A stretch of DNA of 58,779 bases from Candidatus Desantisbacteria bacterium CG1_02_49_89 (GTDB lineage: Bacteria > Desantisbacteria > UBA1551): the NCBI GenBank assembly GCA_001871075.1, contig MNUP01000123.1:1-58779 (forward strand), written 5' to 3'. This document shows, in pieces, positions 1-58,779 of this stretch. The position numbers and the translations under genes were made by a program. The notes beneath the pieces were generated by a model. That model worked only from the letters and a program-made list of their open reading frames with translations. It made no database searches and was not told where the DNA came from. How positions within the stretch are numbered: the first letter of the stretch is position 1; every line of letters begins with the position of its first letter.

Positions 1-63
1 TACTACCCGATGATCCTAATCTACTTAAGTATTTGAAATCACTTTCCAAGTATCCATTTGAAC

Positions 64-233
64 CTAGTGTGGTGTCACATAAATCCCTTGACATTTGATT
101 CTGCTTTGAGTTGTCATTGCGAGCGACCAAAGGGAGCGTGGCAATCTCGATTTTTAGGTCGAGATTGCTTCGTCGTTAACACTCCTCGCAATGACAGCCC
201 AAATGTAAAGATCTGTTAGAGACACCACACTAG
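64..233. mobile_element. MITE-A copy 1 (170 bp, CTAG-bounded, internal RPE-like palindrome)
   Basis: Terminal inverted repeats CTAGTGTGGTGTC...GACACCACACTAG. Internal GTCATTGCGAG...GCAATCTC..GAGATTGC...CTCGCAATGAC. A near-identical copy is at 47074-47243. Confidence 0.9.
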
Positions 234-332
234 CTCTTTTGTCAATTGGTTCGTATTCACTCCGTTTATCTTACGAGATAATTATAGGCATAATTATATC
301 TATGTTTATTCTTGCCGGAATATATTATGTAG

Positions 333-668
333 TAATTACCTGAAAAACGCACATTTTTGACAAATTTTCCGACGAGAGGGTGTTAATCCACAGATTACAC
401 TAACAGTGGTGTTTGTGGATTATGCATAAATATCTAAAAAAAATACAAATTCCCCTCGAAAGAACAGATTTTTTTACTTTAGAGAGTTACTTTTTCTTCA
501 ATAATTTGCAAATCAATAAAGAGAGCTTTCTTTTGTTATACTCGGGAAACAACCTTAGAAATGTTTATTATCCTATAACATTCTAAACAATTTGCAAAGT
601 CTCTTAATGAGAGATCCGACGAGAAGTGATAAAAATATAGGATGTTTTATGCGTTTTTCAGGTAATTA
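333..668. mobile_element. MITE-B / internally deleted IS relic
   Basis: Perfect 19-bp terminal inverted repeats TAATTACCTGAAAAACGCA (333-351) and TGCGTTTTTCAGGTAATTA (650-668). AT-rich interior with no ORF in the track. Confidence 0.75.
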
Positions 669-886
669 GATGGTATATTCGTATGGATCGATTATTTAAG
701 AAAAGCCTGCAGGAGAAGGAATTACAATTTTTGGGAAAAGCTTATTGTCCACGGTGCAGAAAATATTTTAAAGAAGTAGATTTTTCTATGGAGGTATGTC
801 CATACTGCGGAACCCCGCTATTAAAACAAAAGGATAACGAATAACATAGCACCTCTTTTATAATACACGATCGACAGTTTAGAGTT

Positions 887-922
887 AAAAAATAAACCGG
901 AGATACGATCCGGTTTTTTATT
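887..922. terminator. Bidirectional intrinsic terminator (diverged duplicate at 2960-2997)
   Basis: A-run, AAACCGGA-GATACGA-TCCGGTTT hairpin, then T-run. Confidence 0.6.
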
Positions 923-940
923 TATATTGTTGACTCGACC

Positions 941-970
941 AAAAAAGGGCCCTCATTTCTGAGAGCCCTT
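941..970 (-). terminator. Intrinsic terminator for the brnT/brnA-like pair
   Basis: GGGCCCTCA..TGAGAGCCC hairpin preceded by an A-run (T-run on the minus strand). Confidence 0.5.
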
Positions 971-1006
971 CGGTAAATCAATGCCCTAAATCAGGCTAAA
1001 ATAAAT

Positions 1007-1303
1007 TTAGACAGCCGTTTTTTGCTTTAAATGAGCCGCTTCATATTTGAGCCGTTCTATTATCCACACCCTGACCAATGTCCCGTATCCTATACCAACA
1101 CTGGAAGCCAGCTGTTTAAGCGCCTGGATCCTTCCTTCCTCCAGCAATACAGGAACCGCGTGCTTTTTGGGTTTAGGAAAATCAGCCCGTGTTTCTTCCA
1201 ACCCGCCGGCAAAATCAACAAAACTATGTTCATCCCAAAATTTTGCTTCGGACTCTTCTGTTTTGAATTTCGGTATTTTTCTCATTCTTAGATCCCTCCT
1301 CAT
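1007..1303 (-). CDS. BrnA/CopG-like antitoxin
   Basis: KIPKFKTEESEAKFWDEH and GIGYGTLVRVWI motifs. Overlaps the upstream toxin gene by 4 nt. The start may be 1285. Confidence 0.8.
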   Translation of the reverse strand: MRRDLRMRKIPKFKTEESEAKFWDEHSFVDFAGGLEETRADFPKPKKHAVPVLLEEGRIQALKQLASSVGIGYGTLVRVWIIERLKYEAAHLKQKTAV

Positions 1304-1569
1304 TTCTTTTTCCTCTCAAAAAGATTTCTTTCTTTGTAATCCATATCTCTTGCCGTGATAACCCGCACCGCACCTTTCCCTTTAGGTATTAGTACGACAG
1401 ACAAATATCTTCCTGCATCGCTTCTGCCCAGTGCCAAATAACGGCCTTCCCTTGTCTTGAGCAGTACGGGGTTGTTATAACAGGCTTCTTCCACTTCGTT
1501 TGGTATTACCTCATGCCTTAAAATGTGGGAGGTATTTTCTGAATCCCACTCATACGTTTTAAATTTCAC
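1300..1569 (-). CDS. BrnT family toxin
   Basis: YEWDSENTSHILRH...GRYLALGRSDAGRYLSVV...VRVITARDM..KER is a typical BrnT pattern. Confidence 0.85.
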   Translation of the reverse strand: MKFKTYEWDSENTSHILRHEVIPNEVEEACYNNPVLLKTREGRYLALGRSDAGRYLSVVLIPKGKGAVRVITARDMDYKERNLFERKKK

Positions 1570-1580
1570 TATACCCTACC

Positions 1581-1622
1581 TTTCTATATATAATATTATA
1601 TAGAAAATCTATATAATGTCAA
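1581..1622 (-). promoter_or_regulatory. Sigma70 promoter with overlapping operator palindrome for brnTA
   Basis: Minus-strand TTGACA (1622-1617) and TATAAT (1600-1595). A perfect 10-bp inverted repeat TTTCTATATA-N6-TATATAGAAA (1581-1606) overlaps the -10 box. Confidence 0.65.
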
Positions 1623-1669
1623 GGAAAAAATGATTTTAAACTTAGTGGCGGCCGAACCCCTTCAAAACC

Positions 1670-2074
1670 GCAAAAGCACGCTGAGAGGGGTGCGGCAATC
1701 TAGATGCGAGATTGCTTTGTCGCTCCAAAATGCTTCCCTCCGCAGTTCCGATCCCTGCCCCGCCACAAATATTGGCGGGTAACGCAGGGACTTTCGGGTC
1801 AGAGCTAAACCTATGACCCTACAGTCGGAACTATAAGTGAGGTAACCCCCGCAGTTCGTTATTTAGTATCCCCCCAAGCCCCTTCGGGGCTAAAAAAGAG
1901 GACCTTCGCCCGCCAATAATCGTGGCGGGCTACGGCGCGGGGGTTTCGCTCCCAGCGAAAGGGCCTGCGAGCCAGAGCCCCGCCAGCTCCTAAGGAGCTT
2001 AACGGCGGGATCTACGGGTCAGGACTGAGCCAATGACCCTACGGCTGGGTTGATGGCTCTACTGCCGCAATGAC
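1670..2074. repeat. RPE-like palindrome expanded by multiple nested hairpin insertions
   Basis: GGCAATCTAG..GAGATTGC near 1695-1717 and closing CGCAATGAC near 2066-2074. They are separated by ~330 bp of hairpins (CCCGCC-N-GGCGGG x3, GGGTCA..TGACCC x2, GCCCCTTCGGGGC). Confidence 0.6.
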
Positions 2075-2113
2075 AAATGAGTGCTGAAAATTTCAAAAAA
2101 ACCGGCGTTTTAC

Positions 2114-2142
2114 TTGACAAAACGATACATTTATGATACACT
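2114..2142 (+). promoter_or_regulatory. Sigma70 promoter of the relBE-like pair
   Basis: TTGACA-17 nt-TACACT with an extended -10 TG. GGAGG ribosome-binding site follows. Confidence 0.6.
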
Positions 2143-2161
2143 ATTGTTGGAGGTGATGATA

Positions 2162-2386
2162 ATGGCAGTTGAAAGATTGCTCGTGGTCTTGGACCCACCA
2201 ACAAAAAACCGTTTAAAAGAAATGTCCCGCAGGAATAAAGTTTCTGTATCTTCTATCGGGAGAGATCTTATTAAAGAAGCATTGGAACTTCATGAAGGTA
2301 TATACTGGGACGGGGTTGCATCTGAGAGAGAGAAAAGTTTTTCTAAACAAACTGCTTTAACACATAAAAAAGTCTGGAGGAAATAA
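2162..2386 (+). CDS. RHH antitoxin (RelB/CopG-like)
   Basis: SVSSIGRDLIKEALELHEG...LTHKKVW. Lies directly upstream of RelE, with a GGAGG RBS. Confidence 0.8.
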   Translation: MAVERLLVVLDPPTKNRLKEMSRRNKVSVSSIGRDLIKEALELHEGIYWDGVASEREKSFSKQTALTHKKVWRK

Positions 2387-2707
2387 ATGCAGGCAGTTTA
2401 TCACCCCAAAGTCCTTTCTGAAGATATCCCCAGACTTAATAAAAACATTGCTGAAAGAATAAAAAAAGCGATAGAACAAAGATTAATGGCGGCTCCTGAG
2501 AAATATGGGGCAAGATTAAGAAAAGGATTGGGGGGTTATTGGAAATTGAGAGCCGGTGATTATAGAGTTATTTACAAAATCGCCGAAAGCAGGCACTCTG
2601 CCGAAATTAGGCCCTTTGGAAGGGGAAGTGTAGAACAGGAAGTTAGAATTATGGTCATCGGTCATAGAAAAGATGTTTATTCTGAAGCAGGCAGCCGTAT
2701 CTACTGA
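2387..2707 (+). CDS. RelE/ParE family toxin
   Basis: GYWKLRAGDYRVIYKI...VIGHRKDVY. Carries an extra ~15-aa in-frame insertion. Confidence 0.85.
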   Translation: MQAVYHPKVLSEDIPRLNKNIAERIKKAIEQRLMAAPEKYGARLRKGLGGYWKLRAGDYRVIYKIAESRHSAEIRPFGRGSVEQEVRIMVIGHRKDVYSEAGSRIY

Positions 2708-2731
2708 GAATCGTATAATACCTTGACAGTT

Positions 2732-2910
2732 GTCTTTGCGAGCCGAAGCCGCGAGCTGAAACCACGAGCAAAGCGTGGTGGGCAGCGTGGCGGGCAAGCG
2801 AAGTCCCAAAGGTCCCAAGGGGATCCCTTTGGGAGATCCCCTTGGGACAATCCCGTTTTTAACAACGGGATTGCCACGGGCTTTGCCTGCAGCTATGCCT
2901 GCACAATGAC
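2732..2910. repeat. RPE-like palindrome with nested inserts (shares an insert with 17126-17240)
   Basis: GTCTTTGCGAG...CAATCCC..GGGATTGCCACG...CAATGAC, containing CCGCGAGCTGAAACCACGAGCAAAGCGTGGTGGGCAGCGTGGCGG and a TCCCAAGGGGATC..GATCCCCTTGGGA hairpin. Confidence 0.65.
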
Positions 2911-3192
2911 ATCAAAAAGCGTCAACTAATTAAGCGAACATCTGTAGATAATCGGTTAATAAAAAAAGAGCCGGAGATACGATCCAGTTTTTTTATTCAA
3001 TCACGGGAAACAGGGCAGAAGAGCCGGCCAGAAGTATAAGGGAGAACAGTTCCGATCCCTGTAGCCCAGATAAATCGGGGCTTAACACAGGGACCTGCGA
3101 GCCAGAACGAGGCTGATGGCTCTTCGGCCCGGACAGAAAAAAACCTCAAAAAGCCGCAAATCTCAGAAAAAAAGAAAAAATTACGTTTTTAC

Positions 3193-3220
3193 TTGACAAA
3201 AAAATAAAATGTGATATAAT
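3193..3220 (+). promoter_or_regulatory. Sigma70 promoter of the rex-hydrogenase operon
   Basis: TTGACA-16 nt-TATAAT with an extended -10 TG. Confidence 0.75.
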
Positions 3221-3234
3221 TTATCTTAATTAAC

Positions 3235-3252
3235 TTGTGAATAATTTCACAA
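3235..3252. promoter_or_regulatory. Rex operator
   Basis: TTGTGAA-TAAT-TTCACAA is a perfect match to the TTGTGAANNNNTTCACAA Rex consensus, just downstream of the promoter and upstream of rex. Confidence 0.9.
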
Positions 3253-3277
3253 AGTCCGCAGCAGACCCGCCGGAATC

Positions 3278-3907
3278 ATGAATTTTAAAAAAGTTCCTCT
3301 TACCGCGATCAGGCGGCTTTCCATTTACGCGAGGATGCTCGCGGGACTTGAAGCGGATGGAAAGCAGCAGGTTTCTTCAAGGGATCTGGGAGAAACAGCA
3401 AGCATACCTTCCACGCAGGTCCGCAAAGACCTCGCGTATTTCGGGCAGTTCGGCAAAAGAGGAAGCGGCTATTCGGTAAAGGAACTGGGCTTCAGGCTGA
3501 GGAAGATCCTGGGCATTGACCGCGCCTGGAATGTCGCGCTTGTGGGCGCGGGGAACCTCGGAAGGGCGCTCTTTTCTTACCCGGGGTTTAGCAAGCAGGG
3601 TTTCCGCATAGTCGCGGTTTTTGACAACAGCCCCGGCAAGGTCAACAAGTCCTGGAAAGGCACCAGGATACAGAGCATAAAAGAGTTAAGTAAGACGGTA
3701 AGGGAAAAGAATATATCCATCGGAATAGTAGCTGTGCCTGCGTCAGGCGCCCAGGAAGTCGCGGACGAAATGTGCAAAGCAGGAATAAAAGCAGTGCTCA
3801 ATTTCGCGCCTAAAAGGCTGAAAGTACCGACGGGCTGCATGCAGGCGAACGTTGATTTAGCGATTGAACTCGAAAATTTTTCCTATTACCTTTCAAAACT
3901 CAGATGA
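3278..3907 (+). CDS. rex: Redox-sensing transcriptional repressor Rex
   Basis: RRLSIY, QVRKDLAYFGQFGKRGSGY, VGAGNLGRAL and LNFAP motifs. Confidence 0.97.
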   Translation: MNFKKVPLTAIRRLSIYARMLAGLEADGKQQVSSRDLGETASIPSTQVRKDLAYFGQFGKRGSGYSVKELGFRLRKILGIDRAWNVALVGAGNLGRALFSYPGFSKQGFRIVAVFDNSPGKVNKSWKGTRIQSIKELSKTVREKNISIGIVAVPASGAQEVADEMCKAGIKAVLNFAPKRLKVPTGCMQANVDLAIELENFSYYLSKLR

Positions 3908-4965
3908 AAACCTTCTTTTTAACCCAACCGGACCTAAATAAATTCCTGGCTTCCATGCTTGGCAAGGGCTGTGAACTGTTCGCTCCGTTCAGGGTGATGG
4001 ACAGCATACGCCTTGAAAAGATCAATGACGCTTCAAAGCTGGGCGAGATCGTTCTTGACGGGGTCAGGGCTGACCAGCCGATGAAGTCCTTTTTCTTCTA
4101 CACCAAAGAAACAGTCGCAATCCTGCCGAAATCAGCGGCAAATCCCAATAAACCAGTAAAAAGACTTATAGTCGGCGCGAAGGGATGCGATCTGCATGCC
4201 CTTAAAGCGTTTGACAAGGCATACCTTGAAGAGGGTATAGTGCCTGAGCCTTTCTACCAGGAAAGAAGGCAGTCCACGTACATAATCGGCAGCGACTGCG
4301 GCTATTGCTTAGATTCGTGCTTCTGCACTTTGCTGGGTTCAAAACCGTTCCCGGTCGAAGGTTTTGACCTCAACCTTTCAAGCGCGGATGGCGGGTTCGT
4401 GATGGACGTGGGTTCGGACAAAGGCGAGGAGCTTATTGACGAGATGGGCAGGAGCGGGATCTCCGTCTCCGAAGTGCTTTCGCAGCAGATAGACGCGAGG
4501 AACAGGAAAAGGGATGAACTTACAAAACGCCTGGCAGAGGCAAATAAAGAGTTCGAGGTGCCTAAAAAATTCGATGACCTGTGCAGGCTTGCTTTCAATT
4601 CAGAGGTATGGAAAGGCCTTGCGGACGAGAAATGCGTCCAGTGCAACGGATGCCTGCATACCTGCCCCACCTGTTACTGTTTCCTTCTTTACGACACGAA
4701 GAAACAGGATATTTCTGAAAGGGTGAGGATATGGGACGCGTGCATAAACTCGGGTTACGGAAGGGTGGCAGGGGGAGCGAACCCGCGCCCGACTTTACAA
4801 GCCAGGCTGCGCCACAGGTTCTTCCACAAGTTCCTGTATTTCTTTGACAATTTCAATATGTTCGCGTGCAGCGGGTGCGGCAGGTGCTTCAATGTGTGCC
4901 CTGGCAAGATCGAAATACGCGACACCTTTAGACAGATTAGCTCAAAGGTCAAAGCTCAAAGCTGA
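3904..4965 (+). CDS. AsrA / sulfhydrogenase beta-like 4Fe-4S protein
   Basis: GAKGCDL, CVQCNGCLHTCPTCYCF, RHRFFHKF and CSGCGRCFNVCP motifs. Confidence 0.85.
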   Translation: MKTFFLTQPDLNKFLASMLGKGCELFAPFRVMDSIRLEKINDASKLGEIVLDGVRADQPMKSFFFYTKETVAILPKSAANPNKPVKRLIVGAKGCDLHALKAFDKAYLEEGIVPEPFYQERRQSTYIIGSDCGYCLDSCFCTLLGSKPFPVEGFDLNLSSADGGFVMDVGSDKGEELIDEMGRSGISVSEVLSQQIDARNRKRDELTKRLAEANKEFEVPKKFDDLCRLAFNSEVWKGLADEKCVQCNGCLHTCPTCYCFLLYDTKKQDISERVRIWDACINSGYGRVAGGANPRPTLQARLRHRFFHKFLYFFDNFNMFACSGCGRCFNVCPGKIEIRDTFRQISSKVKAQS

Positions 4966-5223
4966 AAGCTGAAAGTTAAAAGCTATAAGATTTCCACGAA
5001 AACACTCCGCCCGTCTTTCAGCGGGCGAGACTTCACCCACCTAAAAGGATGGGCGAGGAAATCACGAAACAAACTTAACCACACGATTTCACACGATTTC
5101 CACAAGATTAATCTTCTACTTGACTCTTGACACTTAGCTTGCCCGCCAATCTTGCTGGGCGGGACTCTTGATACTAAAGATAATCACTGTAATCTCTTTT
5201 AAAATCATCGTAATCAGGATCTA

Positions 5224-6054
5224 ATGGAAAAGAACCCGTACCAGCCCATAGAGGCAAAATTATTGGACGTAATAACAGAAACCTCCAACATCAAGACTTT
5301 CGTGCTGCAGCCGCTTGAGGACATAGGGTTCAAAACCGGCCAGTTCATGGAGGTCACCTGCCCGGGCGTGGGAGAAGCTCCGTTCACGCCTTCGTCATCA
5401 CCCTTTATAAAGGAAAAGCTTGAGTTCACGATTATGAAAGCAGGCAGCGTAACAGCCGCCCTGCATGACATGAAGCCCGGGACAATCTTGGGTTTGCGCG
5501 GCCCGTTCGGTAAAGGCTACCCTCTTGAGGATTTTGAGGGAAAAGACGTGCTCATCGTGGGCGGGGGCGTGGGCCTTGCTCCCTTAAGGTCTTTGCTTCT
5601 TACTCTGTTAGAGGAAAGGAAAAAATACAAGAAAATACTGCTGAACTACGGCGCAAAGACACCGAACGACATCGTTTACAAGGGCTGCGTGTGCGGTTGG
5701 TGCGAGATAAAGCCAACGCTTGACGTGAGGCTCACGGTTGACAGTGATGACAACAACGAGCGGCCGAAAGGATGCGGGGTTGGGCTTGTGACAACCACGT
5801 GCGACGACCTTCCGTTAGACCCGAAAAAAAGCATAGCGATCGTGTGCGGCCCGCCTATCATGATGAAATTCACGACACTGAAGCTGCTGGACTGCGGCTA
5901 TGTACCAAAACATATATATCTTTCAATGGAAAAGAACATGTCATGCGGCCTGGGAATATGCGGTCACTGCATGCTGGACAAATACTTCTGCTGTAAGGAC
6001 GGGCCGGTTTTTACATACGAGCAGCTGAAGGACATTCCGGACATCTGGGCGTAG
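5224..6054 (+). CDS. AsrB / sulfhydrogenase gamma-like FAD/NAD(P)-binding 2Fe-2S subunit
   Basis: GQFM, GEAPF, RGPFGKGY, GGGVGLAPL, VCGPPIMM and MSCGLGICGHC..CKDGPVF motifs. Confidence 0.9.
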   Translation: MEKNPYQPIEAKLLDVITETSNIKTFVLQPLEDIGFKTGQFMEVTCPGVGEAPFTPSSSPFIKEKLEFTIMKAGSVTAALHDMKPGTILGLRGPFGKGYPLEDFEGKDVLIVGGGVGLAPLRSLLLTLLEERKKYKKILLNYGAKTPNDIVYKGCVCGWCEIKPTLDVRLTVDSDDNNERPKGCGVGLVTTTCDDLPLDPKKSIAIVCGPPIMMKFTTLKLLDCGYVPKHIYLSMEKNMSCGLGICGHCMLDKYFCCKDGPVFTYEQLKDIPDIWA

Positions 6055-6087
6055 TTAATTGCAGGGTCAATCCCTGCAATTAACTAC
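6051..6087. repeat. GTAG..CTAC REP-like hairpin supplying the stop codon of the upstream gene
   Basis: GTAGTTAATTGCAGGG-TCAAT-CCCTGCAATTAACTAC forms a perfect 16-bp stem. Confidence 0.7.
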
Positions 6088-6228
6088 CAGTTAAAGGTTA
6101 AAAGTTAAAGGTTAAAAGTTTACCACATAAACTATATAAACTGCATCCGCAACCACGGATTAACTCGGATTAGCACGGATTGTAACTCTGTAAAGTTTAT
6201 AAACTATATAAACTATGGAAACTAAAAA

Positions 6229-6726
6229 ATGAGCAAAAGACTGTACATAGACCTGGAAATATGCAACAAGTGCCCGGAATGCGTGGTAAAGTGCTCCTAT
6301 CTTTACCATCCCGGCAATAACGGCATAACGCGGCTGCGTGAAGAAGGGGCGTTCAACGCGATATGCAGACTTTGCGACAACGCGCCCTGCGTAACTTCCT
6401 GCCCCAACGACGCGCTCAAGAGGGACGAGAAGCGCTTTATAACAAGGAGCGGGTTCAAGTGCACGGGCTGCCATTCCTGCGTAGCAGCCTGCCCGTTCGG
6501 CACCATATTCACGGAAACGATCCCGTTTACGAATTCGCAGTGCGACCTTTGCATAAAGATCCTGAAGGAAGGCGGGGAGCCGGCCTGCGTTCCGACATGC
6601 CCGTACGGGGCTCTGAAATTCGGCGAGTTCGCGGAATCTGCCGAGGAATTCAAGGTGTTCGTGGGAGAGAGGATGCTGGTGCGGGCGCTCCCGTGGAAAA
6701 AACCGCTGCCGGTCAAGAAAAAATAA
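6229..6726 (+). CDS. 4Fe-4S dicluster electron-transfer protein (HycB/CooF-like)
   Basis: CRLCDNAPCVTSCP, CTGCHSCVAACPFG and CDLC..PACVPTCP motifs. Confidence 0.85.
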   Translation: MSKRLYIDLEICNKCPECVVKCSYLYHPGNNGITRLREEGAFNAICRLCDNAPCVTSCPNDALKRDEKRFITRSGFKCTGCHSCVAACPFGTIFTETIPFTNSQCDLCIKILKEGGEPACVPTCPYGALKFGEFAESAEEFKVFVGERMLVRALPWKKPLPVKKK

Positions 6727-6728
6727 CC

Positions 6729-7682
6729 ATGGAAAACATATTTTTATACCTCTTGTATTTTGTTTTATTCTCAGTGCTGACAGCGGTCATCGGGCTTCTT
6801 GCCAGCTGGGTTGACAGGAAGGTTACCGCAAGGGTCCAGTACAGGGTGGGACCGCCCTGGTATCAGGGTTTTGCGGACTTCCTCAAGCTGATGGGCAAGG
6901 AAACCGTTGTGCCGGAAGGCGCCAGGTTCACCGGATTCCTGATTTCCCCGCTCATCGGGCTTGCCGGCATAGCGCTTGTTTCAGTCATCGTCTGGGTCGT
7001 AAACCTCAGACTGGCGTCTTCATTCGTGGGGGACCTGATAGTTGTCCTGTACCTCCTTGTCCTGCCTTCACTCGCTGTCATTCTGGGCGCTTCCGCTTCC
7101 CGCAACCCGCTGGCAGGCGTGGGCGCAAGCAGGGAGATGAAGCTGATGCTGGGGTACGAACTGCCGTTTGTCCTGGCAATGATAGTGCCGATTCTCAGGA
7201 GCGGGGGTATGCTCAAGCTGAACGACCTCCTGGTGTATCAGCAGAATAACGGGTCGTTCCTTTCCGGCGGTATAGCTGGAATAAGCATTTCAGGCGCTAT
7301 CGCGTTTATAACAGCGATTATCTGCATGCAGGCAAAACTCACCCTTGTTCCTTTCGACATCCCTGAGGCAGAGACGGAAATAATGGCGGGCGTCTACATT
7401 GAGTATTCGGGACCCGCGCTTGCCGTTTTCAAGCTCACAAAGGCAATGATGCTTTTTACGGTCCCGGCTTTCCTGATAACGGTTTTCTGGGGAGGGATGA
7501 ATTTCAGCTCGCCGATAAACTGGATCCAATCTATTCTTAAATATATCGTTTTACTGGTAATTATTATCCTCATCAGAAACACAAATCCCAGGCTGCGCAT
7601 AGACCAGGCGATGAAGTTCTTCTGGGGCAAGCTTAGTTTCCTTGCGATAGCTGCTCTGATCCTTGCGGTGTTCGGATTTTAA
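6729..7682 (+). CDS. Membrane subunit, NuoH/HycD-like
   Basis: DRKVTARVQYRVGPP, PFDIPEAETEI..G...EYSG and PRLRIDQ motifs. The start is ATG 6729, not 6363. Confidence 0.92.
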   Translation: MENIFLYLLYFVLFSVLTAVIGLLASWVDRKVTARVQYRVGPPWYQGFADFLKLMGKETVVPEGARFTGFLISPLIGLAGIALVSVIVWVVNLRLASSFVGDLIVVLYLLVLPSLAVILGASASRNPLAGVGASREMKLMLGYELPFVLAMIVPILRSGGMLKLNDLLVYQQNNGSFLSGGIAGISISGAIAFITAIICMQAKLTLVPFDIPEAETEIMAGVYIEYSGPALAVFKLTKAMMLFTVPAFLITVFWGGMNFSSPINWIQSILKYIVLLVIIILIRNTNPRLRIDQAMKFFWGKLSFLAIAALILAVFGF

Positions 7683-7767
7683 ACGTGTCAACGTATCAAC
7701 GTGTCAGCGTGTCAGAGTTTTAATCTGTGTAATCTCGCTTTTGAAATCTGTGTAATCGGCGGTTGAT

Positions 7768-8184
7768 ATGAATTTAAAGACGTGGGGACTGAAAAAATCT
7801 ATCTGGGTTTTTCATGTTTCAAGCGGCGCCTGCAATAACTGCGACATTGAGGTTCTGGACTGCCTCACCCCGAGGTTTGACATAGAGAGGTTCGGAATGG
7901 TGCTCGTGGGAAGCGTGCGCCACGCGGATGTCCTGCTCTGCTGCGGCTCGATTACGAAACAAGCAGCTCCCCGCATAAAGAGGCTGTATGAGCAGGCGGC
8001 AAAACCCTGTTTTGTGGTGGCAATCGGCGGGTGCGCCTGCTCCGGATGCATTTTTAAGGACAGCTATAACTTCGCGGGGCCCTATGATAAGATCATACCC
8101 GTGCACGCCTACATCCCGGGTTGCCCGCCCAAACCTGAGGCAATCCTGGCAGGGGCGGTAAAGCTGCTGAGCACCCTGAAATGA
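7768..8184 (+). CDS. Hydrogenase small subunit, NuoB/HycG-like
   Basis: [24 protein letters not shown] and IPGCPPKPE motifs. Confidence 0.92.
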
Positions 8185-8194
8185 GGAAGTAACA

Positions 8195-8626
8195 ATGGAA
8201 AACATTATTAAAAAAGTTAAAGACGGGCTTGGTGGAAAAATCAAGAACTGGGAGGAAAAAAACCCCGGAAGAATTTATATTACCATTGACAAGGAAAACA
8301 TCAGGGAGACAGCGCGTTTTATTTTTGAGGACTGCAAGGCAAGGTTCATAATACTTACGGGGATTGACACGCCGCTCGGTTATGAAAATCTTTACCACTT
8401 TGATTTTGATTCAATCGGGACGGTTGTGACTGTAAAAACTCTGATTCCGAAATCCGCCCCGGAGATAGAATCAATCGCGACGATTATACCAGGGGCAAAC
8501 TTTATTGAAAGAGAAGTCTATGACATGCTCGGAATAAAGTTCATCGGCCATCCAGACCCGAGACGCCTGCTCCTTTCAGATGACTGGCCTGAAGGAGTCC
8601 ATCCGTTAAGGAGAGATTTTAAATGA
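8195..8626 (+). CDS. NuoC-like subunit
   Basis: [35 protein letters not shown]. Confidence 0.9.
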
Positions 8627-9825
8627 AGACAGTAATACCCATCGGTCCTTTTCATCCTTTGCAGGAAGAACCCGAACTTTTTTCGCTTACCCTTGACGGC
8701 GAGACGGTTACGGATGTGGACGTGCGCCTTGGATATAACCACAGGGGCATAGAAAAAATTGCGGAGACCAAAACCTGGGACCAGGATACTTTTCTTATTG
8801 AAAGAATCTGCGGTATCTGCTCCACGTCGCATCCCATCGCATACTGCAACGCGGTTGAGGACTGCGCCGGAATTGAGATTCCCGAAAGGGCGAAATACAT
8901 CCGTTCTATTGTGGGGGAACTTGAAAGACTGCACAGCCACCTTCTGTGGCTGGGGCTCGCGGGACACTTCATAGGATATAATACCTTATTTATGTGGGGA
9001 TGGAAATGGCGTGAGCCGATCCTTGATTTATTTGAGCAGATAACCGGCAACAGAAATCACTATGCGATGATTAAAATAGGAGGGGCAAGAAGGGACATTA
9101 AGAATGAAGATATCCCTTCCATAAGGAAATGCTTGTCAGGCCTTGTTCCCCCGCTTGAAATGATAACGAAGGCAGCGCTTGACGACCCCGTGCTTCACGC
9201 AAGATTGAAAGGCGTGGGTATATTAAAAAAAGAAGATGCAATAAAATATTGCGCGGTGGGTCCAACAGCACGGGCTTCAGGAGTTGCAATAGATGTCAGG
9301 AAAGACGAGCCCCACGCCGCGTACGGCATGGTAAAGTGGAATGTAATTACCCAGGAAGCAGGTGACGTGTTCGCAAAGGCAGTTGTAAGGCTCCTGGAAT
9401 GCTTTGAATCCGTGAAAATAGTACAGCAGTGCGTGGATGGTTTGGAGAAGACAAAAGGGGCTGAGTTTTGCAAAGAAGTTGAAAATATCCCGCCTGGGGA
9501 AGGGATAGGACATTACGAGGCACCGAGAGGCGAGACGTTCCACTATGTGCGCTCTGACGGAGCGAACCGTCCGGTAAGGCACAAGATACGCGCTCCCACG
9601 TATGTAAACCTTCCGTCTTTTAAGGCATCCTGTATTGGCCAGACGATTTCGGATGTGGCAATAACCTTGGCTTCCATAGACCCCTGCTACTGCTGCACGG
9701 AAAGGGTAGCTGTGATTGACCCGAAAACAAGGGCAAAGAAACACATAACCGGGGAAGAGCTGGTAAGGCTCTCGCAGGAAAAAACCCGCAAGATAAGGGA
9801 CGGTCTCCTGAAAGGGAGTATCTGA
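8623..9825 (+). CDS. Group 4 [NiFe] hydrogenase large subunit
   Basis: L1 motif [11 protein letters not shown] and L2 motif DPCYCCTER, followed by a ~39-aa cleavable C-terminal extension. Confidence 0.92.
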
Positions 9826-9832
9826 GGCAGAA

Positions 9833-11065
9833 ATGGACTGTGTTCTAGGATGTTTGAATAATCTTTTTATGGTTGACGCCACGGGATGGATATTCGGTTC
9901 CGTGTTTGCGCTCATAGGCGTCCTCTCGCTCATATATTCGTTTTCGTATATGAAGAAATATGCCAATCTCGCGGAATACTACGGCGTCTTTGTAATGATG
10001 ATCCTCTGCCTTGTGGGCCTGTCTTTCTCCAGGAACCTTCTCCTTATATATATGTTCTGGGAACTGATAGCCTTCTCCACCTGGCGGCTTGTGGGTTTCC
10101 ACAGAGAACCGGGAAACCTGCTGATTGCGGACAAGGCTTTCCTCGTTATGTTCTTCGGTTCCTGCATGATGCTCCTTGGGTTTGCGCAGTTGTACCTTGA
10201 ATTCAAGACTTTTGACATCATGCTGATGCGGGGGCTGAAACCTTCCAGTTCCGCAATGCTCTTTATATTCGCGGGCATAATAGCGAAATCAGCCACACTG
10301 CCGCTTCATACGTGGCTTGCCGATGCCCACCCGGTGGCTCCTTCACCCATGAGCGCGGTGCTGTCAGGCCTGGTCGCAAAAGTCGGTATTTTAGGATTTG
10401 TCCGCATTTTTGTTCAGACTTTCGGGTGGACAGGCAACTGGATTTTAATCCTCGCTGGGATCAGTTCTCTGGCTGCCGCAGGCGCCGCGATGGTTGAAAA
10501 CGATATGAAGAGAATCATCGCCTACTCAACGGTGAGCCAGCTCGGGTATATTTTCCTGGGGCTTGGCCTGATGACGGAGATGGGTGTAACCGCGGGCATC
10601 CTCTATTTCATGGCACATGCCGTTGCCAAGGCAGGATTGTTCCTCTGCGCGGGCATTGTTGAGCGTGCGACAGGCGAGAGGGATATACGCAGGCTCGGCG
10701 GGCTTATAAAGACAATGCCGGTGACCGGAATTTCGTTCCTGTTCTGCGCCCTTTCAATTATGGGGATCCCGCCGTTCTTCGGTTTCTATCCGAAACTCGG
10801 GACGATAATGGGCCTTGTTGAAAGCGGTCATCTGGGCATGGCGTTTCTTGCGGCTGCCATAGCCATTATGAGCGTGCTGTATTTAACCAGGATATTCAGC
10901 TCAATTTTCCTCGGATCCGGAAGCCGGGAGCTTGCCCCTGCCAGGGAGGGAACTGTCCTGATGCTTGCGGTCGTTGTAATACTTGCAGCCCTGTCCCTGC
11001 AGATGGGTCTGTTCATAAACGTGCCGCTCGGTTTCGTGAATGCCGCAGTTGCCGCAATAAAATAA
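9833..11065 (+). CDS. Antiporter-like membrane subunit (NuoL/M/N, MrpD-type)
   Basis: FWEL, KSATLPLHTWLADAH, DMKRIIAYSTVSQLGY and GIPPFFGFYPK motifs. Confidence 0.88.
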   Translation: MDCVLGCLNNLFMVDATGWIFGSVFALIGVLSLIYSFSYMKKYANLAEYYGVFVMMILCLVGLSFSRNLLLIYMFWELIAFSTWRLVGFHREPGNLLIADKAFLVMFFGSCMMLLGFAQLYLEFKTFDIMLMRGLKPSSSAMLFIFAGIIAKSATLPLHTWLADAHPVAPSPMSAVLSGLVAKVGILGFVRIFVQTFGWTGNWILILAGISSLAAAGAAMVENDMKRIIAYSTVSQLGYIFLGLGLMTEMGVTAGILYFMAHAVAKAGLFLCAGIVERATGERDIRRLGGLIKTMPVTGISFLFCALSIMGIPPFFGFYPKLGTIMGLVESGHLGMAFLAAAIAIMSVLYLTRIFSSIFLGSGSRELAPAREGTVLMLAVVVILAALSLQMGLFINVPLGFVNAAVAAIK

Positions 11066-11084
11066 ATTATTAAAGCGGGTTGCT

Positions 11085-13049
11085 ATGTCGATACTCTTTT
11101 ATTCCGTATTCCTGCCAATTTTGGGCGGTCTGATATGCCTGCTGATCCCGGGCAGGATAAAGATAGTAAAGGAAATAATCGCGCTTCTGTCAAGTTATGC
11201 CGCTTTAGTTCTCGGCATTCTCATTTTCAGGAGCGGAAGCGCGGTATTTGTAAAGGACCTTGGTTTTCTGACGGGATTCTTAAAGATAGACCTTGACCTG
11301 CGCGCGGACAGCCTGAATTCCTTCATCGTTCTTTTTATCGCTTTGTTCGGTTTCCTTATCACTCTCTATTCCCTGAAGCTGATGCCGGGAAAGGAGAGGT
11401 CAAATGAATACTACGCGTACCTCCTGTTTAACGTCGGCGCGGCAACCGGGGCGGTGCTGTCAAATAACCTGCTGATGATGCTGGTTTTCTGGGATATCGT
11501 CCTGCTGTGCCTGTTCGGGATGCTCAGCACCGGCGGAATGAAAGCCGCTTCCGGAAGCGCTAAAAAATCTTTCATAATAATCGCAACAGCCGACTTCCTC
11601 ATGCTGCTGGGCATTCTCCTTGTGTGGTATATGACAGGGACGTTCAGGATTGACGTCATAACAAAGACCCCGTTTGCCGGCGATTTAAAATTAGGTGCCG
11701 TGGCTTTCCTGCTGCTTGCCTGCGGGGCCCTTGCAAAAGCGGGTTCAATGCCTTTCCACACGTGGATTCCCGACGCCGCAACCGAAGCCCCGGTGTCCGT
11801 AATGGCGTTTCTGCCTGCTGCGGTTGACAAGCTGTTAGGGATTTATCTCCTGGCAAGAATCGTCCTCAACCTGTTTGCGATGGTGCCCTGGCTGGGAATC
11901 ATCCTTATGTTCATAGGGGCCTTCACGATCATCGCCGCGGTTATGATGGCTCTGGTCCAGCACAACATGAAAAGGCTGCTTTCCTACCACGCGGTGAGCC
12001 AGGTGGGGTATATGATACTGGGCATAGGCACGGGCAACCCGGTGGGAATCGCAGGCGGTCTTTTCCATATGCTGAATCACACCATCTACAAGTCCTGCCT
12101 TTTTATGGGGAGCGGGGCAGTGGAGCAGAAGACCGGCACGACAGACCTTGAAAAATTAGGAGGGCTTTCTAAAACAATGCCCGTTACTTTTTTTGCAATG
12201 CTGGTGGCGGCGCTCTCCATATCCGGAGTGCCGCCCTTCAACGGCTTTGTTTCCAAGTGGATGATATATCAGGGCGTGATACAGTTCGCCGGTTCCCCGG
12301 CAACCGGCGGGGCAATGAGTTTCCTGAGCTGGCTGTTTCTTGTTGCGGCAATGCTGGGTTCCGCGCTTACGCTGGCGTCTTTCATGAAGTTGATATATTC
12401 AGCATTTTTAGGCCAACCTGTTAACGAGCCTGAAGGCTCTACTCCTGTTAAAGAAGTCGGCTGGACAATGTGGGTTCCCATGCTGGTGCTGGCGGTCCTG
12501 TGTATAGTGTTCGGAGTCTTCGCCCAGATTCCCCTGCGCGGGCTCATAGGCCCGGCTGTCCAGCTCAAATTTCCGGGTGTGCCTGAGGCGCTCAGGCTTT
12601 CCGGATTATGGAGCCCTACCCTCGCGACTGTCCTTATATTCGCAGGCCTGATAATCGGCTATATTATTTACGCCGCGGGAAAGGGAACCCGCCCGAGGAC
12701 CGATGTCTCCTATATCGGCGGTGAAGCCCCGCGCGGCGATATCAACCGCTTCCCCGGGACCGATTTCTACAACACGGTCAGGGAAATGAAGGGTCTTTCA
12801 GGCATCTACAGGGCTGCCGAAAAGAAATACTTGGATTTCTATGAGTGGGGAATAGGTTTCTTGAAAGCAATAGGGCATATCCTCTTCTACTGCGTTGACA
12901 GATTTGTTGACTGGTTGGTTGTCGGAGTTGGACGCCTTGCAAGGTTTTTCTCGTGGATCTTGAGGGAAGTCCACATAGGAGCCCTTCCCACTTATCTTGC
13001 CTGGTGCCTGATAGGGTTCGGTATTATATTATATGTTCTTGTGCGCTGA
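11085..13049 (+). CDS. Antiporter-like membrane subunit (NuoL/MrpA/HyfB-type)
   Basis: KAGSMPFHTWIPDA, MKRLLSYHAVSQVGY and GVPPFNGFVSKW motifs, with a long C-terminal extension. Confidence 0.88.
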   Translation: MSILFYSVFLPILGGLICLLIPGRIKIVKEIIALLSSYAALVLGILIFRSGSAVFVKDLGFLTGFLKIDLDLRADSLNSFIVLFIALFGFLITLYSLKLMPGKERSNEYYAYLLFNVGAATGAVLSNNLLMMLVFWDIVLLCLFGMLSTGGMKAASGSAKKSFIIIATADFLMLLGILLVWYMTGTFRIDVITKTPFAGDLKLGAVAFLLLACGALAKAGSMPFHTWIPDAATEAPVSVMAFLPAAVDKLLGIYLLARIVLNLFAMVPWLGIILMFIGAFTIIAAVMMALVQHNMKRLLSYHAVSQVGYMILGIGTGNPVGIAGGLFHMLNHTIYKSCLFMGSGAVEQKTGTTDLEKLGGLSKTMPVTFFAMLVAALSISGVPPFNGFVSKWMIYQGVIQFAGSPATGGAMSFLSWLFLVAAMLGSALTLASFMKLIYSAFLGQPVNEPEGSTPVKEVGWTMWVPMLVLAVLCIVFGVFAQIPLRGLIGPAVQLKFPGVPEALRLSGLWSPTLATVLIFAGLIIGYIIYAAGKGTRPRTDVSYIGGEAPRGDINRFPGTDFYNTVREMKGLSGIYRAAEKKYLDFYEWGIGFLKAIGHILFYCVDRFVDWLVVGVGRLARFFSWILREVHIGALPTYLAWCLIGFGIILYVLVR

Positions 13050-13058
13050 ATCGCATAG

Positions 13059-13108
13059 GTAGTGGCAGAGCTTGCTCTGCAATTGAGACGAGTAAACTCG
13101 TCCACTAC
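13059..13108. repeat. GTAG REP doublet (REPIN-like)
   Basis: GTAGTGGCAGAGCTTGCTCTGC ... GACGAGTAAACTCGTCCACTAC. The same left arm recurs in frame inside hycI. Confidence 0.7.
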
Positions 13109-13121
13109 AAAAGGTGTTAAA

Positions 13122-13655
13122 ATGTTGTTAATCATTCTTCTAATCTTTATGATCGCGGGTTCAATAATCGCCCTTGAGACAAAGAACCTCCTTTCCGCGG
13201 TAATTGCCGCGGGAGCTGTAGGAGCGGGGGTCTGCATCTGTTTTCTGATGCTTGGAGCACCCGATATTGCGATTACCCAGATGGCTGTGGAAACCCTTTC
13301 CTTGGTAATACTGATCAGGGCAACAATCAGCCGTGATCTGACCCATATTACGGCTCAGAGAGAGGCCGGGGGACTGGTTGCCGTAGGTGTTTTCATGGCT
13401 GTATTTGTGCTTTTTTCGACATTTGCCCTGATGGAAATCCCGCCTTTCGGCAAGCCCCTTATGACAGTCTCTTCTTATTATGTTCAGAATGGCCTTGCCC
13501 AGACAGGGGCTTCAAATATAATTTCCGCAATAATTCTGGACTATCGCGGCTATGATACCCTTGGTGAGGCAACGATTCTGTTTGTCGCTGTTGCCGGCGC
13601 AATTGTGCTTCTGAGGAAGAAGGGCAGAAAAAAAGCAGAGGAAAAAGATGAATGA
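13122..13655 (+). CDS. MbhD/DUF4040 plus MnhB-N-like antiporter subunit
   Basis: LGAPDIAITQ and NIISAIILDYRGYDTLGE motifs. Confidence 0.82.
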   Translation: MLLIILLIFMIAGSIIALETKNLLSAVIAAGAVGAGVCICFLMLGAPDIAITQMAVETLSLVILIRATISRDLTHITAQREAGGLVAVGVFMAVFVLFSTFALMEIPPFGKPLMTVSSYYVQNGLAQTGASNIISAIILDYRGYDTLGEATILFVAVAGAIVLLRKKGRKKAEEKDE

Positions 13656-14091
13656 TCGTTCGGGTATGACTGTAATAGTCAAGACGGTCGTAAGAATTTC
13701 AGCAAGCCTGATTCTCCTCTACGGGGCATATATTGTCGCGTACGGACAGCTTACCCCCGGCGGAGGTTTTCCCGGAGGGGTTATTCTGGGCGGCGCATTT
13801 ATTCTTCTGTGCCTTGCTTTTGGCAAAGAAACCGCATTCAGGAAACTGAGCGTCAATGCTGCTTCTGTCCTGGACTCCGCGGGAGCATTGATATTCCTTG
13901 GTATCGCGTTGTCGGGGTATGCCTGGGGTGTATTCTTTCTGAATTTTCTGAATAAAGGAATCCCGTTCCATCTCTGGACCGCGGGCATAATTCCGCTTTG
14001 CAACATTGGTATCGGGCTGAAGGTGGGCGCGGGTCTTTTCGGCGCGTTTATCGCCCTGACGGCTTTTAGAGTTGTGAAGAAAGGGGACTAA
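13648..14091 (+). CDS. mnhB: Mrp/Mnh subunit B
   Basis: GQLTPGGGFPGG and IGLKVG motifs. Confidence 0.85.
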   Translation: MNDRSGMTVIVKTVVRISASLILLYGAYIVAYGQLTPGGGFPGGVILGGAFILLCLAFGKETAFRKLSVNAASVLDSAGALIFLGIALSGYAWGVFFLNFLNKGIPFHLWTAGIIPLCNIGIGLKVGAGLFGAFIALTAFRVVKKGD

Positions 14092-14444
14092 TGATGTTGA
14101 TCTATGTTCTGTGCATGATCCTGTTCGCCATCGGCATATACGGCATAGTTGTCAAGAAGAACCTGGTGAAAATAATCATAAGTTTCTGCATACTTGATTA
14201 CGCGGTGAATTTATTCTTCATACTTATCGGATACAAGAAAGACGGTATTGCCCCCATAATGATGCCCGGGCAGGATAAGGCGCAATTCGTTGCGCAGACC
14301 GTGGATCCGTTACCGCAAGCCCTCGTGCTTACCTCTATAGTCATAGGGCTCGGAATAACCATCCTGATGGTGGCGATAGCTATCAGGCTGTATGATAAGT
14401 ACGGGACCTTTGACGTGATGAAAATGCGCAAATTAAAAGGGTGA
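14091..14444 (+). CDS. mnhC: Mrp/Mnh subunit C
   Basis: VDPLPQALVLTSIVIG motif. Confidence 0.9.
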   Translation: MMLIYVLCMILFAIGIYGIVVKKNLVKIIISFCILDYAVNLFFILIGYKKDGIAPIMMPGQDKAQFVAQTVDPLPQALVLTSIVIGLGITILMVAIAIRLYDKYGTFDVMKMRKLKG

Positions 14445-14448
14445 AAAA

Positions 14449-15957
14449 ATGCAGATTTTACCGTTATTCATAGCAATTCCCATGGGCGCCGCTTTTGTCC
14501 TTGCAATGCTGTTGAAAGCAAGGCACAGCGTCGTGGATATTCTTGCAAATGTGGTGACAGCAGTTCTTTTAGCCCTTTCCATAACCCTTATTATGACAAA
14601 AGGGACTATTACTTATGAAATGGGCAGATGGGCTCCGCCCTTAGGCATTGTCCTTGTGCTGGATGGCTTGACTGTTCTTATGCTTCTGATCGTGAACCTC
14701 ATTGCTTTCCTTGCCACAATCTTTTCCATTTCCTATATGGAGAGATTCACTGCCAAAGCAAAGTTCTACTCTATGTTCATGCTGATGCTCACCGGCTTGA
14801 ACGGCGTCATCCTGACAGGCGATATCTTCAATATGTTTGTATTCCTTGAAATTGCTTCGATCGCTTCATATGTCCTTGTTGCTTTTGGGACAGAAGATGA
14901 GGAATTGGAAGCTTCCTTCAAGTACATGGTTATCAGTTCTGTCGGGGGACTCTTTATCCTGTTATCAATTGCCTTATTATACGCGATGACAGGAACGCTG
15001 AATATGGCTCACTTGTCTCAGATAATCTCAAGCCAGAAATCCGGAATAGGATTTCTGTTTACCGCCGCCCTTATGATCACAGGCTTTGCGATAAAGGCAG
15101 CAATTGTTCCGTTTCATGCCTGGCTTCCTGATGCACATCCCAGCGCTCCATCTCCGGTTTCAGCAATGCTTTCAGGGGTCTTCATAAAGACACTTGGCAT
15201 CTATGCGATGATGAGAGTGCTTGTGAACGTGATCGGGATTTCTATCCTGGGCAGGGCATGGGGAATAATGCTTGTGCTGGGCGCGGTTTCAATGGTAATC
15301 GGGGCTTTGCTTGGACTGGGGCAGAAGGATTACAAGAGACTGCTTGCCTATTCCAGCGTAAGCCAGGTAGGTTACATCATCCTTGCATTCGGACTCGGCA
15401 CCCCCCTTGGCTATCTTGCGGCCCTTTTTCACCTTACGAACCATGCTGTTTTCAAAGCCCTGATGTTCTTCAACGCGGGCGCGGTGGAATACGCAACAGG
15501 GACAAGGGATTTGGAAAAAATGGGAGGACTTAGCGAGAAAATGCCTGTGACCGGCATAACCTCCGTGGTTGGCACGCTTTCTATTTCCGGGGTTCCGCCA
15601 TTTAACGGATTCTGGAGCAAACTTCTTATAATAATCGCCTGTATTCAGGCAGGCAGGTTCAGCTACGCGGTTATCGCAATTCTGGTAAGCGTTCTGACCC
15701 TTGCCTATTTCCTTAAGGTTCAACGCCTTGCATTCTTTGGGAAGATAAAGGAAACCCTGTCTAATATTAAGGAAGTCCCGGTGCCTATGCGTGTTTCATT
15801 GATTGTCCTCGCAGTCTTATGCCTGGTCATAGGCCTGGATGCGTTTCGCATCGTGCAGGGCATGGATTCTTCCTGGCTTGTCAGGGTTTTACTTAATCCG
15901 GCAAAAGAAGTTCTTGTTAACGGAACCGGTTACGTATCGTCGATTCTTCCTAAATAG
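14449..15957 (+). CDS. mnhD: Mrp/Mnh subunit D
   Basis: TGDIFNMFVFLEI, ASFKY, GTLNMA and PFHAWLPDAH motifs. Confidence 0.9.
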   Translation: MQILPLFIAIPMGAAFVLAMLLKARHSVVDILANVVTAVLLALSITLIMTKGTITYEMGRWAPPLGIVLVLDGLTVLMLLIVNLIAFLATIFSISYMERFTAKAKFYSMFMLMLTGLNGVILTGDIFNMFVFLEIASIASYVLVAFGTEDEELEASFKYMVISSVGGLFILLSIALLYAMTGTLNMAHLSQIISSQKSGIGFLFTAALMITGFAIKAAIVPFHAWLPDAHPSAPSPVSAMLSGVFIKTLGIYAMMRVLVNVIGISILGRAWGIMLVLGAVSMVIGALLGLGQKDYKRLLAYSSVSQVGYIILAFGLGTPLGYLAALFHLTNHAVFKALMFFNAGAVEYATGTRDLEKMGGLSEKMPVTGITSVVGTLSISGVPPFNGFWSKLLIIIACIQAGRFSYAVIAILVSVLTLAYFLKVQRLAFFGKIKETLSNIKEVPVPMRVSLIVLAVLCLVIGLDAFRIVQGMDSSWLVRVLLNPAKEVLVNGTGYVSSILPK

Positions 15958-15991
15958 CGGTTGTTTTTCAGTTTCATAAATCGGAGCCGAG

Positions 15992-16486
15992 ATGAAAGCA
16001 AGTAAGTTCGCGCTATTCTGCATACTATTTGTCCTGTGGCTGCTCCTGACATGGACGCTGAACTATCAGGACGTCCTGGTCGGCTTAATACTGAGTTTTG
16101 CCATTGCGGTATTTATGGGAGACATTTTCACGGAGCATCCCGGAAAATTCGGCAATATAACAAGATACCTCTGGATGGCTTACTATATCCCGGTGTTCTT
16201 CTGGTATGTTATTACAGCCAACATAGATGTTGCATATAGGGTTCTTCATCCCAAAATGCCCATAAAACCGGGGATAGTAAAAGTGAGAACTACGCTTAAA
16301 TCCGACGCAGCCAGGACTTTCCTGGCAAATTCCATAACGCTGACACCGGGAACAATGTCCGTGGATATAACGGAAGACGGTTATCTCTACATCCACTGGA
16401 TCAATGTCCAGGCAATGGACGTGGAGGAAGCCACCAAGAAAATAGTGGCTCCGTTTGAAAATTTCATAAGACATATTTATGAATAG
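15992..16486 (+). CDS. mnhE: Mrp/Mnh subunit E
   Basis: ANIDVA, IKPGIV, LANSITLTPGT and LYIHW motifs. Confidence 0.92.
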   Translation: MKASKFALFCILFVLWLLLTWTLNYQDVLVGLILSFAIAVFMGDIFTEHPGKFGNITRYLWMAYYIPVFFWYVITANIDVAYRVLHPKMPIKPGIVKVRTTLKSDAARTFLANSITLTPGTMSVDITEDGYLYIHWINVQAMDVEEATKKIVAPFENFIRHIYE

Positions 16487-16497
16487 GCGAGGGTAGA

Positions 16498-16755
16498 ATG
16501 ATAACGTTCCTGCTGGTAATCCTTGGGATATGCTGTTTTCTGTGCCTTTACAGAGTTGCAAGGGGACCGACAACTGCTGACAGAGCTGTGGCAACAGACA
16601 TCCTGGGAATTCTTGTTGTGGGTTTCTGCGCATTTTTTTCTTTAAAGACCAAGCAGGACTGGTATATGAACATAGCCCTTATCTGGACTTTGCTGGGGTT
16701 CCTGGGAACCATCACGCTTGCAAAATACCTGGAAGGAAAACACTTCGATGAATGA
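16498..16755 (+). CDS. mnhF: Mrp/Mnh subunit F
   Basis: RVARGPTTADRAVATD and AKYLEG motifs. Confidence 0.9.
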   Translation: MITFLLVILGICCFLCLYRVARGPTTADRAVATDILGILVVGFCAFFSLKTKQDWYMNIALIWTLLGFLGTITLAKYLEGKHFDE

Positions 16756-17080
16756 GATAGGGATGGTGTTGCTGGTTATTGGCGTGATATTTGATCTGCT
16801 GGGGTGCATCGGGCTCGTTAGATTGCCTGATGTCTATAACAGGCTTCAGGCATCCACGAAATCAGTCACCCTGGGGACCTGGCTCATCCTCCTGGGGGTT
16901 TTCTTTGTCAGTGGCGGCTTCAATGCCACGGGCGTGAAGGCGCTTATCTGCATTTTCTTTATTGTGCTTACGTCCCCTACGGCAGCGCACGCGCTCGCCA
17001 GGGGCGCGCACAAGAGCGGCGTGAAGCTCTGGGACAAGAGCGTCTGCGACAAGTACGAAGAAGACAAGAAAAACAATTAA
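16748..17080 (+). CDS. mnhG: Mrp/Mnh subunit G
   Basis: GLVRLPDVYNRLQASTK..TLG and TSPTAAHALAR motifs. Confidence 0.92.
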   Translation: MNEIGMVLLVIGVIFDLLGCIGLVRLPDVYNRLQASTKSVTLGTWLILLGVFFVSGGFNATGVKALICIFFIVLTSPTAAHALARGAHKSGVKLWDKSVCDKYEEDKKNN

Positions 17081-17125
17081 CCACGAAAAATTAACCACGA
17101 GATTCCACTAGATTAGATTCTTGTT

Positions 17126-17240
17126 GTCATTGCGAACCGAAGCCGCGAGCTGAAACCACGAGCAAGGCGTGGTGGGCAGCGTGGCGGGCGGTGAAGCAAT
17201 CTAGCATTTAGATTGCCACGCCCTTCGGGCTCGCAATGAC
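17126..17240. repeat. RPE-like palindrome with nested insert, inside the operon
   Basis: GTCATTGCGA...GAAGCAATCTA..TAGATTGCCACG...CTCGCAATGAC. Confidence 0.7.
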
Positions 17241-17285
17241 CGGCAAGCGGTCATCTGTGTAATCGTGTGGTTGAAAAGGTTTGTT

Positions 17286-17897
17286 ATGAAACTTCCGAAG
17301 ATCCGAGAACTGGGCGAGGCGATAAAAGCTATCGTGAAAGGCCCTTTCACCGCGAAATTCCCGTTCGCTCCTTCACCCGCCGCACCCGCGTACAGGGGCA
17401 AGGTGGAGTTCGTTGATAAGGAATGCGTGGGGTGCGGCGCCTGCGTTGAAATATGCCCGGCAAAAGCGCTTGAGCTGGTTGATGACATACCCGGCAGGAA
17501 ACGTTTTATAATCCACCACTATGACATCTGTATTTTCTGCGGCCAGTGCCAGGCGAACTGCCTTACCAAAAAGGGGATAAGGCTCACGCAGGAATACGAC
17601 CTTGCGTTCCTTTCGGACAGGGACAAGCAGATCGCGAAAGTGGAAAAGAACCTTGTTTTCTGCGAAGAATGCGGGGAGATAGTCACGACCGCTGAGCACC
17701 TGCAGTTCCTCGCGAAAAAACTGGGGCCGCTCGCTTATTCGAACGCCAATCTTATAATAACCGGCCAGCAGGAGCTGGGGCTTGTTGAAAAGCCGTCGGA
17801 AAAAGAGGAAACATCCCACAAAAGGGCAAGCCTGATGCGGGTCCTTTGCGGGAAATGCAGGCGCGCGGCCGTGATAAGGGAAGAATGGGGGTTGTAG
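17286..17897 (+). CDS. NuoI/HycF-like 4Fe-4S subunit
   Basis: YRGKVEF..ECVGCGACVEICP and CIFCGQCQANC motifs, plus extra CEECG...CGKC. Confidence 0.88.
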   Translation: MKLPKIRELGEAIKAIVKGPFTAKFPFAPSPAAPAYRGKVEFVDKECVGCGACVEICPAKALELVDDIPGRKRFIIHHYDICIFCGQCQANCLTKKGIRLTQEYDLAFLSDRDKQIAKVEKNLVFCEECGEIVTTAEHLQFLAKKLGPLAYSNANLIITGQQELGLVEKPSEKEETSHKRASLMRVLCGKCRRAAVIREEWGL

Positions 17898-18502
17898 TGC
17901 GTAAGCGTGTCAACGTGTCAACGTGTCAACGTGTCAACGCAAAAGAATTGAAACAAAAATTAAAAGGCAGAGTGGTAATCATAGGGGTCGGGAATCCGTT
18001 GAAGGGAGATGACGGGGCCGGCCCCTTTTTTATTAAACAGCTAAATAGAGCCAGAGAGTCCCGCCCAGTCCGCCAATATTCGCGGCGGAGCGGGCAGGCG
18101 CCGAGTCAAAGAGTCAGAGTAGCTGCAGGGCTTGCCCTGCACAAGAGAGTAGTGGCAGAGCTTGCTCTGCAGAAAGATCTTATTTTGATCGACGCGGGCG
18201 AAGTCCCTGAAAACTACACCGGCGCCGTGACAAAAGCAAAGCCCGATACCGTTATCATAATTGACGCGGCTGATTTCAGCGGCAGGCCCGGCGAAATAAA
18301 ACTTTTCAAGGCTGAAGAAATAAGCGGGGCGGGTCTTGCCACCCATTCTATGTCCCTGAACATTTTTGCCGCGTACCTGAAGCAGGAAACAGGCGCGGAA
18401 GTTTTTCTCCTCGCGATCCAGCCCAAAACCATCAAGGCAGGCTCCCGCCTAAGCAGAGAAGTCAGATCCTCAATAAGCAATTTGATTAAGATGTTAGCGT
18501 AA
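17897..18502 (+). CDS. hycI: Hydrogenase maturation protease (HycI-like) with repeat-derived insertions
   Basis: IIGVGNPLKGDDGAG, DAGEVPEN, IIIDAADF..PGEI and THSMSL motifs. Start is GTG 17897 or TTG 17948. Confidence 0.85.
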   Translation: MRKRVNVSTCQRVNAKELKQKLKGRVVIIGVGNPLKGDDGAGPFFIKQLNRARESRPVRQYSRRSGQAPSQRVRVAAGLALHKRVVAELALQKDLILIDAGEVPENYTGAVTKAKPDTVIIIDAADFSGRPGEIKLFKAEEISGAGLATHSMSLNIFAAYLKQETGAEVFLLAIQPKTIKAGSRLSREVRSSISNLIKMLA

Positions 18503-18504
18503 GC

Positions 18505-19040
18505 CAGCCCTACTTTGCCCGCCCTTGTCCGCCAACGCTTGCTGGGCGGAAACTTGAGAATGGTTCAGGGGTAGCCGCAGGCTTGAGCCTGCGTTTGTAG
18601 CCGCAACCTTTTCGAAGACCCCCGCCAAACTGACTGGCGGGCAAGCTGCAAATCTTTAAGGAGGGAGGTTGCGTTTTGTAGGGGCTTGATTTACCTGTCC
18701 GCCAGTAAGTTTGGAGGATCACGCCCGATTATTTCATAGTTTTGGGAGTAGGGGCTTTAGCCCCGTTGTTTTACGACCCTTAAGGGTCTACTCCTAAAAG
18801 AAGTTCTTTTAACTTGAAGATAAAAGAAGATAGAAAAGTATAAAATACATAAAAATCACCTTTAATCTTGACAATTAGCGATTTCGGGTTATAATACGTA
18901 TATACCCAATTCTTCCCATTCAATTCCCTAACCCATATTCTTCTTCCCATTCTATATCGTATTTTGTAGGGCAAACCTTCAGGTTTGCGTTTTGTAGCGG
19001 TGCGATTTATCGCACATTTCCCCCTAATTAAAGGGGGATA
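18505..19040. repeat. Stack of diverse GTAG-type REPs and mini-hairpins
   Basis: GTAG hairpins at 18571, 18597, 18678, 18966 and 18994. GGAGTAG..CTACTCC doublet at 18745-18794. CCCCCT..AGGGGG hairpin near 19020. Confidence 0.7.
18868..18895 (+). promoter_or_regulatory. Sigma70 promoter upstream of the RHS relic
   Basis: TTGACA-16 nt-TATAAT. Confidence 0.6.
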
Positions 19041-19254
19041 GGAGTTCAATTTGGCTAAGCCATCCCTTTGGGACATTGAACCCGAAGAGCCAGAGAGGAG
19101 AGCCAATAGGGCAGAAATTGTAAACGCCCGGGGGATTTTTGTTTTTAAGTAAAAGAATAGAAGAATTAGGCTATTGCTGTCCGAAGATCCTGATACATGC
19201 CAATCGGGACAATGCTTCAGACAGGGAGAATAGCGGGATTTATAAAACAAACAT

Positions 19255-19302
19255 AAGGCGCTGAATCCGCCAAAGTATTAGTGGCGGACGGGCGCCTTTT
19301 TT
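19255..19302 (+). terminator. Intrinsic terminator/attenuator upstream of the RHS relic
   Basis: AAGGCGC..TCCGCCA..TGGCGGA..GCGCCTT followed by a T-run. Confidence 0.55.
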
Positions 19303-19354
19303 ATTAATGAAGAATAAGAAAATTTAGGGTTGTTTTATTTAATAAGGATAAATA

Positions 19355-21820
19355 ATGAAAGTAAATAGCAGGAAATATTATTTGTGGGGGAAGATTTCTT
19401 CTAGTTTACATATGATCGTAAAAGTGTTATTTTTTATTTTTACTTTCACGCTAATTGCAGTTGCAGGCGAAGCGTCTTATATGCTTGTGGTAAATGTAAA
19501 ACCCAGTGTAATTTATAATGGTGATGTGTGCACAATAACAGCTAAAGTGACAAAATCAGGTTACCCATGTAAATCTATTAACACAACTTTTTATACAGGT
19601 GTGCAAGGAGGATATTTTCTTTCAGCGGGAGGAATTCCCATTTCAACTAAATTAAGCTATGTCATTGCTGGAACCAATTCTTCGGGGGAAGCAACCGCTA
19701 CTTTTACAGCCACAAGAACAGATAAATATAAAATAAACATTGACTGTTGGGGCCGGATCCTGATGTCGGAACGCCATATATTAACTTAAGTAGCTCAGTA
19801 GAAGTAATATGCTATTTTAGTTCTTCAAGCGTAATAGGTATACCTGTAAAGGGAACTCAAAGATTAGTTAGAAATGTAAATAGCTTAAATGGAAATCTCT
19901 GTTTTTCTGTTAGGGATTTTGAATTACACGGCAGAGGTCCAGATATAAAGCTTACTAGGACCTATAACAGTAAATCTGATGCAATTGGAATATTTGGCAA
20001 AGGATGGACCACTAACTATGATATGAAAATTCTTAATCCAAAGCAAACTACATTCTCAATTGGCGATTCTGTTTATCTCTTGAATCAATCTGGCGCTATT
20101 CAAGCTTTCAGATGTGTGGCGACAGGACCTACGTTCTATGATGCAAAATTTAAGGCACCCTCGGGCATTTACCTTTGGCTTTCATTAGAGAACAACGGAA
20201 ATGATTATGTGGTTAAGGATAAATACAGAACAAAATATTATTTTATAAATAATGAGACTAGTTCATCATCATGTAATGGTTATCTAAAAAAATAAAGGAC
20301 AAGAACGGCCATGAATTAAATTTATCGTGGTCTTCTTCAAGCGGTTGTCCTGCTCTTAGTTCAATAACAAGTCCAAGTAGAAATAATTTTACTATTAATT
20401 TAACTAATAGCCTATATCAATTAGCACGTTCGAATGAGCCTGGTATACCACCTACATACTACAAGATTTCAGTAATCAATAGCATCTCCTTTGAAGGACG
20501 GACTTATTGTTACACTTATGAACAAAAAGATCAAAATGTATTATATGCCTGGCCATACCTTTCTGAAGTATGGGTTCAAGAAACTAATAACGCGCAAAAA
20601 TATTATCATTCCATATATAACGGTTGACGGTTCACCAATATTAAGCAGTGCGATAAGAACAACTTATGGTTATGACCTAAAAGGAAATCCAATAAAGGTT
20701 AAGAAATATGCCTCCAATAACCAGTGCTTACAAACAGTTCAATACGAATATGACTGGCTCAATAGAATTGTGTCAAGAATTGAACCTGACCAACAACAAG
20801 GTATAGCCAAGACAACAAGATATACTTATTCTTGGGCTTACAATTTAGCTAAAGAAATAATTAGTAAGAATGGAGATGGCATACTAAATCACCTTGATTG
20901 TTTTGGTAGAGTAATTACTTGCCAGAATACAAAAGGAGACGGTTCCGAGATAGAGGAATTTAGATACGATGCAAATAATAATGTAATATATACCGCAGGT
21001 CCTTACGGAGTAATATCTTATTCTTACAACGATCTTGATAGGTTAATAAATGCGACATATCAATACAAAAACTGCCCTCAGGTGATTATTGGGTATGGTT
21101 ATGATAAAGTTGGAAATCGCACAGACATGACTCGTTTTTTGGGTGGCTTGGGCGAACATCTCCTCGAGATGGACTACACCTATGATTTTGCTAATCGTCT
21201 GACAAGTGCTACCAATTCATTATTCGGCACCGTTGACTATACATATGACAAAGCAAGTAACCGTAAAACAATGACTTACCCAAATAAAGTTGCAAAAATT
21301 ACATATGATTACGATTCTAAGAACAGAATTATAAACATAACGTATAAAGATAAAAATGGTGCTACGATATCTTTAGTTAATTATGACTATTACAACAATG
21401 GTAATCGTGCATCAATGTCCAACGAATTAGGTACTTCGAATTATGAATATGATGGTCTTGACCAAATAACTAAAGTAATCACTCCCAGATGGGGAACACA
21501 CTCGTATGAATATGACGACTTGGGAAATAGGATTTTATATTCAAGCACAGAATTAGGTATATATGGTGAAACAGTGTTTATCGGTTCCTCAGAAGGTAAG
21601 TTATTTTCTTTAAACCGCAAGACAGGGACAAAAGGCTGGGAATATATTGCAAAAGGAACTATTCATTCAACACCTGCTGCAGGAAATGGAATAGTCTGCT
21701 TTGGTTGTTCCGATGGTTATTTTTATGCCCTTAATATAAGCGATGGCAGTCTCAAATGGAAATATTACATCGGCAACAGTATCAATTCCTCTCCCGCCAT
21801 TTCAGGTACCAACGTATATC
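19355..21820 (+). pseudogene. RHS/YD-repeat protein relic (N-terminal hydrophobic/signal segment, Ig-like, DUF6531, YD repeats, PQQ-like propeller repeats)
   Basis: DUF6531-like VNSLNGNL..LTRTYNS..FGKGW. YD repeats YDWLNRIV, YDKVGNRT, YDFANRL. PQQ-like VFIGSSEGKLFSL and FGCSDGYFYALN..DGSLKW. Frameshifts near 19755 and 20290 (A-run), a frame change near 20625, and a missing 3' end. AT-rich. Confidence 0.8.
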
Positions 21821-22286
21821 CGCGCTTGGCATAGCCGCAGACCTTGGCCTGCAATACAAGCTGAACAAGGAAGGTCTGGTTATGGGTCTTGCCCTGCAAA
21901 ATATGGGCTACGAAGCTCCATTCATTTTAGAAGCAAGCGTTCTGCCTATAAACCTGAAGGTGGGCATATCGAATAGATGCCTGCCTGATAAATCAGAGCA
22001 GGGCAAGCCCTGCAGCTACAAATTAATTCTCGCAGCTGACCTGAATTACTCCATCCTTGATTCCATCTGGGCTGTAGGTGCGGGTGTTGAATACTGGGTG
22101 CATCCAGTGCTTGCCATAAGGGCAGGATACAAGTATAACAGCGCGATAAACAACACCCTGGGAGCTCTTGCCGGCTTAACCTGCGGTGTCGGCTTCAAGA
22201 TCGGCATATTGGGCATCGATTACGCCCTCGTTCCTTACGGGGACTTGGGGTATACTCACCGAATTTCGCTCATTGCGAAATTCTAA
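21815..22286 (+). pseudogene. C-terminal fragment of a PorV/PorQ-like outer-membrane beta-barrel
   Basis: GIAADLGLQY..GLALQNMG..LPINLKVG..GVEYW..AIRAGY..GIDYALVPYGDLGYTHRISL..KF. No N-terminus or start codon. Confidence 0.75.
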
Positions 22287-22532
22287 CGCAGTCGAGTGAA
22301 TGTCCGGCGGAATCCGGTCCCTGCTGCTGTCTTGCGACAGCAAGATGCTGGGACGTCGCTAAACCGTCCCGATTTATTCATCGGGATAGCGACCCTTACG
22401 GGGATCTGGGTTATTCACATCGAGTATCGATTATCTCCAGATTTTAAAATGAAAATCCGCTAATTTTTTAAGGCTTGCTAAATTTAGTTTGTAACTGAAT
22501 TTAGCAGCGTCCCGACCTTTCAAACTATTTAA

Positions 22533-22868
22533 AACCAGACCGCCTGAAAAGGCGGTTTTTTCTCCCCAAGGGGACTTCGGCTGCGCTTCAGGCTACGCCT
22601 CAGCTTGACCCGCCTTGCGAAAATAGGCGAGGTCTTCGTCTCTGAGCTTGAAAGTGGGGTTTTTTCTCCCCAAGGGGACTTCGGCTTCGCCTCAGCTTGA
22701 CCCGCCTTGCGAAAATAGGCGAGGTCTGCGTCTCTGGGTTTAAAAGTATGCTTTCTCCTTGCTCCCTCGCAGCTCCGATGTAAAATCGGAGCAGGCTGCA
22801 GGGATCTGCGTCTCTGGGTTTAAAAGTATGCTTTCTCCTTGACAAACGCGGGTTTTTGATGTATAATA
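22533..22868 (+). repeat. Terminator-hairpin-promoter module, copy 1 (with internal tandem duplications)
   Basis: Terminator ACCGCCTGAAAAGGCGGTTTTTT, several hairpins, then TTGACA(22839)-17-TATAAT(22862). Repeated at 24303-24534. Confidence 0.85.
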
Positions 22869-22913
22869 ATGTCATATACAAATGACAAATTTACAGAAAT
22901 TTATCATATAGAA

Positions 22914-24236
22914 ATGGAAAAAGACAAAATTATTGAAATATTGGGCAACTGGAATTTCTGGAACAGGGACCTTGATGCAGGAATCCCACGAGTTAGCTAT
23001 TTAAGCAAAATGCAGGAAATGGCTGATACCGGAAAAATAATTTCTATTACCGGTGTCAGAAGAAGCGGGAAATCAACCCTGATAAAGCAGATGGCTAAAG
23101 CAATAATTATGAAGGGGATAAATAAGGAAAACATCCTGCTTATTAATTTTGAAGAACCCTATTTTGAAAATGCAAACCTTAATATGCTTGTGGAAATATA
23201 CAATGCCTATTTAGAGATTATAAAACCGACCCAGAAACCATTCCTGTTTCTTGATGAGGTGCAGAACGTAGAAAAATGGGAGAAGTTCGCGAGGAGCATG
23301 ACCGAGAAAAACGAGGCATTTGTGACAGTTACGGGCTCATCATCAAAATTGTTGAGCAAGGAACTGGCAAGCATACTAACCGGCAGGCAGCTTTATTTTG
23401 AAATTTTTCCTTTATCCTTCGGAGAATTTTTAAGTTTCAGCGGAATTGAGATTAAGGACAAGAAGGATATTCCGTTAAATTCACTCAATATAAGGAAGTC
23501 ATTCAGAAATTACCTATACTGGGGCGGTTTTCCGGAGATTGTTTTAAATAAAAGCGAGGACATCAAGCGCAGGATATTGCTGAGTTATTATGAGGACATT
23601 ATAAACCGGGACATCATACAGCGATATAAGATAAAGAAGAGCGGCAAGTTAAAAACCCTTGTGCATTTTTATCTGAGCAACCCCTCTTCTTACGCAAGCT
23701 TTAATAAGATTTCAAAATTCATTGATTTGCCGGTGGAAACCGTAAGGCGGTTCTCTTCCTATATAGAAGCGTCAAATCTGGTCTTTTTTGTTAAAAGATT
23801 TTCCTATTCACTTAAGGAGCAGGAAAACAGCCCGCGGAAGATTTATTGCATTGACAATGGCCTTTCTGAGATAGCAGGTTTTAAATTCTCCGGGAACCTG
23901 GGCAGGCTTGCGGAGAACGTTGTTGCGCTGAAACTTAAACGGATGGTTTCCTGGAATCCGGCCATGGAGTTTTACTACTGGAAGAACCATTACGGCGACA
24001 AGGAGGTAGATTTCGTTATTAAAGAGGGTAAGTCAGTCAAAAGCCTTATTCAAGTGTGCTGGGATATAGAAGATGCCCGGACAAAAGAAAGAGAGCTGAA
24101 GGACCTGGTGAAAGCAATGAATGAGTTCGGCCTTAAAACAGGAATAATTGTGACTGAGGGTTCAGAAGGGACAGAAAAAATAAAAGGCAAAACGATAGTT
24201 TATCAGCCGCTGTGGAAATATCTTTTAGAAGAATAA
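22914..24236 (+). CDS. AAA+ ATPase with DUF4143 and a C-terminal PD-(D/E)XK-like motif
   Basis: Walker A GVRRSGKST, Walker B LFLDEVQ, TGSSS, GGFPE, KIYCIDNG, EVDFV..IQV. ATG 22869 is too close to the -10 box to be the start. Confidence 0.9.
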   Translation: MEKDKIIEILGNWNFWNRDLDAGIPRVSYLSKMQEMADTGKIISITGVRRSGKSTLIKQMAKAIIMKGINKENILLINFEEPYFENANLNMLVEIYNAYLEIIKPTQKPFLFLDEVQNVEKWEKFARSMTEKNEAFVTVTGSSSKLLSKELASILTGRQLYFEIFPLSFGEFLSFSGIEIKDKKDIPLNSLNIRKSFRNYLYWGGFPEIVLNKSEDIKRRILLSYYEDIINRDIIQRYKIKKSGKLKTLVHFYLSNPSSYASFNKISKFIDLPVETVRRFSSYIEASNLVFFVKRFSYSLKEQENSPRKIYCIDNGLSEIAGFKFSGNLGRLAENVVALKLKRMVSWNPAMEFYYWKNHYGDKEVDFVIKEGKSVKSLIQVCWDIEDARTKERELKDLVKAMNEFGLKTGIIVTEGSEGTEKIKGKTIVYQPLWKYLLEE

Positions 24237-24302
24237 AAGCGAAATAGTGTTTAAGCGTTGAATATTGAATTATTCTCCTGACTTCACCTGTTCATCCTGA
24301 GT

Positions 24303-24534
24303 AACCAGACCGCCTGAAAAGGCGGTTTTTTCTCCCCAAGGGGACTTCGGCTTCGCCTCAGCTTGACCCGCCTTGCGAAAATAGGCGAGGTCCGCGTCTC
24401 TGAGCCCTAAAGTGGGGTTTGCACTTGCTCCCTCGCAGCTCCGATGTAAAATCGGAGCAGGCTGCAGGGATCTGCGTCTTTGGGTTTAAAAGTATGCTTT
24501 CTCCTTGACAAACTCGGGTTTTTGATGTATAATA
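24303..24534 (+). repeat. Terminator-hairpin-promoter module, copy 2
   Basis: Same terminator and hairpins as copy 1, with TTGACA(24505)-17-TATAAT(24528). Confidence 0.85.
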
Positions 24535-24584
24535 TACACCACTACTTATGAAGCAATGGAAAATAAACCAAGGAGCATAATAAT

Positions 24585-24839
24585 ATGAAAAGGACACAGA
24601 TCTACATATCAGAAAGGGAGGCGTCAGCCCTGTCAAGCATAGGCGCCATAACGAAGAAGTCCGTAAGCGAGCTCATACGCGGGGCCATTGACCAGCTGTA
24701 TATAAACGACAGGACCGTGCATTTTGACCAGATAGTCCGCGAGGTAGGCGGCATCTGGAAAAAGAGGAAAGACAACGGCGGGGCATACGAATACGTCAGG
24801 GGCCTGCGTTCGGACAGGCGCTCGCAAGCGGCAAAATGA
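24585..24839 (+). CDS. CopG/RHH antitoxin (VapB-like)
   Basis: MKRTQIY..SVSELIRGAID..GIWK..YVRGLR. Confidence 0.85.
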   Translation: MKRTQIYISEREASALSSIGAITKKSVSELIRGAIDQLYINDRTVHFDQIVREVGGIWKKRKDNGGAYEYVRGLRSDRRSQAAK

Positions 24840-25243
24840 ACAAATACCTGATAGACACGGATGTTTTGATCGAACTCCTCAGGGGAAAACAGAAGGTAAT
24901 TTCCTATCTTGATAACCTTCATAAAGAAGGCAGTGCTTTTTTCTATTCCCCCGTCACAAAAGCGGAGATTTTCCACGGCATCAGAAAGGGCGAGGAGGGA
25001 AGGATCAACCTGCTTTTTAGTTCCATGGAATGCGTTCCTGTTACGGACGAGGTCGGGGAAAAGGCGGGTTTATACCTGAAACAGTTCCGGTCCGGTCACA
25101 GCACCCAGATGGGAGACGCCATCATCGCCGCGTCTGCTTTTTACGCGGGCGCGGTTCTTGTTACGTGCAATGAAAAGCATTATCCGATGAAAGACATTAA
25201 GATTGTCATCCCGGTTAAGCAAACAAAGGCGCGGCTACAGTAA
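24836..25243 (+). CDS. VapC PIN-domain toxin
   Basis: YLIDTDVLI, T.AEI..G, GDAIIAA and LVTCNEKHYP motifs. Confidence 0.9.
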   Translation: MNKYLIDTDVLIELLRGKQKVISYLDNLHKEGSAFFYSPVTKAEIFHGIRKGEEGRINLLFSSMECVPVTDEVGEKAGLYLKQFRSGHSTQMGDAIIAASAFYAGAVLVTCNEKHYPMKDIKIVIPVKQTKARLQ

Positions 25244-25279
25244 GAAATATATTAGAACAGTAGATATGAAGAGGGCTGA

Positions 25280-25840
25280 ATGAACACAAAGAACCCGCCG
25301 GAATTCAAAAAATTGAAGTCGATCGCAGAGCCATTCAAAAAAAGGCTTTATTTTGTCGGCATACTGACCAGGTATCTTAAGGGGGAAGCGGTAAAACCGG
25401 TTGTGGTCGGCGGTAACGCCGTAGAATTCTACACGTTCGGAGGTTATGCGACAGGGGATATTGACATCGTGTATCCGGAAACAGAGGCAGCGGGAAGCCT
25501 GCTTCGCGGATGGGGATTTAAAAAAGAAGGCAGGCACTGGTTTTCTGAGGATCTGGACATTATGATTGAAATACCTTCTTCCATGCTTGAGCCCGCGGAG
25601 AAAAAGAACGTCGTAAAAATTTTGGTGGAAGGGCTGGACGTTTATATAATCGGTATAGAGGATCTTATCGTGGACCGGCTGAATTCTTTTGTATGGTGGA
25701 AATACGCCAGAGACGGAGAATGGGCGGCTGAACTGATGGAAATCCACGATAAAAAGATTGACTGGAAATACCTGCGTAAGCGCAGCAGAGAAGAAGGCAC
25801 GCTCCATGCTTTGGCCAGGCTGAGGAAGAAGAAAAAATGA
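25280..25840 (+). CDS. Nucleotidyltransferase-fold protein (DUF6036-like)
   Basis: VVVGGNAVEFYT.G.YATGDIDI, EDLIVDRL and IDWKYL motifs. Confidence 0.75.
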   Translation: MNTKNPPEFKKLKSIAEPFKKRLYFVGILTRYLKGEAVKPVVVGGNAVEFYTFGGYATGDIDIVYPETEAAGSLLRGWGFKKEGRHWFSEDLDIMIEIPSSMLEPAEKKNVVKILVEGLDVYIIGIEDLIVDRLNSFVWWKYARDGEWAAELMEIHDKKIDWKYLRKRSREEGTLHALARLRKKKK

Positions 25841-26067
25841 GAAATTACGGGGATTTTGACAGATACGCAAGGGCAAACAGAAAGAAATATGCCGAGGCAA
25901 GAGGAAGGGTGCTTGTCTTGAATATTAAAAAGGACGGCTGCAAGCCGAAAGACGCAGACGAGATGAAGATTCTGCGCATTCTTGCGTCTGCCAGAATGAA
26001 ACGCTGGCAGAGAGAAGGGAAATTTAAAATAATTGGTCCGCGCGAATACGCGTTAAAAATATTTTAA
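25837..26067 (+). CDS. Small basic hypothetical protein
   Basis: 4-nt overlap with the NTase gene. Ends 10 nt before valS. Confidence 0.55.
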   Translation: MRNYGDFDRYARANRKKYAEARGRVLVLNIKKDGCKPKDADEMKILRILASARMKRWQREGKFKIIGPREYALKIF

Positions 26068-26077
26068 AGAGGCAAAA

Positions 26078-28963
26078 ATGGACATGCCGCCGCAGTACAA
26101 CCCGAAGGAAACCGAAGACAGGTGGTACAAATACTGGATGGACAAGGGCTATTTCAGGGCGGACAGCAAAAGCGGAAAAGAGCCTTTCTGCATGGTGATA
26201 CCTCCGCCCAATATCACAGGTTCCCTTCACATGGGCCACGCGCTCAATAACACCCTGCAGGACATCCTCACCCGCTGGAAAAGAATGAGCGGGTTCAGCG
26301 CCCTGTGGCTTCCCGGGACCGACCACGCGGGCATTGCCACCCAGAACGTTATTGAAAGGGAGCTGAAAAAAGAAGGGCTCACCCGCCAGCAGGTTGGAAG
26401 AGAAGATTTCATTAAGCGTGTGTGGAAATGGAGGGACAGCACAGGGGGCACCATAATCAACCAGCTGAAGAAGCTGGGCTGTTCGTGCGACTGGTCCAGG
26501 ACGCGTTTTACAATGGACGAAGGCCTTTCAAAAGCCGTCCAGCAGGTTTTTATAACGCTTTATAACGAAGGACTTATTTACAGGGACACATATATCATAA
26601 ACTGGTGCCCGAGGTGCCAGACAGCGCTTTCAGACCTGGAAGCAGAGCACCAGGAAGTTGCCGGCCATTTGTATTATGTGAAATATGAACTGATTGGCAA
26701 TGATATTAGAGTCAAAGTTGCGACGCACGACGCACAGCTTGCCCGCCAATCTTGCTGGGCGGGACGTACGACGCACGACTGTATCACAGTGGCAACCACC
26801 CGGCCCGAAACCATCTTCGGGGACGTGGCGATCGCGGTGAACCCGAAAGACAAGCGGTATAAGAATTTTATAGGCAAAAAGGTGCGCGTGCCTGAGCTGT
26901 GCGGCGGGAGAGAGATACCTGTTATTGCGGATGATTATGTTGACATCAAGTTCGGGACCGGCTGCCTTAAAATAACGCCGGCGCATGATCCCGCGGATTT
27001 CGAGATAGGCCGCAGGCATAAGCTCGAGGCGATAAACGTCATATCCGCTGACGGAAAAATGAACGGGGAAGCGGGGAAATACGCGGGGCTTGACAGGTTC
27101 GAGTGCCGCAAGGCCCTTGTCGAGGATCTGAAGAACCAGGGACGCCTGGAGAAGACCGAGGACTACAAATACACGATGGGTTCCTGCTACCGCTGCCACA
27201 CATATGTTGAACCCTACCTTTCAAAACAGTGGTTTGTGCGGATGAAGGAACTGGCGAAACCCGCTATAAAGGCGGTTAAGGACGGCAAGGTAAGATTCGT
27301 GCCGAAGAGCTGGGGAAAGACCTATTATCTGTGGATGGACAATATCAGGGACTGGTGCATTTCAAGGCAGATATGGTGGGGGCACAGGATACCTGTCTGG
27401 TACTGTAAAAATGAAAAATGCCCTCCGGTTGTTTCCACCTCACGGCCGGCAAAGTGCCCGGAATGCGGCGGCGCGGAATTTTCGCAGGACGAAGACGTGC
27501 TGGACACCTGGTTCAGCTCAGCGCTCTGGCCTTTTTCAACCCTGGGCTGGCCCGATAAAACCGATGACCTCAGATTTTTCTACCCGACAACGGTCCTCTC
27601 AACGGCTTTTGACATAATTTTCTTCTGGGTCGCGAGGATGATCATAATGGGGATGCATTTCATGAAAGACGTTCCTTTCAGGACCGTTTACATACACGCG
27701 CTCGTGCGCGACCCCGAAGGCCAGAAGATGAGCAAGTCCAGGGGGAATGTCGTGGACCCGCTGGGGATCATGGATGTTTACGGCACGGACGCGCTAAGGT
27801 TCACGATGTCATCCCTGGCAGTGAAGGGAAGGGACATATACCTTTCAGAGGAGCGCATACAGGGGTACAGGAATTTCATGAACAAGATATGGAACGCCAG
27901 CAGGTTTATACTCATGAACCTTGCTAATAGCTCAATAGCTCAATTGTCCAATAGCTCAATTGTAAAGGAATTATCTTCTAATTCGACGCACGACCCGCTA
28001 GGGCGACGCACGACGCACGACGAATTGACGGTGGCTGACAGGTGGATCATGTCGCGCCTGAACCAGGTCACAAAAGAAGTAACAGGCCATCTTGAAAAGT
28101 ATGATTTTGACAAGGCAAGCCTCGCGCTATACGATTTCTTCTGGCACGAGTTCTGCGACTGGTACCTTGAAATTGCCAAACTACAACTATCAGTGACCAG
28201 TGGTCAGTGGCCAGCAGACAGCAAGCTGCAGACAGCAGACAATGAAAAGACTGCTCACTACTCACTACTCACCACTCAACACTGTCTTTTCCGGACCCTG
28301 GAGCAGAGCTTGCGTTTAATGCATCCGTTCGTGCCGTTTATTACAGAGGAAATATGGCAAACCTTAAAGACAGTGGACAGTGGACAGTGGTCAGTGGACA
28401 GTGAAAGCAATAATTCGATGCACGAGAGTATCATGGTGAGCAAATGGCCGGAATACAATAAGAAGGAAACTGACGCAAAGGCAACAGCCCAGATGGAACT
28501 GGTAAAAGCGATAGTGTTCGCGGTCAGGAATATCCGTTCAGAGCTGAACATACACCCCGGGGCAAAAATAAAAGCGATTTTTAGTTACACTGCCAAAAAG
28601 CCGCTTAAGGCAATTGATATCCTGAACTCGAACGCAGCATACATTAAATGGCTGGCAGGCATAGAAGAGATGAGTGTTGGGGAAGACCTTACGAAACCCA
28701 GGCCCGCGGCTGTGGCTGTGGTTAAAGGGATCGAGATCTACATACCGCTTGAAGGGCTGATCGACATCCAGAAGGAAACTGACAGGATAAAGAAGGAGAT
28801 CGAAAAAGCCGGCAATGACCTGAAGGGCCTAAAGGCAAGGCTCAGGAACAAGGAATTCCTCAAGAAGGCGCCTGAAGAAGTTGTGACTAAAGAGAAAGAC
28901 AGGAAAATAGAAACAGAAGCGAGGCTGGGCAAGCTGAAGGAAAATCTCAAAATGCTGGCTTGA
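26078..28963 (+). CDS. valS: Valine--tRNA ligase with four repeat-derived in-frame insertions
   Basis: PPPNITGSLHMGH, DHAGIATQ, ATTRPET, DWCISRQIWWGH, KMSKS and the C-terminal coiled-coil arm. Confidence 0.98.
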   Translation: MDMPPQYNPKETEDRWYKYWMDKGYFRADSKSGKEPFCMVIPPPNITGSLHMGHALNNTLQDILTRWKRMSGFSALWLPGTDHAGIATQNVIERELKKEGLTRQQVGREDFIKRVWKWRDSTGGTIINQLKKLGCSCDWSRTRFTMDEGLSKAVQQVFITLYNEGLIYRDTYIINWCPRCQTALSDLEAEHQEVAGHLYYVKYELIGNDIRVKVATHDAQLARQSCWAGRTTHDCITVATTRPETIFGDVAIAVNPKDKRYKNFIGKKVRVPELCGGREIPVIADDYVDIKFGTGCLKITPAHDPADFEIGRRHKLEAINVISADGKMNGEAGKYAGLDRFECRKALVEDLKNQGRLEKTEDYKYTMGSCYRCHTYVEPYLSKQWFVRMKELAKPAIKAVKDGKVRFVPKSWGKTYYLWMDNIRDWCISRQIWWGHRIPVWYCKNEKCPPVVSTSRPAKCPECGGAEFSQDEDVLDTWFSSALWPFSTLGWPDKTDDLRFFYPTTVLSTAFDIIFFWVARMIIMGMHFMKDVPFRTVYIHALVRDPEGQKMSKSRGNVVDPLGIMDVYGTDALRFTMSSLAVKGRDIYLSEERIQGYRNFMNKIWNASRFILMNLANSSIAQLSNSSIVKELSSNSTHDPLGRRTTHDELTVADRWIMSRLNQVTKEVTGHLEKYDFDKASLALYDFFWHEFCDWYLEIAKLQLSVTSGQWPADSKLQTADNEKTAHYSLLTTQHCLFRTLEQSLRLMHPFVPFITEEIWQTLKTVDSGQWSVDSESNNSMHESIMVSKWPEYNKKETDAKATAQMELVKAIVFAVRNIRSELNIHPGAKIKAIFSYTAKKPLKAIDILNSNAAYIKWLAGIEEMSVGEDLTKPRPAAVAVVKGIEIYIPLEGLIDIQKETDRIKKEIEKAGNDLKGLKARLRNKEFLKKAPEEVVTKEKDRKIETEARLGKLKENLKMLA

Positions 28964-29032
28964 TAATTCTGTTAAATCCCCCTCATTCCCCCTTTACAAA
29001 GGGGGATGGAAGGGGGATTTCGCAAACACAAA

Positions 29033-29887
29033 ATGTATATTATAAAGAGAAGGTTTTTATTTTGGGCAGCGTGTTTTATATTTACCGGCTTATCCATCGC
29101 AGGAGCGGATGCTTACTATGAGAACCTGACCGGGAAAAAATTCAAGACAACAGGGGAAGTAAGGGGAGTGATGAGCGAGGACGGCATGATTTCCGTCATG
29201 ATGGAAAGGGAAGACGGGGAATGCATTGTCGTGTACTGGGATAACAGCACCTACAATTCGCTCAAGAGCGTGCTGTCCAGCGGTAACCGGGTATCGGCGG
29301 TGGTAAAGGTGGTTGATGGCGGCAGCATAATCGGGGTTTCCGCGGAAAGGTTGGCAAGGATCATAGACACGAAAAAAACCTCGACCTTGCTGGATAAAAA
29401 CAGGAAGCTGAGCTCGTCGGACCTGCAGGCGATAAACGTTTACGAGAAAACAATAAAATATTTCAATCCCAAACTTACCAGCGCCGAAGTACGGAAGATC
29501 TCTTCAAGCATCCTGACTTACAGCAGGCTGCACAACGTAGACCCAAGGCTTGTTGTAGCGGTTATAGCGGTGGAATCGGATTTCAAAATTGACGCCCGCT
29601 CTGTCAAGGGTGCCGTGGGCCTGGGCCAGCTTATGCCCCAGACCGCGAAGAGCCTGAAGGTTAACCCGCATATTATAGAAGAAAATATCCGCGGAACCAC
29701 GTCCTACCTGCGTTTCTGCATGGAGCAGTGGAAGAAATATCCTTACCTCACCGTCCCTCTCGCGCTCGCTGCCTACAACGCAGGGCCTGCGGCAGTCGCC
29801 AAGCACGGCGGGATCCCGCCCTATTACGAAACCCAGAACTACGTCATAAGGGTCATGGACCTCTACGCGAAACTCTGTAGCAAATAA
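29033..29887 (+). CDS. Lytic transglycosylase (SLT domain)
   Basis: AVIAVESDF..ARSVKGAVGLGQLMP, ALAAYNAG and ETQNYV motifs, with an N-terminal signal/TM segment. Confidence 0.9.
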   Translation: MYIIKRRFLFWAACFIFTGLSIAGADAYYENLTGKKFKTTGEVRGVMSEDGMISVMMEREDGECIVVYWDNSTYNSLKSVLSSGNRVSAVVKVVDGGSIIGVSAERLARIIDTKKTSTLLDKNRKLSSSDLQAINVYEKTIKYFNPKLTSAEVRKISSSILTYSRLHNVDPRLVVAVIAVESDFKIDARSVKGAVGLGQLMPQTAKSLKVNPHIIEENIRGTTSYLRFCMEQWKKYPYLTVPLALAAYNAGPAAVAKHGGIPPYYETQNYVIRVMDLYAKLCSK

Positions 29888-29986
29888 AGATTACAGCGAT
29901 AACTGAACGATTACAGCGATAAAAAATTTAAAGTATTTATCGATGCCATCGATCTTTTAATCGCTGCAATCATTCCAAAGGAAAAA

Positions 29987-32008
29987 ATGAAATTCAAATT
30001 AGCTGCGCCATTCAAGCCGGCAGGCGGCCAGCCGGACGCGGTTGAAAAGCTCGTGAAGGGCATCAGCTCCGGCATGAGGTTCCAGACCCTGCTGGGCGTC
30101 ACGGGTTCGGGCAAGACATACACTCTCGCGAACGTCATAGAAAAGATACAGAAGCCGGTGCTGGTGATGTCCCACAACAAGACCCTGGCCGCTCAGCTCT
30201 ACAGCGAGTTCTCGTCCTTCTTCCCGGAAAACGCGGTCCGGTATTTCGTTTCCTTCTATGATTACTACCAGCCTGAAGCATACCTTCCCGGTACCGATAC
30301 CTACATTGAAAAAGACGCGGACCTGAACGAGGAAATAGACCGCCTGAGGCTGCTGGCGACCGAATCCCTGATGGAGAGGGATGATGTGATAATCGTCGCA
30401 AGCGTTTCCTGCATCTACAGCCTCGGCTCGCCTTTTGATTACCGCCAGCTCCACATAAAGCTTAAAAAAGGGATGTTCATCTCGAGGGACACGATAGCCA
30501 GGAGGCTGGTGGACATCCAGTACCAGCGCAACGAGATAGATTTCCGCAGGGGAAAATTCAGGATGCGCGGGGATACCATTGAAATTTTTCCCGCTTACAC
30601 AGAAGAGCCTTTGCGCGTGGAGCTTTTCGGCGACGAGATCAAAAGGATATCGGTGATACACCCGGTAAGCGCTGAGATCCTGGAAGAAAGGGAAGAAGCA
30701 TCCGTATACCCGGCAAAGCACTTCGTGACCACCCGCCCCCAGCTGCAGAGCGCGCTGGGTAACATAAGGAATGAACTGAAAGAAAGGCTTGGGGAGCTGA
30801 GAAGCGAAAACAGGCTGGTCGAGGCCCAGCGCCTGGAGCAGAGGGCGAACTACGACCTTGAAATGCTGGAGGAAATAGGGCACTGCTCAGGCATAGAAAA
30901 TTATTCGGCGCACCTTTCAGGCAGGAAACCGGGAGAACGGCCTTTCTGCCTTATCGACTATTACTGCAAGGAAGGCCTTCCGGCCCAGTTCCTTACGATC
31001 ATCGACGAATCGCACGTCTCGATCCCGCAGATCGGCGGGATGTATGAGGGGGACAGGTCCAGGAAGGAGACACTTGTTGAATACGGGTTCAGGCTACCGT
31101 CATGCCTGGACAACCGCCCTTTAAAGTGGAAGGAATTCGAGGACCTGATAGGCCAGACAGTGTTCGTTTCGGCAACGCCGGGCCAGTACGAGCTCAAGAA
31201 CAGCAAACAGGTTGTGGAGCTGGTGATCCGCCCGACATTCCTGGTAGACCCTCCGGTCTCGGTCAGGCCGGTAAAGAACCAGGTTGACGACCTGATAGCG
31301 GAGATCAGAAAAAGGGTGGAGAAAAAACAGAGGGTGCTTGTAACCACGCTCACAAAGAAGATGGCAGAGGACCTTACGGATTATCTCAGGGACCTGGACA
31401 TTAAAGTGAAATATCTGCACTCGGAAGTCGAGACACTGGACAGGATAGAGATCCTGAGGGACCTGCGCCTGGGCAAGTTCGACTGCCTTATCGGAATAAA
31501 TCTTCTGCGGGAAGGCCTGGACCTTCCGGAGGTCGCCTGCGTCGCCATACTGGACGCTGACAAGGAAGGATTTTTGCACAGCATTAATTCCCTGATACAG
31601 ATAAGCGGCCGCACGGCGCGCAACATCGACGGCGAAGTGATAATGTACGCGGACAGGATGACGTCCGGCATCAGGGGCGCGGTCAGCGAGATGGAAAGGC
31701 GCAGGAAAGTCCAGCTGGAATACAACAGGGAGCACGGCATCACCCCCAGGTCCATCTACAAGACGCAGGAAGAAATACTTGAGGCGACTAAAATAGCGTC
31801 GTTCGTAAGGGAAAAGGACGCGGTTGAGCTGGGCCTGGGCGGCAAGACCGGCCTTATCAAGAAAGGCGAGATATTAAGGTTCCTTTATAAAGAGATGGGA
31901 CGCCACGCCGCAAAACTCGAATTTGAAAAAGCCGCGAAGGTAAGGGACGAGATCAGGAAGATTTCCGGGGATACGCCCAACCCGGTCTATTTCAAGCTAA
32001 AAAAATAG
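29987..32008 (+). CDS. uvrB: Excinuclease ABC subunit B
   Basis: GVTGSGKT, HNKTLAAQL, YDYYQPEAY, DESH, GINLLREGLD and C-terminal FEKAAKVRDEI. Confidence 0.98.
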   Translation: MKFKLAAPFKPAGGQPDAVEKLVKGISSGMRFQTLLGVTGSGKTYTLANVIEKIQKPVLVMSHNKTLAAQLYSEFSSFFPENAVRYFVSFYDYYQPEAYLPGTDTYIEKDADLNEEIDRLRLLATESLMERDDVIIVASVSCIYSLGSPFDYRQLHIKLKKGMFISRDTIARRLVDIQYQRNEIDFRRGKFRMRGDTIEIFPAYTEEPLRVELFGDEIKRISVIHPVSAEILEEREEASVYPAKHFVTTRPQLQSALGNIRNELKERLGELRSENRLVEAQRLEQRANYDLEMLEEIGHCSGIENYSAHLSGRKPGERPFCLIDYYCKEGLPAQFLTIIDESHVSIPQIGGMYEGDRSRKETLVEYGFRLPSCLDNRPLKWKEFEDLIGQTVFVSATPGQYELKNSKQVVELVIRPTFLVDPPVSVRPVKNQVDDLIAEIRKRVEKKQRVLVTTLTKKMAEDLTDYLRDLDIKVKYLHSEVETLDRIEILRDLRLGKFDCLIGINLLREGLDLPEVACVAILDADKEGFLHSINSLIQISGRTARNIDGEVIMYADRMTSGIRGAVSEMERRRKVQLEYNREHGITPRSIYKTQEEILEATKIASFVREKDAVELGLGGKTGLIKKGEILRFLYKEMGRHAAKLEFEKAAKVRDEIRKISGDTPNPVYFKLKK

Positions 32009-32058
32009 GGGTCAGACTTTCAATTTTTTCAAATTTACCATCCATAATTACGACCATT

Positions 32059-32087
32059 TTGACTTTTCCATTAATTTATGCTATAAT
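32059..32087 (+). promoter_or_regulatory. Sigma70 promoter of the AT-rich islet
   Basis: TTGACT-17 nt-TATAAT with an extended -10 TG. Confidence 0.6.
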
Positions 32088-32104
32088 ATTAATTCAAGGA
32101 TTTA

Positions 32105-32344
32105 ATGAAGAAAGAATTCAGAAACAAGAAATTGGGGATTTATCAGAATGGCAGTTCTTTGCCGCGCTGCTACTGGAGAAAGTGCGGAAGGAAGAAAGCA
32201 CCTTCTGTATTGATAAAGTGCGGGGACTGTGATGAAAAAGTAGAGATTTATTATGATAAATATGGAATTGAAATTAATGGCATAAATGCTTCCGTAGAAT
32301 GGTGGAAAGGATTTTTTGATTATATTTTCAATAAATCGCAGTGA
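32105..32344 (+). CDS. Small hypothetical protein (CxxC)
   Basis: Has an RBS and KCGDCDEKVEIYY..IEINGI. AT-rich. Confidence 0.6.
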   Translation: MKKEFRNKKLGIYQNGSSLPRCYWRKCGRKKAPSVLIKCGDCDEKVEIYYDKYGIEINGINASVEWWKGFFDYIFNKSQ

Positions 32345-32351
32345 GGACTAA

Positions 32352-32804
32352 TTGAAAATTTACCTTGATGTCTGCTGCCTGAACAGACCCTTTGATGAAC
32401 CTGCTTCTGATAGGATTCGTCTTGAAGCAGAAGCAGTTCTATCAATTCTTAACCGTGGAGAATCAGGAAAATTAATTTTATTAGGGAGCGAACTGATAGA
32501 TTTCGAGATTTCTAAAATTCCTGACCAGGAAAGAAAACAAAAAGTTGTTATTTTGTCTTCCATTCTGCAATCTAACATTCTTGTTAATGAAGACATAGAG
32601 AAACGTGCATCTGAACTTGGGAATCTTGGATTTAAGCCTTTTGATGCTTTGCATATTGCCTGTGCTGAGGATGGTAAAGCCGACTTTCTACTGACTACAG
32701 ACGATGAATTGTTATATAAGGCCTTACAAAATATTAAAAGACTTAAGGTAAAGATAGCAAATCCTGTTGAATTTGTAATGGAGGTGATAAAAAATGAAAG
32801 TTGA
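32352..32804 (+). CDS. PIN-domain protein
   Basis: [21 protein letters not shown] and [15 protein letters not shown] motifs. Confidence 0.88.
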
Positions 32805-32994
32805 AACTATGAGCCCTGAGAGCATAAGAAAAAAGGGACTTGAAGCCTTGGTAAAGGTTTTGGGACCTGTAGGGATGGTTCGTTTTCTTCAACATTTTGA
32901 AGTTGGCATAGGAAACTATACCAGAGATAAAAAATATTGGTTGAAAGGAATAGATATTCAAGAGATTATAAAGGGACTAAAGAGAAAAGAATAG
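32794..32994 (+). CDS. Putative antitoxin partner of the PIN protein
   Basis: [27 protein letters not shown], a small family typically found beside such PIN genes. Confidence 0.75.
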
Positions 32995-33047
32995 AAGCGG
33001 TGGCCAATCCTTAGATTATAAAAAACAGTTCATAAGGAGAAAGGAAA

Positions 33048-34196
33048 ATAGAAAATAAGGCCCTTTTGGTTATATTCGCGGTTGGGTTGGTGTTTGCATC
33101 CTTCATATGGAGCAAGGCATCTGCTATTGGCGCAGAAACAAAAGCGGTACTTGCAGGAATTCAGAAAATGAAAATACCCGAGGAATTTCGTTCCAAATAT
33201 GGTGGACAGGAAAGTTGGCTGGGGAATAAACTTGCGGAATTGAGAGGAGAAAAGCAAGCTGGTGGCGGAACCCTGAAATTCCGTGCCTAAATAGTCCTGG
33301 CGCATCCCGCTTTTATCTCCGGGGTGCCCCTGGACGTTCTCTTTAAGATGGTTGACGCATTTAAAGAATTGGGAGTTGATGGCGTGGATATTAACCCGGG
33401 TTTTGAACCGTGGCTTCATCCGGAATTGAACAAGGAAGACCTGAACAAATACGATGCATTGATCGAATATATCAAGAAAAATGATCTTGAGGTATGGCTA
33501 GCTTATCACTGCGGAGTTGACCCAGAAGCGATAAAGGATTGGGACTGGGAAAAATATAAAAAAGTTGAACTTGCCACCCTGAAAACCTGGGTAGAGCGTT
33601 ACCATCCCGCGGGGATCAATGTTGTACACGAAATAACTACAATGGAAAGCCGGTGGCGTAAAAGTGTCAGCATTGAAGAGTGGGCCCGGCTGGTGGAAGA
33701 GGGATGCAGGCTGATAAAAAACCTTGATCCCGGAATATTGACCGGAGCCGGGGGATTGCCGTATGAAAAAGAGATGGAGTGTTTGCGAAAATATCTGAAC
33801 GTGAAGGAATTAGATTTTGTACGTCTGAATATATATGACCAGTGGTTCCACACGTTCAATAATTACGAAACTATGATTAAATGGGCAAAGAACGCGGGCA
33901 AGAAAGTGTATATTGGAGAGGCCTGGAGAAACGCGGCCTTCCCTGAGCCCGGGAATGTTTTTCCGTTGTTCTGGGAGCCCCTTGATATCAAGTTCCTTGA
34001 AGCTGTCACATTATACGCAGGAACAAGAGAAATAGAAGCGGTCTGTTTCTGGTGGACAAATTTATTTTTTAAATACCAGGATCCGGACCAGCCAACGAAG
34101 GAATATTTTAAAGCAGTATATCAGGCAATTCATGACGGCAAGCGCACGTCTGTTTATCGGGCCCTTGGAGAAATTATCAAAGCAGAACGCAGGTAA
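33048..34196 (+). pseudogene. Secreted glycoside-hydrolase-like (TIM barrel) gene with an in-frame TAA
   Basis: ORFs 33066-33290 and 33324-34196 are in the same frame, separated only by TAA 33288-33290. VVHE and YIGE are candidate catalytic glutamates. The apparent start codon reads ATA. Confidence 0.6.
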
Positions 34197-34242
34197 TGAG
34201 TAGCTCAGATCCTAATGGTGCAGATCAAAAAGGAAGCCGCAA

Positions 34243-36117
34243 GTGAGCAGGGACAGGAAACCGTTACTTCTTTACCTGGCGCGCAGGAAAGACCCCCATA
34301 AAGAATTGGTTGCTGCCGCCCTCTCCTGGATGGCCGAAGAAGCAGGCTGCCTCTTTGAGGCATACTTTCCCGGTTACAGCACAGGGGCGCACTATCCCTA
34401 TCCCTGGCACTTTCACTCACACCACGGAGAAAGGTACGGGGTAGGGCCCTTCCAGGGAGAAGGTCATGCAGAGCAGTTCTATTTTTTATCCAAGATCTTT
34501 GACCTGACCGTGATAAGAACGGAAGAATGCCTGCGGTTTGCTTATGAAAGCAGTCTTTTTTCTCTTCCGGAAATAACAGAGAAGGAAGATAACCCCCTGT
34601 GTCTTTTAGAAAAGGCGAGGAATTATCTTAAGACTTCTAATCCTCAGAAAATTATTGTCTTGGGAGAAAAAACCGGTCTCAGGATAGAACCTTATGTTTA
34701 TCCTGAGATTTTCTTTGCTTCTGCCTGGGGGGTGAAAGTTCCCGCGCTTCTGAGTAATTCAGAATCCATCCTTAAAAATTATGGTCCTATTATTTATGGG
34801 CTTTACTTAAGTCCTGACGAAGAAGATTCGCTTAAGGAAAAAGGATTCAGGACAGAAACTATCGATAAGGTTGCCGCAGGAGAATCCTATGCCGAACTAA
34901 CTGTGAGAATAGCTGAAAGGTGGAAAGGGAAGGCAAAGGCAGTGGCTTATGCTGATCCCTACCAGGCAGAGCATTACGTTCCTTTTAACTGCCAGGAAAA
35001 AATACTGGCTTTATTTAATAAGGATATAATGGATTGCGTCCCTCCCGGTCCCGGGTCAGACTGTGATATGAAACGATTGGAGGAGATAGAGCGGGGATTT
35101 AAGGATAAGGTAGCGTATTTTGCCGGACTTCTTCCAAGCAAGATAGTTTACGGAAGGCAGGCAACCGACAACCTGATCACGGACCTGTCAAGGTATGGTT
35201 TTATATTCCCTGTTTTTGACCCGCACCGCCCCCTTTTCCCGATAAAAAGAAAGATCGCTCCCCAAAGACTGCCGGGAAGCGAAAATTCTCTTTTTACCGC
35301 TCAAAGAGACCAGGAGAATATAAGAACAGAAATTATTAAAGCCAATAAGATCCCTGTGGCTTTTTTGACTTACTCTGCTGATTTAAGGCATATCTCCGGT
35401 CTGAGGAATTTCTTTGAAGCGATCGCCCTGAGAAAAGTGCCCTGTGGCTTAACCCTGAACGCTTTCTGGTTTATCCATCATCCTGAGTGGCTGCAGGAAC
35501 TCTTCATCCCTCTTGACCAGGGAGGGGTTTTCCCTTTAGTAGAACCTCTTCTCGGCAGTGCCGGCTGGGGATTGTGCTGCGCGGCTGAAGGCTACGTAGA
35601 AAAAGATACTCTGAAGCCCCTGCTCGTTTCTGCCTTGAAAGCAATAGAGGGGTATACGGGAAAAGAGAATCTGCCCATAGGCCTTTATCCTTTCCAGGAT
35701 GCCAACCCTGAGTATACAGGCCAAGCCGAACCGCTTTTCTCTGCTTATAAGGAAGCAGGGCTTAGATTCTGCTTCACTCAGAAAGACTACAACACTTTTC
35801 CCCATATAGTTTATCAGGAAGATGATTTTGTGGCTTTAAACCAGCCCCTGACTTTCTTCCTCGGCGAGTTTTTTCAGAACCCCGTAAAAGAAGTGCAGCG
35901 CTGGGAGCAGGAAATCGTCAAATCGGGCAGGACGGGGTATATTACCGCTGTTTTTGATTTTCCTTTGTGGTTCCAGTCCCCGTATATCCTGGATATGGGG
36001 CAGAGGCTGCTTTTTTTAATTGACTATGTAAAAGGGGGAGGAGATTCAGGCAGATTAATTCCCGTGCATCCCGGCGAGTTGGCCGAGTATGCAAGAATGG
36101 CCGAACTTTCCAAATGA
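34243..36117 (+). CDS. Hypothetical protein (624 aa)
   Basis: Long uninterrupted ORF in operon context. No family recognised. Confidence 0.75.
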   Translation: MSRDRKPLLLYLARRKDPHKELVAAALSWMAEEAGCLFEAYFPGYSTGAHYPYPWHFHSHHGERYGVGPFQGEGHAEQFYFLSKIFDLTVIRTEECLRFAYESSLFSLPEITEKEDNPLCLLEKARNYLKTSNPQKIIVLGEKTGLRIEPYVYPEIFFASAWGVKVPALLSNSESILKNYGPIIYGLYLSPDEEDSLKEKGFRTETIDKVAAGESYAELTVRIAERWKGKAKAVAYADPYQAEHYVPFNCQEKILALFNKDIMDCVPPGPGSDCDMKRLEEIERGFKDKVAYFAGLLPSKIVYGRQATDNLITDLSRYGFIFPVFDPHRPLFPIKRKIAPQRLPGSENSLFTAQRDQENIRTEIIKANKIPVAFLTYSADLRHISGLRNFFEAIALRKVPCGLTLNAFWFIHHPEWLQELFIPLDQGGVFPLVEPLLGSAGWGLCCAAEGYVEKDTLKPLLVSALKAIEGYTGKENLPIGLYPFQDANPEYTGQAEPLFSAYKEAGLRFCFTQKDYNTFPHIVYQEDDFVALNQPLTFFLGEFFQNPVKEVQRWEQEIVKSGRTGYITAVFDFPLWFQSPYILDMGQRLLFLIDYVKGGGDSGRLIPVHPGELAEYARMAELSK

Positions 36118-36135
36118 TTAAAAGGAGGCAGGCAA

Positions 36136-36486
36136 ATGGCAGAAGAACCCAGAATAATCATTCCTTCTGAAGCGCCGGGGAGGAAGACAAGCGGAGGCGG
36201 AGACCTGAAATTTTTCCTGCAAAAGGAAGACGGGCTTACCTGCGGGACATTTACCATGCAGCCGGGGGACAGGTTAAGCAAGAACGTGATGGCCCATCCC
36301 GGAGACGAACTTTACTATGTCCTGAAGGGCCCGGCCTATTGCGACCTGCCGGATTATGACAATAAGCGGGTTGAGATCCGGGAAGGGCAGGCATTTCTTA
36401 TACCCGCGGGCACCAAGCATATACCGAACAATATCCCCGGAAAGCGTGAGGCGGTAGTCTTTTATATGTGCACCAAGTGGCCATAA
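36136..36486 (+). CDS. Cupin domain protein
   Basis: HPGDELYYVLKG and IPAGTKH motifs. Confidence 0.85.
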   Translation: MAEEPRIIIPSEAPGRKTSGGGDLKFFLQKEDGLTCGTFTMQPGDRLSKNVMAHPGDELYYVLKGPAYCDLPDYDNKRVEIREGQAFLIPAGTKHIPNNIPGKREAVVFYMCTKWP

Positions 36487-36518
36487 TGAATTTAGCCGTC
36501 AAATCGGAGGCAATAAGA

Positions 36519-37658
36519 ATGAGTATGAGGAAAGTAAAATTAGGGATTGTGGGGTGCGGGTGGGGCTCGCGGGACCTCTATGGGTCGTTCTTCAGATATC
36601 TTGAGAACGGGGAGCTGGTAGCCGCGGCGGACGCAGATGAAAAGAGCGCCAGGGCATACCAGGAACAGACAGGGTGCAAGAGGATCTATACTGACCTTGG
36701 TTCCCTGCTAAAGGATAAAGAGGTGGAAGCGGTTATGGTCCTGACTCCGCCCAGCGTTCACTGCAAACAGGTAGAGCAGATAGCAGAAGCAGGAAAGCAC
36801 GTTTACTGCGAGAAGCCGATGGCAATAACCGTCGAAGAGGCGGATGAAATGACCTCAGCGTGCAGGAAGAATAAAGTTAAGCTGCAGATAGCGTTCATGA
36901 AAAGGTTCAACCCGTCTTTTCTTCTCTGTAAAAAGCTTATTGAGGAGGGCAGGCTCGGAGACGTTTTTGAGATGCGAGCGATATGGGACAACGCCCGCGC
37001 GTATGCTTCCGCTGAGAATTACCGCCACCGGCTTCCGGGCGGAGGCTACCTTCAGGAGGATGGCTCCCATCCTCTTGACGTGTGCAGGTGGTGGATGGGG
37101 GAAGTGAAGGAGGTCAGCGGCAACGCAATGCTCGTGATGTCAGACAGGATTGAAAATGATGATGTGGCTTGCGTGATCATGAAGCACAAAAGCGGCGCGA
37201 TGAGTACCCTGCACATAACAATGCTGACGCACCGCAGGGGGCTTGAATCCTACGAGGTGTTCGGCACAAAAGGAACGCTTTTAATGGAATGGCCGTATCA
37301 CAGCACCCATACGCTTGAGCCCGCGATCATTAAGCTCTATGAAAAATCCAGCAAGGTCACGGATTTAACGCTTTCCACATCCTGGAGCCCGCAAAAAGAA
37401 ATGGAAAAGAGCTGGCAGTATCTGAACGAGCTGAGGTATTTCTGCGGCTGCGTTATAAATAACAGAGAACCGTCCGTGACCGGGAAGGACGGACGGGCGG
37501 TTGTCGAGATCGTGAACGCCGCGTACCTGTCCTCGCAGAAAGGTATTAAAGTGAAGCTGCCGCTAGAAAAATCGCCGGACATCACGAAATTTTTTAAGGA
37601 GCTGCGCAAGTCCTCCAAATGGAAGATCGGAAAGGACCTTTGGGGCAGCCGGTATTAA
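36519..37658 (+). CDS. Gfo/Idh/MocA family oxidoreductase
   Basis: GIVGCG, GKHVYCEKPMA, RFNP and GGYLQEDGSHPLD motifs. Alternative start 36486. Confidence 0.9.
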   Translation: MSMRKVKLGIVGCGWGSRDLYGSFFRYLENGELVAAADADEKSARAYQEQTGCKRIYTDLGSLLKDKEVEAVMVLTPPSVHCKQVEQIAEAGKHVYCEKPMAITVEEADEMTSACRKNKVKLQIAFMKRFNPSFLLCKKLIEEGRLGDVFEMRAIWDNARAYASAENYRHRLPGGGYLQEDGSHPLDVCRWWMGEVKEVSGNAMLVMSDRIENDDVACVIMKHKSGAMSTLHITMLTHRRGLESYEVFGTKGTLLMEWPYHSTHTLEPAIIKLYEKSSKVTDLTLSTSWSPQKEMEKSWQYLNELRYFCGCVINNREPSVTGKDGRAVVEIVNAAYLSSQKGIKVKLPLEKSPDITKFFKELRKSSKWKIGKDLWGSRY

Positions 37659-37675
37659 AAAAGGAGCATGAATAG

Positions 37676-39619
37676 ATGAAGGAAGAAATGAAGATCCAGG
37701 GTATAGGAAATGAAAAATTAAAAATAGTCTGGAATGAACACCTCGGAGAATATAAGTCAAGGGTTGGCGGAGGAATTTTCTATAAGGATAAAGAATGGCG
37801 AAAAATAGCGGATATGGCTGAGGGGAACGCCGTAATTTATCTTCCTGGCAAGAATCAGTATCTTTCAGTAAACCCGACAGGATGTTCAGTAAAGGAGGGA
37901 AACGGCTGGAAGAAAATCATTCTGGAGCTGCCTGTTCTAAAAATGGGGGAGATTGAATGGAAAATAGAGGAAGAATGGGCTGTCAGGGACGGAGACAATA
38001 AACTCGGCTGGCTGTTTAAATTTACTCCATCCGGAGAGGTAAAAGAAAAATGCTATGTCGGCACAAATTTTAATATTTTCCCGGATATATGGCGCCTGAA
38101 TGCCCTTCCGTCCTGCTGCGGATATTCCGGGAAAATATGCTACGCTGTCTATCCCGAGGTCTCCCGGCCCTGGTGGATGAGGCTGGAGGGCCCGAAGATC
38201 ATCGCGAACGTCCACTATCCTTTTACTTATAAACCCTCGCGGAAGGCGAAAGGCCCGGAGCCTGTTGCCCTGCAGGGATTTTTTCTCACAGATGAACTGA
38301 CGCCCGCGGAATTAAGCAAATTTTTACGGGATTATTTTCAGCCCCGGCCTCATAGATCAAGAAATGCATATAAGGAAGTAATTTCTGCCTGCATGACGAT
38401 GCTCAACAGAAGTTATGCCGCCGCAAGGGAAGAATACCCTTTTACGGGGGATGAGGGAGCTTTTATTGACTTGAGGAATAAAAAAGAATGGATGCACCAT
38501 CGCAACAAATCAACTTTTGGGGCAGGGTTCAGCTGCGGCTACAGCGGAGACGCGATTATCCCCCTTATTGAACATTTTAAAAGATCAGGGGACAGGGATG
38601 CCGTTAACATGGCTCAGGGAATAACAAACTGGATCGTGAATAACCTCCAGGCAGATTATGGCGGATATTATTTGATTTACGATATGGGGGCAAAGGAAGG
38701 AATGGACTTTATCGGAGAAGATTATACTTATCCCTGTCACATAGCAAAGATGACGATTAATATCCTCTCCGCATACGAATATTTTAAAAATGCATCTTAC
38801 AAGGGATCGGGTTTGAAAGCCTGCGATTGGCTTTTGAGCTTGCAGGAAAAGGATGGAGGAATTCCCTGGAAGGTAATAGCAAGCACAGGCGGACAGGATG
38901 GAACAAAGGCGTATGCTGCCAGCAGCGGCTGGATCATTGCCTGCTGGGTAAAGGCTTATGAGATCACGGGAAAAGAAAAATACCTCAGGGCTTCAGAGAG
39001 GCTGGCAGAATGGCTTAAAGAAGATTTTATCCGGAATTATCATTACGCCGGATACATTACTGATGACAAACCAAGCGACGGGTTCGATCGCTGGGAAACC
39101 CCGAGTTCTCCGGCAGCTTCCTGTGTTATTGAAGGATTGTGCGCTCTTCACAGGGCCTCCAGGAAAAAGAAATACCTGCAGTGGGCGATTCAGGCCGGAT
39201 ATTTCAGCGCCCTCTGGCAGTGGTTATGGGAGCCCGCGGATGGATTGGGAGTAAGGATCAAAGGCACAACCCAGGCATCCGGGGGCATGCAATACACGAT
39301 CGATCAGACCCTCGGCACTGAATTACCGAACGTTCTTGACGGATACCTCAACTTGTATGAATTAACCGGGGATGAGTTCTGGCTGAATGCGGCAAAGATG
39401 GGGATCAGCAGGATGGAAGACGATATTGTAATGGACAAAAATGACCCCAGGTACGGAGGAATAAAGGAAGGCTGGAACCTGAATGAAGACGCGGAAATTT
39501 CCGGCTTCAAGGATGACCCGCACATAAATGTTTCCGGGGTGGCTTATTTCATAAATAATATTGAAAGGATGGTAACTCTAAAAGAAGGCCGCCCGGTCAG
39601 GCCCGCGGAGATCAGATAA
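37676..39619 (+). CDS. Hypothetical protein with an (alpha/alpha)6-barrel, glycosidase-like C-terminal half
   Basis: Repeated AYEITGKEKYL, LYELTGDEFWL and WLLSLQEKDGG helical motifs. Confidence 0.65.
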   Translation: MKEEMKIQGIGNEKLKIVWNEHLGEYKSRVGGGIFYKDKEWRKIADMAEGNAVIYLPGKNQYLSVNPTGCSVKEGNGWKKIILELPVLKMGEIEWKIEEEWAVRDGDNKLGWLFKFTPSGEVKEKCYVGTNFNIFPDIWRLNALPSCCGYSGKICYAVYPEVSRPWWMRLEGPKIIANVHYPFTYKPSRKAKGPEPVALQGFFLTDELTPAELSKFLRDYFQPRPHRSRNAYKEVISACMTMLNRSYAAAREEYPFTGDEGAFIDLRNKKEWMHHRNKSTFGAGFSCGYSGDAIIPLIEHFKRSGDRDAVNMAQGITNWIVNNLQADYGGYYLIYDMGAKEGMDFIGEDYTYPCHIAKMTINILSAYEYFKNASYKGSGLKACDWLLSLQEKDGGIPWKVIASTGGQDGTKAYAASSGWIIACWVKAYEITGKEKYLRASERLAEWLKEDFIRNYHYAGYITDDKPSDGFDRWETPSSPAASCVIEGLCALHRASRKKKYLQWAIQAGYFSALWQWLWEPADGLGVRIKGTTQASGGMQYTIDQTLGTELPNVLDGYLNLYELTGDEFWLNAAKMGISRMEDDIVMDKNDPRYGGIKEGWNLNEDAEISGFKDDPHINVSGVAYFINNIERMVTLKEGRPVRPAEIR

Positions 39620-39714
39620 CCGCGTATAACGATACCGATTTCCAGAACGCCGGTTTTGAAAAATCACCAGCCGGCGTTTTTTATTTGTAAAAGTTGACTT
39701 TTCTTGATAAAAGT

Positions 39715-39743
39715 TTGACTTTTTTCAATGTATGATATATAAT
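39715..39743 (+). promoter_or_regulatory. Sigma70 promoter
   Basis: TTGACT-17 nt-TATAAT, downstream of the terminator AACGCCGG..CCGGCGTTTTTT (~39646-39682). Confidence 0.6.
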
Positions 39744-39798
39744 ATATAGCTGTATAATTATATAAAAATATTATATGATAAAGTCTAATAAATATAAA

Positions 39799-40755
39799 AT
39801 GACAAAGCTTCAGGGAATAGGTAAAAAAGAACTGGAAGAGAAGATCAGGCAGGCGTACGGCCTGCTTTCGCCATGCAGGCTTTGCCCGCGCGCCTGCGGG
39901 ACAGACCGCCTGAAAAACAAAAAGGGATACTGCAAGGCAGGATTGCTTCCCGAGATAGCAAGCTATCACGCGCACCACGGGGAAGAGCCGCCGATCTCAG
40001 GCTTTAAAGGTTCGGGCACTATTTTTTTCAGCCACTGCAGCCTGCGCTGCGTTTTCTGCCAGAATTATTCCCTGAGCCAGCTGGGCGAGGGCGCGGAAGT
40101 CACCATACAGGAGCTGGCGGAGATCATGCTCAAGCTCCAGGGAATGGGCTGCCACAACATCAATTTCGTGACCCCGACGCATTACACCGCGCAGATCCTC
40201 GCGGCGCTCGCAGCCGCAAAGGACAAAGGCCTGGGAATCCCGCTTGTTTACAACTGCGGCGGTTATGAATCGGTTGAGACGCTGAAAATACTGGACGGGG
40301 TCATTGATATATATATGCCTGATTTCAAATACGGGGATAACGCCCCGGCCAAAAAATACTCGGGCGCGGAAGACTACGCGGAACGGGCAAAAGAAGCGCA
40401 CAGGGAAATGTATAAGCAGGTTGGAGGCTTGAAAGCCGAAGGCGGGATCGCCGTTAGCGGTTTGCTGATCCGCCATCTTGTTTTACCGAACCGCCTCGCC
40501 TCAAGCGAAAAAGTGTTTGAGTTCATCGCGAAAGAACTTTCCCCGGACATGGCGGTCAACATTATGGCGCAATACTATCCAGCCCATCTGGCAAATAAAT
40601 ATGATGAAATAAACAGGCTCCCCGCGGTAAACGAATACACGGAGGCTTTGCGGGCCGCGAAGTCCGCGGGTCTTAACCAGGGCTGGCGCCAGACAACCGG
40701 TACGCTCGCGCGCGAAAAGATCCCCGAGTGGAAGGACAGCCTGAAAGACAGCTGA
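39799..40755 (+). CDS. Radical SAM protein (PflX-like)
   Basis: CRLCPRAC, HHGEEPPISG, CSLRCVFCQN, HNINFVTPTH, DIYMPDFKY and RHLVLP motifs. Alternative start 39775. Confidence 0.9.
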   Translation: MTKLQGIGKKELEEKIRQAYGLLSPCRLCPRACGTDRLKNKKGYCKAGLLPEIASYHAHHGEEPPISGFKGSGTIFFSHCSLRCVFCQNYSLSQLGEGAEVTIQELAEIMLKLQGMGCHNINFVTPTHYTAQILAALAAAKDKGLGIPLVYNCGGYESVETLKILDGVIDIYMPDFKYGDNAPAKKYSGAEDYAERAKEAHREMYKQVGGLKAEGGIAVSGLLIRHLVLPNRLASSEKVFEFIAKELSPDMAVNIMAQYYPAHLANKYDEINRLPAVNEYTEALRAAKSAGLNQGWRQTTGTLAREKIPEWKDSLKDS

Positions 40756-40868
40756 CAAGCTTAAAAGCTTACAAGTTAACAAGCTGACAAGCTTATAAGT
40801 TTAAGATATTATTTACCTGTAAGCTTATGGACTTGTAAGCTGTTTTGCGCGTAACTTTAAGAGGAAAA

Positions 40869-42860
40869 ATGCAGACTAATGAAATTACTGCAACGCAGAA
40901 ATTACTGAATATCGGAATGGCGCTTACTGTATTTTTATCGCTGTTTGGGGTGATGTTCTTCATCCTTGTGGACAACAACGAGGACCTGGTGCGGGTCGCG
41001 TCCGTGCAGGTGCTGGTCCTTGTTATGGCGGTTCTGTGGCTGGCAAGAAAACTATGGAAGGGAGATCCCGGGTTCGCGAAGACCCCTCTCAACCTGCCGA
41101 TAATAGCGTTCTTCTGCGCCGGGCTTATTTCCCTGGTAAAGGCGGTCAACCCGTACCAGGGCCTATCCGAGCTTCTCACTCTCTCCGCTTATTTTGTATT
41201 GTTTTTTCTGATAGTCAATAATTTTAACAACGAGTCTTCTGTTAACAATTTTCTGACAACAATTCTTATTTTAACGGTAATTGTTTCAGCGCACAGCATC
41301 TGCCAGTACCTTCACCTGGATTTCCTGTGGTTCATGTTCCCGCCTGACGCGTCCTCGGCAAGGGTTTCCTCCGTGTTCGGGAACGCGGATTTCCTGGGCG
41401 GGTACCTTGCCATGGTTTTCCCGATTGCGTTCCTGCTCTTCCTTTTCAGGAAGAGGAAGACCTTTTACGGCATTGCTTCAGCCCTGATATTCACGAGCCT
41501 TATCCTTACCTTCACGCGCAGCGCGTGGGTCTCATGGGGCCTGTCGCTCTGTTTCATGCTTGCGATCCTGGCTGTTTTCCGGCCGGATGTGATAAAGCGC
41601 AACGCCGGGCTGCTCGCTGGCAGTATTGTCTGCTTCGTTGTTTTCGCGGTAATACTCAATTACGCCAGGGGTGGCGCCATTTTTTCGCGGCTTGCGGCAA
41701 TTTTCAACTGGAAGGAATACAGCGTGCAGGTAAGGTTCAACCTGTGGCGCACCGCTCTGGGTGTGTTCAAGAAAAGCCCGTTGATCGGCATCGGCTTTGA
41801 TAATTTCAAGATTGTGGCGCAGGGCTGCAGGATACACAACGAGTACCTGCAGATACTTGCTGAAACCGGGATACTGGGGCTGGGAATTTTCATATGGGTT
41901 ATTTTCGCCTATTTCAGACAAGGTTTCAAAAGCCTTAAAGTCCTGACTCCCTACAGGCAGGTCCTTGTCATTGCTTTTATGTCCTCCGCGGTTGCCTTCC
42001 TCGCGGACAGCCTTTTCTGCTTCCCGCTGCACAGGGTATCGCACAACGTGCTGTTCTGGGGTTTGGCAGGAATGACGGTAGCTCTGAGCAGAATAGAGTC
42101 AGAGAGTCCCGCCTCATCGGCGGGTCGCCGAAGTGGCGACAACGTGTCAGAGCCAGAAGCCAATTCAAATAATCCAGGATCCAGGATCCAGGATCCAGGA
42201 TCAAAACCGCACGCAGGCGTTTGGGGAAAGGTGCTGGCAATTGCGGTGGTTGCGGGAGCGGCATTCGCTGTTTTCATTGTCGCGCGGAACTTTATAGGGG
42301 TGTATTTCTACCAGAAGGGCTTTGAGATGAACCAGTATGCTGACAGGAGCCCTGAAGTGCGGCAGAAAACGATCCAGGCATTTGAAAGGGCCGCAAAGCT
42401 CGCGCCGTTCCACTACCAGATACAGCACGACTGGGCTGTTGTGGCGATTGAATCCGGGGACCTGAAAAAGGGAATAAAAGCGATGAAGTGGTCTGAAAAG
42501 CTTTACCCGGGCAAGCTGCCTGACCTGCGTCTTCACCTGGGCCTGCTGTATTACGAAACAGGCAGGTTTGATGACGCGGAAAAGACCTGGAAGGAAACAA
42601 TAGACAAATTCCCGGATTGCGCGCAGGCGTATTTCTACCTGGGCGGGTTCTTCATAAACAGGAACCAGCTGGACGAAGGGGTAAAGATGTGCAGGCGGGC
42701 GTCCGAGCTTGACCCCGGCAACCTTGAGTATTACAGGGTGCTTGCGAAGGTATATTACAGGACGGGTGAACTGAAAGCAGCGAAGGAAACAGTGAGCAGG
42801 GGGCTTGCGGCTGCGCCGAATGATGTTGAATTGCAGAAAATGGATAAGGCATTAAGGTAG
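40869..42860 (+). CDS. O-antigen ligase-like (Wzy_C) membrane protein with TPRs
   Basis: SVFGNADFLGGY, TFTRSAW, R..LW..PLIGIG and HNEYLQILAETG motifs, with a TPR tail. Confidence 0.85.
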   Translation: MQTNEITATQKLLNIGMALTVFLSLFGVMFFILVDNNEDLVRVASVQVLVLVMAVLWLARKLWKGDPGFAKTPLNLPIIAFFCAGLISLVKAVNPYQGLSELLTLSAYFVLFFLIVNNFNNESSVNNFLTTILILTVIVSAHSICQYLHLDFLWFMFPPDASSARVSSVFGNADFLGGYLAMVFPIAFLLFLFRKRKTFYGIASALIFTSLILTFTRSAWVSWGLSLCFMLAILAVFRPDVIKRNAGLLAGSIVCFVVFAVILNYARGGAIFSRLAAIFNWKEYSVQVRFNLWRTALGVFKKSPLIGIGFDNFKIVAQGCRIHNEYLQILAETGILGLGIFIWVIFAYFRQGFKSLKVLTPYRQVLVIAFMSSAVAFLADSLFCFPLHRVSHNVLFWGLAGMTVALSRIESESPASSAGRRSGDNVSEPEANSNNPGSRIQDPGSKPHAGVWGKVLAIAVVAGAAFAVFIVARNFIGVYFYQKGFEMNQYADRSPEVRQKTIQAFERAAKLAPFHYQIQHDWAVVAIESGDLKKGIKAMKWSEKLYPGKLPDLRLHLGLLYYETGRFDDAEKTWKETIDKFPDCAQAYFYLGGFFINRNQLDEGVKMCRRASELDPGNLEYYRVLAKVYYRTGELKAAKETVSRGLAAAPNDVELQKMDKALR

Positions 42861-42906
42861 CCGCAACCTTCAGGTTGCGTTCACGCAGGCTAAAGCCTGC
42901 GGCTAC
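42857..42906. repeat. GTAG REP doublet (REPIN-like) supplying a stop codon
   Basis: GTAGCCGCAACCTTCAGGTTGCG-TTCA-CGCAGGCTAAAGCCTGCGGCTAC. Confidence 0.8.
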
Positions 42907-42928
42907 CAATTTAAAACGAGGAAAATGA

Positions 42929-44866
42929 ATGGAAGAAATAAAAGGTTCGAGGCAGAGCAAAATAATCGCGGCAGGCCTGCTGTTCATCATATTTTTCGCA
43001 TCCGCGGGGCTGGTGTTCTGGAGGCTTATAAAGGACAACGATGACCTGGCGCGGGTTATTTTCGTGCAGGTGATCGCCCTTATTCTTTTTATGGTCTGGG
43101 TTACAAAAGAGGGCGGCATAAAATTCAGGAAAAACCCGCTGAACCTGCCTGTTCTGCTGTATGCCGGCGCGAACGCGGTCGCGCTGTTTGCCACTTCGAA
43201 TATTTACGAGAGCCTGACCGCTATGCTGAAGATCGTTATTTACTGCCTGATCTTTTTTCTCGCGGCGAACAACCTGAAAACAAAGGATGCGGAAAGGTCT
43301 TCCGTAACCGTTGTGATCATGGGTTTTGTGATCGCAGTCATAGGCCTCCTGCAGTATTTCGGCCTTGACTGGTTCAGGTTCCTGTATTCTGCCGCACCTA
43401 CGAACCGCGTGTTCTCGATACTGGGCAATCCCGATTTCCTCGGGGGTTTCCTGGCGCTGGTGCTTCCGCTTTCCCTCGTCCTGGTGCTGAATTTCGGGTT
43501 CAAGGGAAGGGAAGGGATCTTCGGTTCGATCTCTTTTGCCGTGATACTCCTCTGCCTGCTCCTGACAGCGACCCGCAGCGCGCTCATCGCGTTCATCGGT
43601 TCCCTTATCTTCCTCAGCATAATCGTTTTGCTGCAGAAAGGGATGAAAAACCTTAAAAAGAGATGGATCTTTATGCTGGTCTTTTCGGTTGTCATAGTCC
43701 TGATCCTCGGGTTTTCCGGCAGGGGCAGGGTCAAGAGCTTCCTATTCAGGTTCGCTTCTGTTTTAAGCCCGCAGACGCTCAAAACAGACGGCGCTGTGCA
43801 GTATAGATTAGCCATATGGAAAACAAGCCTGCTTATGTTCAAAGAACATCCGGTAGCCGGCGTCGGCACAGGGGTTTTCAAGCTCCATTACCCGTTTTAC
43901 CAGGCGAAGCTGCGCCAGGCGGATCCGTTGATCCCGTTTTCCTCCTCGCAGGAGTCGCGCGTTCACAATGAATATCTTCAGGCGCTTGCCGAGACAGGGG
44001 TCATCGGGATCGCGGGCTTTTTCTGGCTTGCGGTATGCGCGATATTCTACGGGGTAAAATACATAGCCGGCGCGAAGGAGCCGAGGCAGCGGATCTTTCT
44101 TATCGGGCTGGTATCAGGCGCGTCAGTTGTGCTGCTGGACAGCGTTTTCGCTTTTCCTTTCCACCTTACTTCGCACGCGACTCTTTTCTGGCTGTTCCTG
44201 GGGTTGATAGTAGTGATCGGTGAGAGCGCTGGAACTCAGATTTCCGCAAAAGATGCGGGTAAACCCGCGGGGCAGGAACCGGTTAAACAGAGATCAAAGA
44301 TAAAGAAGAAGATGATCGTCAGCAGGCGTTCCTGGGAACTGATATCGGTCGCGTGGGTCGCTTCCGCAGTCCTGATAATACTTATACTGCGTTCTTTTTT
44401 CGGCGCGTTCTATTACAAGCAGGGCATAGTATACGGCAACAACCAGATGGACCAGCAGTCGATCGAAAGCTACAAACGGGCGATAAAGCTTTCACCCTAT
44501 GACCCGGAGATACATTTCACCTGGGGATATATCTGCCTGAACAGCGGTATGATAGACGACGGCCTGGCTGAATTCAAACTCGTGGAAAAACTCTACCCGT
44601 GGAACGAGGACAACCTCCTCAACCTGGGAGTGGTTTATAACAACAAGAGGGAACCTGGAAAAGCGCTTGATTATTTCAGGAAGGCGATAATGCTGAACCC
44701 CGGGATAGGCGCGGCGTATTTCAACGTGGCTGGGATATACCTGAATTACTACAGCAACTCGCCCTGGGCGAAAGAAGAGGCGGTGAACTACTGCAGGAAA
44801 GCCGTTGAAATAGAACCGTCTAACAGTTATTACAGGGAAGTGCTGGAGAAGCTGATAAAAGAGTAA
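42929..44866 (+). CDS. O-antigen ligase-like membrane protein with TPRs (paralog)
   Basis: SILGNPDFLGG, TATRSA, HPVAGVG and HNEYLQALAETG motifs, with TPRs. Confidence 0.85.
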   Translation: MEEIKGSRQSKIIAAGLLFIIFFASAGLVFWRLIKDNDDLARVIFVQVIALILFMVWVTKEGGIKFRKNPLNLPVLLYAGANAVALFATSNIYESLTAMLKIVIYCLIFFLAANNLKTKDAERSSVTVVIMGFVIAVIGLLQYFGLDWFRFLYSAAPTNRVFSILGNPDFLGGFLALVLPLSLVLVLNFGFKGREGIFGSISFAVILLCLLLTATRSALIAFIGSLIFLSIIVLLQKGMKNLKKRWIFMLVFSVVIVLILGFSGRGRVKSFLFRFASVLSPQTLKTDGAVQYRLAIWKTSLLMFKEHPVAGVGTGVFKLHYPFYQAKLRQADPLIPFSSSQESRVHNEYLQALAETGVIGIAGFFWLAVCAIFYGVKYIAGAKEPRQRIFLIGLVSGASVVLLDSVFAFPFHLTSHATLFWLFLGLIVVIGESAGTQISAKDAGKPAGQEPVKQRSKIKKKMIVSRRSWELISVAWVASAVLIILILRSFFGAFYYKQGIVYGNNQMDQQSIESYKRAIKLSPYDPEIHFTWGYICLNSGMIDDGLAEFKLVEKLYPWNEDNLLNLGVVYNNKREPGKALDYFRKAIMLNPGIGAAYFNVAGIYLNYYSNSPWAKEEAVNYCRKAVEIEPSNSYYREVLEKLIKE

Positions 44867-45021
44867 TTATGAATTATGAGTTATGAATTATGAGTCAACA
44901 GCAAGGATTTTTAATTAATATTTTCTTAAATATTATTTCTTAACATCTTTTCATAACATTTTCACCTAACAGATTAACACGCAACCCGCCAACACGTAAC
45001 AGTTTTTTACAGGAGGCAGAC

Positions 45022-46023
45022 GTGACCTGCAAGGAGAGAGTAAAGAAAGCGATCGCGCATGAACAGACCGATATCGTACCCTACCAGATAGGGTTTACTA
45101 TTCCGGTATACAAATCGATGCAGGAATATTACAAAGATCCCGGGTTTGAAGCCGGGATAGGCAACCATCTCGCGGGTGTTGAGGCGGCCCTGAAATGGAC
45201 AGAGGCAAAACCGGATTTCTTGCAGGACGCGTTCGGCGTTATCTGGGACAAGAGCGTTGACAAGGATATAGGTGTTGTGAGCAACGCGGTCATAGCGTCT
45301 AAAAAAGACCTTGACAGTTACAGATTCCCCGACACGCGCGGCAAGGACCTTTACGCGCACATCCCGGCCGCGATCAATTCCTGCAAGGACTTTTTCATTC
45401 TGGGGAACATCGGCTTTTCCCTTTTTGAGCGCGCCTGGACAATGCGGGGTATGGAAAACCTGCTTATGGACATGGTAACGGACGAAGGATTTGTTGACGC
45501 GCTGCTGGACAGGATACTGGAATTCAACTTAAGCCTGGTCGAAGAGCAGGTGAAATTCCCGCTTGACGGTTTCATGTTCGGGGATGATTGGGGGCAGCAG
45601 CATGGGCTGATAACAGGCCCGAAACTCTGGCGGAGGTTTATAAAGCCCAGGATAGCGAAGATGTACGCGAGAGTGCACCGGGCAGGGCTTCCGGTCTGGA
45701 TACACTCCTGCGGGGATGTGGACGAGCTGTTCCCTGACCTGATAGAGGCAGGCCTGGACGTTTTCAACCCGTTCCAGCCGGAGGTCATGGATGTTTACGA
45801 GATGAAAAAGAAGTTCGGCGGCAAGCTGTCTTTCTACGGTGGATTGAGCACGCAGAAGATCCTTCCTTACGGCACTCCTGACGACGTGCGCAGGGAAACA
45901 AAGAAACTTATGAAGGAAATAGGAAGGGACGGCGGATATATACTGGCGCCAGCCCACTCCATACCCAGGGGCACGCCGCCAGAGAACATAGCCGCACTTA
46001 TCGAAACAGTTAATAAACAATAA
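45022..46023 (+). CDS. Uroporphyrinogen decarboxylase family protein
   Basis: LFERAWTMRGMENLL, GDDWGQQ, HSCG and GGYILAPAH motifs. Confidence 0.85.
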   Translation: MTCKERVKKAIAHEQTDIVPYQIGFTIPVYKSMQEYYKDPGFEAGIGNHLAGVEAALKWTEAKPDFLQDAFGVIWDKSVDKDIGVVSNAVIASKKDLDSYRFPDTRGKDLYAHIPAAINSCKDFFILGNIGFSLFERAWTMRGMENLLMDMVTDEGFVDALLDRILEFNLSLVEEQVKFPLDGFMFGDDWGQQHGLITGPKLWRRFIKPRIAKMYARVHRAGLPVWIHSCGDVDELFPDLIEAGLDVFNPFQPEVMDVYEMKKKFGGKLSFYGGLSTQKILPYGTPDDVRRETKKLMKEIGRDGGYILAPAHSIPRGTPPENIAALIETVNKQ

Positions 46024-46105
46024 GCGTGTCAGCGTGTCAGCGTGTCAACGTTTTAATCTGTGTAATCTCGTTTTTGAAATCTGTGTAATCAATAAAAGGA
46101 GAAAT

Positions 46106-46993
46106 ATGATTTCGACACCGCTGGTAAAGAGAATAATATGGATGGCGCTGAAAGAGGATATCGGCGCGGGTGACGTTACAACCAATTCGCTTGTCCCGAA
46201 GGGCGCGAAAGCAAGGGCCCGCCTCTACGCGCGCGAAGACGGCATTATCGCGGGCCTGGATATCGCTATCGATATATTCCGCCACCTTGACGGGAATATA
46301 AAGGCTGAAAAATTCGTGGAAGACGGCGCGAAGGTGAGAAAAAACCAGCCGCTTGCCGAGATCAGGGGAAGCACAAGAGCGCTGCTTTCAGGGGAACGCA
46401 CCGCGCTTAATTTTCTCCAGAGCCTGTCAGGCGTGGCAACGCTTACAGGCAAATACGTTGACGTGGTAAAGCCCTGCAGGGTGAAGATATTGACCACCCG
46501 CAAGACGACTCCGCTTCTCCGCATACTTGATAAATACGCCGTAAGGGTGGGGAAAGGGCATAACCACAGGATGGGGTTGTATGACATGGCCATGGTAAAG
46601 GACAATCACCTTAAAATACAAATGCAAAATGCAAAATGTAAAATGAAAAATGTAAAAGTAACGGATATTGTCAAAACACTGAGAAGAAAGATACCGAAAG
46701 GGATGAGGATAGAAGTAGAGGCGAAGAATATAAGGGAAGTAAGAGCGGCGCTGGAATCCGGGGCGGATATAATAATGCTGGATAACATGCATACGCGGGT
46801 GATGAGGAAAGCGGTGAATCTTATCCACCGGTCCTTCGGCTCACACGGGCACGTAAGGCCGATGATCGAGGCGAGCGGGAATGTCGGGCTGCACAACGTG
46901 AAGACGATCGCAAAGACGGGGGTTGACTGGATCTCGATAGGCAGGCTTACCCATTCAGCGCCGGCACTGGATATTTCCCTGGAAATAGTTTAA
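46106..46993 (+). CDS. nadC: Nicotinate-nucleotide pyrophosphorylase (carboxylating)
   Basis: EDIGAGDVTT, ERTALNF, TRKT, NHRMGLYD..VKDNH, IMLDNM, EASG and LTHSA motifs. Confidence 0.95.
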   Translation: MISTPLVKRIIWMALKEDIGAGDVTTNSLVPKGAKARARLYAREDGIIAGLDIAIDIFRHLDGNIKAEKFVEDGAKVRKNQPLAEIRGSTRALLSGERTALNFLQSLSGVATLTGKYVDVVKPCRVKILTTRKTTPLLRILDKYAVRVGKGHNHRMGLYDMAMVKDNHLKIQMQNAKCKMKNVKVTDIVKTLRRKIPKGMRIEVEAKNIREVRAALESGADIIMLDNMHTRVMRKAVNLIHRSFGSHGHVRPMIEASGNVGLHNVKTIAKTGVDWISIGRLTHSAPALDISLEIV

Positions 46994-47073
46994 AACAGAT
47001 GCTGGATACTGGATCCTAGATCCTAGATGAAGGAATTTTATTTAAATTGATTCCTTGATCCAGCATCCAGGAT

Positions 47074-47243
47074 CTAGTGTGGTGTTACATAAATCCCTTG
47101 ACATTTGATTCTGCTTTGAGTTGTCATTGCGAGCGACCAAAGGGAGCGTGGCAATCTCGATTTTTAGGTCGAGATTGCTTCGTCGTTAACACTCCTCGCA
47201 ATGACAGCCCAAATGTAAAGATCTGTTAGAGACACCACACTAG
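47074..47243. mobile_element. MITE-A copy 2
   Basis: Matches 64-233 except for one base in the left end. Inserted at the CTAG of a GATCCAG/CATCCAG heptamer array. Confidence 0.9.
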
Positions 47244-47281
47244 CATCCAGGATCAGCAGTGAACGATATGCGATAGGCGAT

Positions 47282-48109
47282 ATGCGACAAGCGAAATTAG
47301 AGATATTATTTCTGGGGACGGCTGCTGCCGAGGGATGGCCCGGGATCTTCTGCGAATGCGAGCCCTGCAGGAAGGCAAGGAAGCTGGGCGGGAAGAACAT
47401 ACGCATGAGGTCTTCCGTGCTGATCGGGGACACGTGCAAGGTGGACCTGCCTCCTGATGTCTACGCGCAGATGATCCGCGGGAAACTTGATTTTTCAAAA
47501 CTCGAGCGCCTTTTTATCACGCACGAGCATTCAGACCACTTTTGCCCGTCAGAGCTGGGTTACAGGTTCAAGCCGTTCGCGCATATTGACAGCGGCAGGA
47601 TCCTTGATGTTTACGGCAATTCAAGCGTTGCCCGCCAGCTCGGATCCGCGAAAGAAGTAATGGATAAAAGCAATATCCGCGTTCATGAAGTGAAACCTTT
47701 TGAGCCCATTGACGCGGGAGAAATTAAAGCGCTGCCGCTGCCCGCAGACCACTCGCCCGGAGCCCTTATCTATATTTTTCAAACCCGGGGCAGGACCGTG
47801 TTATACGGCCATGATTCGGGCTGGTTTCCTGAAGAGACCTGGAAAAAAATAGAAGAATTCAAGTTTGACGCGGCCATCCTGGACTGCACGAACGGCCCGG
47901 TCAATATGGAAGACAGATGGCACATGGGAATTAAGGGCGTGATAAAGGCCAGGGACCGCATGCTTAAAACGGGAACAGCAGGCCCCGGCACCAAATTCAT
48001 TGCTACGCATTTTTCGCATAACGGCGGCCTTTTGCATAACGAGTTGCGCCGGGAATTCAAGCCCGCGGGAATTATTGTCGCTTTTGACGGCCTTAAAATC
48101 TATTTGTAA
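47282..48109 (+). CDS. MBL-fold metallo-hydrolase (PhnP-like)
   Basis: FLGTAAAEG..CECEPC, THEHSDH, HDSG and THFSHN motifs. Confidence 0.88.
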   Translation: MRQAKLEILFLGTAAAEGWPGIFCECEPCRKARKLGGKNIRMRSSVLIGDTCKVDLPPDVYAQMIRGKLDFSKLERLFITHEHSDHFCPSELGYRFKPFAHIDSGRILDVYGNSSVARQLGSAKEVMDKSNIRVHEVKPFEPIDAGEIKALPLPADHSPGALIYIFQTRGRTVLYGHDSGWFPEETWKKIEEFKFDAAILDCTNGPVNMEDRWHMGIKGVIKARDRMLKTGTAGPGTKFIATHFSHNGGLLHNELRREFKPAGIIVAFDGLKIYL

Positions 48110-48252
48110 ATCGTGTCAACGTGTCAGAGTGTCAGCGTATCAGCGTAAATTCAATTAAAACGACCTAAATGCTAATTTATTTAAATATAGATCCTTGTTT
48201 CTGCGTTGACACGTTGATACGTTGACACATTGATACGCTTTTGGGGGGTAAA

Positions 48253-48948
48253 ATGACGGAAAAAATGAGGAATTTTACGGTACTTATGCTCGTAGTGCTC
48301 GTGCTTATGCTGGTACTCATACAGAAGGAAAGGGAGGCGAAAGAAATAGAAAAGAGCAGCGCTTCCCAGGTTATCCAGCTGCCCCAGCCCGTGAAAAAAG
48401 GCGGGTTCTCCGTTGAAGCCGCGATCCTGAAACGCAGGTCAAGAAGGGAATTCAGCGGCCAGGCGCTTAAATGCGAGCAGGTATCGCAGCTTCTCTGGGC
48501 TGCCCAGGGCATAACCGACCCTGACGGATCTATGCGGGCCGTACCCTCGGCAGGCGCCCTTTACCCCCTTGAGATCTACGCCGTTTGCCCTGAATCAACT
48601 TACCATTATCTTCCGAAAGAACACTCCCTGGAAAGGATCTCGGACAAGGACCTGCGGTCCGATCTCAGCAACGCGGCAATGGGCCAGACCAGCATACTGG
48701 ACGCGCCGATGGACATAGTCATAACCGCGGTTTTTGAAAGGACTACGGCGAAATACGGGGAAAGAGGGATCAGGTACGCGCATATGGAGGCAGGCCACTG
48801 CGCGCAGAACATCCAGCTGCAGGCAGTCGCACTCGGGCTGGGCTCTGTGCCTGTAGGTGCGTTTTCAGACGACGGGGTTTCAAAGGTTCTGGGGCTTCCG
48901 GCAGAATGCAAGCCGCTGTACATAATACCGGTGGGATACCCGCAGTGA
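48253..48948 (+). CDS. SagB/ThcOx-type nitroreductase-family protein with an N-terminal TM segment
   Basis: RRSRREF, LLWAAQG, PSAGALYPLE and EAGHCAQN motifs. Confidence 0.88.
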   Translation: MTEKMRNFTVLMLVVLVLMLVLIQKEREAKEIEKSSASQVIQLPQPVKKGGFSVEAAILKRRSRREFSGQALKCEQVSQLLWAAQGITDPDGSMRAVPSAGALYPLEIYAVCPESTYHYLPKEHSLERISDKDLRSDLSNAAMGQTSILDAPMDIVITAVFERTTAKYGERGIRYAHMEAGHCAQNIQLQAVALGLGSVPVGAFSDDGVSKVLGLPAECKPLYIIPVGYPQ

Positions 48949-49082
48949 TTATTTAATTATGAATTATGAATGATGAGTTATGAGTTAAAAACAAGGTATT
49001 TAATTTGAATAAAATTCCATGCTGTTAATTCATAATTCATAACTCATAATTCATAATTTCAGTAGAAAATAGAGGAGATAGA

Positions 49083-50225
49083 ATGACTTCGAGAGAAAGG
49101 CTGTTAACCGCTCTCAGGGGCAAGATGCCGGATAGGGTCCCGGCGAACCTTTATGAGATCAACCCCTGGGCAGAAGGGAGCTTTTACACGACCGAGTCAA
49201 GCTGGAAAGGGCTGGTCGGTTTTCTGAAGGAAAATTCAGACCCGTTCGGGTGGGGAGGGGTGAACCTGGGTTCGTTCCATTCCGATCCCGCCAAAATAAA
49301 GATCAGCAGCAAAACAAGGCAGGAAGGCAATTCAACCTTCATCAGCTGCGTTATAGAGACGCCGAAAGGCCCGCTGACAACCGAATCCAGGACAGACGCG
49401 GGAGTTGCCACAAGCTGGGCGCTCAAGCATATGATCGAAAACGACGAGGACATAGAGAAATTCCTTTCCATAGAATACGAGCCGTTCCAGCCCGACCTGG
49501 CGGAGTTTTATAAACTCGAAGAAGTTATGAAAAAGGACGGCAGGGGCGTAATGCTCATTTCCCTGGGAGACGCGGTCGGGGAAGCCGCGGGAATGATGGA
49601 TTTTGAATTCTTCGCCACGAAATCCGTGGAAGATAAAAAGACGATGATGGAGCTCATAGATACCTGCCAGCAGAGGTGGCTTGCCCAGTATGATTACATG
49701 GCAAAGAACGTCAGGGACACTGTTTTCAGGATATGCGGCCCGGAATACGTGACCCCGCCTCTCATGCCGCCTTCATACTTCCATGATTTCGTTGCGGCGC
49801 CGGACAGGGAGCTTTCGAGGGCGATCCGAAAGCACAGCGGAAATAACAATTTTGTATGCATACACTCGCACAGCAAGATAGTCCGGCTCCTGGATGAGAT
49901 CGCCTCGATAGAAATTGACGTTCTTGAGCCGGTTGAATCCCTTCCAGCGACCACGGCTGACACAACCCTGAAGGAAGTCCGTGACAAGCTGGGGAGCAGG
50001 GTTTGCCTGATGGGCAATATTCAGACAAGGTATATTGACTGGAGCCCAAAAGAGGAACTCGACGCGTTTATAAAGACGGCGATATACGAGGGCGGGGCAA
50101 AAGGCGGTTTCGTGCTGATACCGACGGGCGCCCCGATAGTCTCGCCGCTTCCTGAAAAGACAGTTGAGAATATACACCAGTATTTCGAGTCCGCCCGCAA
50201 ATACGGGCATTATCCGTTAAAATAA
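49083..50225 (+). CDS. Uroporphyrinogen decarboxylase-like protein
   Basis: MTSRERLL..PDRVP, IETPKGPL, GPEYVTPP, IHSH and LMGNI motifs. Confidence 0.8.
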   Translation: MTSRERLLTALRGKMPDRVPANLYEINPWAEGSFYTTESSWKGLVGFLKENSDPFGWGGVNLGSFHSDPAKIKISSKTRQEGNSTFISCVIETPKGPLTTESRTDAGVATSWALKHMIENDEDIEKFLSIEYEPFQPDLAEFYKLEEVMKKDGRGVMLISLGDAVGEAAGMMDFEFFATKSVEDKKTMMELIDTCQQRWLAQYDYMAKNVRDTVFRICGPEYVTPPLMPPSYFHDFVAAPDRELSRAIRKHSGNNNFVCIHSHSKIVRLLDEIASIEIDVLEPVESLPATTADTTLKEVRDKLGSRVCLMGNIQTRYIDWSPKEELDAFIKTAIYEGGAKGGFVLIPTGAPIVSPLPEKTVENIHQYFESARKYGHYPLK

Positions 50226-50230
50226 AAATA

Positions 50231-50313
50231 AACCACGGAGGCACTGAGGCACGGAGAATTATTAGAGCCATAGAGTCAAAGTAGAAACTCTGTGTCTCCG
50301 TGTCTCTGTGGTT
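50231..50313. repeat. Empty 9-mer inverted tandem-repeat element
   Basis: ACCACGGAGGCACTGAGGCACGGAG ... CTCTGTGTCTCCGTGTCTCTGTGGT. Confidence 0.75.
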
Positions 50314-50327
50314 ATTCTGGAGGATTT

Positions 50328-51596
50328 ATGATTGATATGAAATTCATAAGGGAAAACGCGGAGCTGATAAGGAAGAACCTGCAGGACCGGGGTAACAAGC
50401 TCAACCTTGACGAGCTGCTCGGTATGGACGAGGAAAGAAGAAAGCTCATTAAAAAGGCGGAGGAACTGAAATTCAAAAGGAACGTGGATTCGGAAAAGAT
50501 CGCGCAGCTCAAAAAAGAAAAGAAGGACGCGGACGCTCTCATCAAAGAAATGAAGGAGATAGGTGACGAGATCAAAAAGCTGGACGGAGAGCTTGGCGTG
50601 TACGAGAAGAAAGTGAACGATATGCTCCTTCTGATCCCCAATATTCCGGACCCGTCGGTTCCGGTAAGCACGGACCCGAAGGACAACAGGGAAGTAAGGA
50701 CCTGGGGGAAGAAACCGGAGTTCGATTTCCAGCCGCGGCCGCACTGGGACATAGGGGAGGCCCTGGGCATACTGGACCTTGGCAGGGCGTCCAAGATAAC
50801 CGGCGCGCACTTCGCTATTTACAAAGGGCTGGGAGCGAAACTTGAAAGGGCGCTGATCAATTTCATGCTGGACCTGCATATAGACAAACACGGTTATAAG
50901 GAAATATGGCCCCCTATTCTGGTAAACCGTGGGTGCATCACAGGCACAGGCCAGCTGCCAAAGTATGAGGAGGATATGTACCGCTGCGACCTGGATGACA
51001 TATTCCCGATCCCAACCGCGGAGGTCCCGCTTACGGGATTCCATAAGGATGAGGTGCTGGAAGAAAAAGACCTGCCGGTTTACTACACGGCGTATACGCC
51101 CTGTTTCAGGAGGGAGGCGGGTTCATACGGAAAGGATACCAGGGGTCTTCTGCGCGTCCACCAGTTTGACAAGGTGGAAATGGTGAAGCTGACAAAGCCG
51201 GAAGATTCTGACGCGGAACATGAGAAAATGGTGCAGAATGCGGAAGAGGTTATACAGCTGCTCAAGCTCCCGTACAGGGTTATACTTTTATGCACCGTGG
51301 AGATAGGTTTTTCGGCGCGCAAGTGCTATGACCTTGAAATATGGGCGCCTGCGCAGAACAGATGGCTTGAATCTTCTTCTTGCTCGAACTGCGGGGATTT
51401 CCAGGCGCGCAGGCTGAACATAAGATACAGGAAGAAAGACGGAAAAACGGAGCTCGTCCACACCCTTAACGGTTCCGGAATAGCCCTTGCCCGCACCTTT
51501 GCCGCGATACTCGAGAATTACCAGCAGAAAGACGGCTCTGTGATCGTGCCGGATGTCCTGAAGCCGTATATGGGCGGCGTTGACGTGATCAAATAA
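50328..51596 (+). CDS. serS: Serine--tRNA ligase
   Basis: PNIP, GTGQLPK, PTAEVPL, CFRREAGSYGKDTRGLLRVHQFDKVE and HTLNGSG motifs. Confidence 0.98.
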   Translation: MIDMKFIRENAELIRKNLQDRGNKLNLDELLGMDEERRKLIKKAEELKFKRNVDSEKIAQLKKEKKDADALIKEMKEIGDEIKKLDGELGVYEKKVNDMLLLIPNIPDPSVPVSTDPKDNREVRTWGKKPEFDFQPRPHWDIGEALGILDLGRASKITGAHFAIYKGLGAKLERALINFMLDLHIDKHGYKEIWPPILVNRGCITGTGQLPKYEEDMYRCDLDDIFPIPTAEVPLTGFHKDEVLEEKDLPVYYTAYTPCFRREAGSYGKDTRGLLRVHQFDKVEMVKLTKPEDSDAEHEKMVQNAEEVIQLLKLPYRVILLCTVEIGFSARKCYDLEIWAPAQNRWLESSSCSNCGDFQARRLNIRYRKKDGKTELVHTLNGSGIALARTFAAILENYQQKDGSVIVPDVLKPYMGGVDVIK

Positions 51597-51676
51597 TACA
51601 TTGCAAAAGTCAAAATGCAAAATGTAAAATGCAAATTGAAAAGATTGTCACGAAGGCACGGAGAAAACCATAAAAA

Positions 51677-52630
51677 ATGAAAGACATATACAAACGGTTG
51701 ATAATATATTCCGCGGTTGCCGCGTTTTCCATTTATGCGTATTCCCTCTGGGATAAATTCAACTGGAAGGGTTATACTACAAAGCTGGAAGGTTACCGAT
51801 ATACCATATATTCAGACCTGCCGCGCGAAGACCTTGATATTTACGCGAAGATATGCGAAAGCCTGAAGTCCTATTTTGAGCGCAAGTTTTTCAGCACCGG
51901 AACAAAAAAGGTAAAGATCTACCTGTTTGCCACAGCGGATTCATATAACAGGTACCTGAAAAGACTCGGAAGGTTTGCCCCTGAAACCGAATACGGGTTC
52001 TACAAGCTCGGAAGAGCGCTTATAGCTTTTGACAGCACAAAAGGGCTTGGTACTTTTACCCACGAACTGTCGCACCATTTCATTAACACTTCGGACATGA
52101 AACTGCCTGTCTGGCTTGACGAAGGTTTTTCTGCGTTCTTTGAGAAGTTCATCGGAATATACCAGAAAGATGGCTCGATCCTGTTGACATTCGGTTATGT
52201 TTCGCCTGAAAGGTTCAGCGAGGCATGGCATCTTAAGGCCGCGGGCAGGTTGAAGCTCCAGCCGCTATTCAGCGAAAAATTCCCAAACGAATCGCTTGCC
52301 TGCAATTTTGTGCTGTTCGCGTTTGACAATGACAGGTTGAAAAGACTGCTCAATAACACCGTCCTGGAGAAAGACAGCGTGAAGCTGGTTGAGGAAACTT
52401 TCCACAAGCCCCTTCGGGATGTTGAAGCGGAATGGGACAAATGGATGGAAGAGGCGAAGAAAAGGCCTGAGATCCCCTGGATCGCGGAAAACAGGATATT
52501 CACATATGAACAGCTGGAAGATGAAATGCATAAGTTCTACCCGCCTTTAAGGTTTGACCGTGATAAGGAAAGGTTCTTATACGATTGGAAAGTCTTTCAT
52601 TTCAAAGACGAACAACGCCTTCCTTTTTAA
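51677..52630 (+). CDS. Putative zincin-like protein (HExxH)
   Basis: FTHELSHHF..PVWLDEGFS, with an N-terminal TM segment. Confidence 0.65.
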   Translation: MKDIYKRLIIYSAVAAFSIYAYSLWDKFNWKGYTTKLEGYRYTIYSDLPREDLDIYAKICESLKSYFERKFFSTGTKKVKIYLFATADSYNRYLKRLGRFAPETEYGFYKLGRALIAFDSTKGLGTFTHELSHHFINTSDMKLPVWLDEGFSAFFEKFIGIYQKDGSILLTFGYVSPERFSEAWHLKAAGRLKLQPLFSEKFPNESLACNFVLFAFDNDRLKRLLNNTVLEKDSVKLVEETFHKPLRDVEAEWDKWMEEAKKRPEIPWIAENRIFTYEQLEDEMHKFYPPLRFDRDKERFLYDWKVFHFKDEQRLPF

Positions 52631-52712
52631 GTAGTTGAAAGTTGAAAGCTAATCTAAAAATAGTTCCTTCATTCATAATTCATAACTCATAATTCATAAT
52701 TGGGGGTAGAAT

Positions 52713-53264
52713 ATGAAAGTTCTGGCGATACTGGGGAGCCGCAATCCTGACGGGCAGACCGCGAAAGCGGTAAAGGCCTTGCTTGCGGGTGTGGAAGAAG
52801 CAGGGGCGCAGATGGAGCAGGTGTTCCTCCCGCAGATAAAAATAGAGCACTGCGAGCAGGAGGGCAAGGATGGCTGGGGTTTATGCACAAAAGAGGGGAA
52901 GTGCGTTTTAAAGGACGATTTTGCCTCGGTGGCTGAAAAGATCAGGAATGCAGACGCAGTTGTGTTTGCAACGCCGGTATACTTTAGTGATCTGAGCGAA
53001 AGCCTGCGGGCTTTCCTGGACCGCCTGCGCAGGATATGTATGCACGAAAACGGCAGAAAAGGGATAGGCGGAAAAGACACAGTCGGCGTGTGCGTTGCCG
53101 GAGGAGGAGGCGGCGGGGCTCCGGAATGCTGTGCCAGTCTTCAGAAAATACTTGGTATAATCGGTTTTAACGTCATAGACATTATCCCGGCGCGCAGGCA
53201 GAACCTGGACATGAAGACGAAGGTGCTGAAGATCGTGGGCAAATGGCTTGTCACGCAAAAATAA
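52713..53264 (+). CDS. Flavodoxin-like / NADPH-dependent FMN reductase family protein
   Basis: GSRNPDGQT, CVLKDDF, ADAVVFATPVYF and FLDRL motifs. Confidence 0.88.
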   Translation: MKVLAILGSRNPDGQTAKAVKALLAGVEEAGAQMEQVFLPQIKIEHCEQEGKDGWGLCTKEGKCVLKDDFASVAEKIRNADAVVFATPVYFSDLSESLRAFLDRLRRICMHENGRKGIGGKDTVGVCVAGGGGGGAPECCASLQKILGIIGFNVIDIIPARRQNLDMKTKVLKIVGKWLVTQK

Positions 53265-53396
53265 ACCACAGAGGCCACTGAGAAAAATCTTTCGCCACTG
53301 AGAGCACTGAAGGCACTGAGTTTTTGTAACTCAAACCTTCAGGTTTGACGGTAGATTATTAAATATAAGATTCAATATTTAATAAAAAGAGAGAAA

Positions 53397-54462
53397 ATGA
53401 AGAAAATATTTTTAATAACAATTACTACTTTTTGTTTAGCAGCTAACTTATACTCAGCTAAAAAAGTGGTTGTTGTTGGTGATAAATTAAATGTATATTC
53501 AGAAAATGGTAGTGAATTATTTGAAATAGATTTACATGTTCAACCATTCGATATAAAGATTTTTTCAGAAGAGAGTCATGCAGATTGTAAGAGCTATTAT
53601 GATAATGGCAAGGTAAAAAGAATCGAATATTTCTTTAGAAAAAAACCAGCAGGATTTGTTGATTTTACCAGAACTGGCGAGATTAAAAAAGCTTTTATTA
53701 TCTATAAAACTGGATTTGAAACTGATATATACTATGGTGGCGGAAGACAAGTTAAGGAGATAATTAAAAATGTAGGTTTAATCAGAAAAGGATATCCTGC
53801 AGAATATCACTATTTCTTTTCTATGAGAGGGGAATTGAATAGAATAGATTTGTATTATAAAGAATCCGAACAGTTTTACATTCTTAAAGAGGATATTCTT
53901 TTTGAAGGCAAGAAGGCAATAATAAGGAATGTTTTAAATATTAGAGATGAAGAATATAGGGTCTATTCATGCGTAATTGATGAATTTGAGAAGCGTCCAG
54001 AAAAATCGAAATGGAAATTTTTAGTTGTTCAAGATGAAACCACATTATATTTTAATGATAAATTTAGCCAAAAAACGGTAGATTTTTTTGAAAAAGAATC
54101 AAAAGAAAAATTGTCAGAAGATATTATTGCGGATTTTTCAAACCAAAATAAAAGACCGGAGACCTTATAAATTATCAAATAAATTTAAAACAAATGTAAA
54201 TATATTTTTAATTTCAAAGGAAAGTAAAGAAGAAATTTTTAATAGAGAGAAAGGATGGGAATATTTTTACAAAATATATCCCGATTCCACTGGTATAGCG
54301 GAGATTTCTAGGGTAGGATTTAATAGAACTGAGGACACAGCCTTTGTTTATTATGGAATCAGTTTTGATTATGGACACGGTGGAATAGGGTATTATATAT
54401 TATTGAATAAAATAAATGACAAGTGGGAAATTGTAAAAAAAGTAATGGTATGGATAGCATAA
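53397..54462 (+). pseudogene. AT-rich secreted hypothetical protein, frameshifted near 54160
   Basis: Signal peptide in 53397-54170. The C-terminal GWEYFYKIYP..SRVGFN..WIA domain continues in another frame (54088-54462). Confidence 0.6.
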
Positions 54463-54657
54463 TAAATTGAGTGATAGACAGAATTAATATAGCTTTTTAA
54501 TTTTAATTCTCTCAGGGCTGAAGCCCTGAGTTACAATTTCTCAGTGAATTCAGTGCGTTAGTCCCTGCGTTTAGGTTTGAATAAACAAACCTGCAGGGGT
54601 CCTCAGTGGCAAAGTGTATTTCTCTGTGTCTCCGTGCCTCTGTGGTGAGGAGTTTAC

Positions 54658-56058
54658 ATGAAAGATATTCTTGAAGCTATACGCGACAGGGCGAAGAAGA
54701 AGGGCGTCAGTTTCATGGACGCGAGGTTCGTCGAGAACGAATCCACAAGCATCAGCCTGCAGGACGGCAAGGCGGACAAGGTATCGTCAGGCAAAAGCGC
54801 GGGCATCGGCGTAAGGGTTATTTCAAGCGGCGCCTGGGGTTTCGCGACAACCAACGAGACCGCGCTGAAAAGCGCTGAGGATTGCCTTGACCAGGCGATA
54901 AGCATGGCAGACGCGTCCGCTGAAAAAGGCAGGGTCGTGGAGGTAGCAAAGGTAAGCCCGGTGATCGACGCGGTGAAGGCGAAATTTGAGATCGACCCCC
55001 GCTCCGTCCCTTTTAAGGAAAAGGTGGACAAAGTCGTCATGTTCGAGAGCGAGGCAAGAAAGGTTGCCCCGGAAAAAATATCCAATACGATCGCCGGGTA
55101 CGGCGATATCTGGCAGAGGGAAGTGATCTGCAACACGTACGGGACCCTTGTGGAGAATGAATATGTCCGCACCCATACATATATAATGGTTGTTACAAAA
55201 GAAGGGGCGCTAAGGCAAAGGGCGTCCGAGCACGACGCGATTGTCGGCGGATTTGAGCTTATCAGAAGGATAGAGCCGGAAAATTTCAGCGTGAAGGCCG
55301 CAAAAAGGGCTGTGGCGCTGCTGAGCGCGAAAAGGGCGCCTTCGGGCATGTTTCCTGTGCTCCTGCACCCGGATATTGTTGGCCTTTTCACCCACGAAGC
55401 TATCGGGCATAACGCGGAGGCGGACGGGGTTATGGCAGGCGTGTCTATACTTGAGGGAAGGGTCGGGCAGAAAGTGGCTTCAGAACTCGTGACGATAGTT
55501 GACGACGCGACTATTGAAGGAATGTGGGGGTCATATAAATACGATTCAGAAGGAGTTCCCGGCAGGAGAAGGGTCCTTGTCGAAAACGGGGTGTTAAAAG
55601 GTTTCATGCACAGCCTTGAAACCGCCGCGAAATTCAACGCTGAGCCCAACGGGAGCGCGAGGGCTCAGAATTTCAATAACAGGCCTATCGTGCGAATGAG
55701 CAATACGAATATCCAACCCGGTAAACAGCCTTACGCGGAACTTCTGAAAAGCATTGACAACGGAGTTATGCTGACCAAGGGGCTGGGGGGTTACGTGAAC
55801 CCTAACAAAGGGCAGTTCACGTTCAGCGCGGGTGAGGGCTGGATGATACGGAAAGGCGAGCTTGCAGAGCACATAAGGGACGTGAATATGTCCGGTATCC
55901 TGCTTGAAACCCTGCAGAAAATTGACGGCGTCTCGAAGGAATATGACCCGGATACACTTAAGGGCGGGATGTGCGGCAAGGGCGGCCAGGGAATGTTTGT
56001 TGGCGCCGGCGGTCCGTATGTCCGGGTGAAGGAACTGATGATAGGCGGCCAGGAGTGA
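54658..56058 (+). CDS. tldD: TldD metalloprotease
   Basis: GAWGFA, HEAIGHNAEAD, DSEGV, PIVRMSNT and CGKGGQ motifs. Confidence 0.93.
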   Translation: MKDILEAIRDRAKKKGVSFMDARFVENESTSISLQDGKADKVSSGKSAGIGVRVISSGAWGFATTNETALKSAEDCLDQAISMADASAEKGRVVEVAKVSPVIDAVKAKFEIDPRSVPFKEKVDKVVMFESEARKVAPEKISNTIAGYGDIWQREVICNTYGTLVENEYVRTHTYIMVVTKEGALRQRASEHDAIVGGFELIRRIEPENFSVKAAKRAVALLSAKRAPSGMFPVLLHPDIVGLFTHEAIGHNAEADGVMAGVSILEGRVGQKVASELVTIVDDATIEGMWGSYKYDSEGVPGRRRVLVENGVLKGFMHSLETAAKFNAEPNGSARAQNFNNRPIVRMSNTNIQPGKQPYAELLKSIDNGVMLTKGLGGYVNPNKGQFTFSAGEGWMIRKGELAEHIRDVNMSGILLETLQKIDGVSKEYDPDTLKGGMCGKGGQGMFVGAGGPYVRVKELMIGGQE

Positions 56059-56139
56059 CTTCAGCTGAAAGCTGAAAGTCAAAATCCTTAATAATCGGCG
56101 TAATCGTTATTTAAAAATCTGTGTAATCGGTGGAAAAAT

Positions 56140-57462
56140 ATGGAAAACTTGGTGGAAATTGCGGAATACGGGTGCGAAGTGGCAAAGAAGGAAGGCGCTG
56201 AGTTTGTGGATGTCGGCGTGCACAGCGGCATGGGAATGTCCGTGGATGTGGAAAGAGGCGCGGTAAAGCACGGGGACACGGCTGTTTCTTCGGGCGTGTC
56301 TGTCCGCGCTTTCATTAAAGGCGGAATGGGATTTACAGGCGCGTCCAGTTTGAAAAAAGAGGATGTGCGCGGCGCAGCGCTGAAAGCCGCGGCGCTCGCG
56401 AAGGTCGCGCAGCCGGACCCTGATTTTGTAAGCCTTCCTGAACCTTCCGGTTCCTACCCTGTTGTTGAAAAGCTGTGGGATGACAATATCCGGGGCGTCA
56501 GCGCCGGAAAGCTCGTCGGGTACCTGAGGAGATCAATAGAAGAAGTAAAGTCTGTAAGAGGAGATGCGATCATAAACGGCGGAGCAGGGCTGGGCCATTC
56601 AGAGAGCGCTATAGCCAATTCACTCGGTATCAGGGCCTCCATAAAAGGTTCAAGCATCCGCATGAGCACGTCGGTAACGTTCAAGGAAGGGGATGACGTG
56701 GGCACATACTTCGATTTTGACAACTCGCGGCTCCTTCCCGACTTTAATCCTTCAGGGATCGGGGTGAATGCCGCAAAAATGGCTTTGAAATTTTTAGGCG
56801 CGCGGCACATTCAGGGCGGGGTGATGCCTGTTGTGTTCGGCCCGCTTTCAGGCCTGAGCATTTTCAGGGTCATATGCTGGAATGCCAACGCCGAGGATAT
56901 ACAGAGGAACCGTTCCTACCTGATAGGGAAAAAAGGCGCGCAGATCGCCTCGGATATCGTGACCGTTGTTGATGACCCGCTCATTCCTGCCGGTATGGGG
57001 TCCGGCCCTTTTGACGGGGAGGGGTTCCCGCACAGCAGGCTTACCGTGATCGAGAAAGGGGTCCTTAAGACCTGGCTTCACAATTCCTACACCGCGAACA
57101 AGGGCAAGGAAAAAAATACAGGGAATTCAACGCGCGGCGGCACCAGCATTACGAATACCGTTGTTTCACTGGGCACGAAGACCGAAAAGGAGCTCATAAG
57201 CGAGATCAAGGACGGGCTTTATGTGGCTGTGGGAAGCATATTCCCGAATCCCCAGAGCGGCGACATCTCGGAAACAGTGGACTGGGGGTTCAAGATCGAG
57301 AACGGAGAGATAGCCTACCCGGTTAAAAACGTTATGATAGGGATGCATATGCTGGAGTTTATGAAGAACATTGACGCTATTTCAAGCGATTTCCGCGAGG
57401 AGCCCGGCGCTATAATGCCGTCTGTCAGGGTGCGCGACGTGCGCGTCGCCGGAGGCAAATAG
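56140..57462 (+). CDS. pmbA: PmbA/TldE family protein
   Basis: DDPL..PFDGEG, TGNSTR, GDIS..GFKIENGEIAYPV motifs. Lacks HExxH and lies next to tldD. Confidence 0.88.
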   Translation: MENLVEIAEYGCEVAKKEGAEFVDVGVHSGMGMSVDVERGAVKHGDTAVSSGVSVRAFIKGGMGFTGASSLKKEDVRGAALKAAALAKVAQPDPDFVSLPEPSGSYPVVEKLWDDNIRGVSAGKLVGYLRRSIEEVKSVRGDAIINGGAGLGHSESAIANSLGIRASIKGSSIRMSTSVTFKEGDDVGTYFDFDNSRLLPDFNPSGIGVNAAKMALKFLGARHIQGGVMPVVFGPLSGLSIFRVICWNANAEDIQRNRSYLIGKKGAQIASDIVTVVDDPLIPAGMGSGPFDGEGFPHSRLTVIEKGVLKTWLHNSYTANKGKEKNTGNSTRGGTSITNTVVSLGTKTEKELISEIKDGLYVAVGSIFPNPQSGDISETVDWGFKIENGEIAYPVKNVMIGMHMLEFMKNIDAISSDFREEPGAIMPSVRVRDVRVAGGK

Positions 57463-57683
57463 ATACTCGTGCATCGTGCATCGTTCTTCGTGCATCGTAA
57501 ATACCTCCTCGCCCCTTGCCTGCCCGCTAATCTTGGTGGAGGGCGGGAGAGGATGAAAGGTGAGGGGTTTAGGGTAACTCAGGGCTTTAGCCCTGAGCAA
57601 GTCAGTTTAAGTTCTCTTAAGTTCCCTGTTGAAAATTTTTTATCCGTGGAAATCCGTGGCTGAATTTTTTCCAGGAGGAGATC

Positions 57684-58646
57684 ATGAGCGTATTCTACAA
57701 AGAAATAAGGAGATGGTGGGGGCAGGCGATAGTGATAACGCTTGCCGTAATGGTTTCGGGCTGCGCGGCAAGGCCTTACAAAATGACGAATTTCTTCACT
57801 TCAAAGGCCATCAATGATCTGCGGGAAAAAAGGGTGGCTGTCATTCCCTTCAAGAACCTATCCCCGATCCCCGAGGCAACAGATATGCTTACGGATGAGT
57901 TCAACCTGCAGCTGGGGAAGCTGGGAAAATTCAGGCTGATCGAGAGGATAAGTATACAGGAACTGTTCAAAGAGCAGGACCTTGACCCCGAGCGCATAGA
58001 CGAAGCCACCGCGGTAAAGATCGGAAAAATGCTGGGAGCGAACGCGATAATACTGGGCACGGTCACCACTTATTACCCGTATAAATACAAGGAAAAAAAG
58101 GAAGCCGAGGAAAAAGAGAAGAAAGAGCTTGAAAGGGCAAGGATAGAAGCCGCTGGAGCGCCTAAAACCGTAGTGATCATTGAGCAGCAACCCGAAAAAC
58201 AACCGGTATTTGTGCCGCCGGGACAGCAGAAAGATAAGGAAAAGGGCTGGGAGAAGGACAAGGATAAAGAAAAGGAAAAAGATAAGGAAAAAGATAAGGA
58301 AAAAGATAAGGACAAGGATAAGGATAAAAAAAAGGAAGAAACCGAAGTAAAGAAAGACGAGGGTAATCCCTGGGTCGCTCTCGCGATCGTCGGCGGAATA
58401 ATACTCACTGCCGGGATACTTTTCTTTGCTTTGAGCCCCAAGCCTACCGCGGAGATCGGTATAAGCGTGCGCATGGTAAACGTTGAGACAGGCGAGCAGT
58501 TGTGGCAGGCGAAAGAGACCTTCAAGGGCAATGACCCCAGGATCCAGGCGCTTGTTGACCCGCAGGACAGGGATAAACTGGTGAAGGACGTTGAATTCCT
58601 CAGCCAGACCCTGTGCCGCGAATTCGCTCTTACAATAGAAAAATAA
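57684..58646 (+). CDS. CsgG/HfaB-like lipoprotein with a Lys/Asp/Glu-rich insertion
   Basis: Lipobox-like VSGC, RVAVIPF, LIERISIQELFKEQ, AVKIGKMLGANAIILG and VRMVNVETGE.LW motifs. Confidence 0.75.
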   Translation: MSVFYKEIRRWWGQAIVITLAVMVSGCAARPYKMTNFFTSKAINDLREKRVAVIPFKNLSPIPEATDMLTDEFNLQLGKLGKFRLIERISIQELFKEQDLDPERIDEATAVKIGKMLGANAIILGTVTTYYPYKYKEKKEAEEKEKKELERARIEAAGAPKTVVIIEQQPEKQPVFVPPGQQKDKEKGWEKDKDKEKEKDKEKDKEKDKDKDKDKKKEETEVKKDEGNPWVALAIVGGIILTAGILFFALSPKPTAEIGISVRMVNVETGEQLWQAKETFKGNDPRIQALVDPQDRDKLVKDVEFLSQTLCREFALTIEK

Positions 58647-58779
58647 CTAAATAACCACAGGTAAACACAGGTTAACACAGAAATACTTTTACAGGGAACT
58701 TAAGAGAACTTAAAATTCTTAGGTTAAACCCAGAAAAAGTAATAAGTTCAGTTTAAGTTCTCGTCAATTCCCTGTGAAA

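Follow-up and report, generated by a model that had tools for sequence, protein, structure and literature searches.

Paired arms of tandem repeats in the intergenic spacers of a groundwater bacterium: candidate gene-less copies of a foldback element

Elements between the genes of the window

The window analyzed here is the whole 58,779-nt stretch of contig MNUP01000123.1 and belongs to Candidatus Desantisbacteria bacterium CG1_02_49_89, an uncultured groundwater bacterium whose assembly (genome G000) is 93.5%-complete. The spacers between its genes contain elements in which two inverted arms of ~30 nt, each made of three to five tandem copies of a 7–10-nt word, surround a short AT-rich core. 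The sequence-only reading had named seven inverted pairs and a set of orphan arms: all seven pairs are present, and their predicted folds are long hairpins (z –3.6 to –7.8; hairpin energy against 200 dinucleotide shuffles per pair, none of which folds as well), and the orphan arms were borne out by TRF and direct reading. The elements of the window enclose no gene and no ORF; ‘empty shells,’ as they had been called, is a fair description, no IVP or GxxExxY gene being found in the window. The features are listed below, the inverted pairs without strand.

48955..49058, no strand: complete gene-less foldback (–35.0 kcal/mol, z –7.8)
48112..48238, no strand: complete element, 8-mer arms CGTGTCAA / TTGACACG, 57-nt AT-rich core (–48.1 kcal/mol, z –7.4)
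50231..50313, no strand: complete element, 8-mer arms CACGGAGG / CTCCGTGT (–42.1 kcal/mol, z –7.2)
46997..47254, no strand: heptamer-arm element CTGGATC / GATCCAG (46997–47075 alone: –32.5 kcal/mol, z –4.5)
40752..40844, no strand: element with 8-mer arms ACAAGCTT / AAGCTTGT-like and a short core (–25.9 kcal/mol, z –3.8)
29889..29970, no strand: degenerate pair GATTACAGC... / ...GCTGCAATC, upstream of uvrB (–20.7 kcal/mol, z –3.6)
58687..58779, no strand: hairpin CAGGGAACTTAAGAGAACTTAA / inverse, at the window end (–29.4 kcal/mol, z –5.7)
7682..7767, + strand: composite spacer, AACGTGTC x4 arm directly past the stop codon and two AATCTGTGTAATC words ahead of the start codon (TRF and direct reading)
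46023..46110, + strand: second composite copy, AGCGTGTC arm and AATCTGTGTAATC x2 (TRF)
4939..5109, + strand: unpaired arms AAAGCTG x6.6 (overlapping the stop codon) and CCACACGATTT x2.9 (TRF and direct reading)
6051..6224, + strand: spacer mosaic, a perfect 16-bp hairpin followed by unpaired arrays AGTTAAA, CACGGATTAA and TATAAACTA (TRF and direct reading)
44865..44893, + strand: unpaired left-type AATTATG arm, starting within the stop codon (TRF and direct reading)
51602..51635, + strand: unpaired TGCAAAA x4.9 arm, past serS (TRF and direct reading)
52633..52701, + strand: chimeric spacer, AGTTGAA left arm and right-type ATTCATA arm of the AATTATG family (TRF and direct reading)
53296..53320, + strand: unpaired CACTGAGAG 9-mer arm (TRF and direct reading)
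54621..54644, + strand: unpaired right-type TCTCTGTG arm, ending ahead of the tldD-like start codon (TRF and direct reading)
56063..56128, + strand: AGCTGAA x2.3 past the stop codon and one AATCTGTGTAATC word ahead of the next start codon (TRF and direct reading)
57467..57498, + strand: unpaired TCGTGCA x4.6 arm, 4 nt past the stop codon (TRF and direct reading)

Contigs from four independent metagenome runs span the elements, differing at 0–1 positions, 48112–48238 being bridged by contigs of all four, which shows that they are real DNA. The element at 48955–49058 belongs to the AATTATG family, with (AATTATG)n / (CATAATT)n arms round a core that is itself palindromic, and occupies the whole spacer between a nitroreductase and a URO-D-like gene. 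The termini of 50231–50313, AACCAC...GTGGTT, are of the arm type that flanks GxxExxY genes elsewhere in the genome, and the right arm of the CTGGATC element is interrupted by a 170-nt MITE-like insertion (47074–47243). The element at 40752–40844 is located between a radical-SAM gene and an O-antigen-ligase/TPR gene; at 29889–29970 TRF calls no tandem array; the CAGGGAACTTAAGAGAACTTAA family of 58687–58779 recurs inside cores on other contigs. The word AATCTGTGT, reported at 7722, 46055 and 56116, also occurs at 7745 and 46078. Small REP-type GC hairpins, separate from the arms, are nested within some cores.

Census, pairing and placement in the genome

Robust arrays (TRF, period 7–10, score of at least 40) number 1,090 genome-wide against 10 in a Markov-3 simulated genome; by period (7/8/9/10), the rows at this score are 607/227/164/127 in the genome and 0/0/3/7 in the simulated one. 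As in long simple sequence repeats (LSSRs), a unit within the range of 1–11 nt is copied head-to-tail to a length beyond chance (TRF against the simulated genome). Their density, 453 per Mb, is about 15 times that of both the same-order relative G001 (31 per Mb over 162 kb) and other bacterial DNA (31 per Mb across 2.15 Mb from 160 other loci). The robust arrays include 95 distinct heptamer classes (185 at a looser threshold), the unit varies within single arrays, and arm length stays at ~30 nt whatever the period (median 31/33/37/29 nt for periods 7/8/9/10). The largest family, AATTATG, comprises 114 arrays and has homologous cores in both orientations, with no pair arranged right-arm-first. 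Some arrays lie in frame within genes.

An inverted partner (Smith-Waterman score of at least 12 within 250 nt of the array) was found for 246 of the 1,090 arrays, in comparison with 54 having a direct partner and 4 having a partner in the reverse-only control (Fisher p 5e-74), so that inverted pairing exceeds the control, as the sequence-only reading had expected. Within the window, a recognisable inverted partner exists for 5 of the 24 robust arrays; the CTGGATC and CACGGAGG pairs are real, yet fall under the robust-array threshold. Complete elements amount to 157 genome-wide, with a median core of 43 nt, and one cluster of 63 cores is shared across several arm types. Between neighbouring spacers, direct long-range matches are as many as inverted ones (84 vs 55) and most arms are unpaired, thus housekeeping genes are not specially ‘enclosed.’

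These data bear on another possible origin, in which the arrays would be neutral replication-slippage microsatellites accumulating in unconstrained AT-rich spacers. Among the long simple repeats of many prokaryotes, heptanucleotides are the commonest class (Mrazek, 2007, cited in PMC4679880), and both the unit variation inside arrays and the in-frame copies would suit slippage. The excess of inverted partners, the fixed arm length, the conserved cores within families, the exact units common to IVP cassettes (see below) and the 15-fold lower density in the same-order relative make this origin most improbable. The arrays are also independent neither of each other nor of gene families (IVP/PDDEXK_3). 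That a constant architecture over many units is unlike slippage had been proposed from the start, and it agrees with the number of heptamer classes, the ~30-nt arms, the inverted excess and the arms abutting stop codons.

Where two genes run in the same direction, the elements follow the stop codon of the first and precede the ribosome-binding site of the second. Of the 1,090 arrays, 842 are intergenic (~198 expected), and a gap of less than 10 nt separates the stop codon from the start of 257 of the 722 arrays in co-directional spacers. Co-directional spacers are occupied in 514 of 1,219 cases, convergent ones in 20 of 61 and divergent ones in only 4 of 33 (divergent vs co-directional, p 4.6e-4). 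This placement, together with the avoidance of divergent spacers and the high stability of the folds, is what would be expected if the hairpins were host regulatory RNA evolved in place, acting as operon punctuation, mRNA 3′-end stabilisers, terminators or processing sites, and long transcripts are plausible since 1,680 of the 1,814 pairs of neighbouring genes share one direction. We consider this quite unlikely. Neither strand is favored among the stems of 128 elements, the sense strand being stabler in 63 and less stable in 64, with 309 G-U pairs in sense and 320 in antisense; an intrinsic-terminator scan of 40000–58779 passes over the elements, with no T-run behind right arms; Rfam gave no family matches for the hairpins; three quarters of the arms are unpaired; and the elements are missing from orthologous spacers of the same-order relative.

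A comparison of orthologous spacers, which the sequence-only reading had recommended between strains, was run here against G001, the nearest relative. Over 29 syntenic gene pairs the median spacer measures 133 nt in G000 as against 39 nt for its G001 counterpart, the G000 spacer being longer in 22 and shorter in 5. The orthologous spacers of G001 are without elements, including the one corresponding to 48955–49058, and the pattern is insertion-like.

Gene-bearing cassettes

Two gene families lie within arms of the same kind. Seven of the ten loci of IVP (PF05635), a four-helix-bundle protein that forms rings and is a relative of DGR Avd, are located between inverted heptamer arms, and four of the five genes for GxxExxY proteins (PDDEXK_3, PF13366, of PD-(D/E)XK nuclease fold) between inverted 8–10-mer arms with ends AACCAC...GTGGTT. 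Tandem arms enclose 28 of 1,851 genes, including 5 IVP/PDDEXK_3 genes, the background among other genes being ~23/1,846 (p ~2e-17); both family links, which the sequence-only reading had put forward, therefore hold in this genome. Two further families suggested there fared differently: none of eight GIY-YIG genes has tandem arms, and both DUF559 genes are flanked by GC-rich inverted repeats that are non-tandem. All gene-bearing cassettes are located between protein genes. Furthermore, 102 of the 592 heptamer arrays away from IVP loci match the unit of a resident IVP arm exactly, against 1 for reversed units. The link of IVP and GxxExxY to the arms is thus an observation, and so is the occurrence of identical units in copies with and without a gene.

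The paralogs are divergent, with identities of only 24–57% for IVP and 37–47% for PDDEXK_3, and each divergent paralog has its own arm unit. One armed IVP copy, on contig C125, is a broken gene and looks like a decaying intermediate. Twenty IVP loci in six other genomes all have a period 7–10 array within 300 nt, and 12 of them have inverted arms (score of at least 15), among which G027 4/4, G011 3/3 and G012 1/1. In G027, G012 and G003 the IVP loci carry arms or arrays though 15–20 kb samples of these genomes held no array; armed loci in genomes without sampled free arrays indicate that the arms belong to the cassette.

The order of events could be the opposite one: hairpins belonging to the host, or independent of it, came first, IVP and GxxExxY genes invaded later by homing into their loops, much as IVS elements take the place of rRNA helix loops, and the shells had never been cassettes. 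The biggest shell family, AATTATG, is indeed without a gene-bearing member in the 93.5%-complete assembly; divergence among the gene paralogs is old, while the shell cores of a family resemble each other; and published IVS elements occupy pre-existing rRNA helices (PMC4990558). This order is improbable in our view, given that IVP loci are armed even where the sampled DNA lacks free arrays (G027, G011 and G012), that an own arm unit per paralog is expected if gene and arms travel together, and that a decaying armed IVP gene is present.

A candidate bacterial foldback element

We regard it as moderately likely that the spacers hold gene-less copies (‘shells’) and half-copies of a selfish foldback element, the shells being those of IVP/GxxExxY cassettes. 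The shells would derive from the cassettes, or depend on them in trans, as MITEs do on insertion sequences, and would spread at the DNA level within the host lineage; the tandem make-up of the arms may present an oligomeric protein with a periodically repeated surface to bind, and slippage together with template switching inside the palindrome could keep both arms in step. If transcribed, the elements would form ~30-bp stems (mean ~–34 kcal/mol) punctuating polycistronic mRNAs, comparable to the 28-bp stem of the IVP-bearing intervening sequences in 23S rRNA. This RNA-level part is weak, because sense and antisense stems are equally stable, the locus turned up in no RNA run and the 93.5%-complete assembly yielded no RNase III gene.

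Several observations count against the shell reading. For about three quarters of the arrays no partner could be recognised, and many are thus unable to form the hairpin; inspection of the 157 elements revealed no evident target-site duplication at their borders; and no transposase was found among the scanned arm-enclosed genes (20 housekeeping and 5 IVP/PDDEXK_3; the other 3 of the 28 are C47:59952-60680, C8:3440-3697 and C89:8407-8955). The paralog identities give no sign of recent movement of the IVP/PDDEXK_3 genes themselves, the largest shell family is gene-less, and the action of the two protein families on DNA is putative. In addition, no insertion/excision polymorphism was seen, the four metagenome runs being identical in sequence in contigs that drop rare variants.

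Among known systems, REP/BIME (REPIN)-RAYT and bacterial MITEs likewise consist of small palindromes repeated hundreds of times between genes; they are lineage-specific, placed within operons past stop codons and used as targets by other insertions, with gene-less forms far outnumbering gene-bearing ones. The elements described here differ, since neither a conserved GTAG head nor a target-site duplication nor a transposase was found; in the 157 elements inspected the arms begin with many different words and are tandem arrays of these rather than one conserved palindrome, and the associated genes encode four-helix-bundle and PD-(D/E)XK-fold proteins, not Y1 transposase. PF01797 (Y1/RAYT) has 10 matches in the genome. 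A MITE of an insertion sequence was rejected on the same grounds of duplication and transposase.

Drosophila Foldback (FB) has long inverted terminal arms of short tandem repeats in variable number, and most of its copies are gene-less. Being eukaryotic, kilobase-sized and unrelated in sequence, it offers an analogy of architecture alone. Cyanobacterial STRR are grouped with intergenic heptamer repeats as similar.

ORF-bearing intervening sequences (IVS) of 23S rRNA with the S23p/IVP gene, as in Coxiella burnetii, carry a PF05635-family ORF in the loop of a stem of ~28 bp terminal inverted repeats, and are sporadic, horizontally acquired and termed selfish (PMC4990558). A stem of this kind with a PF05635 ORF in the loop is found at 7 of the 10 IVP loci. 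IVS elements lie in rRNA helices and are cut out by RNase III, and tandem-unit arms do not appear in the description given there (PMC4990558), unlike the mostly ORF-less elements between protein genes found here, which share the sporadic distribution. The 23S rRNA gene of this genome (C88:34-2876, matching model positions 15–2912) has no extra length, hence no insertion in helix 9, 25 or 45.

TAACTGA direct repeats of Beggiatoaceae, Cyanobacteria and Bacteroidetes, read as translational regulator sites (MacGregor, 2015, PMC4679880), are tandem heptamers in 2–6 copies, nearly all intergenic and near gene ends, patchily distributed, with stop codons in all three frames. As far as that account of them extends, they consist of a single unit in direct repeats upstream of start codons, with one inverted case in 170 sets, whereas the elements here have many units, arms abutting stop codons, often inverted pairs, and gene cassettes. 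TAACTGA is outside the 25 commonest heptamers of the genome and the arrays abut stop codons, so they were not assigned to these repeats.

The nearest precedent, and the only one that we found in print, is the set of paired tandem ‘regulator sites’ of Geobacter metallireducens, of octa-, nona- and heptanucleotides, 53 pairs in 3 classes of 24, 21 and 8 with the same layout (Aklujkar et al., 2009, PMC2700814). According to its sections on these sites, they too have 3–5 tandem 7–9-nt units in opposite-strand pairs at variable distance and tens of intergenic copies, are species-specific (absent from G. sulfurreducens) and have IS elements inserted at a fixed distance, which recalls the MITE-like insertion here; the elements of our genome show the same combination of tandem units, opposite-strand pairing, intergenic position and species specificity (PMC2700814). 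The differences are in scale, 157 pairs and ~1,090 arrays here, and in interpretation, the Geobacter pairs being read as IHF/HU sites with no IVP or GxxExxY link stated in those sections (PMC2700814). Could the arms then be binding-site arrays for a nucleoid-associated or global regulator of this type? The unit CACGGAGA found here, when reverse-complemented, gives the Geobacter unit TCTCCGTS[Y] (PMC2700814), and arm length is constant. We hold this to be very unlikely: 95 to 185 heptamer classes are too many for one sequence-specific protein, the arrays are not conserved in the nearest relative and avoid divergent, promoter-containing spacers, and IHF/HU binding is itself put forward only as a proposal in the sections concerned (PMC2700814).

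A broader extension of the shell reading, speculative and rather unlikely as a whole, is that IVP and the GxxExxY protein act in trans on bacterial foldback mobile elements of a class not described so far, whose arms would be periodic binding arrays matched to each paralog. In this lineage the apparent loss of RNase III would have removed the cost of long dsRNA operon stems, with shells reaching ~40% of gene junctions. If true, this one class would show itself also as rRNA intervening sequences, as the Geobacter ‘regulator sites’ and in much of the surplus of heptamer repeats between genes that has lacked an explanation.

Repeat-built spacers of the window

Tandem Repeats Finder (TRF) returned 86 rows for the window, the majority of which have a period of 7-10 nt and lie between ORFs; the genes are nearly all on the + strand and of ordinary housekeeping type (an Mbh/Mrp-type hydrogenase operon, valS, uvrB, serS, nadC and tldD/pmbA). 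When all the window spacers were read, a recurring layout was found, in which an array beginning a few bases past the stop codon is followed by an AT-rich core and by a second array, whose end lies 10-20 nt upstream of the next start codon, immediately before a GGAGG-type ribosome-binding site. The sequence-only reading had named seven inverted pairs of such tandem arms, together with a number of orphan arms. All seven pairs were found, each as a single long hairpin (z from -3.6 to -7.8, with 0 of 200 shuffles as good for any pair); the pair at 29889-29970 is degenerate, and the CTGGATC pair is interrupted by a 170-nt MITE-like insertion. The orphan arms were likewise borne out, with AATCTGTGT at 7722, 7745, 46055, 46078 and 56116. 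A strict threshold was passed by 24 arrays of the window, and an inverted partner was recognisable for 5 of them, compared with 0/24 in the reversed-sequence control. Furthermore, many spacers are mosaics whose left and right halves come from different families, as at 52633-52701. Other features of the window are the following (C-numbers denote contigs of the assembly):

64-233 and 47074-47243: twin copies of the 170-nt MITE-like element, with 34-nt inverted ends (CTAGTGTGGTGT...), the second interrupting the CTGGATC pair; also on contigs C53, C7, C96 and C55, with repeated insertions at the edge of GATCCAG-type arms
2772-2796 and 17167-17189, with ~100 nt around: a further dispersed repeat, …GCGTGGTGGGCAGCGTGGCGGGC… beside tgtcattgcga… hairpins, recurring in spacers and inside other elements
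18503-22286: low GC (about 37-43%), with fragments of DUF6531, RHS-repeat and beta-propeller ORFs; resembles an RHS-type locus of foreign origin or in decay
22287-22868 and 24237-24584: ~200-nt repeated blocks (ccagaccgcctgaaaaggcggtttttt..., hairpins, a TTGACA/TATAAT-like end), upstream of an AAA_14/DUF4143 ATPase gene and of a small ORF + PIN-domain gene pair (24585-25243)
26078-28963: valS, with several in-frame tandem 7-8-nt arrays at 27926-28403 encoding low-complexity inserts, and an interior inverted pair (28260-28289 / 28366-28395) flanking a conserved coding segment
42172-42202: perfect ATCCAGG x4.4 array within an O-antigen-ligase/TPR gene
46612-46661: AAATGTA/TAAAATGCAAAATG array within the nadC ORF

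Abundance, pairing and distribution of the arms

The assembly (2.48 Mb, 150 contigs, 93.5% complete) gave 3,328 TRF rows, with a marked excess at periods 7-10, the neighbouring periods 6 and 11 having only 90 and 101 rows; at score >=40 the counts are far above those of a genome simulated with a third-order Markov model. The arms have a near-constant length whatever their period.

Table. Tandem arrays of periods 7-10 in the genome
Period (nt); TRF rows; rows with score >=40; the same, simulated genome; median arm length (nt); copies per arm; complete elements
7; 1,043; 607; 0; 31; 4.4; 102
8; 530; 227; 0; 33; 4.1; 26
9; 413; 164; 3; 37; 4.1; 16
10; 330; 127; 7; 29; 2.9; 13

The 1,090 non-redundant robust arrays (period 7-10, score at least 40) correspond to one per ~2.3 kb; 842 are intergenic, that is, between our own gene calls in a genome whose non-coding share is 18%, while 105 are at gene edges and 143 deep within genes. 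Gene orientation is extremely uniform, with 1,680 of 1,814 adjacent pairs co-directional by rough gene calls across the whole genome. An array is present in 514 of 1,219 spacers between co-directional genes, in 20 of 61 convergent spacers and in 4 of 33 divergent ones (p 4.6e-4 for divergent against co-directional), and 257 of the 722 arrays of co-directional spacers begin less than 10 nt past the upstream stop codon.

Pairing was evaluated by local alignment of each array with its own 250-nt flanks (score at least 12), which replaced a test for partners with the exact unit (79 of 2,146 arrays) that proved overly strict, given the variation of units inside an array. Among the robust arrays, 246 have an inverted partner, 54 a direct one and 4 a partner for the reversed array; at a looser array threshold (n=2,146) the corresponding counts are 345, 94 and 12, with 23 for the complemented array. 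The paired architecture that had been claimed for these spacers is thus far above chance (246 vs 4 of 1,090), but some three in four arms lack a partner. Complete elements number 157, with a median core of 43 nt. Inverted arms at 250-3,000 nt were rejected as real pairs, since they do not outnumber direct ones (55 vs 84); these matches reflect the same family sitting in neighbouring spacers.

The largest arm family, AATTATG, includes 114 arrays at no more than one mismatch. With a strict pattern, 53 left arrays, 47 right arrays and 17 left-right pairs were counted, and no pair in the opposite order. Its cores are homologous, themselves palindromic and present in both orientations, some with nested small GC hairpins. 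Clustering of 131 cores by blastn placed 63 in one cluster, which also includes elements with CGTGTCAA-type and GATCCAG-type arms, and left 48 as singletons. Single-linkage clustering of heptamer units at no more than one mismatch chains 594 of 603 arrays together and therefore says nothing on their relatedness. Elements of the 8-10-mer class usually end in AACCAC(N)G ... C(N)GTGGTT, a motif found 234 times in intergenic DNA vs 25 for the reversed motif. A CACNG head is present in 51 of 113 10-mers (4 expected); as a feature common to all classes it was discarded, with 8-mers at chance (14/220 vs 12 expected). Integron attC sites, considered for the AAC...GTT ends of the 8-10-mer class, seem unlikely, the flanks being syntenic housekeeping genes.

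The sole same-order genome of the collection (G001, SerRS 81% identical) has 5 robust rows in 162 kb, or 31 per Mb, vs 453 per Mb in the genome under study, and at the syntenic nitroreductase / URO-D-like / serS locus its spacers are short and without tandem arms. For 29 co-directional gene pairs with conserved synteny, the stop codon and the aligned start are a median 39 nt apart in the relative vs 133 nt here, where the spacer is longer in 22 pairs, shorter in 5, and holds arrays in 12. Other bacteria (2.15 Mb from 160 loci) also have 31 per Mb, with 120 loci without any array. The inverted tandem-arm layout was nevertheless found in unrelated sequences, namely collection genome G008, a Planctomycetota MAG, an Anaerolineae MAG and several metagenome contigs. 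The architecture is therefore patchy across phyla and amplified in this lineage. A SerRS search of metagenome and genome contigs for nearer relatives gave none above 60% full-length identity and one partial match at 65% (L099). Positions 46900-52800 of the window are present in 24 DNA runs from groundwater and aquifer metagenomes, with no RNA run listed. In the contigs of 4 runs no copy-number or presence/absence variant of the elements was seen, and the mismatches at 48985-49027 and 50267-50284 belong to contigs from other copies of the same families. This extreme natural case and its nearly array-free relative form a useful pair for comparison.

Association with IVP and GxxExxY genes

The sequence-only reading had suggested a link between such arms and two gene families, those of the four-helix-bundle protein IVP (PF05635) and of GxxExxY (PDDEXK_3, PF13366, with a PD-(D/E)XK nuclease fold), and the genome holds this up. 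PF05635 has 11 matches at 10 loci, 7 of which are bracketed by inverted heptamer arms (score 15-28, controls at most 10) with a different unit at each: AGTGGCC, CGTCGTA, GTCATGG, AGCTCAT, AACGTGT (on C23), AATTGCA and GGTTAAA, the last around a broken gene. The remaining three loci have direct 8-mer arrays on both sides, a contig end and no close arms, respectively. Inverted 8-10-mer arms bracket 4 of the 5 PF13366 genes (CACGGAGA on C114, CACGGATGCA, CACGAATTT, AATCACTGT), and the fifth has weak arms. As background, inverted tandem arms lie on both sides of 28 of 1,851 genes, 5 of the 28 being IVP or PDDEXK_3 genes; 20 of the other 23 were scanned and all are housekeeping genes (e.g., murG, coaBC, ftsA, smpB) sitting between two neighbouring elements of the same family. 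The contrast between 11 of 15 IVP and PDDEXK_3 genes and 23 of 1,846 others is strong (Fisher, p about 2e-17, with slightly different flank windows in the two tests). The same association did not extend to GIY-YIG genes (tandem arms at 0/8) or to DUF559 genes, both of which (2/2) lie between inverted repeats that are GC-rich and non-tandem.

All these cassettes, in which arms bracket a gene, have the same orientation as their neighbours and fill the stop-to-start gap like the gene-less elements, or shells. The paralogs are old, with 24-57% (IVP) and 37-47% (PDDEXK_3) identity. Of the 592 heptamer arrays outside the IVP loci, 102 are built of a unit identical to that of one of the seven IVP arm pairs of this genome, compared with 1 when those units are reversed. 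In six other genomes, inverted arms (score at least 15) were found at 12 of 20 IVP loci and an array of period 7-10 within 300 nt at all 20, and armed IVP loci also occur in genomes whose sampled DNA held no free arrays. Neither gene family was found in the searched DNA of G001, which is 87% complete. The interiors of 10 wide arm pairs contained no further cargo family beyond one 49-aa ORF of the zinc-ribbon-like DUF5679, between AATTATG-type arms at C36:4770-5158, which may be a further small cargo or have arisen by chance.

Nature of the elements and published parallels

Hairpins between genes could act in RNA, as terminators or processing sites, or in DNA. In 128 co-directional elements folding energies average -33.7 kcal/mol for the sense strand and -34.1 for the antisense, the sense strand being more stable in 63 and less stable in 64, and G-U pairs number 309 and 320, respectively. 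There is therefore no mark of the transcribed strand: the palindromes behave like symmetric DNA and are not canonical terminators. Rfam gave 0 matches across the window. RNase III was sought in this genome with PF14622 and PF00636, without a match, and by tblastn with the G001 enzyme, without a hit; its gene is present in each of G001, G008 and G005. The gene downstream of rnc in G001 here follows, at the syntenic place (C27:1-680), fabF and a 340-nt spacer filled with repeats. With the assembly 93.5% complete, we regard this absence as a lead rather than a finding.

The IVP-bearing intervening sequence of 23S rRNA, as described for Coxiella (PMC4990558), is a 428-nt selfish element whose 28-bp terminal stem is cut by RNase III and carries the ORF in its loop; the 23S rRNA of the present genome has no insertion. 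The closest printed description of paired tandem arms is in the Geobacter metallireducens genome paper, which lists 24 pairs of 4 x GTTGCTYN, 21 of 3 x TCTCCGTS[Y] and 8 of 5 x MTYCTGA, on opposite strands at variable distance, absent from G. sulfurreducens and proposed as IHF/HU sites, with ISGme8/9 inserted at a fixed distance (PMC2700814). TAACTGA direct repeats are treated by MacGregor (2015; PMC4679880), which also cites a general excess of heptanucleotide repeats (Mrazek, 2007). No paper tying tandem inverted arms to IVP or GxxExxY genes was found in a search mainly of open-access journals, and a search on STRR gave nothing relevant.

In the simplest account, the arms would belong to small cassettes with an IVP or GxxExxY gene, and the window elements would be shells and half-shells of these cassettes, without the gene and multiplied in this lineage. 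The arms, tandem in make-up and fixed at ~30 nt, may offer an oligomeric protein a periodic surface to bind, and a unit of its own for each divergent paralog fits a putative cognate recognition. No transposase, target duplication or polymorphism was seen at the elements in the borders and enclosed genes scanned and in the contigs of 4 runs. The interpretation first drawn from the sequence is supported, except for its GIY-YIG/DUF559 part and for the arms being mostly unpaired. This element type is a new form among the known palindromic intergenic repeats and rRNA intervening sequences.

The 23S rRNA intervening-sequence protein has been known since the early 1990s. If the account given here is true, orphan PF05635 proteins would acquire a testable role, and PF05635 and GxxExxY would supply the proteins of a selfish cassette whose arms are periodic; this would also explain the commonness of 7-nt tandem repeats between bacterial genes, and the annotated 'regulator sites' of Geobacter would be the scars of mobile elements.

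What the first reader, a model, noticed from the sequence alone, without database searches (positions are those of the whole stretch)
26700..28405. Essential valS carries four in-frame insertions made of intergenic-style tandem repeats
Seen in the sequence: (1) 26721-26779, a GACGCAC array with a nested 27-bp hairpin, encoding ATHDAQLARQSCWAGRTTHD just before VATTRPET. (2) 27923-28022, a CAATAGCT 8-mer array plus a GACGCAC array, encoding ANSSIAQLSNSSIV..STHDPLGRRTTHD. (3) 28190-28283, CAGTGNN / CAGACAG / CACTACT arrays, encoding SVTSGQWPADSKLQTADNEKTAHYSLLTTQH. (4) 28369-28403, GACAGTG x5, encoding TVDSGQWSVDSE. The 7- and 8-nt units are not multiples of 3, yet the frame is intact at every site, which implies selection on an actively invaded housekeeping gene. 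The sites appear to be variable loops (inference). This parallels Rickettsia palindromic elements but involves several distinct repeat types.
Basis: partly seen in the sequence, partly recalled or inferred. Interest (0 to 1): 0.75.

Follow-up and report, generated by a model that had tools for sequence, protein, structure and literature searches.

The report
Repeat-built loop inserts in valyl-tRNA synthetase
The only valyl-tRNA synthetase gene of an uncultivated groundwater bacterium carries four extra, in-frame stretches copied from the genome's swarm of 7- and 8-base tandem repeats, all in floppy surface loops, which shows how junk-like repeat DNA can settle inside an essential enzyme without breaking it.

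Summary
valS (26078-28963, 961 aa) is intact and is the only valS found in the genome. Compared with 118 homologues, it is longer at four places, by about 24, 20, 18 and 13 residues. Each extra stretch is made of 7/8-nt tandem arrays. Insert 1 also holds a 27-nt hairpin element that has about 40 copies genome-wide.

The units are not multiples of three, yet all four inserts keep the frame. For inserts 2 and 3 the valS frame is the only stop-free frame of six. In a good AlphaFold model, the four lowest-confidence segments are exactly the four inserts. The same loops vary in length in other lineages too.

The genome holds about 800 strong arrays (0 after shuffling; about 30 times fewer per kb in a same-order relative). 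147 ORFs carry one internally, including topA, priA, leuS, glyS, carA and carB. Inserts 1, 2 and 4 have 91-98% identical copies elsewhere, so they probably arrived as ready-made blocks. Contigs from independent sequencing runs support the assembly, and no length variants were seen.

My reading is that these are tolerated, translated passenger loops left by purifying selection. This is a new variant of known kinds (STRR/SDR repeats, Rickettsia palindromic elements). This scan had already noted the same class in this genome and in other genomes.

The parts
26078..28963 (+). valS, valyl-tRNA synthetase, 961 aa, intact; the only valS found in the genome
   Evidence: ORF and translation. Pfam tRNA-synt_1, Anticodon_1 and Val_tRNA-synt_C. 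E 4.8e-230 to T. thermophilus ValRS 1gax. Own-genome search finds only IleRS and LeuRS paralogues besides it.
26721..26779 (+). Insert 1 (aa 215-234, within the extra segment aa ~209-235): GACGCAC-type heptamer arms around a nested hairpin element. It sits 4 residues before the editing-domain TTRPET motif.
   Evidence: Sequence; TRF. Absent from the same-order relative G001, which reads PFMNGDYIVVATT there. A 57-nt copy at 98% identity lies at C149:25231-25287. pLDDT 45-50.
26736..26762 (+). Nested 27-nt element AGCTTGCCCGCCAATCTTGCTGGGCGG. Its stem is CCCGCC/GGCGGG, and it has no stop codon in any of the six frames.
   Evidence: 47 copies with up to 5 mismatches. For the 23-nt core, 40 copies with up to 3 mismatches; in 18 of these 40 the unit to the right recurs on the left. 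All six frames of insert 1 are open.
27923..28022 (+). Insert 2 (aa 616-649): a CAATAGCT/CAATTGTC 8/16-nt array (27926-27963), a spacer, then a GACGCAC array interrupted by GACCCGCTAGGGC (about 27985-28022). It lies between the last helix of the catalytic body and the anticodon-binding domain.
   Evidence: The right part has 32-nt copies at 97% in carA (C129:22234-22265), C38:18693-18724 and priA (C81:44163-44193). The left part has a 43-nt copy at 91% at C74:2496-2538. Only the valS frame is stop-free, 1 of 6. pLDDT 57-63.
28190..28283 (+). Insert 3 (aa 705-735): 13 phased, degenerate heptamers (CAGTGNN x3, CAGCAGA-type x4, CTCACTA-type x4). It sits at the tip of a helix hairpin in the anticodon-binding domain.
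   Evidence: Only the valS frame is stop-free. pLDDT 51 for residues 711-720, between helices 677-707 and 720-748. Only 2 weak matches elsewhere, so it is probably the oldest insert.
28369..28403 (+). Insert 4 (aa 764-776): GACAGTG x5, encoding TVDSGQWSVDS, in the loop after helix 753-767.
   Evidence: TRF 5.0 copies, 92% match. A 32-nt copy at 97% lies in a glutamate-synthase ORF (C129:36133-36164), and another on C60. pLDDT 50 for residues 771-780.

Best explanation
valS is a working, single-copy gene. Four of its surface loops have been filled by pieces of the genome's own short-repeat DNA: tandem arrays of 7-8-nt units, one of them carrying a 27-nt hairpin element.

The genome is flooded with such arrays. 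Copies that land in genes survive only if three things hold: the added length is a multiple of three, the reading frame meets no stop codon, and the site is a loop that tolerates extra residues. What remains in valS is therefore translated as four disordered, hydrophilic loop extensions of about 13-24 residues. These have no function of their own (passengers).

What is shown: the repeat make-up, the intact frame, the loop positions, lineage specificity, the genome-wide scale, and near-identical copies elsewhere.

What is inferred:
- That the inserts are translated and harmless.
- That they arrived as ready-made blocks (copy-paste or recombination with other arrays) rather than growing unit by unit in place. 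In a sole essential gene, every single-unit step would be a frameshift.

The enzyme that moves or seeds the blocks is unknown.
For: - Extra length at four sites only. Interval lengths are 35/46/43/22 residues against medians 11/26/25/9 in 118 homologues. Three of four control intervals do not differ in length; the fourth differs by 3 residues.
- A good AlphaFold2 model (119-sequence alignment; mean pLDDT 88.5, pTM 0.86). Its best PDB match is 1gax_A, TM 0.87 normalised to the target. Its lowest 10-residue blocks (211-230, 621-650, 711-720, 771-780) coincide with the inserts.
- All positions invariant across the 119 aligned ValRS sequences are kept, including HMGH (51-54) and KMSKS (550-554).
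- Frame kept at four independent non-triplet inserts. Stops in the non-used frames: insert 2 has 1-4 in each of the other five; insert 3 has at least 1 in each. The intergenic sister copy of insert 2's left part has a TAA in the frame that valS uses.
- Genome-wide scale: 812 strong period-7/8 TRF rows against 0 in a triplet-shuffled genome. One such row in an 89-kb sample of a same-order relative.
- Of 778 non-redundant strong arrays, 469 lie outside, 122 at the edge of, and 187 inside crude ORFs that cover 86% of the DNA.
- Units with stops on both strands: 10 inside, 48 at edges, 147 outside. Stop-free units: 82/18/87.
- 147 ORFs hold a strong internal array. Of the 40 with most array DNA besides valS, 35 have Pfam families, including TopA, PriA, LeuRS, GlyS, MnmG, CarA, CarB, PurL, IspG, RecG and RecN.
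- Block copies: 57 nt at 98% (insert 1); 32 nt at 97% at three loci and 43 nt at 91% including non-repeat flank (insert 2); 32 nt at 97% (insert 4).
- Lineage-specific: G001 (78-81% identical) lacks insert 1, has a different site 2, and shows no 7/8 arrays in its valS fragment. The 66-70% identical relatives have unrelated sequences at these sites.
- Assembly: 24 of 24 listed groundwater or aquifer runs hold at least half of the sampled words. Contigs of X13 (26739-28400, 0 gaps), X10 and X19 bridge inserts 2 and 3, and overlapping contigs cover insert 1.
- Relaxed constraint: 6 of 8 distinct substitutions among cluster members lie in or at the inserts, which make up about 11% of the protein.
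Against: - There is no RNA or protein evidence that the inserts are retained, and no enzymology.
- Low pLDDT suggests disorder, not harmlessness. Whether any insert touches the tRNA was not measured.
- No presence/absence or copy-number polymorphism was seen in 4 laid runs or in 5 full-length cluster variants, all 961 aa. Ongoing mobility is therefore not shown.
- Target-site duplications at the valS inserts are unclear. Only a weak duplication-like similarity flanks insert 1.
- No hairpin-core copy lies within 1 kb of any of the 10 Y1-transposase genes.
- DNA of the closest relatives (P0003-P0009) could not be obtained.
- The ORF set for the genome-wide counts is crude: longest ORFs of at least 100 aa, so stop-free arrays can lengthen ORFs artificially. 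The C149 copy, for example, lies at a gene's 3' end in another frame.
Confidence: 0.8

Rival explanations
1. In-place birth: each array grew inside valS by replication slippage from a chance proto-repeat, with no transfer from elsewhere.
For: Heptamer arrays are classic slippage products. Passages read in PMC4679880 report earlier work finding heptanucleotide repeats the most abundant class in most genomes, with slippage proposed as the cause. Insert 3 is degenerate and has almost no copy elsewhere. The start of insert 1 (GCGACGCAC) resembles the native GCAACCACC that follows it.
Against: In a sole essential gene, any single-unit (7 or 8 nt) step is a frameshift. Inserts 1, 2 and 4 share 32-57-nt stretches at 91-98% with other loci; these include a nested 27-nt element, a nested GACCCGC.AGGGC piece and non-repeat flank. 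No length variants were seen.
Confidence: 0.15
2. Functional or regulated inserts. Either the arrays form a contingency (phase-variation) switch, or they encode new binding loops that selection keeps for their own sake.
For: The same ValRS loops carry repeat-like inserts in several unrelated lineages.
Against: The insert sequences are unrelated between close relatives. Substitutions concentrate in them, 6 of 8. The same blocks sit in unrelated enzymes and between genes. There is no copy-number variation in valS. Switching off the sole valS would be lethal.
Confidence: 0.04
3. The inserts are removed before the enzyme is made (intron- or intein-like), or the assembly is chimeric.
For: None found. 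There are no RNA runs to test removal.
Against: If the segments were spliced out, frame and stop-freedom would not be needed. Yet all four keep the frame, and two are open only in the valS frame. No Rfam family matches 25500-29500 at E up to 0.1. Segments of 13-25 residues are far below intein size (own knowledge). Independent runs' contigs bridge the inserts. Five full-length database variants are all 961 aa.
Confidence: 0.01

Closest known systems
Cyanobacterial STRR heptamer arrays with nested small dispersed repeats (SDR). Source: Elhai et al. 2008, Genome Res 18:1484. The paper is not held; I saw it only as reference 43 and a mention in PMC3116915. Its content is recalled.
   Same: Very many tandem heptamer arrays of diverse units, mostly between genes. 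A 21-27-nt hairpin-forming element is found embedded within such arrays. Here the element is 27 nt, with 40-47 copies, sitting inside arrays of at least 8 different units.
   Different: This is a different organism, an uncultivated groundwater bacterium and not a cyanobacterium. The unit and element sequences are its own. Octamers are also abundant. The emphasis here is on in-frame residence in essential enzymes, four times in one gene and in 147 ORFs overall. Homology to the SDR families could not be tested.
Rickettsia palindromic elements (RPE). Passages read in the review PMC10969869.
   Same: Small repeats inserted in frame into unrelated metabolic and housekeeping genes and read through as extra peptide. 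They are reported as compatible with protein fold and function.
   Different: RPEs are palindromic elements of about 150 bp, each family encoding a conserved peptide. Here the inserts are 35-100-nt mosaics of 7-8-nt tandem units from many families. They show no significant palindromic fold, and the peptide depends on phase.
Heptanucleotide simple-sequence repeats of bacteria: TAACTGA repeats of Beggiatoaceae (PMC4679880, passages read) and G-rich GGGAATC / GGGGA(C/T)T repeats of Xanthomonas and Nostoc (PMC4692102, abstract and passages read).
   Same: Abundant tandem heptamers enriched between genes. Stop codons in the unit restrict where arrays can lie. There are a few intragenic cases, mostly at protein ends.
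   Different: Those genomes have one dominant unit, under-represented in coding DNA and discussed as regulatory. Here there are 367 distinct 7/8-nt units, and a quarter of strong arrays (187 of 778) lie inside ORFs, including mid-protein loops of essential enzymes.
REP/REPIN elements with RAYT (Y1) transposases (PMC3116915, abstract and discussion passage read).
   Same: Short GC-rich hairpins in tens of copies. The genome has 10 Y1_Tnp matches over Pfam's cut-off.
   Different: No hairpin-core copy lies within 1 kb of any of the 10 Y1 genes. The element sits inside direct tandem arrays, not in inverted doublets.

Membership tests
Valyl-tRNA synthetase (class Ia) | Catalytic HIGH and KMSKS motifs; tRNA-synt_1, Anticodon_1 and Val_tRNA-synt_C domains; Thr-rich editing motif | tested here: met
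   HMGH at 51-54, KMSKS at 550-554, TTRPET at 240-245. Pfam hits 3.3e-144, 2.6e-40 and 9.8e-13. 1gax E 4.8e-230. Fold TM 0.87.
STRR-type heptamer arrays | Tandem 7-nt units in very many arrays, enriched between genes | tested here: met
   998 period-7 and 497 period-8 non-redundant arrays; 57% and 62% of them lie outside ORFs that cover 86% of the DNA. 0 strong arrays after shuffling.
STRR-type heptamer arrays | Heterocystous cyanobacterial host and the named STRR unit sequences (recalled) | tested here: not met
   The best named ValRS relatives are candidate-phylum bacteria, none cyanobacterial. The commonest units are AATTATG, AACGTGTC, ACGACGT and ACGACGC.
Small dispersed repeats (SDR) nested in heptamer arrays | Dispersed 21-27-nt element embedded within tandem heptamers | tested here: met
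   A 27-nt element with 47 copies at up to 5 mismatches. For the core, in 18 of 40 copies the right-hand unit recurs on the left.
Small dispersed repeats (SDR) nested in heptamer arrays | Conserved hairpin supported by compensatory changes; sequence relation to SDR1-8 | tested here: inconclusive
   A 6-bp stem is visible, but the fold of insert 1 is not better than shuffles (z -1.19). No covariation test was run.
Rickettsia palindromic elements | In-frame insertion into unrelated genes with read-through | tested here: met
   Frame kept at 4 of 4 inserts. The same blocks occur in carA, priA and a glutamate-synthase gene.
Rickettsia palindromic elements | Palindromic unit of about 100-150 bp with a family-specific conserved peptide | tested here: not met
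   The inserts are 35-100 nt and made of tandem direct units. Fold z-scores are -0.3 to -1.9. The PriA copy is read on the opposite strand and gives a different peptide.
MITE | Terminal inverted repeats plus target-site duplication | tested here: inconclusive
   No clear terminal inverted repeats. There is only a weak duplication-like similarity beside insert 1. A clear 14-nt flanking direct repeat was seen only in another lineage's valS (L044).
Intron or intein | Known ribozyme structure, or an intein-sized domain with splice-junction residues | tested here: not met
   No Rfam match at E up to 0.1. The segments are 13-25 residues.

The most novel reading that the evidence does not exclude
The array-hairpin-array composites may be an undescribed class of very small mobile DNA. 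On this reading they spread as ready-made, frame-tolerant blocks in several uncultivated bacterial phyla and repeatedly colonise the same permissive loops of core enzymes. That would make them a general, fast-turnover source of protein length growth, and a natural map of where essential proteins accept insertions.

Hints: a 14-nt flanking duplication lies around a repeat insert at the same ValRS loop in an unrelated lineage (L044). Heptamer arrays also lie inside valS of three further lineages, one at this gene's site 4 and two in the zinc-knuckle loop.
Probability: 0.25. Interest if true: 0.75.

Novelty: new variant of a known kind. Interest (0 to 1): 0.5.

Why it matters
The finding gives a clean natural example of non-triplet repeat DNA living inside essential genes, with purifying selection visible in frame, stop avoidance and loop choice.

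It has practical consequences. Such inserts inflate protein lengths, break metagenome assemblies at repeats, create spurious low-complexity 'domains', and mark loops that tolerate insertions.

If the blocks prove mobile, they would rank among the smallest mobile elements known. They would also be a driver of protein evolution in candidate phyla. My five literature searches found no paper describing this for such bacteria.

Tried and rejected
- The first AlphaFold2 run, on the 18-sequence alignment, was too poor to use (mean pLDDT 59.7). It was repeated with 119 sequences.
- The metagenome scan and the genome-collection scan returned only relatives at 54% identity or less. The DNA of the 66-70% identical proteins P0003-P0009 was not obtained, and the organism's name was not confirmed.
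- No RNA holder was listed among the sequencing runs. All laid runs were contigs, not raw reads. The joints listed have short sides (36 nt or less), were laid at 90% likeness, and look like other organisms' valS; I did not count them.
- DNA folding of the four inserts gave no significant structure.
- Rfam search: no match.
- Link between the hairpin element and Y1 transposases: none within 1 kb. One reverse-transcriptase fragment lies at a contig end and was not pursued.
- Strand bias of the stop-free unit ACGACGC inside ORFs was 13 against 5, which is not significant by my binomial estimate. The 20/0 and 0/16 biases of AACGTGTC and AACGTGT are forced by stop codons.
- The C149 twin of insert 1 first looked like a second in-frame insertion read in the same frame. 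It actually lies at the 3' end of a glutamine-amidotransferase ORF in another frame.
- Elhai et al. 2008 could not be read.
Full report
**What is there**

The ORF 26078-28963 (+) is open and encodes a 961-residue protein. It carries the class-I synthetase, anticodon-binding and ValRS C-terminal arm domains. It matches Thermus thermophilus ValRS (1gax) at E 4.8e-230. A search of the whole 2.48-Mb, 150-contig genome (93.5% complete) finds no second valS. The only other hits are the IleRS and LeuRS paralogues, plus one 21-residue match that is a copy of insert 1.

- Site 1: GACGCAC-type arms (26721-26735 and 26763-26779) around a 27-nt element (26736-26762).
- Site 2: an 8/16-nt array (27926-27963), then a GACGCAC array interrupted by GACCCGCTAGGGC (about 27985-28022).
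- Site 3: thirteen heptamers in one phase (28191-28281).
- Site 4: GACAGTG x5 (28369-28403).

The real gene has 7 period-7/8 TRF rows. In 200 codon shuffles the mean is 0.105 and the maximum 2.

**They are inserts, and they sit in loops**

Against 1gax, the alignment breaks at query residues 209-235 and 615-643, and opens gaps near 707-730 and 765-780. In an alignment of 119 ValRS sequences I measured the intervals between invariant anchors. They hold 35, 46, 43 and 22 residues here, against medians of 11, 26, 25 and 9. Only 5, 5, 5 and 7 of the 118 other sequences are as long. Three control intervals do not differ in length, and the fourth differs by 3 residues.

The excess of about 75 residues accounts for 961 aa against the usual ~885 aa.

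A first structure prediction on 18 sequences was poor. With 119 sequences the model reached mean pLDDT 88.5 and pTM 0.86. Its ten-residue blocks at or below pLDDT 63 are 211-230 (50, 45), 621-650 (63, 57, 62), 711-720 (51) and 771-780 (50). These are exactly the four inserts. The model matches 1gax_A with TM 0.87 normalised to the target.

By the model's secondary structure:
- Insert 1 lies between strands 189-206 and 235-240, just before the TTRPET editing motif.
- Insert 2 lies between helix 591-616 and helix 652-673.
- Insert 3 lies at the tip of the helix pair 677-707 / 720-748.
- Insert 4 lies after helix 753-767.

Whether any insert touches the tRNA was not measured.

**Lineage specificity**

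The one same-order genome held (G001) has a valS fragment that is 78-81% identical. It reads PFMNGDYIVVATT at site 1, so the ~25-residue insert is absent. It has a different, shorter site 2, and no period-7/8 array. The 66-70% identical database proteins have unrelated sequences of other lengths at all four sites. Only the tail of site 4 (SNNSMHES) is shared with one of them.

**The genome-wide background**

TRF finds 998 period-7 and 497 period-8 non-redundant arrays. It finds 812 strong rows (at least 3 copies, score at least 40), that is 0.33 per kb. A triplet-shuffled genome has 0. An 89-kb sample of G001 has 1.

With a crude ORF set (longest ORFs of at least 100 aa; 86% of the DNA), 57% of heptamer arrays and 62% of octamer arrays lie outside ORFs. 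Of 778 strong non-redundant arrays, 187 are inside, 122 at the edge and 469 outside ORFs.

Stop codons in the unit predict where an array lies:
- Units with stops on both strands: 10 inside, 48 edge, 147 outside.
- Stop-free units: 82 inside, 18 edge, 87 outside.
- The commonest unit, AATTATG: 103 arrays, 1 inside an ORF.
- The valS unit GACGCAC: 34 arrays, 18 inside.

This contrast is partly forced, because an array with stops cannot lie within an ORF.

147 ORFs hold a strong internal array, and valS ranks fifth by array DNA. I scanned the 40 ORFs with the most array DNA besides valS. Thirty-five match Pfam families. These include topoisomerase I, PriA, LeuRS, GlyRS beta, MnmG, CarA, CarB, PurL, IspG, RecG, RecN, HypF and RibD. 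valS is thus a rich example of a general condition, not a special target.

**Signs of selection and of translation**

Each of the four inserts keeps the frame of the conserved blocks around it. Insert 1 is open in all six frames. For inserts 2 and 3, the valS frame is the only one without a stop.

In insert 2, the third octamer is CAATTGTC where a perfect CAATAGCT would place TAG in frame (read). The 91%-identical copy at C74:2496-2538, which appears to lie between genes, has TAA in the frame that valS uses.

If the segments were removed from the RNA, none of this would be needed. No Rfam family matches the region.

Among 14 other members of the 90% cluster, the four further full-length variants (five with P0001) are all 961 aa. 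Six of 8 distinct substitutions fall in or at the inserts, which make up about 11% of the protein. The numbers are small, and assembly errors in repeats cannot be excluded.

**How they probably got there**

- Insert 1 has a 57-nt copy at 98% identity at C149:25231-25287, arms and hairpin together.
- The right half of insert 2, including its odd GACCC-GC(A/T)A-GGGC piece, recurs at 97% over 31-32 nt in carA, in priA (opposite strand) and on C38. In carA it encodes RTTHDPQGRRTT just before the GICLGHQ motif.
- The left half of insert 2 recurs with its non-repeat tail.
- Insert 4 recurs at 97% in a glutamate-synthase ORF.
- Insert 3 is degenerate and nearly unique, so it is probably the oldest.

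The 27-nt element has 47 copies at up to 5 mismatches. It is embedded in arrays of many different units, most of which begin with GAC or GAT.

In a sole essential gene, a single 7- or 8-nt slippage step is a frameshift. I therefore infer that the inserts arrived as pre-formed blocks, and that only those with a length divisible by three survived.

This step is inference. Target-site duplications in valS are unclear. No mobile enzyme is linked: there are 10 Y1-transposase genes, none within 1 kb of a hairpin copy, and one reverse-transcriptase fragment.

**Assembly**

All 24 listed groundwater or aquifer runs hold at least half of the sampled words; nine of them may be sources of this DNA. In four runs not flagged as possible sources:
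- One contig of X13 spans 26739-28400 without gaps.
- Contigs of X10 and X19 bridge inserts 2 and 3.
- Overlapping contigs cover insert 1, breaking inside the repeated hairpin as expected for a repeat.
- No indel and no insert-less joint was listed.

These are contigs, which drop rare variants, so absence of polymorphism is weak evidence.

**Other lineages**

The same four loops are length-variable across the 119 sequences. Several unrelated proteins carry 7-residue-periodic inserts there, for example GSREQGAGSREQG, SKPALVGADSKPALVGADSKPA and TDRRTDGQTDRRTD.

At DNA level, 4 of 99 other valS loci were checked and hold heptamer or octamer arrays inside valS:
- L044 at site 2, flanked by a 14-nt direct repeat.
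- L074 at site 4.
- L023 and L028 in the zinc-knuckle loop.

**Comparison with what is known**

The closest parallel is the cyanobacterial pairing of STRR heptamer arrays with nested 21-27-nt small dispersed repeats (Elhai et al. 2008; not held here, content recalled, seen only as a citation in PMC3116915).

Rickettsia palindromic elements share the in-frame residence in unrelated genes (PMC10969869, passages). They differ in being ~150-bp palindromes with family-specific peptides.

TAACTGA repeats (PMC4679880, passages) and G-rich heptamers (PMC4692102, abstract and passages) are single-unit, mostly intergenic systems.

Five searches found no paper describing many-unit heptamer/octamer mosaics filling loops of essential enzymes in candidate-phylum bacteria.

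Earlier notes of this scan report the same class in this genome and in several others, including ValRS of an Omnitrophota bacterium. I treated these as leads only. The name Desantisbacteria comes from those notes. Here I saw only that Desantisbacteria ValRS sequences, at 55% identity, are among the best named hits.

**Verdict**

valS carries four translated, tolerated passenger loops drawn from a genome-wide repeat expansion and filtered by purifying selection. This is a new variant of known kinds and of moderate interest.

Noticed in passing
L044:860-1020 (metagenome valS locus, 47% identical protein): At the loop equivalent to site 2, an insert of about 110 nt is made of GAGTGAA x4.7 and CACCAGAG x4.9. 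It is flanked on both sides by the 14-nt direct repeat CTTGAGGATTATGA (encoding LEDYD), which looks like a target-site duplication.
   Followed up: partly
L074:3705-3734; L023:2816-2839; L028:2852-2879: Other lineages' valS genes hold heptamer arrays in frame. L074 has a G-rich AGGGGTC x4.3 at site 4. L023 has ACGGAAC x3.4 next to a GC hairpin, and L028 has TGAAGAG x4; both of these are in the zinc-knuckle loop.
   Followed up: partly
G000:C129:22200-22600 (carA, minus strand): carA carries two repeat inserts. One encodes RTTHDPQGRRTT directly before the GICLGHQ motif (recalled as the glutamine-amidotransferase active-site motif). A larger CCAGTGT-array block with a nested GC hairpin lies in the linker between its two domains.
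   Followed up: partly
G000:C81:44150-44320 (priA): priA has a composite of about 150 nt, read in frame. It consists of an antisense GACGCAC array with the same nested piece as valS insert 2, then CAGTGGC x4.4 and ACTCACC x4.4. This is the same pairing of arm types as valS insert 3.
   Followed up: partly
G000:C29:10555-13044 (leuS): leuS holds two strong heptamer arrays (CAGTGTC x4.4 at 11271, ATCCAGG x4.9 at 11674). It also holds an antisense copy of the 27-nt hairpin within GACACTG arms at 12528-12550.
   Followed up: no
window 44865-44893, 48955-48987 and genome-wide: The commonest unit, AATTATG (103 arrays), has stops in the repeat. It is almost never inside ORFs: 1 inside, 20 at ORF edges, 82 outside.
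   Followed up: no
G000, e.g. C14:9252-9278, C21:24389-24415, C50:60954-60980: A second sub-family shares the left half of the 27-nt element but ends ...CTTGGTGGAGGG. It is always preceded by TTAAGTTCTCTTA and followed by TTCCCTGT, with at least 8 copies. It may be a different element.
   Followed up: no
G000: C83:3536-3898 and nine further places; C119:37201-37527: There are ten matches to the Y1 (IS200/RAYT-type) transposase family over Pfam's cut-off, and one reverse-transcriptase fragment at a contig end.
   Followed up: partly
window 58230-58337: A 108-nt purine-rich array of AAGGAn/AAAGAT units (periods 6, 12, 24, 36) lies at the window's end. If coding, it would give a Lys/Asp/Glu-rich tract.
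   Followed up: no
window 26739-26752, 28167-28211, 28383-28400: Contigs of the public runs end inside or beside the inserts. Many database fragments of this protein also start or stop there (residues 234, 238, 733, 748, 766, 774). The repeats therefore break short-read assemblies.
   Followed up: partly

What the first reader, a model, noticed from the sequence alone, without database searches (positions are those of the whole stretch)
53265..54646. AT-rich cargo gene enclosed by three concentric inverted-repeat shells
Seen in the sequence, left arms in order: A = ACCACAGAGGCCACTGAG (53265), B = GCCACTGAGAGCACTGAAGGCACTGAG (~53294-53320), C = TGTAACTCAAACCTTCAGGTTTGA (53325-53348). After the ~1.1-kb AT-rich gene the right arms come in mirror order: C' = TCAGGGCTGAAGCCCTGAGTTACA (54512-54535), B' = CTCAGTGAATTCAGTGC[44-bp hairpin insert]CTCAGTGGCAAAG (54540-54614), A' = CTCTGTGTCTCCGTGCCTCTGTGGT (to 54646). 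C and C' share TGTAACTCA-nnn-CTTCAG-nnn-TGA with compensatory stem changes (AAC/GTT vs GGG/CCC). Empty elements of similar design occur elsewhere (A-type at 50231-50313, REP doublet at 42857-42906). Inference: successive insertions into the centre of the previous element, with the innermost REP doublet carrying a foreign gene. That would be a gene-capture system with no integrase or transposase nearby. This is my best candidate for an undescribed system in the window.
Basis: partly seen in the sequence, partly recalled or inferred. Interest (0 to 1): 0.82.

Follow-up and report, generated by a model that had tools for sequence, protein, structure and literature searches.

The report
Gene lodged inside a REP doublet
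An AT-rich, already broken gene sits exactly in the middle of one copy of a common bacterial repeat (a REP doublet whose transposase lies elsewhere in the genome); this explains the mirrored arms and makes a dedicated gene-capture system unlikely.

Summary
1,163 nt of 27% GC DNA (53349-54511) lie between mirrored arms that co-fold far better than shuffled controls. The arms are not a new system. The innermost pair is a REP doublet (REPIN) of a GTAAC-headed family. That family has 121 units in this genome, 116 of them outside long ORFs, and 19 tight inverted doublets against 0.11 expected. Two RAYT transposase genes on contig C23 are flanked by the same REPs. The outer "shells" A and B are one array of CAC-octamers, a genome-wide module. 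Intact array-REPIN-array palindromes without cargo exist at C7 and C29. The cargo replaces the 2-nt linker of such a doublet. It is single-copy, has almost no homologues, and is one secreted-protein gene split by a frameshift. No empty allele was seen in four runs, and no close relatives exist for comparison. Convergent REPs and arrays also bracket ordinary genes. My best reading is a one-off insertion of foreign DNA at a REPIN centre. RAYT-driven mobilisation stays possible. Interest is moderate. By-products are a cross-phylum REP family and selfish small genes nested in palindromes.

The parts
52713..53264 (+). Upstream gene, FMN reductase / flavodoxin-like. Its stop codon (53262-53264) abuts arm A.
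   Evidence: ORF. Pfam FMN_red 7.7e-24.
53265..53320 (+).
   Evidence: Sequence. 103 A-type arms and 39 B-type arms genome-wide. Pairs with 54540-54646 in the co-fold.
53326..53348 (+). REP unit, AACC type: GTAAC head, 7-bp stem TCAAACC/GGTTTGA, loop TTCA.
   Evidence: It is one of 121 units, and 24 have exactly this stem and loop.
53349..54511 (+). Cargo segment: 1,163 nt, 27% GC, single copy in the genome. It replaces the 2-nt linker of a REP doublet.
   Evidence: GC. blastn finds only itself. Position relative to intact doublets.
53351..53385 (+). GTAG (53351-53354) followed by a perfect 11-bp A/T stem (53356-53366 / 53375-53385) at the left end of the cargo.
   Evidence: Fold z -4.3; 0 of 200 shuffles fold as well. 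The right end has no significant hairpin (z -0.36).
53397..54170 (+). Cargo ORF1, 257 aa. The N-terminus looks like a signal peptide (by eye). MORN_2 match is weak and below cut-off. It is the 5' part of a frameshifted gene.
   Evidence: Residues 184-253 align to P0002 216-284.
54088..54462 (+). Cargo ORF2, 124 aa, in the +1 frame. It is the 3' part of the same gene, a C-terminal domain shared with P0002.
   Evidence: 53% identity to P0002 274-384, E 3e-36. 58% over 88 aa.
54512..54534 (-). REP unit, GGGC type: hairpin TCAGGGC-TGAA-GCCCTGA followed by GTTAC.
   Evidence: the commonest type (33 units GGGC/TTCA).
54540..54646 (-). Right CAC-octamer array: B' (54540-54556 and 54602-54610), split by a 45-nt hairpin insert (54557-54601), then A' (54622-54646). 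Its end supplies GAGGAG ahead of the tldD start.
   Evidence: Sequence. The insert folds on its own and is single copy.
54658..56058 (+). Downstream gene tldD.
   Evidence: Pfam PmbA_TldD domains, 2.1e-68.
57574..57596 (+). Solo REP unit of the same family, downstream of pmbA.

Best explanation
The mirrored arms are ordinary intergenic repeats of this genome. A REPIN lies in the centre of a palindrome built from tandem CAC-octamers. A REPIN here is an inverted doublet of GTAAC-headed REP hairpins, a family served in trans by two RAYT (REP-associated tyrosine transposase) genes on contig C23. Into the 2-nt linker of that REPIN, at the tip of the structure that single-stranded DNA would form, a 1,163-bp piece of low-GC, probably foreign DNA was inserted once. 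It carries one gene for a secreted two-domain protein of unknown function, and that gene is now split by a frameshift. Shown: the identity of the arms, the RAYT link, the exact central position, the single copy and the broken frame. Inferred: the entry route. I think a break at the linker or hairpin tip, followed by joining of foreign DNA, is most likely. The break could come from the RAYT, whose E. coli relative cuts BIME linkers and exchanges strands in vitro, or from a hairpin nuclease. After entry the split doublet stayed put. It is a one-off accident at a fragile or targeted palindrome centre, not a dedicated gene-capture system.
For: REP family: 121 units, 116 outside long ORFs, 19 tight convergent doublets against 0.11 simulated. 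RAYT: two 160-aa genes on C23 bracketed by the same REPs and REP arrays. They match Pfam Y1_Tnp at 1.7e-10 and NCBIfam REP_Tyr_transpos at 94.7 bits against a cut-off of 80; the best PDB hit is 4er8, TnpArep. RAYTs 54-56% identical lie beside the same REPs in two other MAGs. Central position: intact doublets read GTAAC-hp-TA-hp-GTTAC, and here the linker is replaced by 1,163 nt. The same array-REP-REP-array palindrome is intact at C7 and C29, with fold z of -7.3 and -8.6. The arms of the finding co-fold at -72.4 against -33.5 +/- 3.1 for shuffles. Both flanking REPs carry a B-type array, which only 13 of 39 B arms and about a tenth of REP heads do. Foreign and decaying: 27% GC against 48.9% for the genome. 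There is no paralogue. Only two distant homologues turned up in two large protein searches. P0002 aligns across the ORF1/ORF2 boundary. The same frame-shifted sequence, without indels, is in contigs of 4 of 4 runs. One-off: only 3 of 214 low-GC islands are enclosed by convergent GTAAC REPs, and the other two are the RAYT genes. Literature: REP singlets can arise by destruction of a doublet through insertion (PMC3116915, passages). TnpAREP cleaves linker sites and exchanges strands (PMC3333891, passages). REPs are insertion targets (PMC1525189, passages).
Against: No empty allele or pre-insertion state was seen, so 'insertion' rests on comparison with paralogous intact copies, not on an orthologous empty site. 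There is no target duplication and no recognisable end pair. Only the left end has a significant hairpin. The break-and-join step is pure inference. Convergent REPs and arrays also flank ordinary genes: HIT-like on C21, a kinase pair on C42, a HisF-like gene on C76 and ptsHI-like genes in G001. Two-sided bracketing can therefore arise without any insertion into a palindrome. The REP-gene-REP geometry is also that of the RAYT genes themselves, which keeps RAYT-mediated mobilisation of the whole unit alive. One X2 contig joins 52699 to 54618, which may hint at a different indel unit (FMN reductase gene plus cargo).
Confidence: 0.55

Rival explanations
1. REP-cargo-REP is itself a mobile or recombining unit. 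Either the RAYT in trans moves the whole split REPIN with its passenger, or foreign DNA bounded by the same widely shared REP was integrated by REP x REP strand exchange.
For: The geometry equals that of RAYT copy 1, which has a REP(+) on one side and REP(-) units on the other, and of a RAYT in L091. Both REP units are perfect copies of the commonest types. The identical REP motif occurs in 80 fetched loci from 39 assemblies labelled as about ten phyla, many from groundwater, and 104 times in G001, so donors with matching REPs exist. TnpAREP exchanges strands between iREP and linker sites in vitro (PMC3333891).
Against: The unit is single copy. No joint with locus-specific flanks was seen in four runs: all 53348->54512 joints have sides of 25 nt or less, so they are other doublets. 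The outer arrays match those of the resident intact copies at C7 and C29, as expected for a resident doublet. No cargo homologue was found in five REP-bearing genomes, plasmids or phages. No long convergent pair in 80 foreign loci holds low-GC cargo other than a RAYT.
Confidence: 0.2
2. There was no insertion into a palindrome. The cargo gene is a resident (accessory) gene, and REP units and octamer arrays accumulated independently in its two intergenic regions. The mirror order is coincidence plus the usual head-outward placement.
For: Ordinary genes are bracketed the same way. 51 of 1,867 crude gene calls have matching inverted arms within 150 nt of both ends, against 22 of 1,865 shuffled pairings. 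Most arms are solo: 103 A arms, but only 8 short palindromes.
Against: This needs AACC and GGGC partner types, B-type arrays on both sides, and A-type outer ends on both sides, all in register (55 pairs). Non-doublet neighbour pairs show no preference for the convergent orientation. Intact copies of exactly this composite exist.
Confidence: 0.13
3. The arms act in RNA. In a flavodoxin-cargo-tldD transcript the two arm blocks pair into a long stem, like the stems around rRNA intervening sequences, and processing there separates or silences the cargo message.
For: The arms also co-fold strongly as RNA, at -120.9 kcal/mol. Small genes typical of intervening sequences (four-helix-bundle TIGR02436) are likewise nested between inverted arms in this genome. 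The A-type palindrome at 50229-50316 folds much better as + strand RNA (-43.1) than as - strand RNA (-26.3).
Against: The finding's arms show no strand asymmetry (-120.9 against -118.3). No RNA data were examined. Rfam gives nothing here. This reading explains a use of the arms, not how the arrangement arose.
Confidence: 0.08
4. Assembly artefact: a chimeric contig put AT-rich DNA of another organism between repeats.
For: Repeats at both junctions are places where assemblers err, and the window comes from a 150-contig MAG.
Against: Independent Logan contigs bridge the left junction in X2 and X24 and the right junction in X2 and X22. One X2 contig spans 52688-54644 without a difference, though X2 may be the source sample.
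Confidence: 0.02

Closest known systems
REPIN-RAYT systems (REP doublets forming hairpins, with REP-associated tyrosine transposases; Pseudomonas and E. coli REPtrons)
   Same: A short hairpin with a conserved 5' head, hundreds of extragenic copies, over-represented inverted doublets, and RAYT genes flanked by the same REPs.
   Different: The head is GTAAC, not GTAG. The linker is only 2 nt, against the 71- and 110-bp spacings reported for SBW25 (PMC3116915). There are two RAYT copies, 86% identical. The same REP occurs in MAGs labelled as many phyla. One doublet holds 1.16 kb with a gene. The three-term search listed no REPIN/RAYT paper that uses the word 'cargo', and 'passenger' has 0 occurrences in PMC3333891.
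BIMEs (bacterial interspersed mosaic elements of E. coli)
   Same: A mosaic of REPs in alternating orientation together with other short motifs in intergenic regions. TnpAREP cuts in the linkers (PMC3333891).
   Different: Here the accompanying motifs are tandem 8-10-nt CAC-type arrays with AACCAC outer ends, which I have not seen described (recall only).
REP-targeting insertion sequences (IS1397, ISKpn1, ISPpu9/10, ISPsy8, IS621)
   Same: Foreign DNA is inserted at a fixed point inside a REP or REP cluster, and joining the two flanks rebuilds the repeat (PMC1525189).
   Different: The insert has no transposase, no paired ends and only one copy.
IS200/IS605 elements and their transposase-less derivatives
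   Same: They depend on a Y1 HUH transposase, have subterminal hairpins, make no target duplication, and allow action in trans.
   Different: Their two end hairpins lie on the same strand. Here the REPs are inverted, and the unit is single copy.
Intervening sequences with four-helix-bundle or GxxExxY genes
   Same: A small low-GC gene sits in the loop of a long inverted repeat. This genome has 5 TIGR02436 and 5 GxxExxY genes nested that way.
   Different: The cargo belongs to neither family and is much larger. The link of TIGR02436 to rRNA intervening sequences is from recall.

Membership tests
REP / REPIN-RAYT system | Short imperfect palindrome with a conserved head 5' of the hairpin | tested here: met
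   GTAAC plus a 7-bp stem and a 4-nt loop. Stems vary by compensatory change (GGGC, AACC, GACC, AGGC and others). The head is GTAAC rather than the canonical GTAG.
REP / REPIN-RAYT system | High copy number, extragenic | tested here: met
   121 units. 116 lie outside long ORFs, although long ORFs cover 82% of the genome.
REP / REPIN-RAYT system | Inverted doublets over-represented (the REPIN) | tested here: met
   19 tight convergent doublets against a mean of 0.11 (maximum 2) in 500 random placements. 31 tight (+,-) pairs in 80 loci of other genomes.
REP / REPIN-RAYT system | Cognate RAYT gene flanked by the same REPs | tested here: met
   C23:1740-2222 and 3766-4248. NCBIfam REP_Tyr_transpos 94.7 bits, cut-off 80. 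Pfam Y1_Tnp. PDB 4er8.
REP / REPIN-RAYT system | Mobility (excision or insertion polymorphism) | tested here: inconclusive
   Contig-level data from 4 runs show no locus-specific empty joint. Contigs drop rare variants, and the joints seen are other doublets.
IS200/IS605-type transposon carrying a passenger | Left and right end hairpins on the same strand | tested here: not met
   The two REPs are in inverted orientation.
IS200/IS605-type transposon carrying a passenger | Repeated copies of the element | tested here: not met
   The cargo DNA and protein are single copy.
MITE (for the octamer-array arms) | Terminal inverted repeats, many copies, target-site duplication | tested here: inconclusive
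   Inverted arms with AACCAC...GTGGTT ends and 103 A-type arms are present. No duplication was evident by eye at the outer ends. Most arms are solo.
Integron gene cassette | attC site at the 3' end of the cassette and an IntI integrase with attI | not tested
   No IntI search was run. The arms lie on both sides and are genome-wide REPs, which is not the cassette layout.
Intervening-sequence-like nested gene | Gene of the four-helix-bundle or GxxExxY family in the loop of a long stem | tested here: not met
   The stem is present, but the cargo matches neither family.

The most novel reading that the evidence does not exclude
The GTAAC REP occurs letter for letter in MAGs labelled as about ten phyla from similar habitats. 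Together with its RAYT it may act as a portable recombination site: DNA bounded by, or captured between, REP units would be integrated at the linker of resident REPINs by RAYT strand exchange. The flavodoxin-tldD cargo would then be the first caught product of an integrase-free route of gene exchange. More broadly, palindrome centres in this genome may be landing pads for low-GC genes (GxxExxY, four-helix-bundle, DUF559, Y1 transposases, and this cargo).
Probability: 0.08. Interest if true: 0.8.

Novelty: new member of a known kind. Interest (0 to 1): 0.38.

Why it matters
If the main reading holds, this is a clean natural example of a REPIN destroyed at its exact centre by gene-sized foreign DNA. 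It shows that palindrome tips or linkers can be entry points for horizontally acquired genes without an integrase. It adds a GTAAC-headed REP-RAYT family from a barely sampled phylum (2 genomes in the reference set). The same family also appears in many other phyla. [quoted passage not shown] It does not open a new class of gene-capture system.

Tried and rejected
- **Rfam:** the scan of 53000-54900 at E<=1 gave only a chance miRNA match (E 0.49). Scans of L037, L039, L001 and L038 gave only a sub-threshold c-di-GMP riboswitch match.
- **Synteny in relatives:** of 40 other genomes only one is of the same order, and the best TldD identity is 35%. The phylum holds 2 genomes. Four metagenome loci with TldD at 52-54% identity have no flavodoxin or cargo match upstream. 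The fifth, identical, starts inside tldD.
- **Empty allele or circle:** the joints 53348/53349->54512 in all four runs have shorter sides of 22-25 nt and linkers TA, TT, TG or TTAGT. They are therefore other doublets, not this locus.
- **X2 joint 52699->54618:** depth is 65.3, the shorter side is 29 nt, and what lies between is not known. I cannot count it. Its two 20-mers occur 214 and 42 times in the genome (at most 2 mismatches), and no matching junction is in the assembly. Depth differences in X2 (46.3 against 68-72) are not repeated in X22-X24. They may reflect GC bias or a second strain.
- **Cargo homologues elsewhere:** none in G001 (P0002 as query). With ORF2 as query: none in five REP-bearing genomes, plasmids or phages. 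The protein atlas gave only unnamed clusters.
- **Promoter and terminator scan:** 8 promoter-like sites against 6.0 +/- 2.6 expected, and 0 terminators.
- **General inverted-repeat flanking of low-GC islands:** 6 of 75 against 5 of 222 controls at score >=14. This is weak, and the hits are mostly Y1 transposase and GxxExxY genes.
- **Viral-contig scan for the cargo's left-end hairpin:** 0 matches.
- **Not done:** structure prediction and complex prediction were not run. Paper supplements were not opened; Table S3 of PMC3116915 on doublet organisation might bear on linker lengths.
- **Hand-made gene calls and names:** gene calls are crude ORF calls of my own. Genes within 150 nt of a contig end were dropped (1,867 of 1,976 kept). 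HisF-like, HIT-like, RadC-like and ptsHI-like names are by eye, not from a family library.
Full report
**Observation**

Reading 52900-55000 confirms every arm and coordinate in the finding. The insert 53349-54511 has 26-30% GC, against 53-56% on either side and 48.9% for the 2.48-Mb, 150-contig genome in which the window is contig C19. The repeat finder reports inverted arms of 39 nt (79%) and 27 nt (78%) across the insert. I took the left block (53262-53348) and the right block (54512-54648) from the file and co-folded them as DNA. They give -72.4 kcal/mol with 55 intermolecular pairs, against -33.5 +/- 3.1 (best -45.0) for 200 shuffles of the right block. A pairs with A', B with B', and GTAAC with GTTAC. 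Each REP folds on itself, and the 45-nt insert in B' (54557-54601) forms its own hairpin.

**What the innermost arms are**

- GTAACTCA heads occur 175 times in the genome, most of them followed by a 7-bp stem and a 4-nt loop.
- A strict scan finds 121 units. The stems vary by compensatory change: GGGC about 68, AACC 32, then GACC, AGGC and others.
- 116 of the 121 units lie outside long ORFs, although long ORFs cover 82% of the genome.
- 19 units pairs form tight convergent doublets, against 0.11 expected (maximum 2 in 500 simulations).
- 14 doublets have a 2-nt linker (TA 11, TG 2, CA 1). 10 of these 14 pair an AACC unit with a GGGC unit.

This is the REP/REPIN pattern described for Pseudomonas (PMC3116915, abstract and passages).

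The transposase is present, though not nearby. Contig C23 carries two 160-aa genes that are 86% identical.

- One is bracketed by a REP on one side and seven tandem REP units on the other.
- The second lies between REP doublets.
- They match Pfam Y1_Tnp (1.7e-10).
- They pass the NCBIfam equivalog model for REP-associated tyrosine transposase (94.7 bits, cut-off 80).
- Their best solved relative is E. coli TnpArep, 4er8.
- Eight further, weaker Y1-like matches lie on other contigs and none on C19.
- At least 147 GTAG-headed hairpins of other REP families exist.

**What the outer arms are**

Listing all doublets with their flanks shows that the 48-nt doublet is the constant core. On either side it is adjoined by variable modules, most of them 2-4 tandem copies of an 8-10-nt unit with a CAC core (CACTGAG, CACAGAG, CACGGAT, CACGAAT, AACACAGGTT and others), often ending outward in AACCAC.

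- B-type arms number 39, and 13 of them abut a REP head.
- A-type arms number 103, and 8 pairs form short empty palindromes such as 50232-50312.
- B arms are usually preceded by another CAC unit, so A and B at this locus are best read as one array.

Two loci, C7:1729-1840 and C29:17982-18094, carry the same array-REP-REP-array composite intact. They fold into a long stem tipped by the two REP hairpins (z -7.3 and -8.6). Compared with these, the locus of the finding differs in two ways. The 2-nt linker is replaced by 1,163 nt, and a 45-nt hairpin sits in the right array. Nesting into hairpin centres is a habit of this genome: 16 REP units have their 4-nt loop replaced by a 32-nt module or by 57-74-nt versions of it.

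**The cargo**

- ORF1 (53397-54170, 257 aa) starts with a signal-peptide-like stretch (by eye).
- It has only a sub-threshold MORN_2 match.
- It has no homologue but itself among 396 candidates in the word-indexed search.
- It has one distant hit (P0003, 35% over residues 62-180) in the full HMMER scan.
- ORF2 (54088-54462, +1 frame) is 53-58% identical to the C-terminus of P0002, a 384-aa protein with a HEAT_2 N-terminal part.
- P0002 216-284 aligns to ORF1 184-253, and P0002 274-384 aligns to ORF2 13-124. The two ORFs are therefore one gene with a frameshift near 54124-54170.
- Contigs of 4 of 4 runs cover that place without an indel, so it is not an assembly slip.
- The DNA and the protein are single copy.
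- No homologue was found in G001, five other REP-bearing genomes, plasmids or phages.
- The left end of the cargo carries GTAG followed by a perfect 11-bp A/T stem (z -4.3). The right end has nothing comparable.

**Tests of a 'capture system'**

*Generality.* Of 214 low-GC islands, only this one and the two RAYT genes are enclosed by convergent GTAAC REPs. Of 75 internal islands, 6 have inverted flanks at score >=14, against 5 of 222 controls.

*Bracketing of ordinary genes at native GC.*
- Convergent REPs bracket a HIT-like gene on C21 and a kinase plus a membrane protein on C42.
- They bracket a RadC-like gene and an antiporter in other genomes, and ptsHI-like genes in G001.
- A-type arms bracket a HisF-like gene and a sugar-isomerase-like gene.
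- Non-doublet neighbouring REPs show all four orientation pairs about equally.

*Relatives.* None is usable.

*Population.*
- The left junction is bridged in X2 and X24, and the right junction in X2 and X22.
- X2 may be the source sample.
- No listed X23 contig bridges either junction by the 31-nt rule.
- All 'skips 1163' joints have sides of 25 nt or less, and so are other doublets.

The single locus stands, but there is no system around it.

**Mechanism**

I commit to a one-off insertion at the REPIN linker (0.55). Comparison with the intact paralogues makes a split doublet much more likely than independent build-up on both sides. Independent build-up would need matching partner types, B arrays on both sides and A ends on both sides, all in register. 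How the DNA got in is inferred.

- The linker is the tip of the structure formed in single-stranded DNA.
- The E. coli RAYT cuts BIME linkers at C|T and exchanges strands in vitro (PMC3333891, passages).
- The right junction here happens to read C|T. I give that little weight.
- REPs are known insertion targets (PMC1525189).
- The REPIN authors foresaw doublets being destroyed by insertion (PMC3116915).

The main rival (0.2) is that REP-cargo-REP is itself moved or recombined through its REPs. The geometry equals that of RAYT copy 1 and of the RAYT in L091, and matching REPs exist in many potential donors. Against it stand the single copy, the resident-type outer arrays and the lack of any second site. 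Independent accumulation (0.13), an RNA-level role of the arms (0.08, not exclusive) and an assembly artefact (0.02) follow.

**By-products**

80 loci were returned, from 39 assemblies. Their labels include Desantisbacteria, Thermodesulfobacteriota/Deltaproteobacteria, anammox Planctomycetota, Nitrospinota, Zixiibacteriota, Armatimonadia, Stahlbacteria, WOR-3, Patescibacteria, Gammaproteobacteria and one archaeon. I estimate about two chance matches for that collection size. G001 has 104 matches against 0 for the reversed control. RAYTs 54-56% identical lie beside these REPs in two MAGs labelled delta proteobacterium / Deltaproteobacteria. Mis-binning could inflate the range.

*Low-GC genes nested in palindromes.*
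- Among 1,867 crude gene calls, 51 have matching inverted arms within 150 nt of both ends, against 22 of 1,865 shuffled pairings.
- Low-GC genes are enriched: 12 of 172 against 39 of 1,695, odds ratio 3.2, p 0.0016.
- The 16 such genes with GC <=0.42 are 6 Y1/RAYT-like, 5 four-helix-bundle (TIGR02436), 3 GxxExxY, 1 DUF559 and 1 ISL3-like transposase. Three of the six Y1/RAYT-like genes were classed only through the RAYT-query matches, not through a family library.
- All 5 GxxExxY genes of the genome are bracketed by octamer arrays. The arrays' sequence differs from copy to copy but is mirrored within each copy.
- One literature search for 'GxxExxY' found 3 papers, none on this topic by title.

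The cargo of the finding is the odd one out: it is larger and belongs to none of these families.

**Verdict**

The structure is real and neatly nested, but its parts belong to a known kind (REP/REPIN-RAYT within a BIME-like mosaic).

Noticed in passing
G000 C114:9957-10310, C56:6520-6867, C114:7409-7753, C17:2671-3009, C45:174-521: All 5 GxxExxY (TIGR04256) genes are bracketed within about 20-110 nt by convergent tandem-octamer arrays. The unit sequence differs between copies but is mirrored within each copy. Two copies have the right arm duplicated.
   Followed up: partly
G000 genome-wide (e.g. L001:8050-8427, L159, L160, L161, L162, L163, L164, L044): The 16 low-GC genes with matching inverted arms at both ends are 6 Y1/RAYT-like (3 of them classed only by RAYT-query matches), 5 four-helix-bundle TIGR02436, 3 GxxExxY, 1 DUF559 and 1 ISL3-like. 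Low-GC genes are bracketed 12/172 against 39/1695 for the rest.
   Followed up: partly
L048-L127 (genome contigs) and G001: The identical GTAAC REP motif occurs in 39 assemblies labelled as about ten phyla, and 104 times in G001 (reversed control 0). RAYTs 54-56% identical lie beside the REPs in L091 and L081. This is unexpected for a system thought to be mostly vertical. Binning errors are not excluded.
   Followed up: partly
G000, e.g. C111:20284, C111:22756, C23:3690, C71:44683, C110:4112: 16 REP units have their 4-nt loop replaced by a 32-nt module (TTyTCGAAGACCCGCCAATCTTTAAGGAGGGA) or by 57-74-nt nested versions. The core TCGAAGAYCC occurs 102 times, also in GTAG-type hairpins.
   Followed up: partly
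L037 (G000 C111:20150-22900), units at L037:215-444 and 440-705: A second low-GC block (two ORFs, 199 and 267 aa) lies between convergent long-loop REP variants of complementary types. It is preceded by two tandem copies of a structured unit of about 228 nt that ends in a T-run. There is no Rfam match, and the outer arms do not match.
   Followed up: partly
window 52664-52701 and genome-wide: A CATAAyT heptamer array lies just upstream of the FMN-reductase start. The 82-nt upstream stretch gives 172 blastn hits in the genome and very high depth in all runs.
   Followed up: no
window 52699 -> 54618 (run X2): One contig (depth 65.3, shorter side 29 nt) joins these places and skips the FMN-reductase gene, the inner arms and the cargo. 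X2 also has two tldD alleles (68.2 and 42.4) and a lower depth (46.3) on the 52688-54644 contig. It may be a strain without the 1.9-kb block or another repeat locus.
   Followed up: partly
window 50229-50316: The empty A-type palindrome between the upstream gene and serS folds much better as + strand RNA (-43.1) than as - strand RNA (-26.3). The mismatches are G-U on the transcribed strand. Other A-type palindromes show the opposite or no bias, and gene orientation was not checked.
   Followed up: partly
window 53351-53385: The cargo's left end has GTAG followed by a perfect 11-bp all-A/T stem. It looks like a REP of an AT-rich donor. There were no matches in viral contigs.
   Followed up: partly
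L001 (G000 C23) 2232-2404 and 4258-4460: Next to the RAYT genes are seven tandem direct REP units at 25-nt spacing and three tandem 60-nt doublet units. This looks like local amplification beside the transposase.
   Followed up: no
L001:1449-1560 (-): A match to the c-di-GMP-I-GGC riboswitch lies below the gathering score (42.1 against 59 bits, E 3.9e-7), upstream of pilin-like ORFs.
   Followed up: no
window 42848-42906 and genome-wide: A GTAG-headed REP doublet of another family. At least 147 GTAG-headed perfect hairpins of several subtypes and 10 Y1-transposase-like matches are in the genome.
   Followed up: partly
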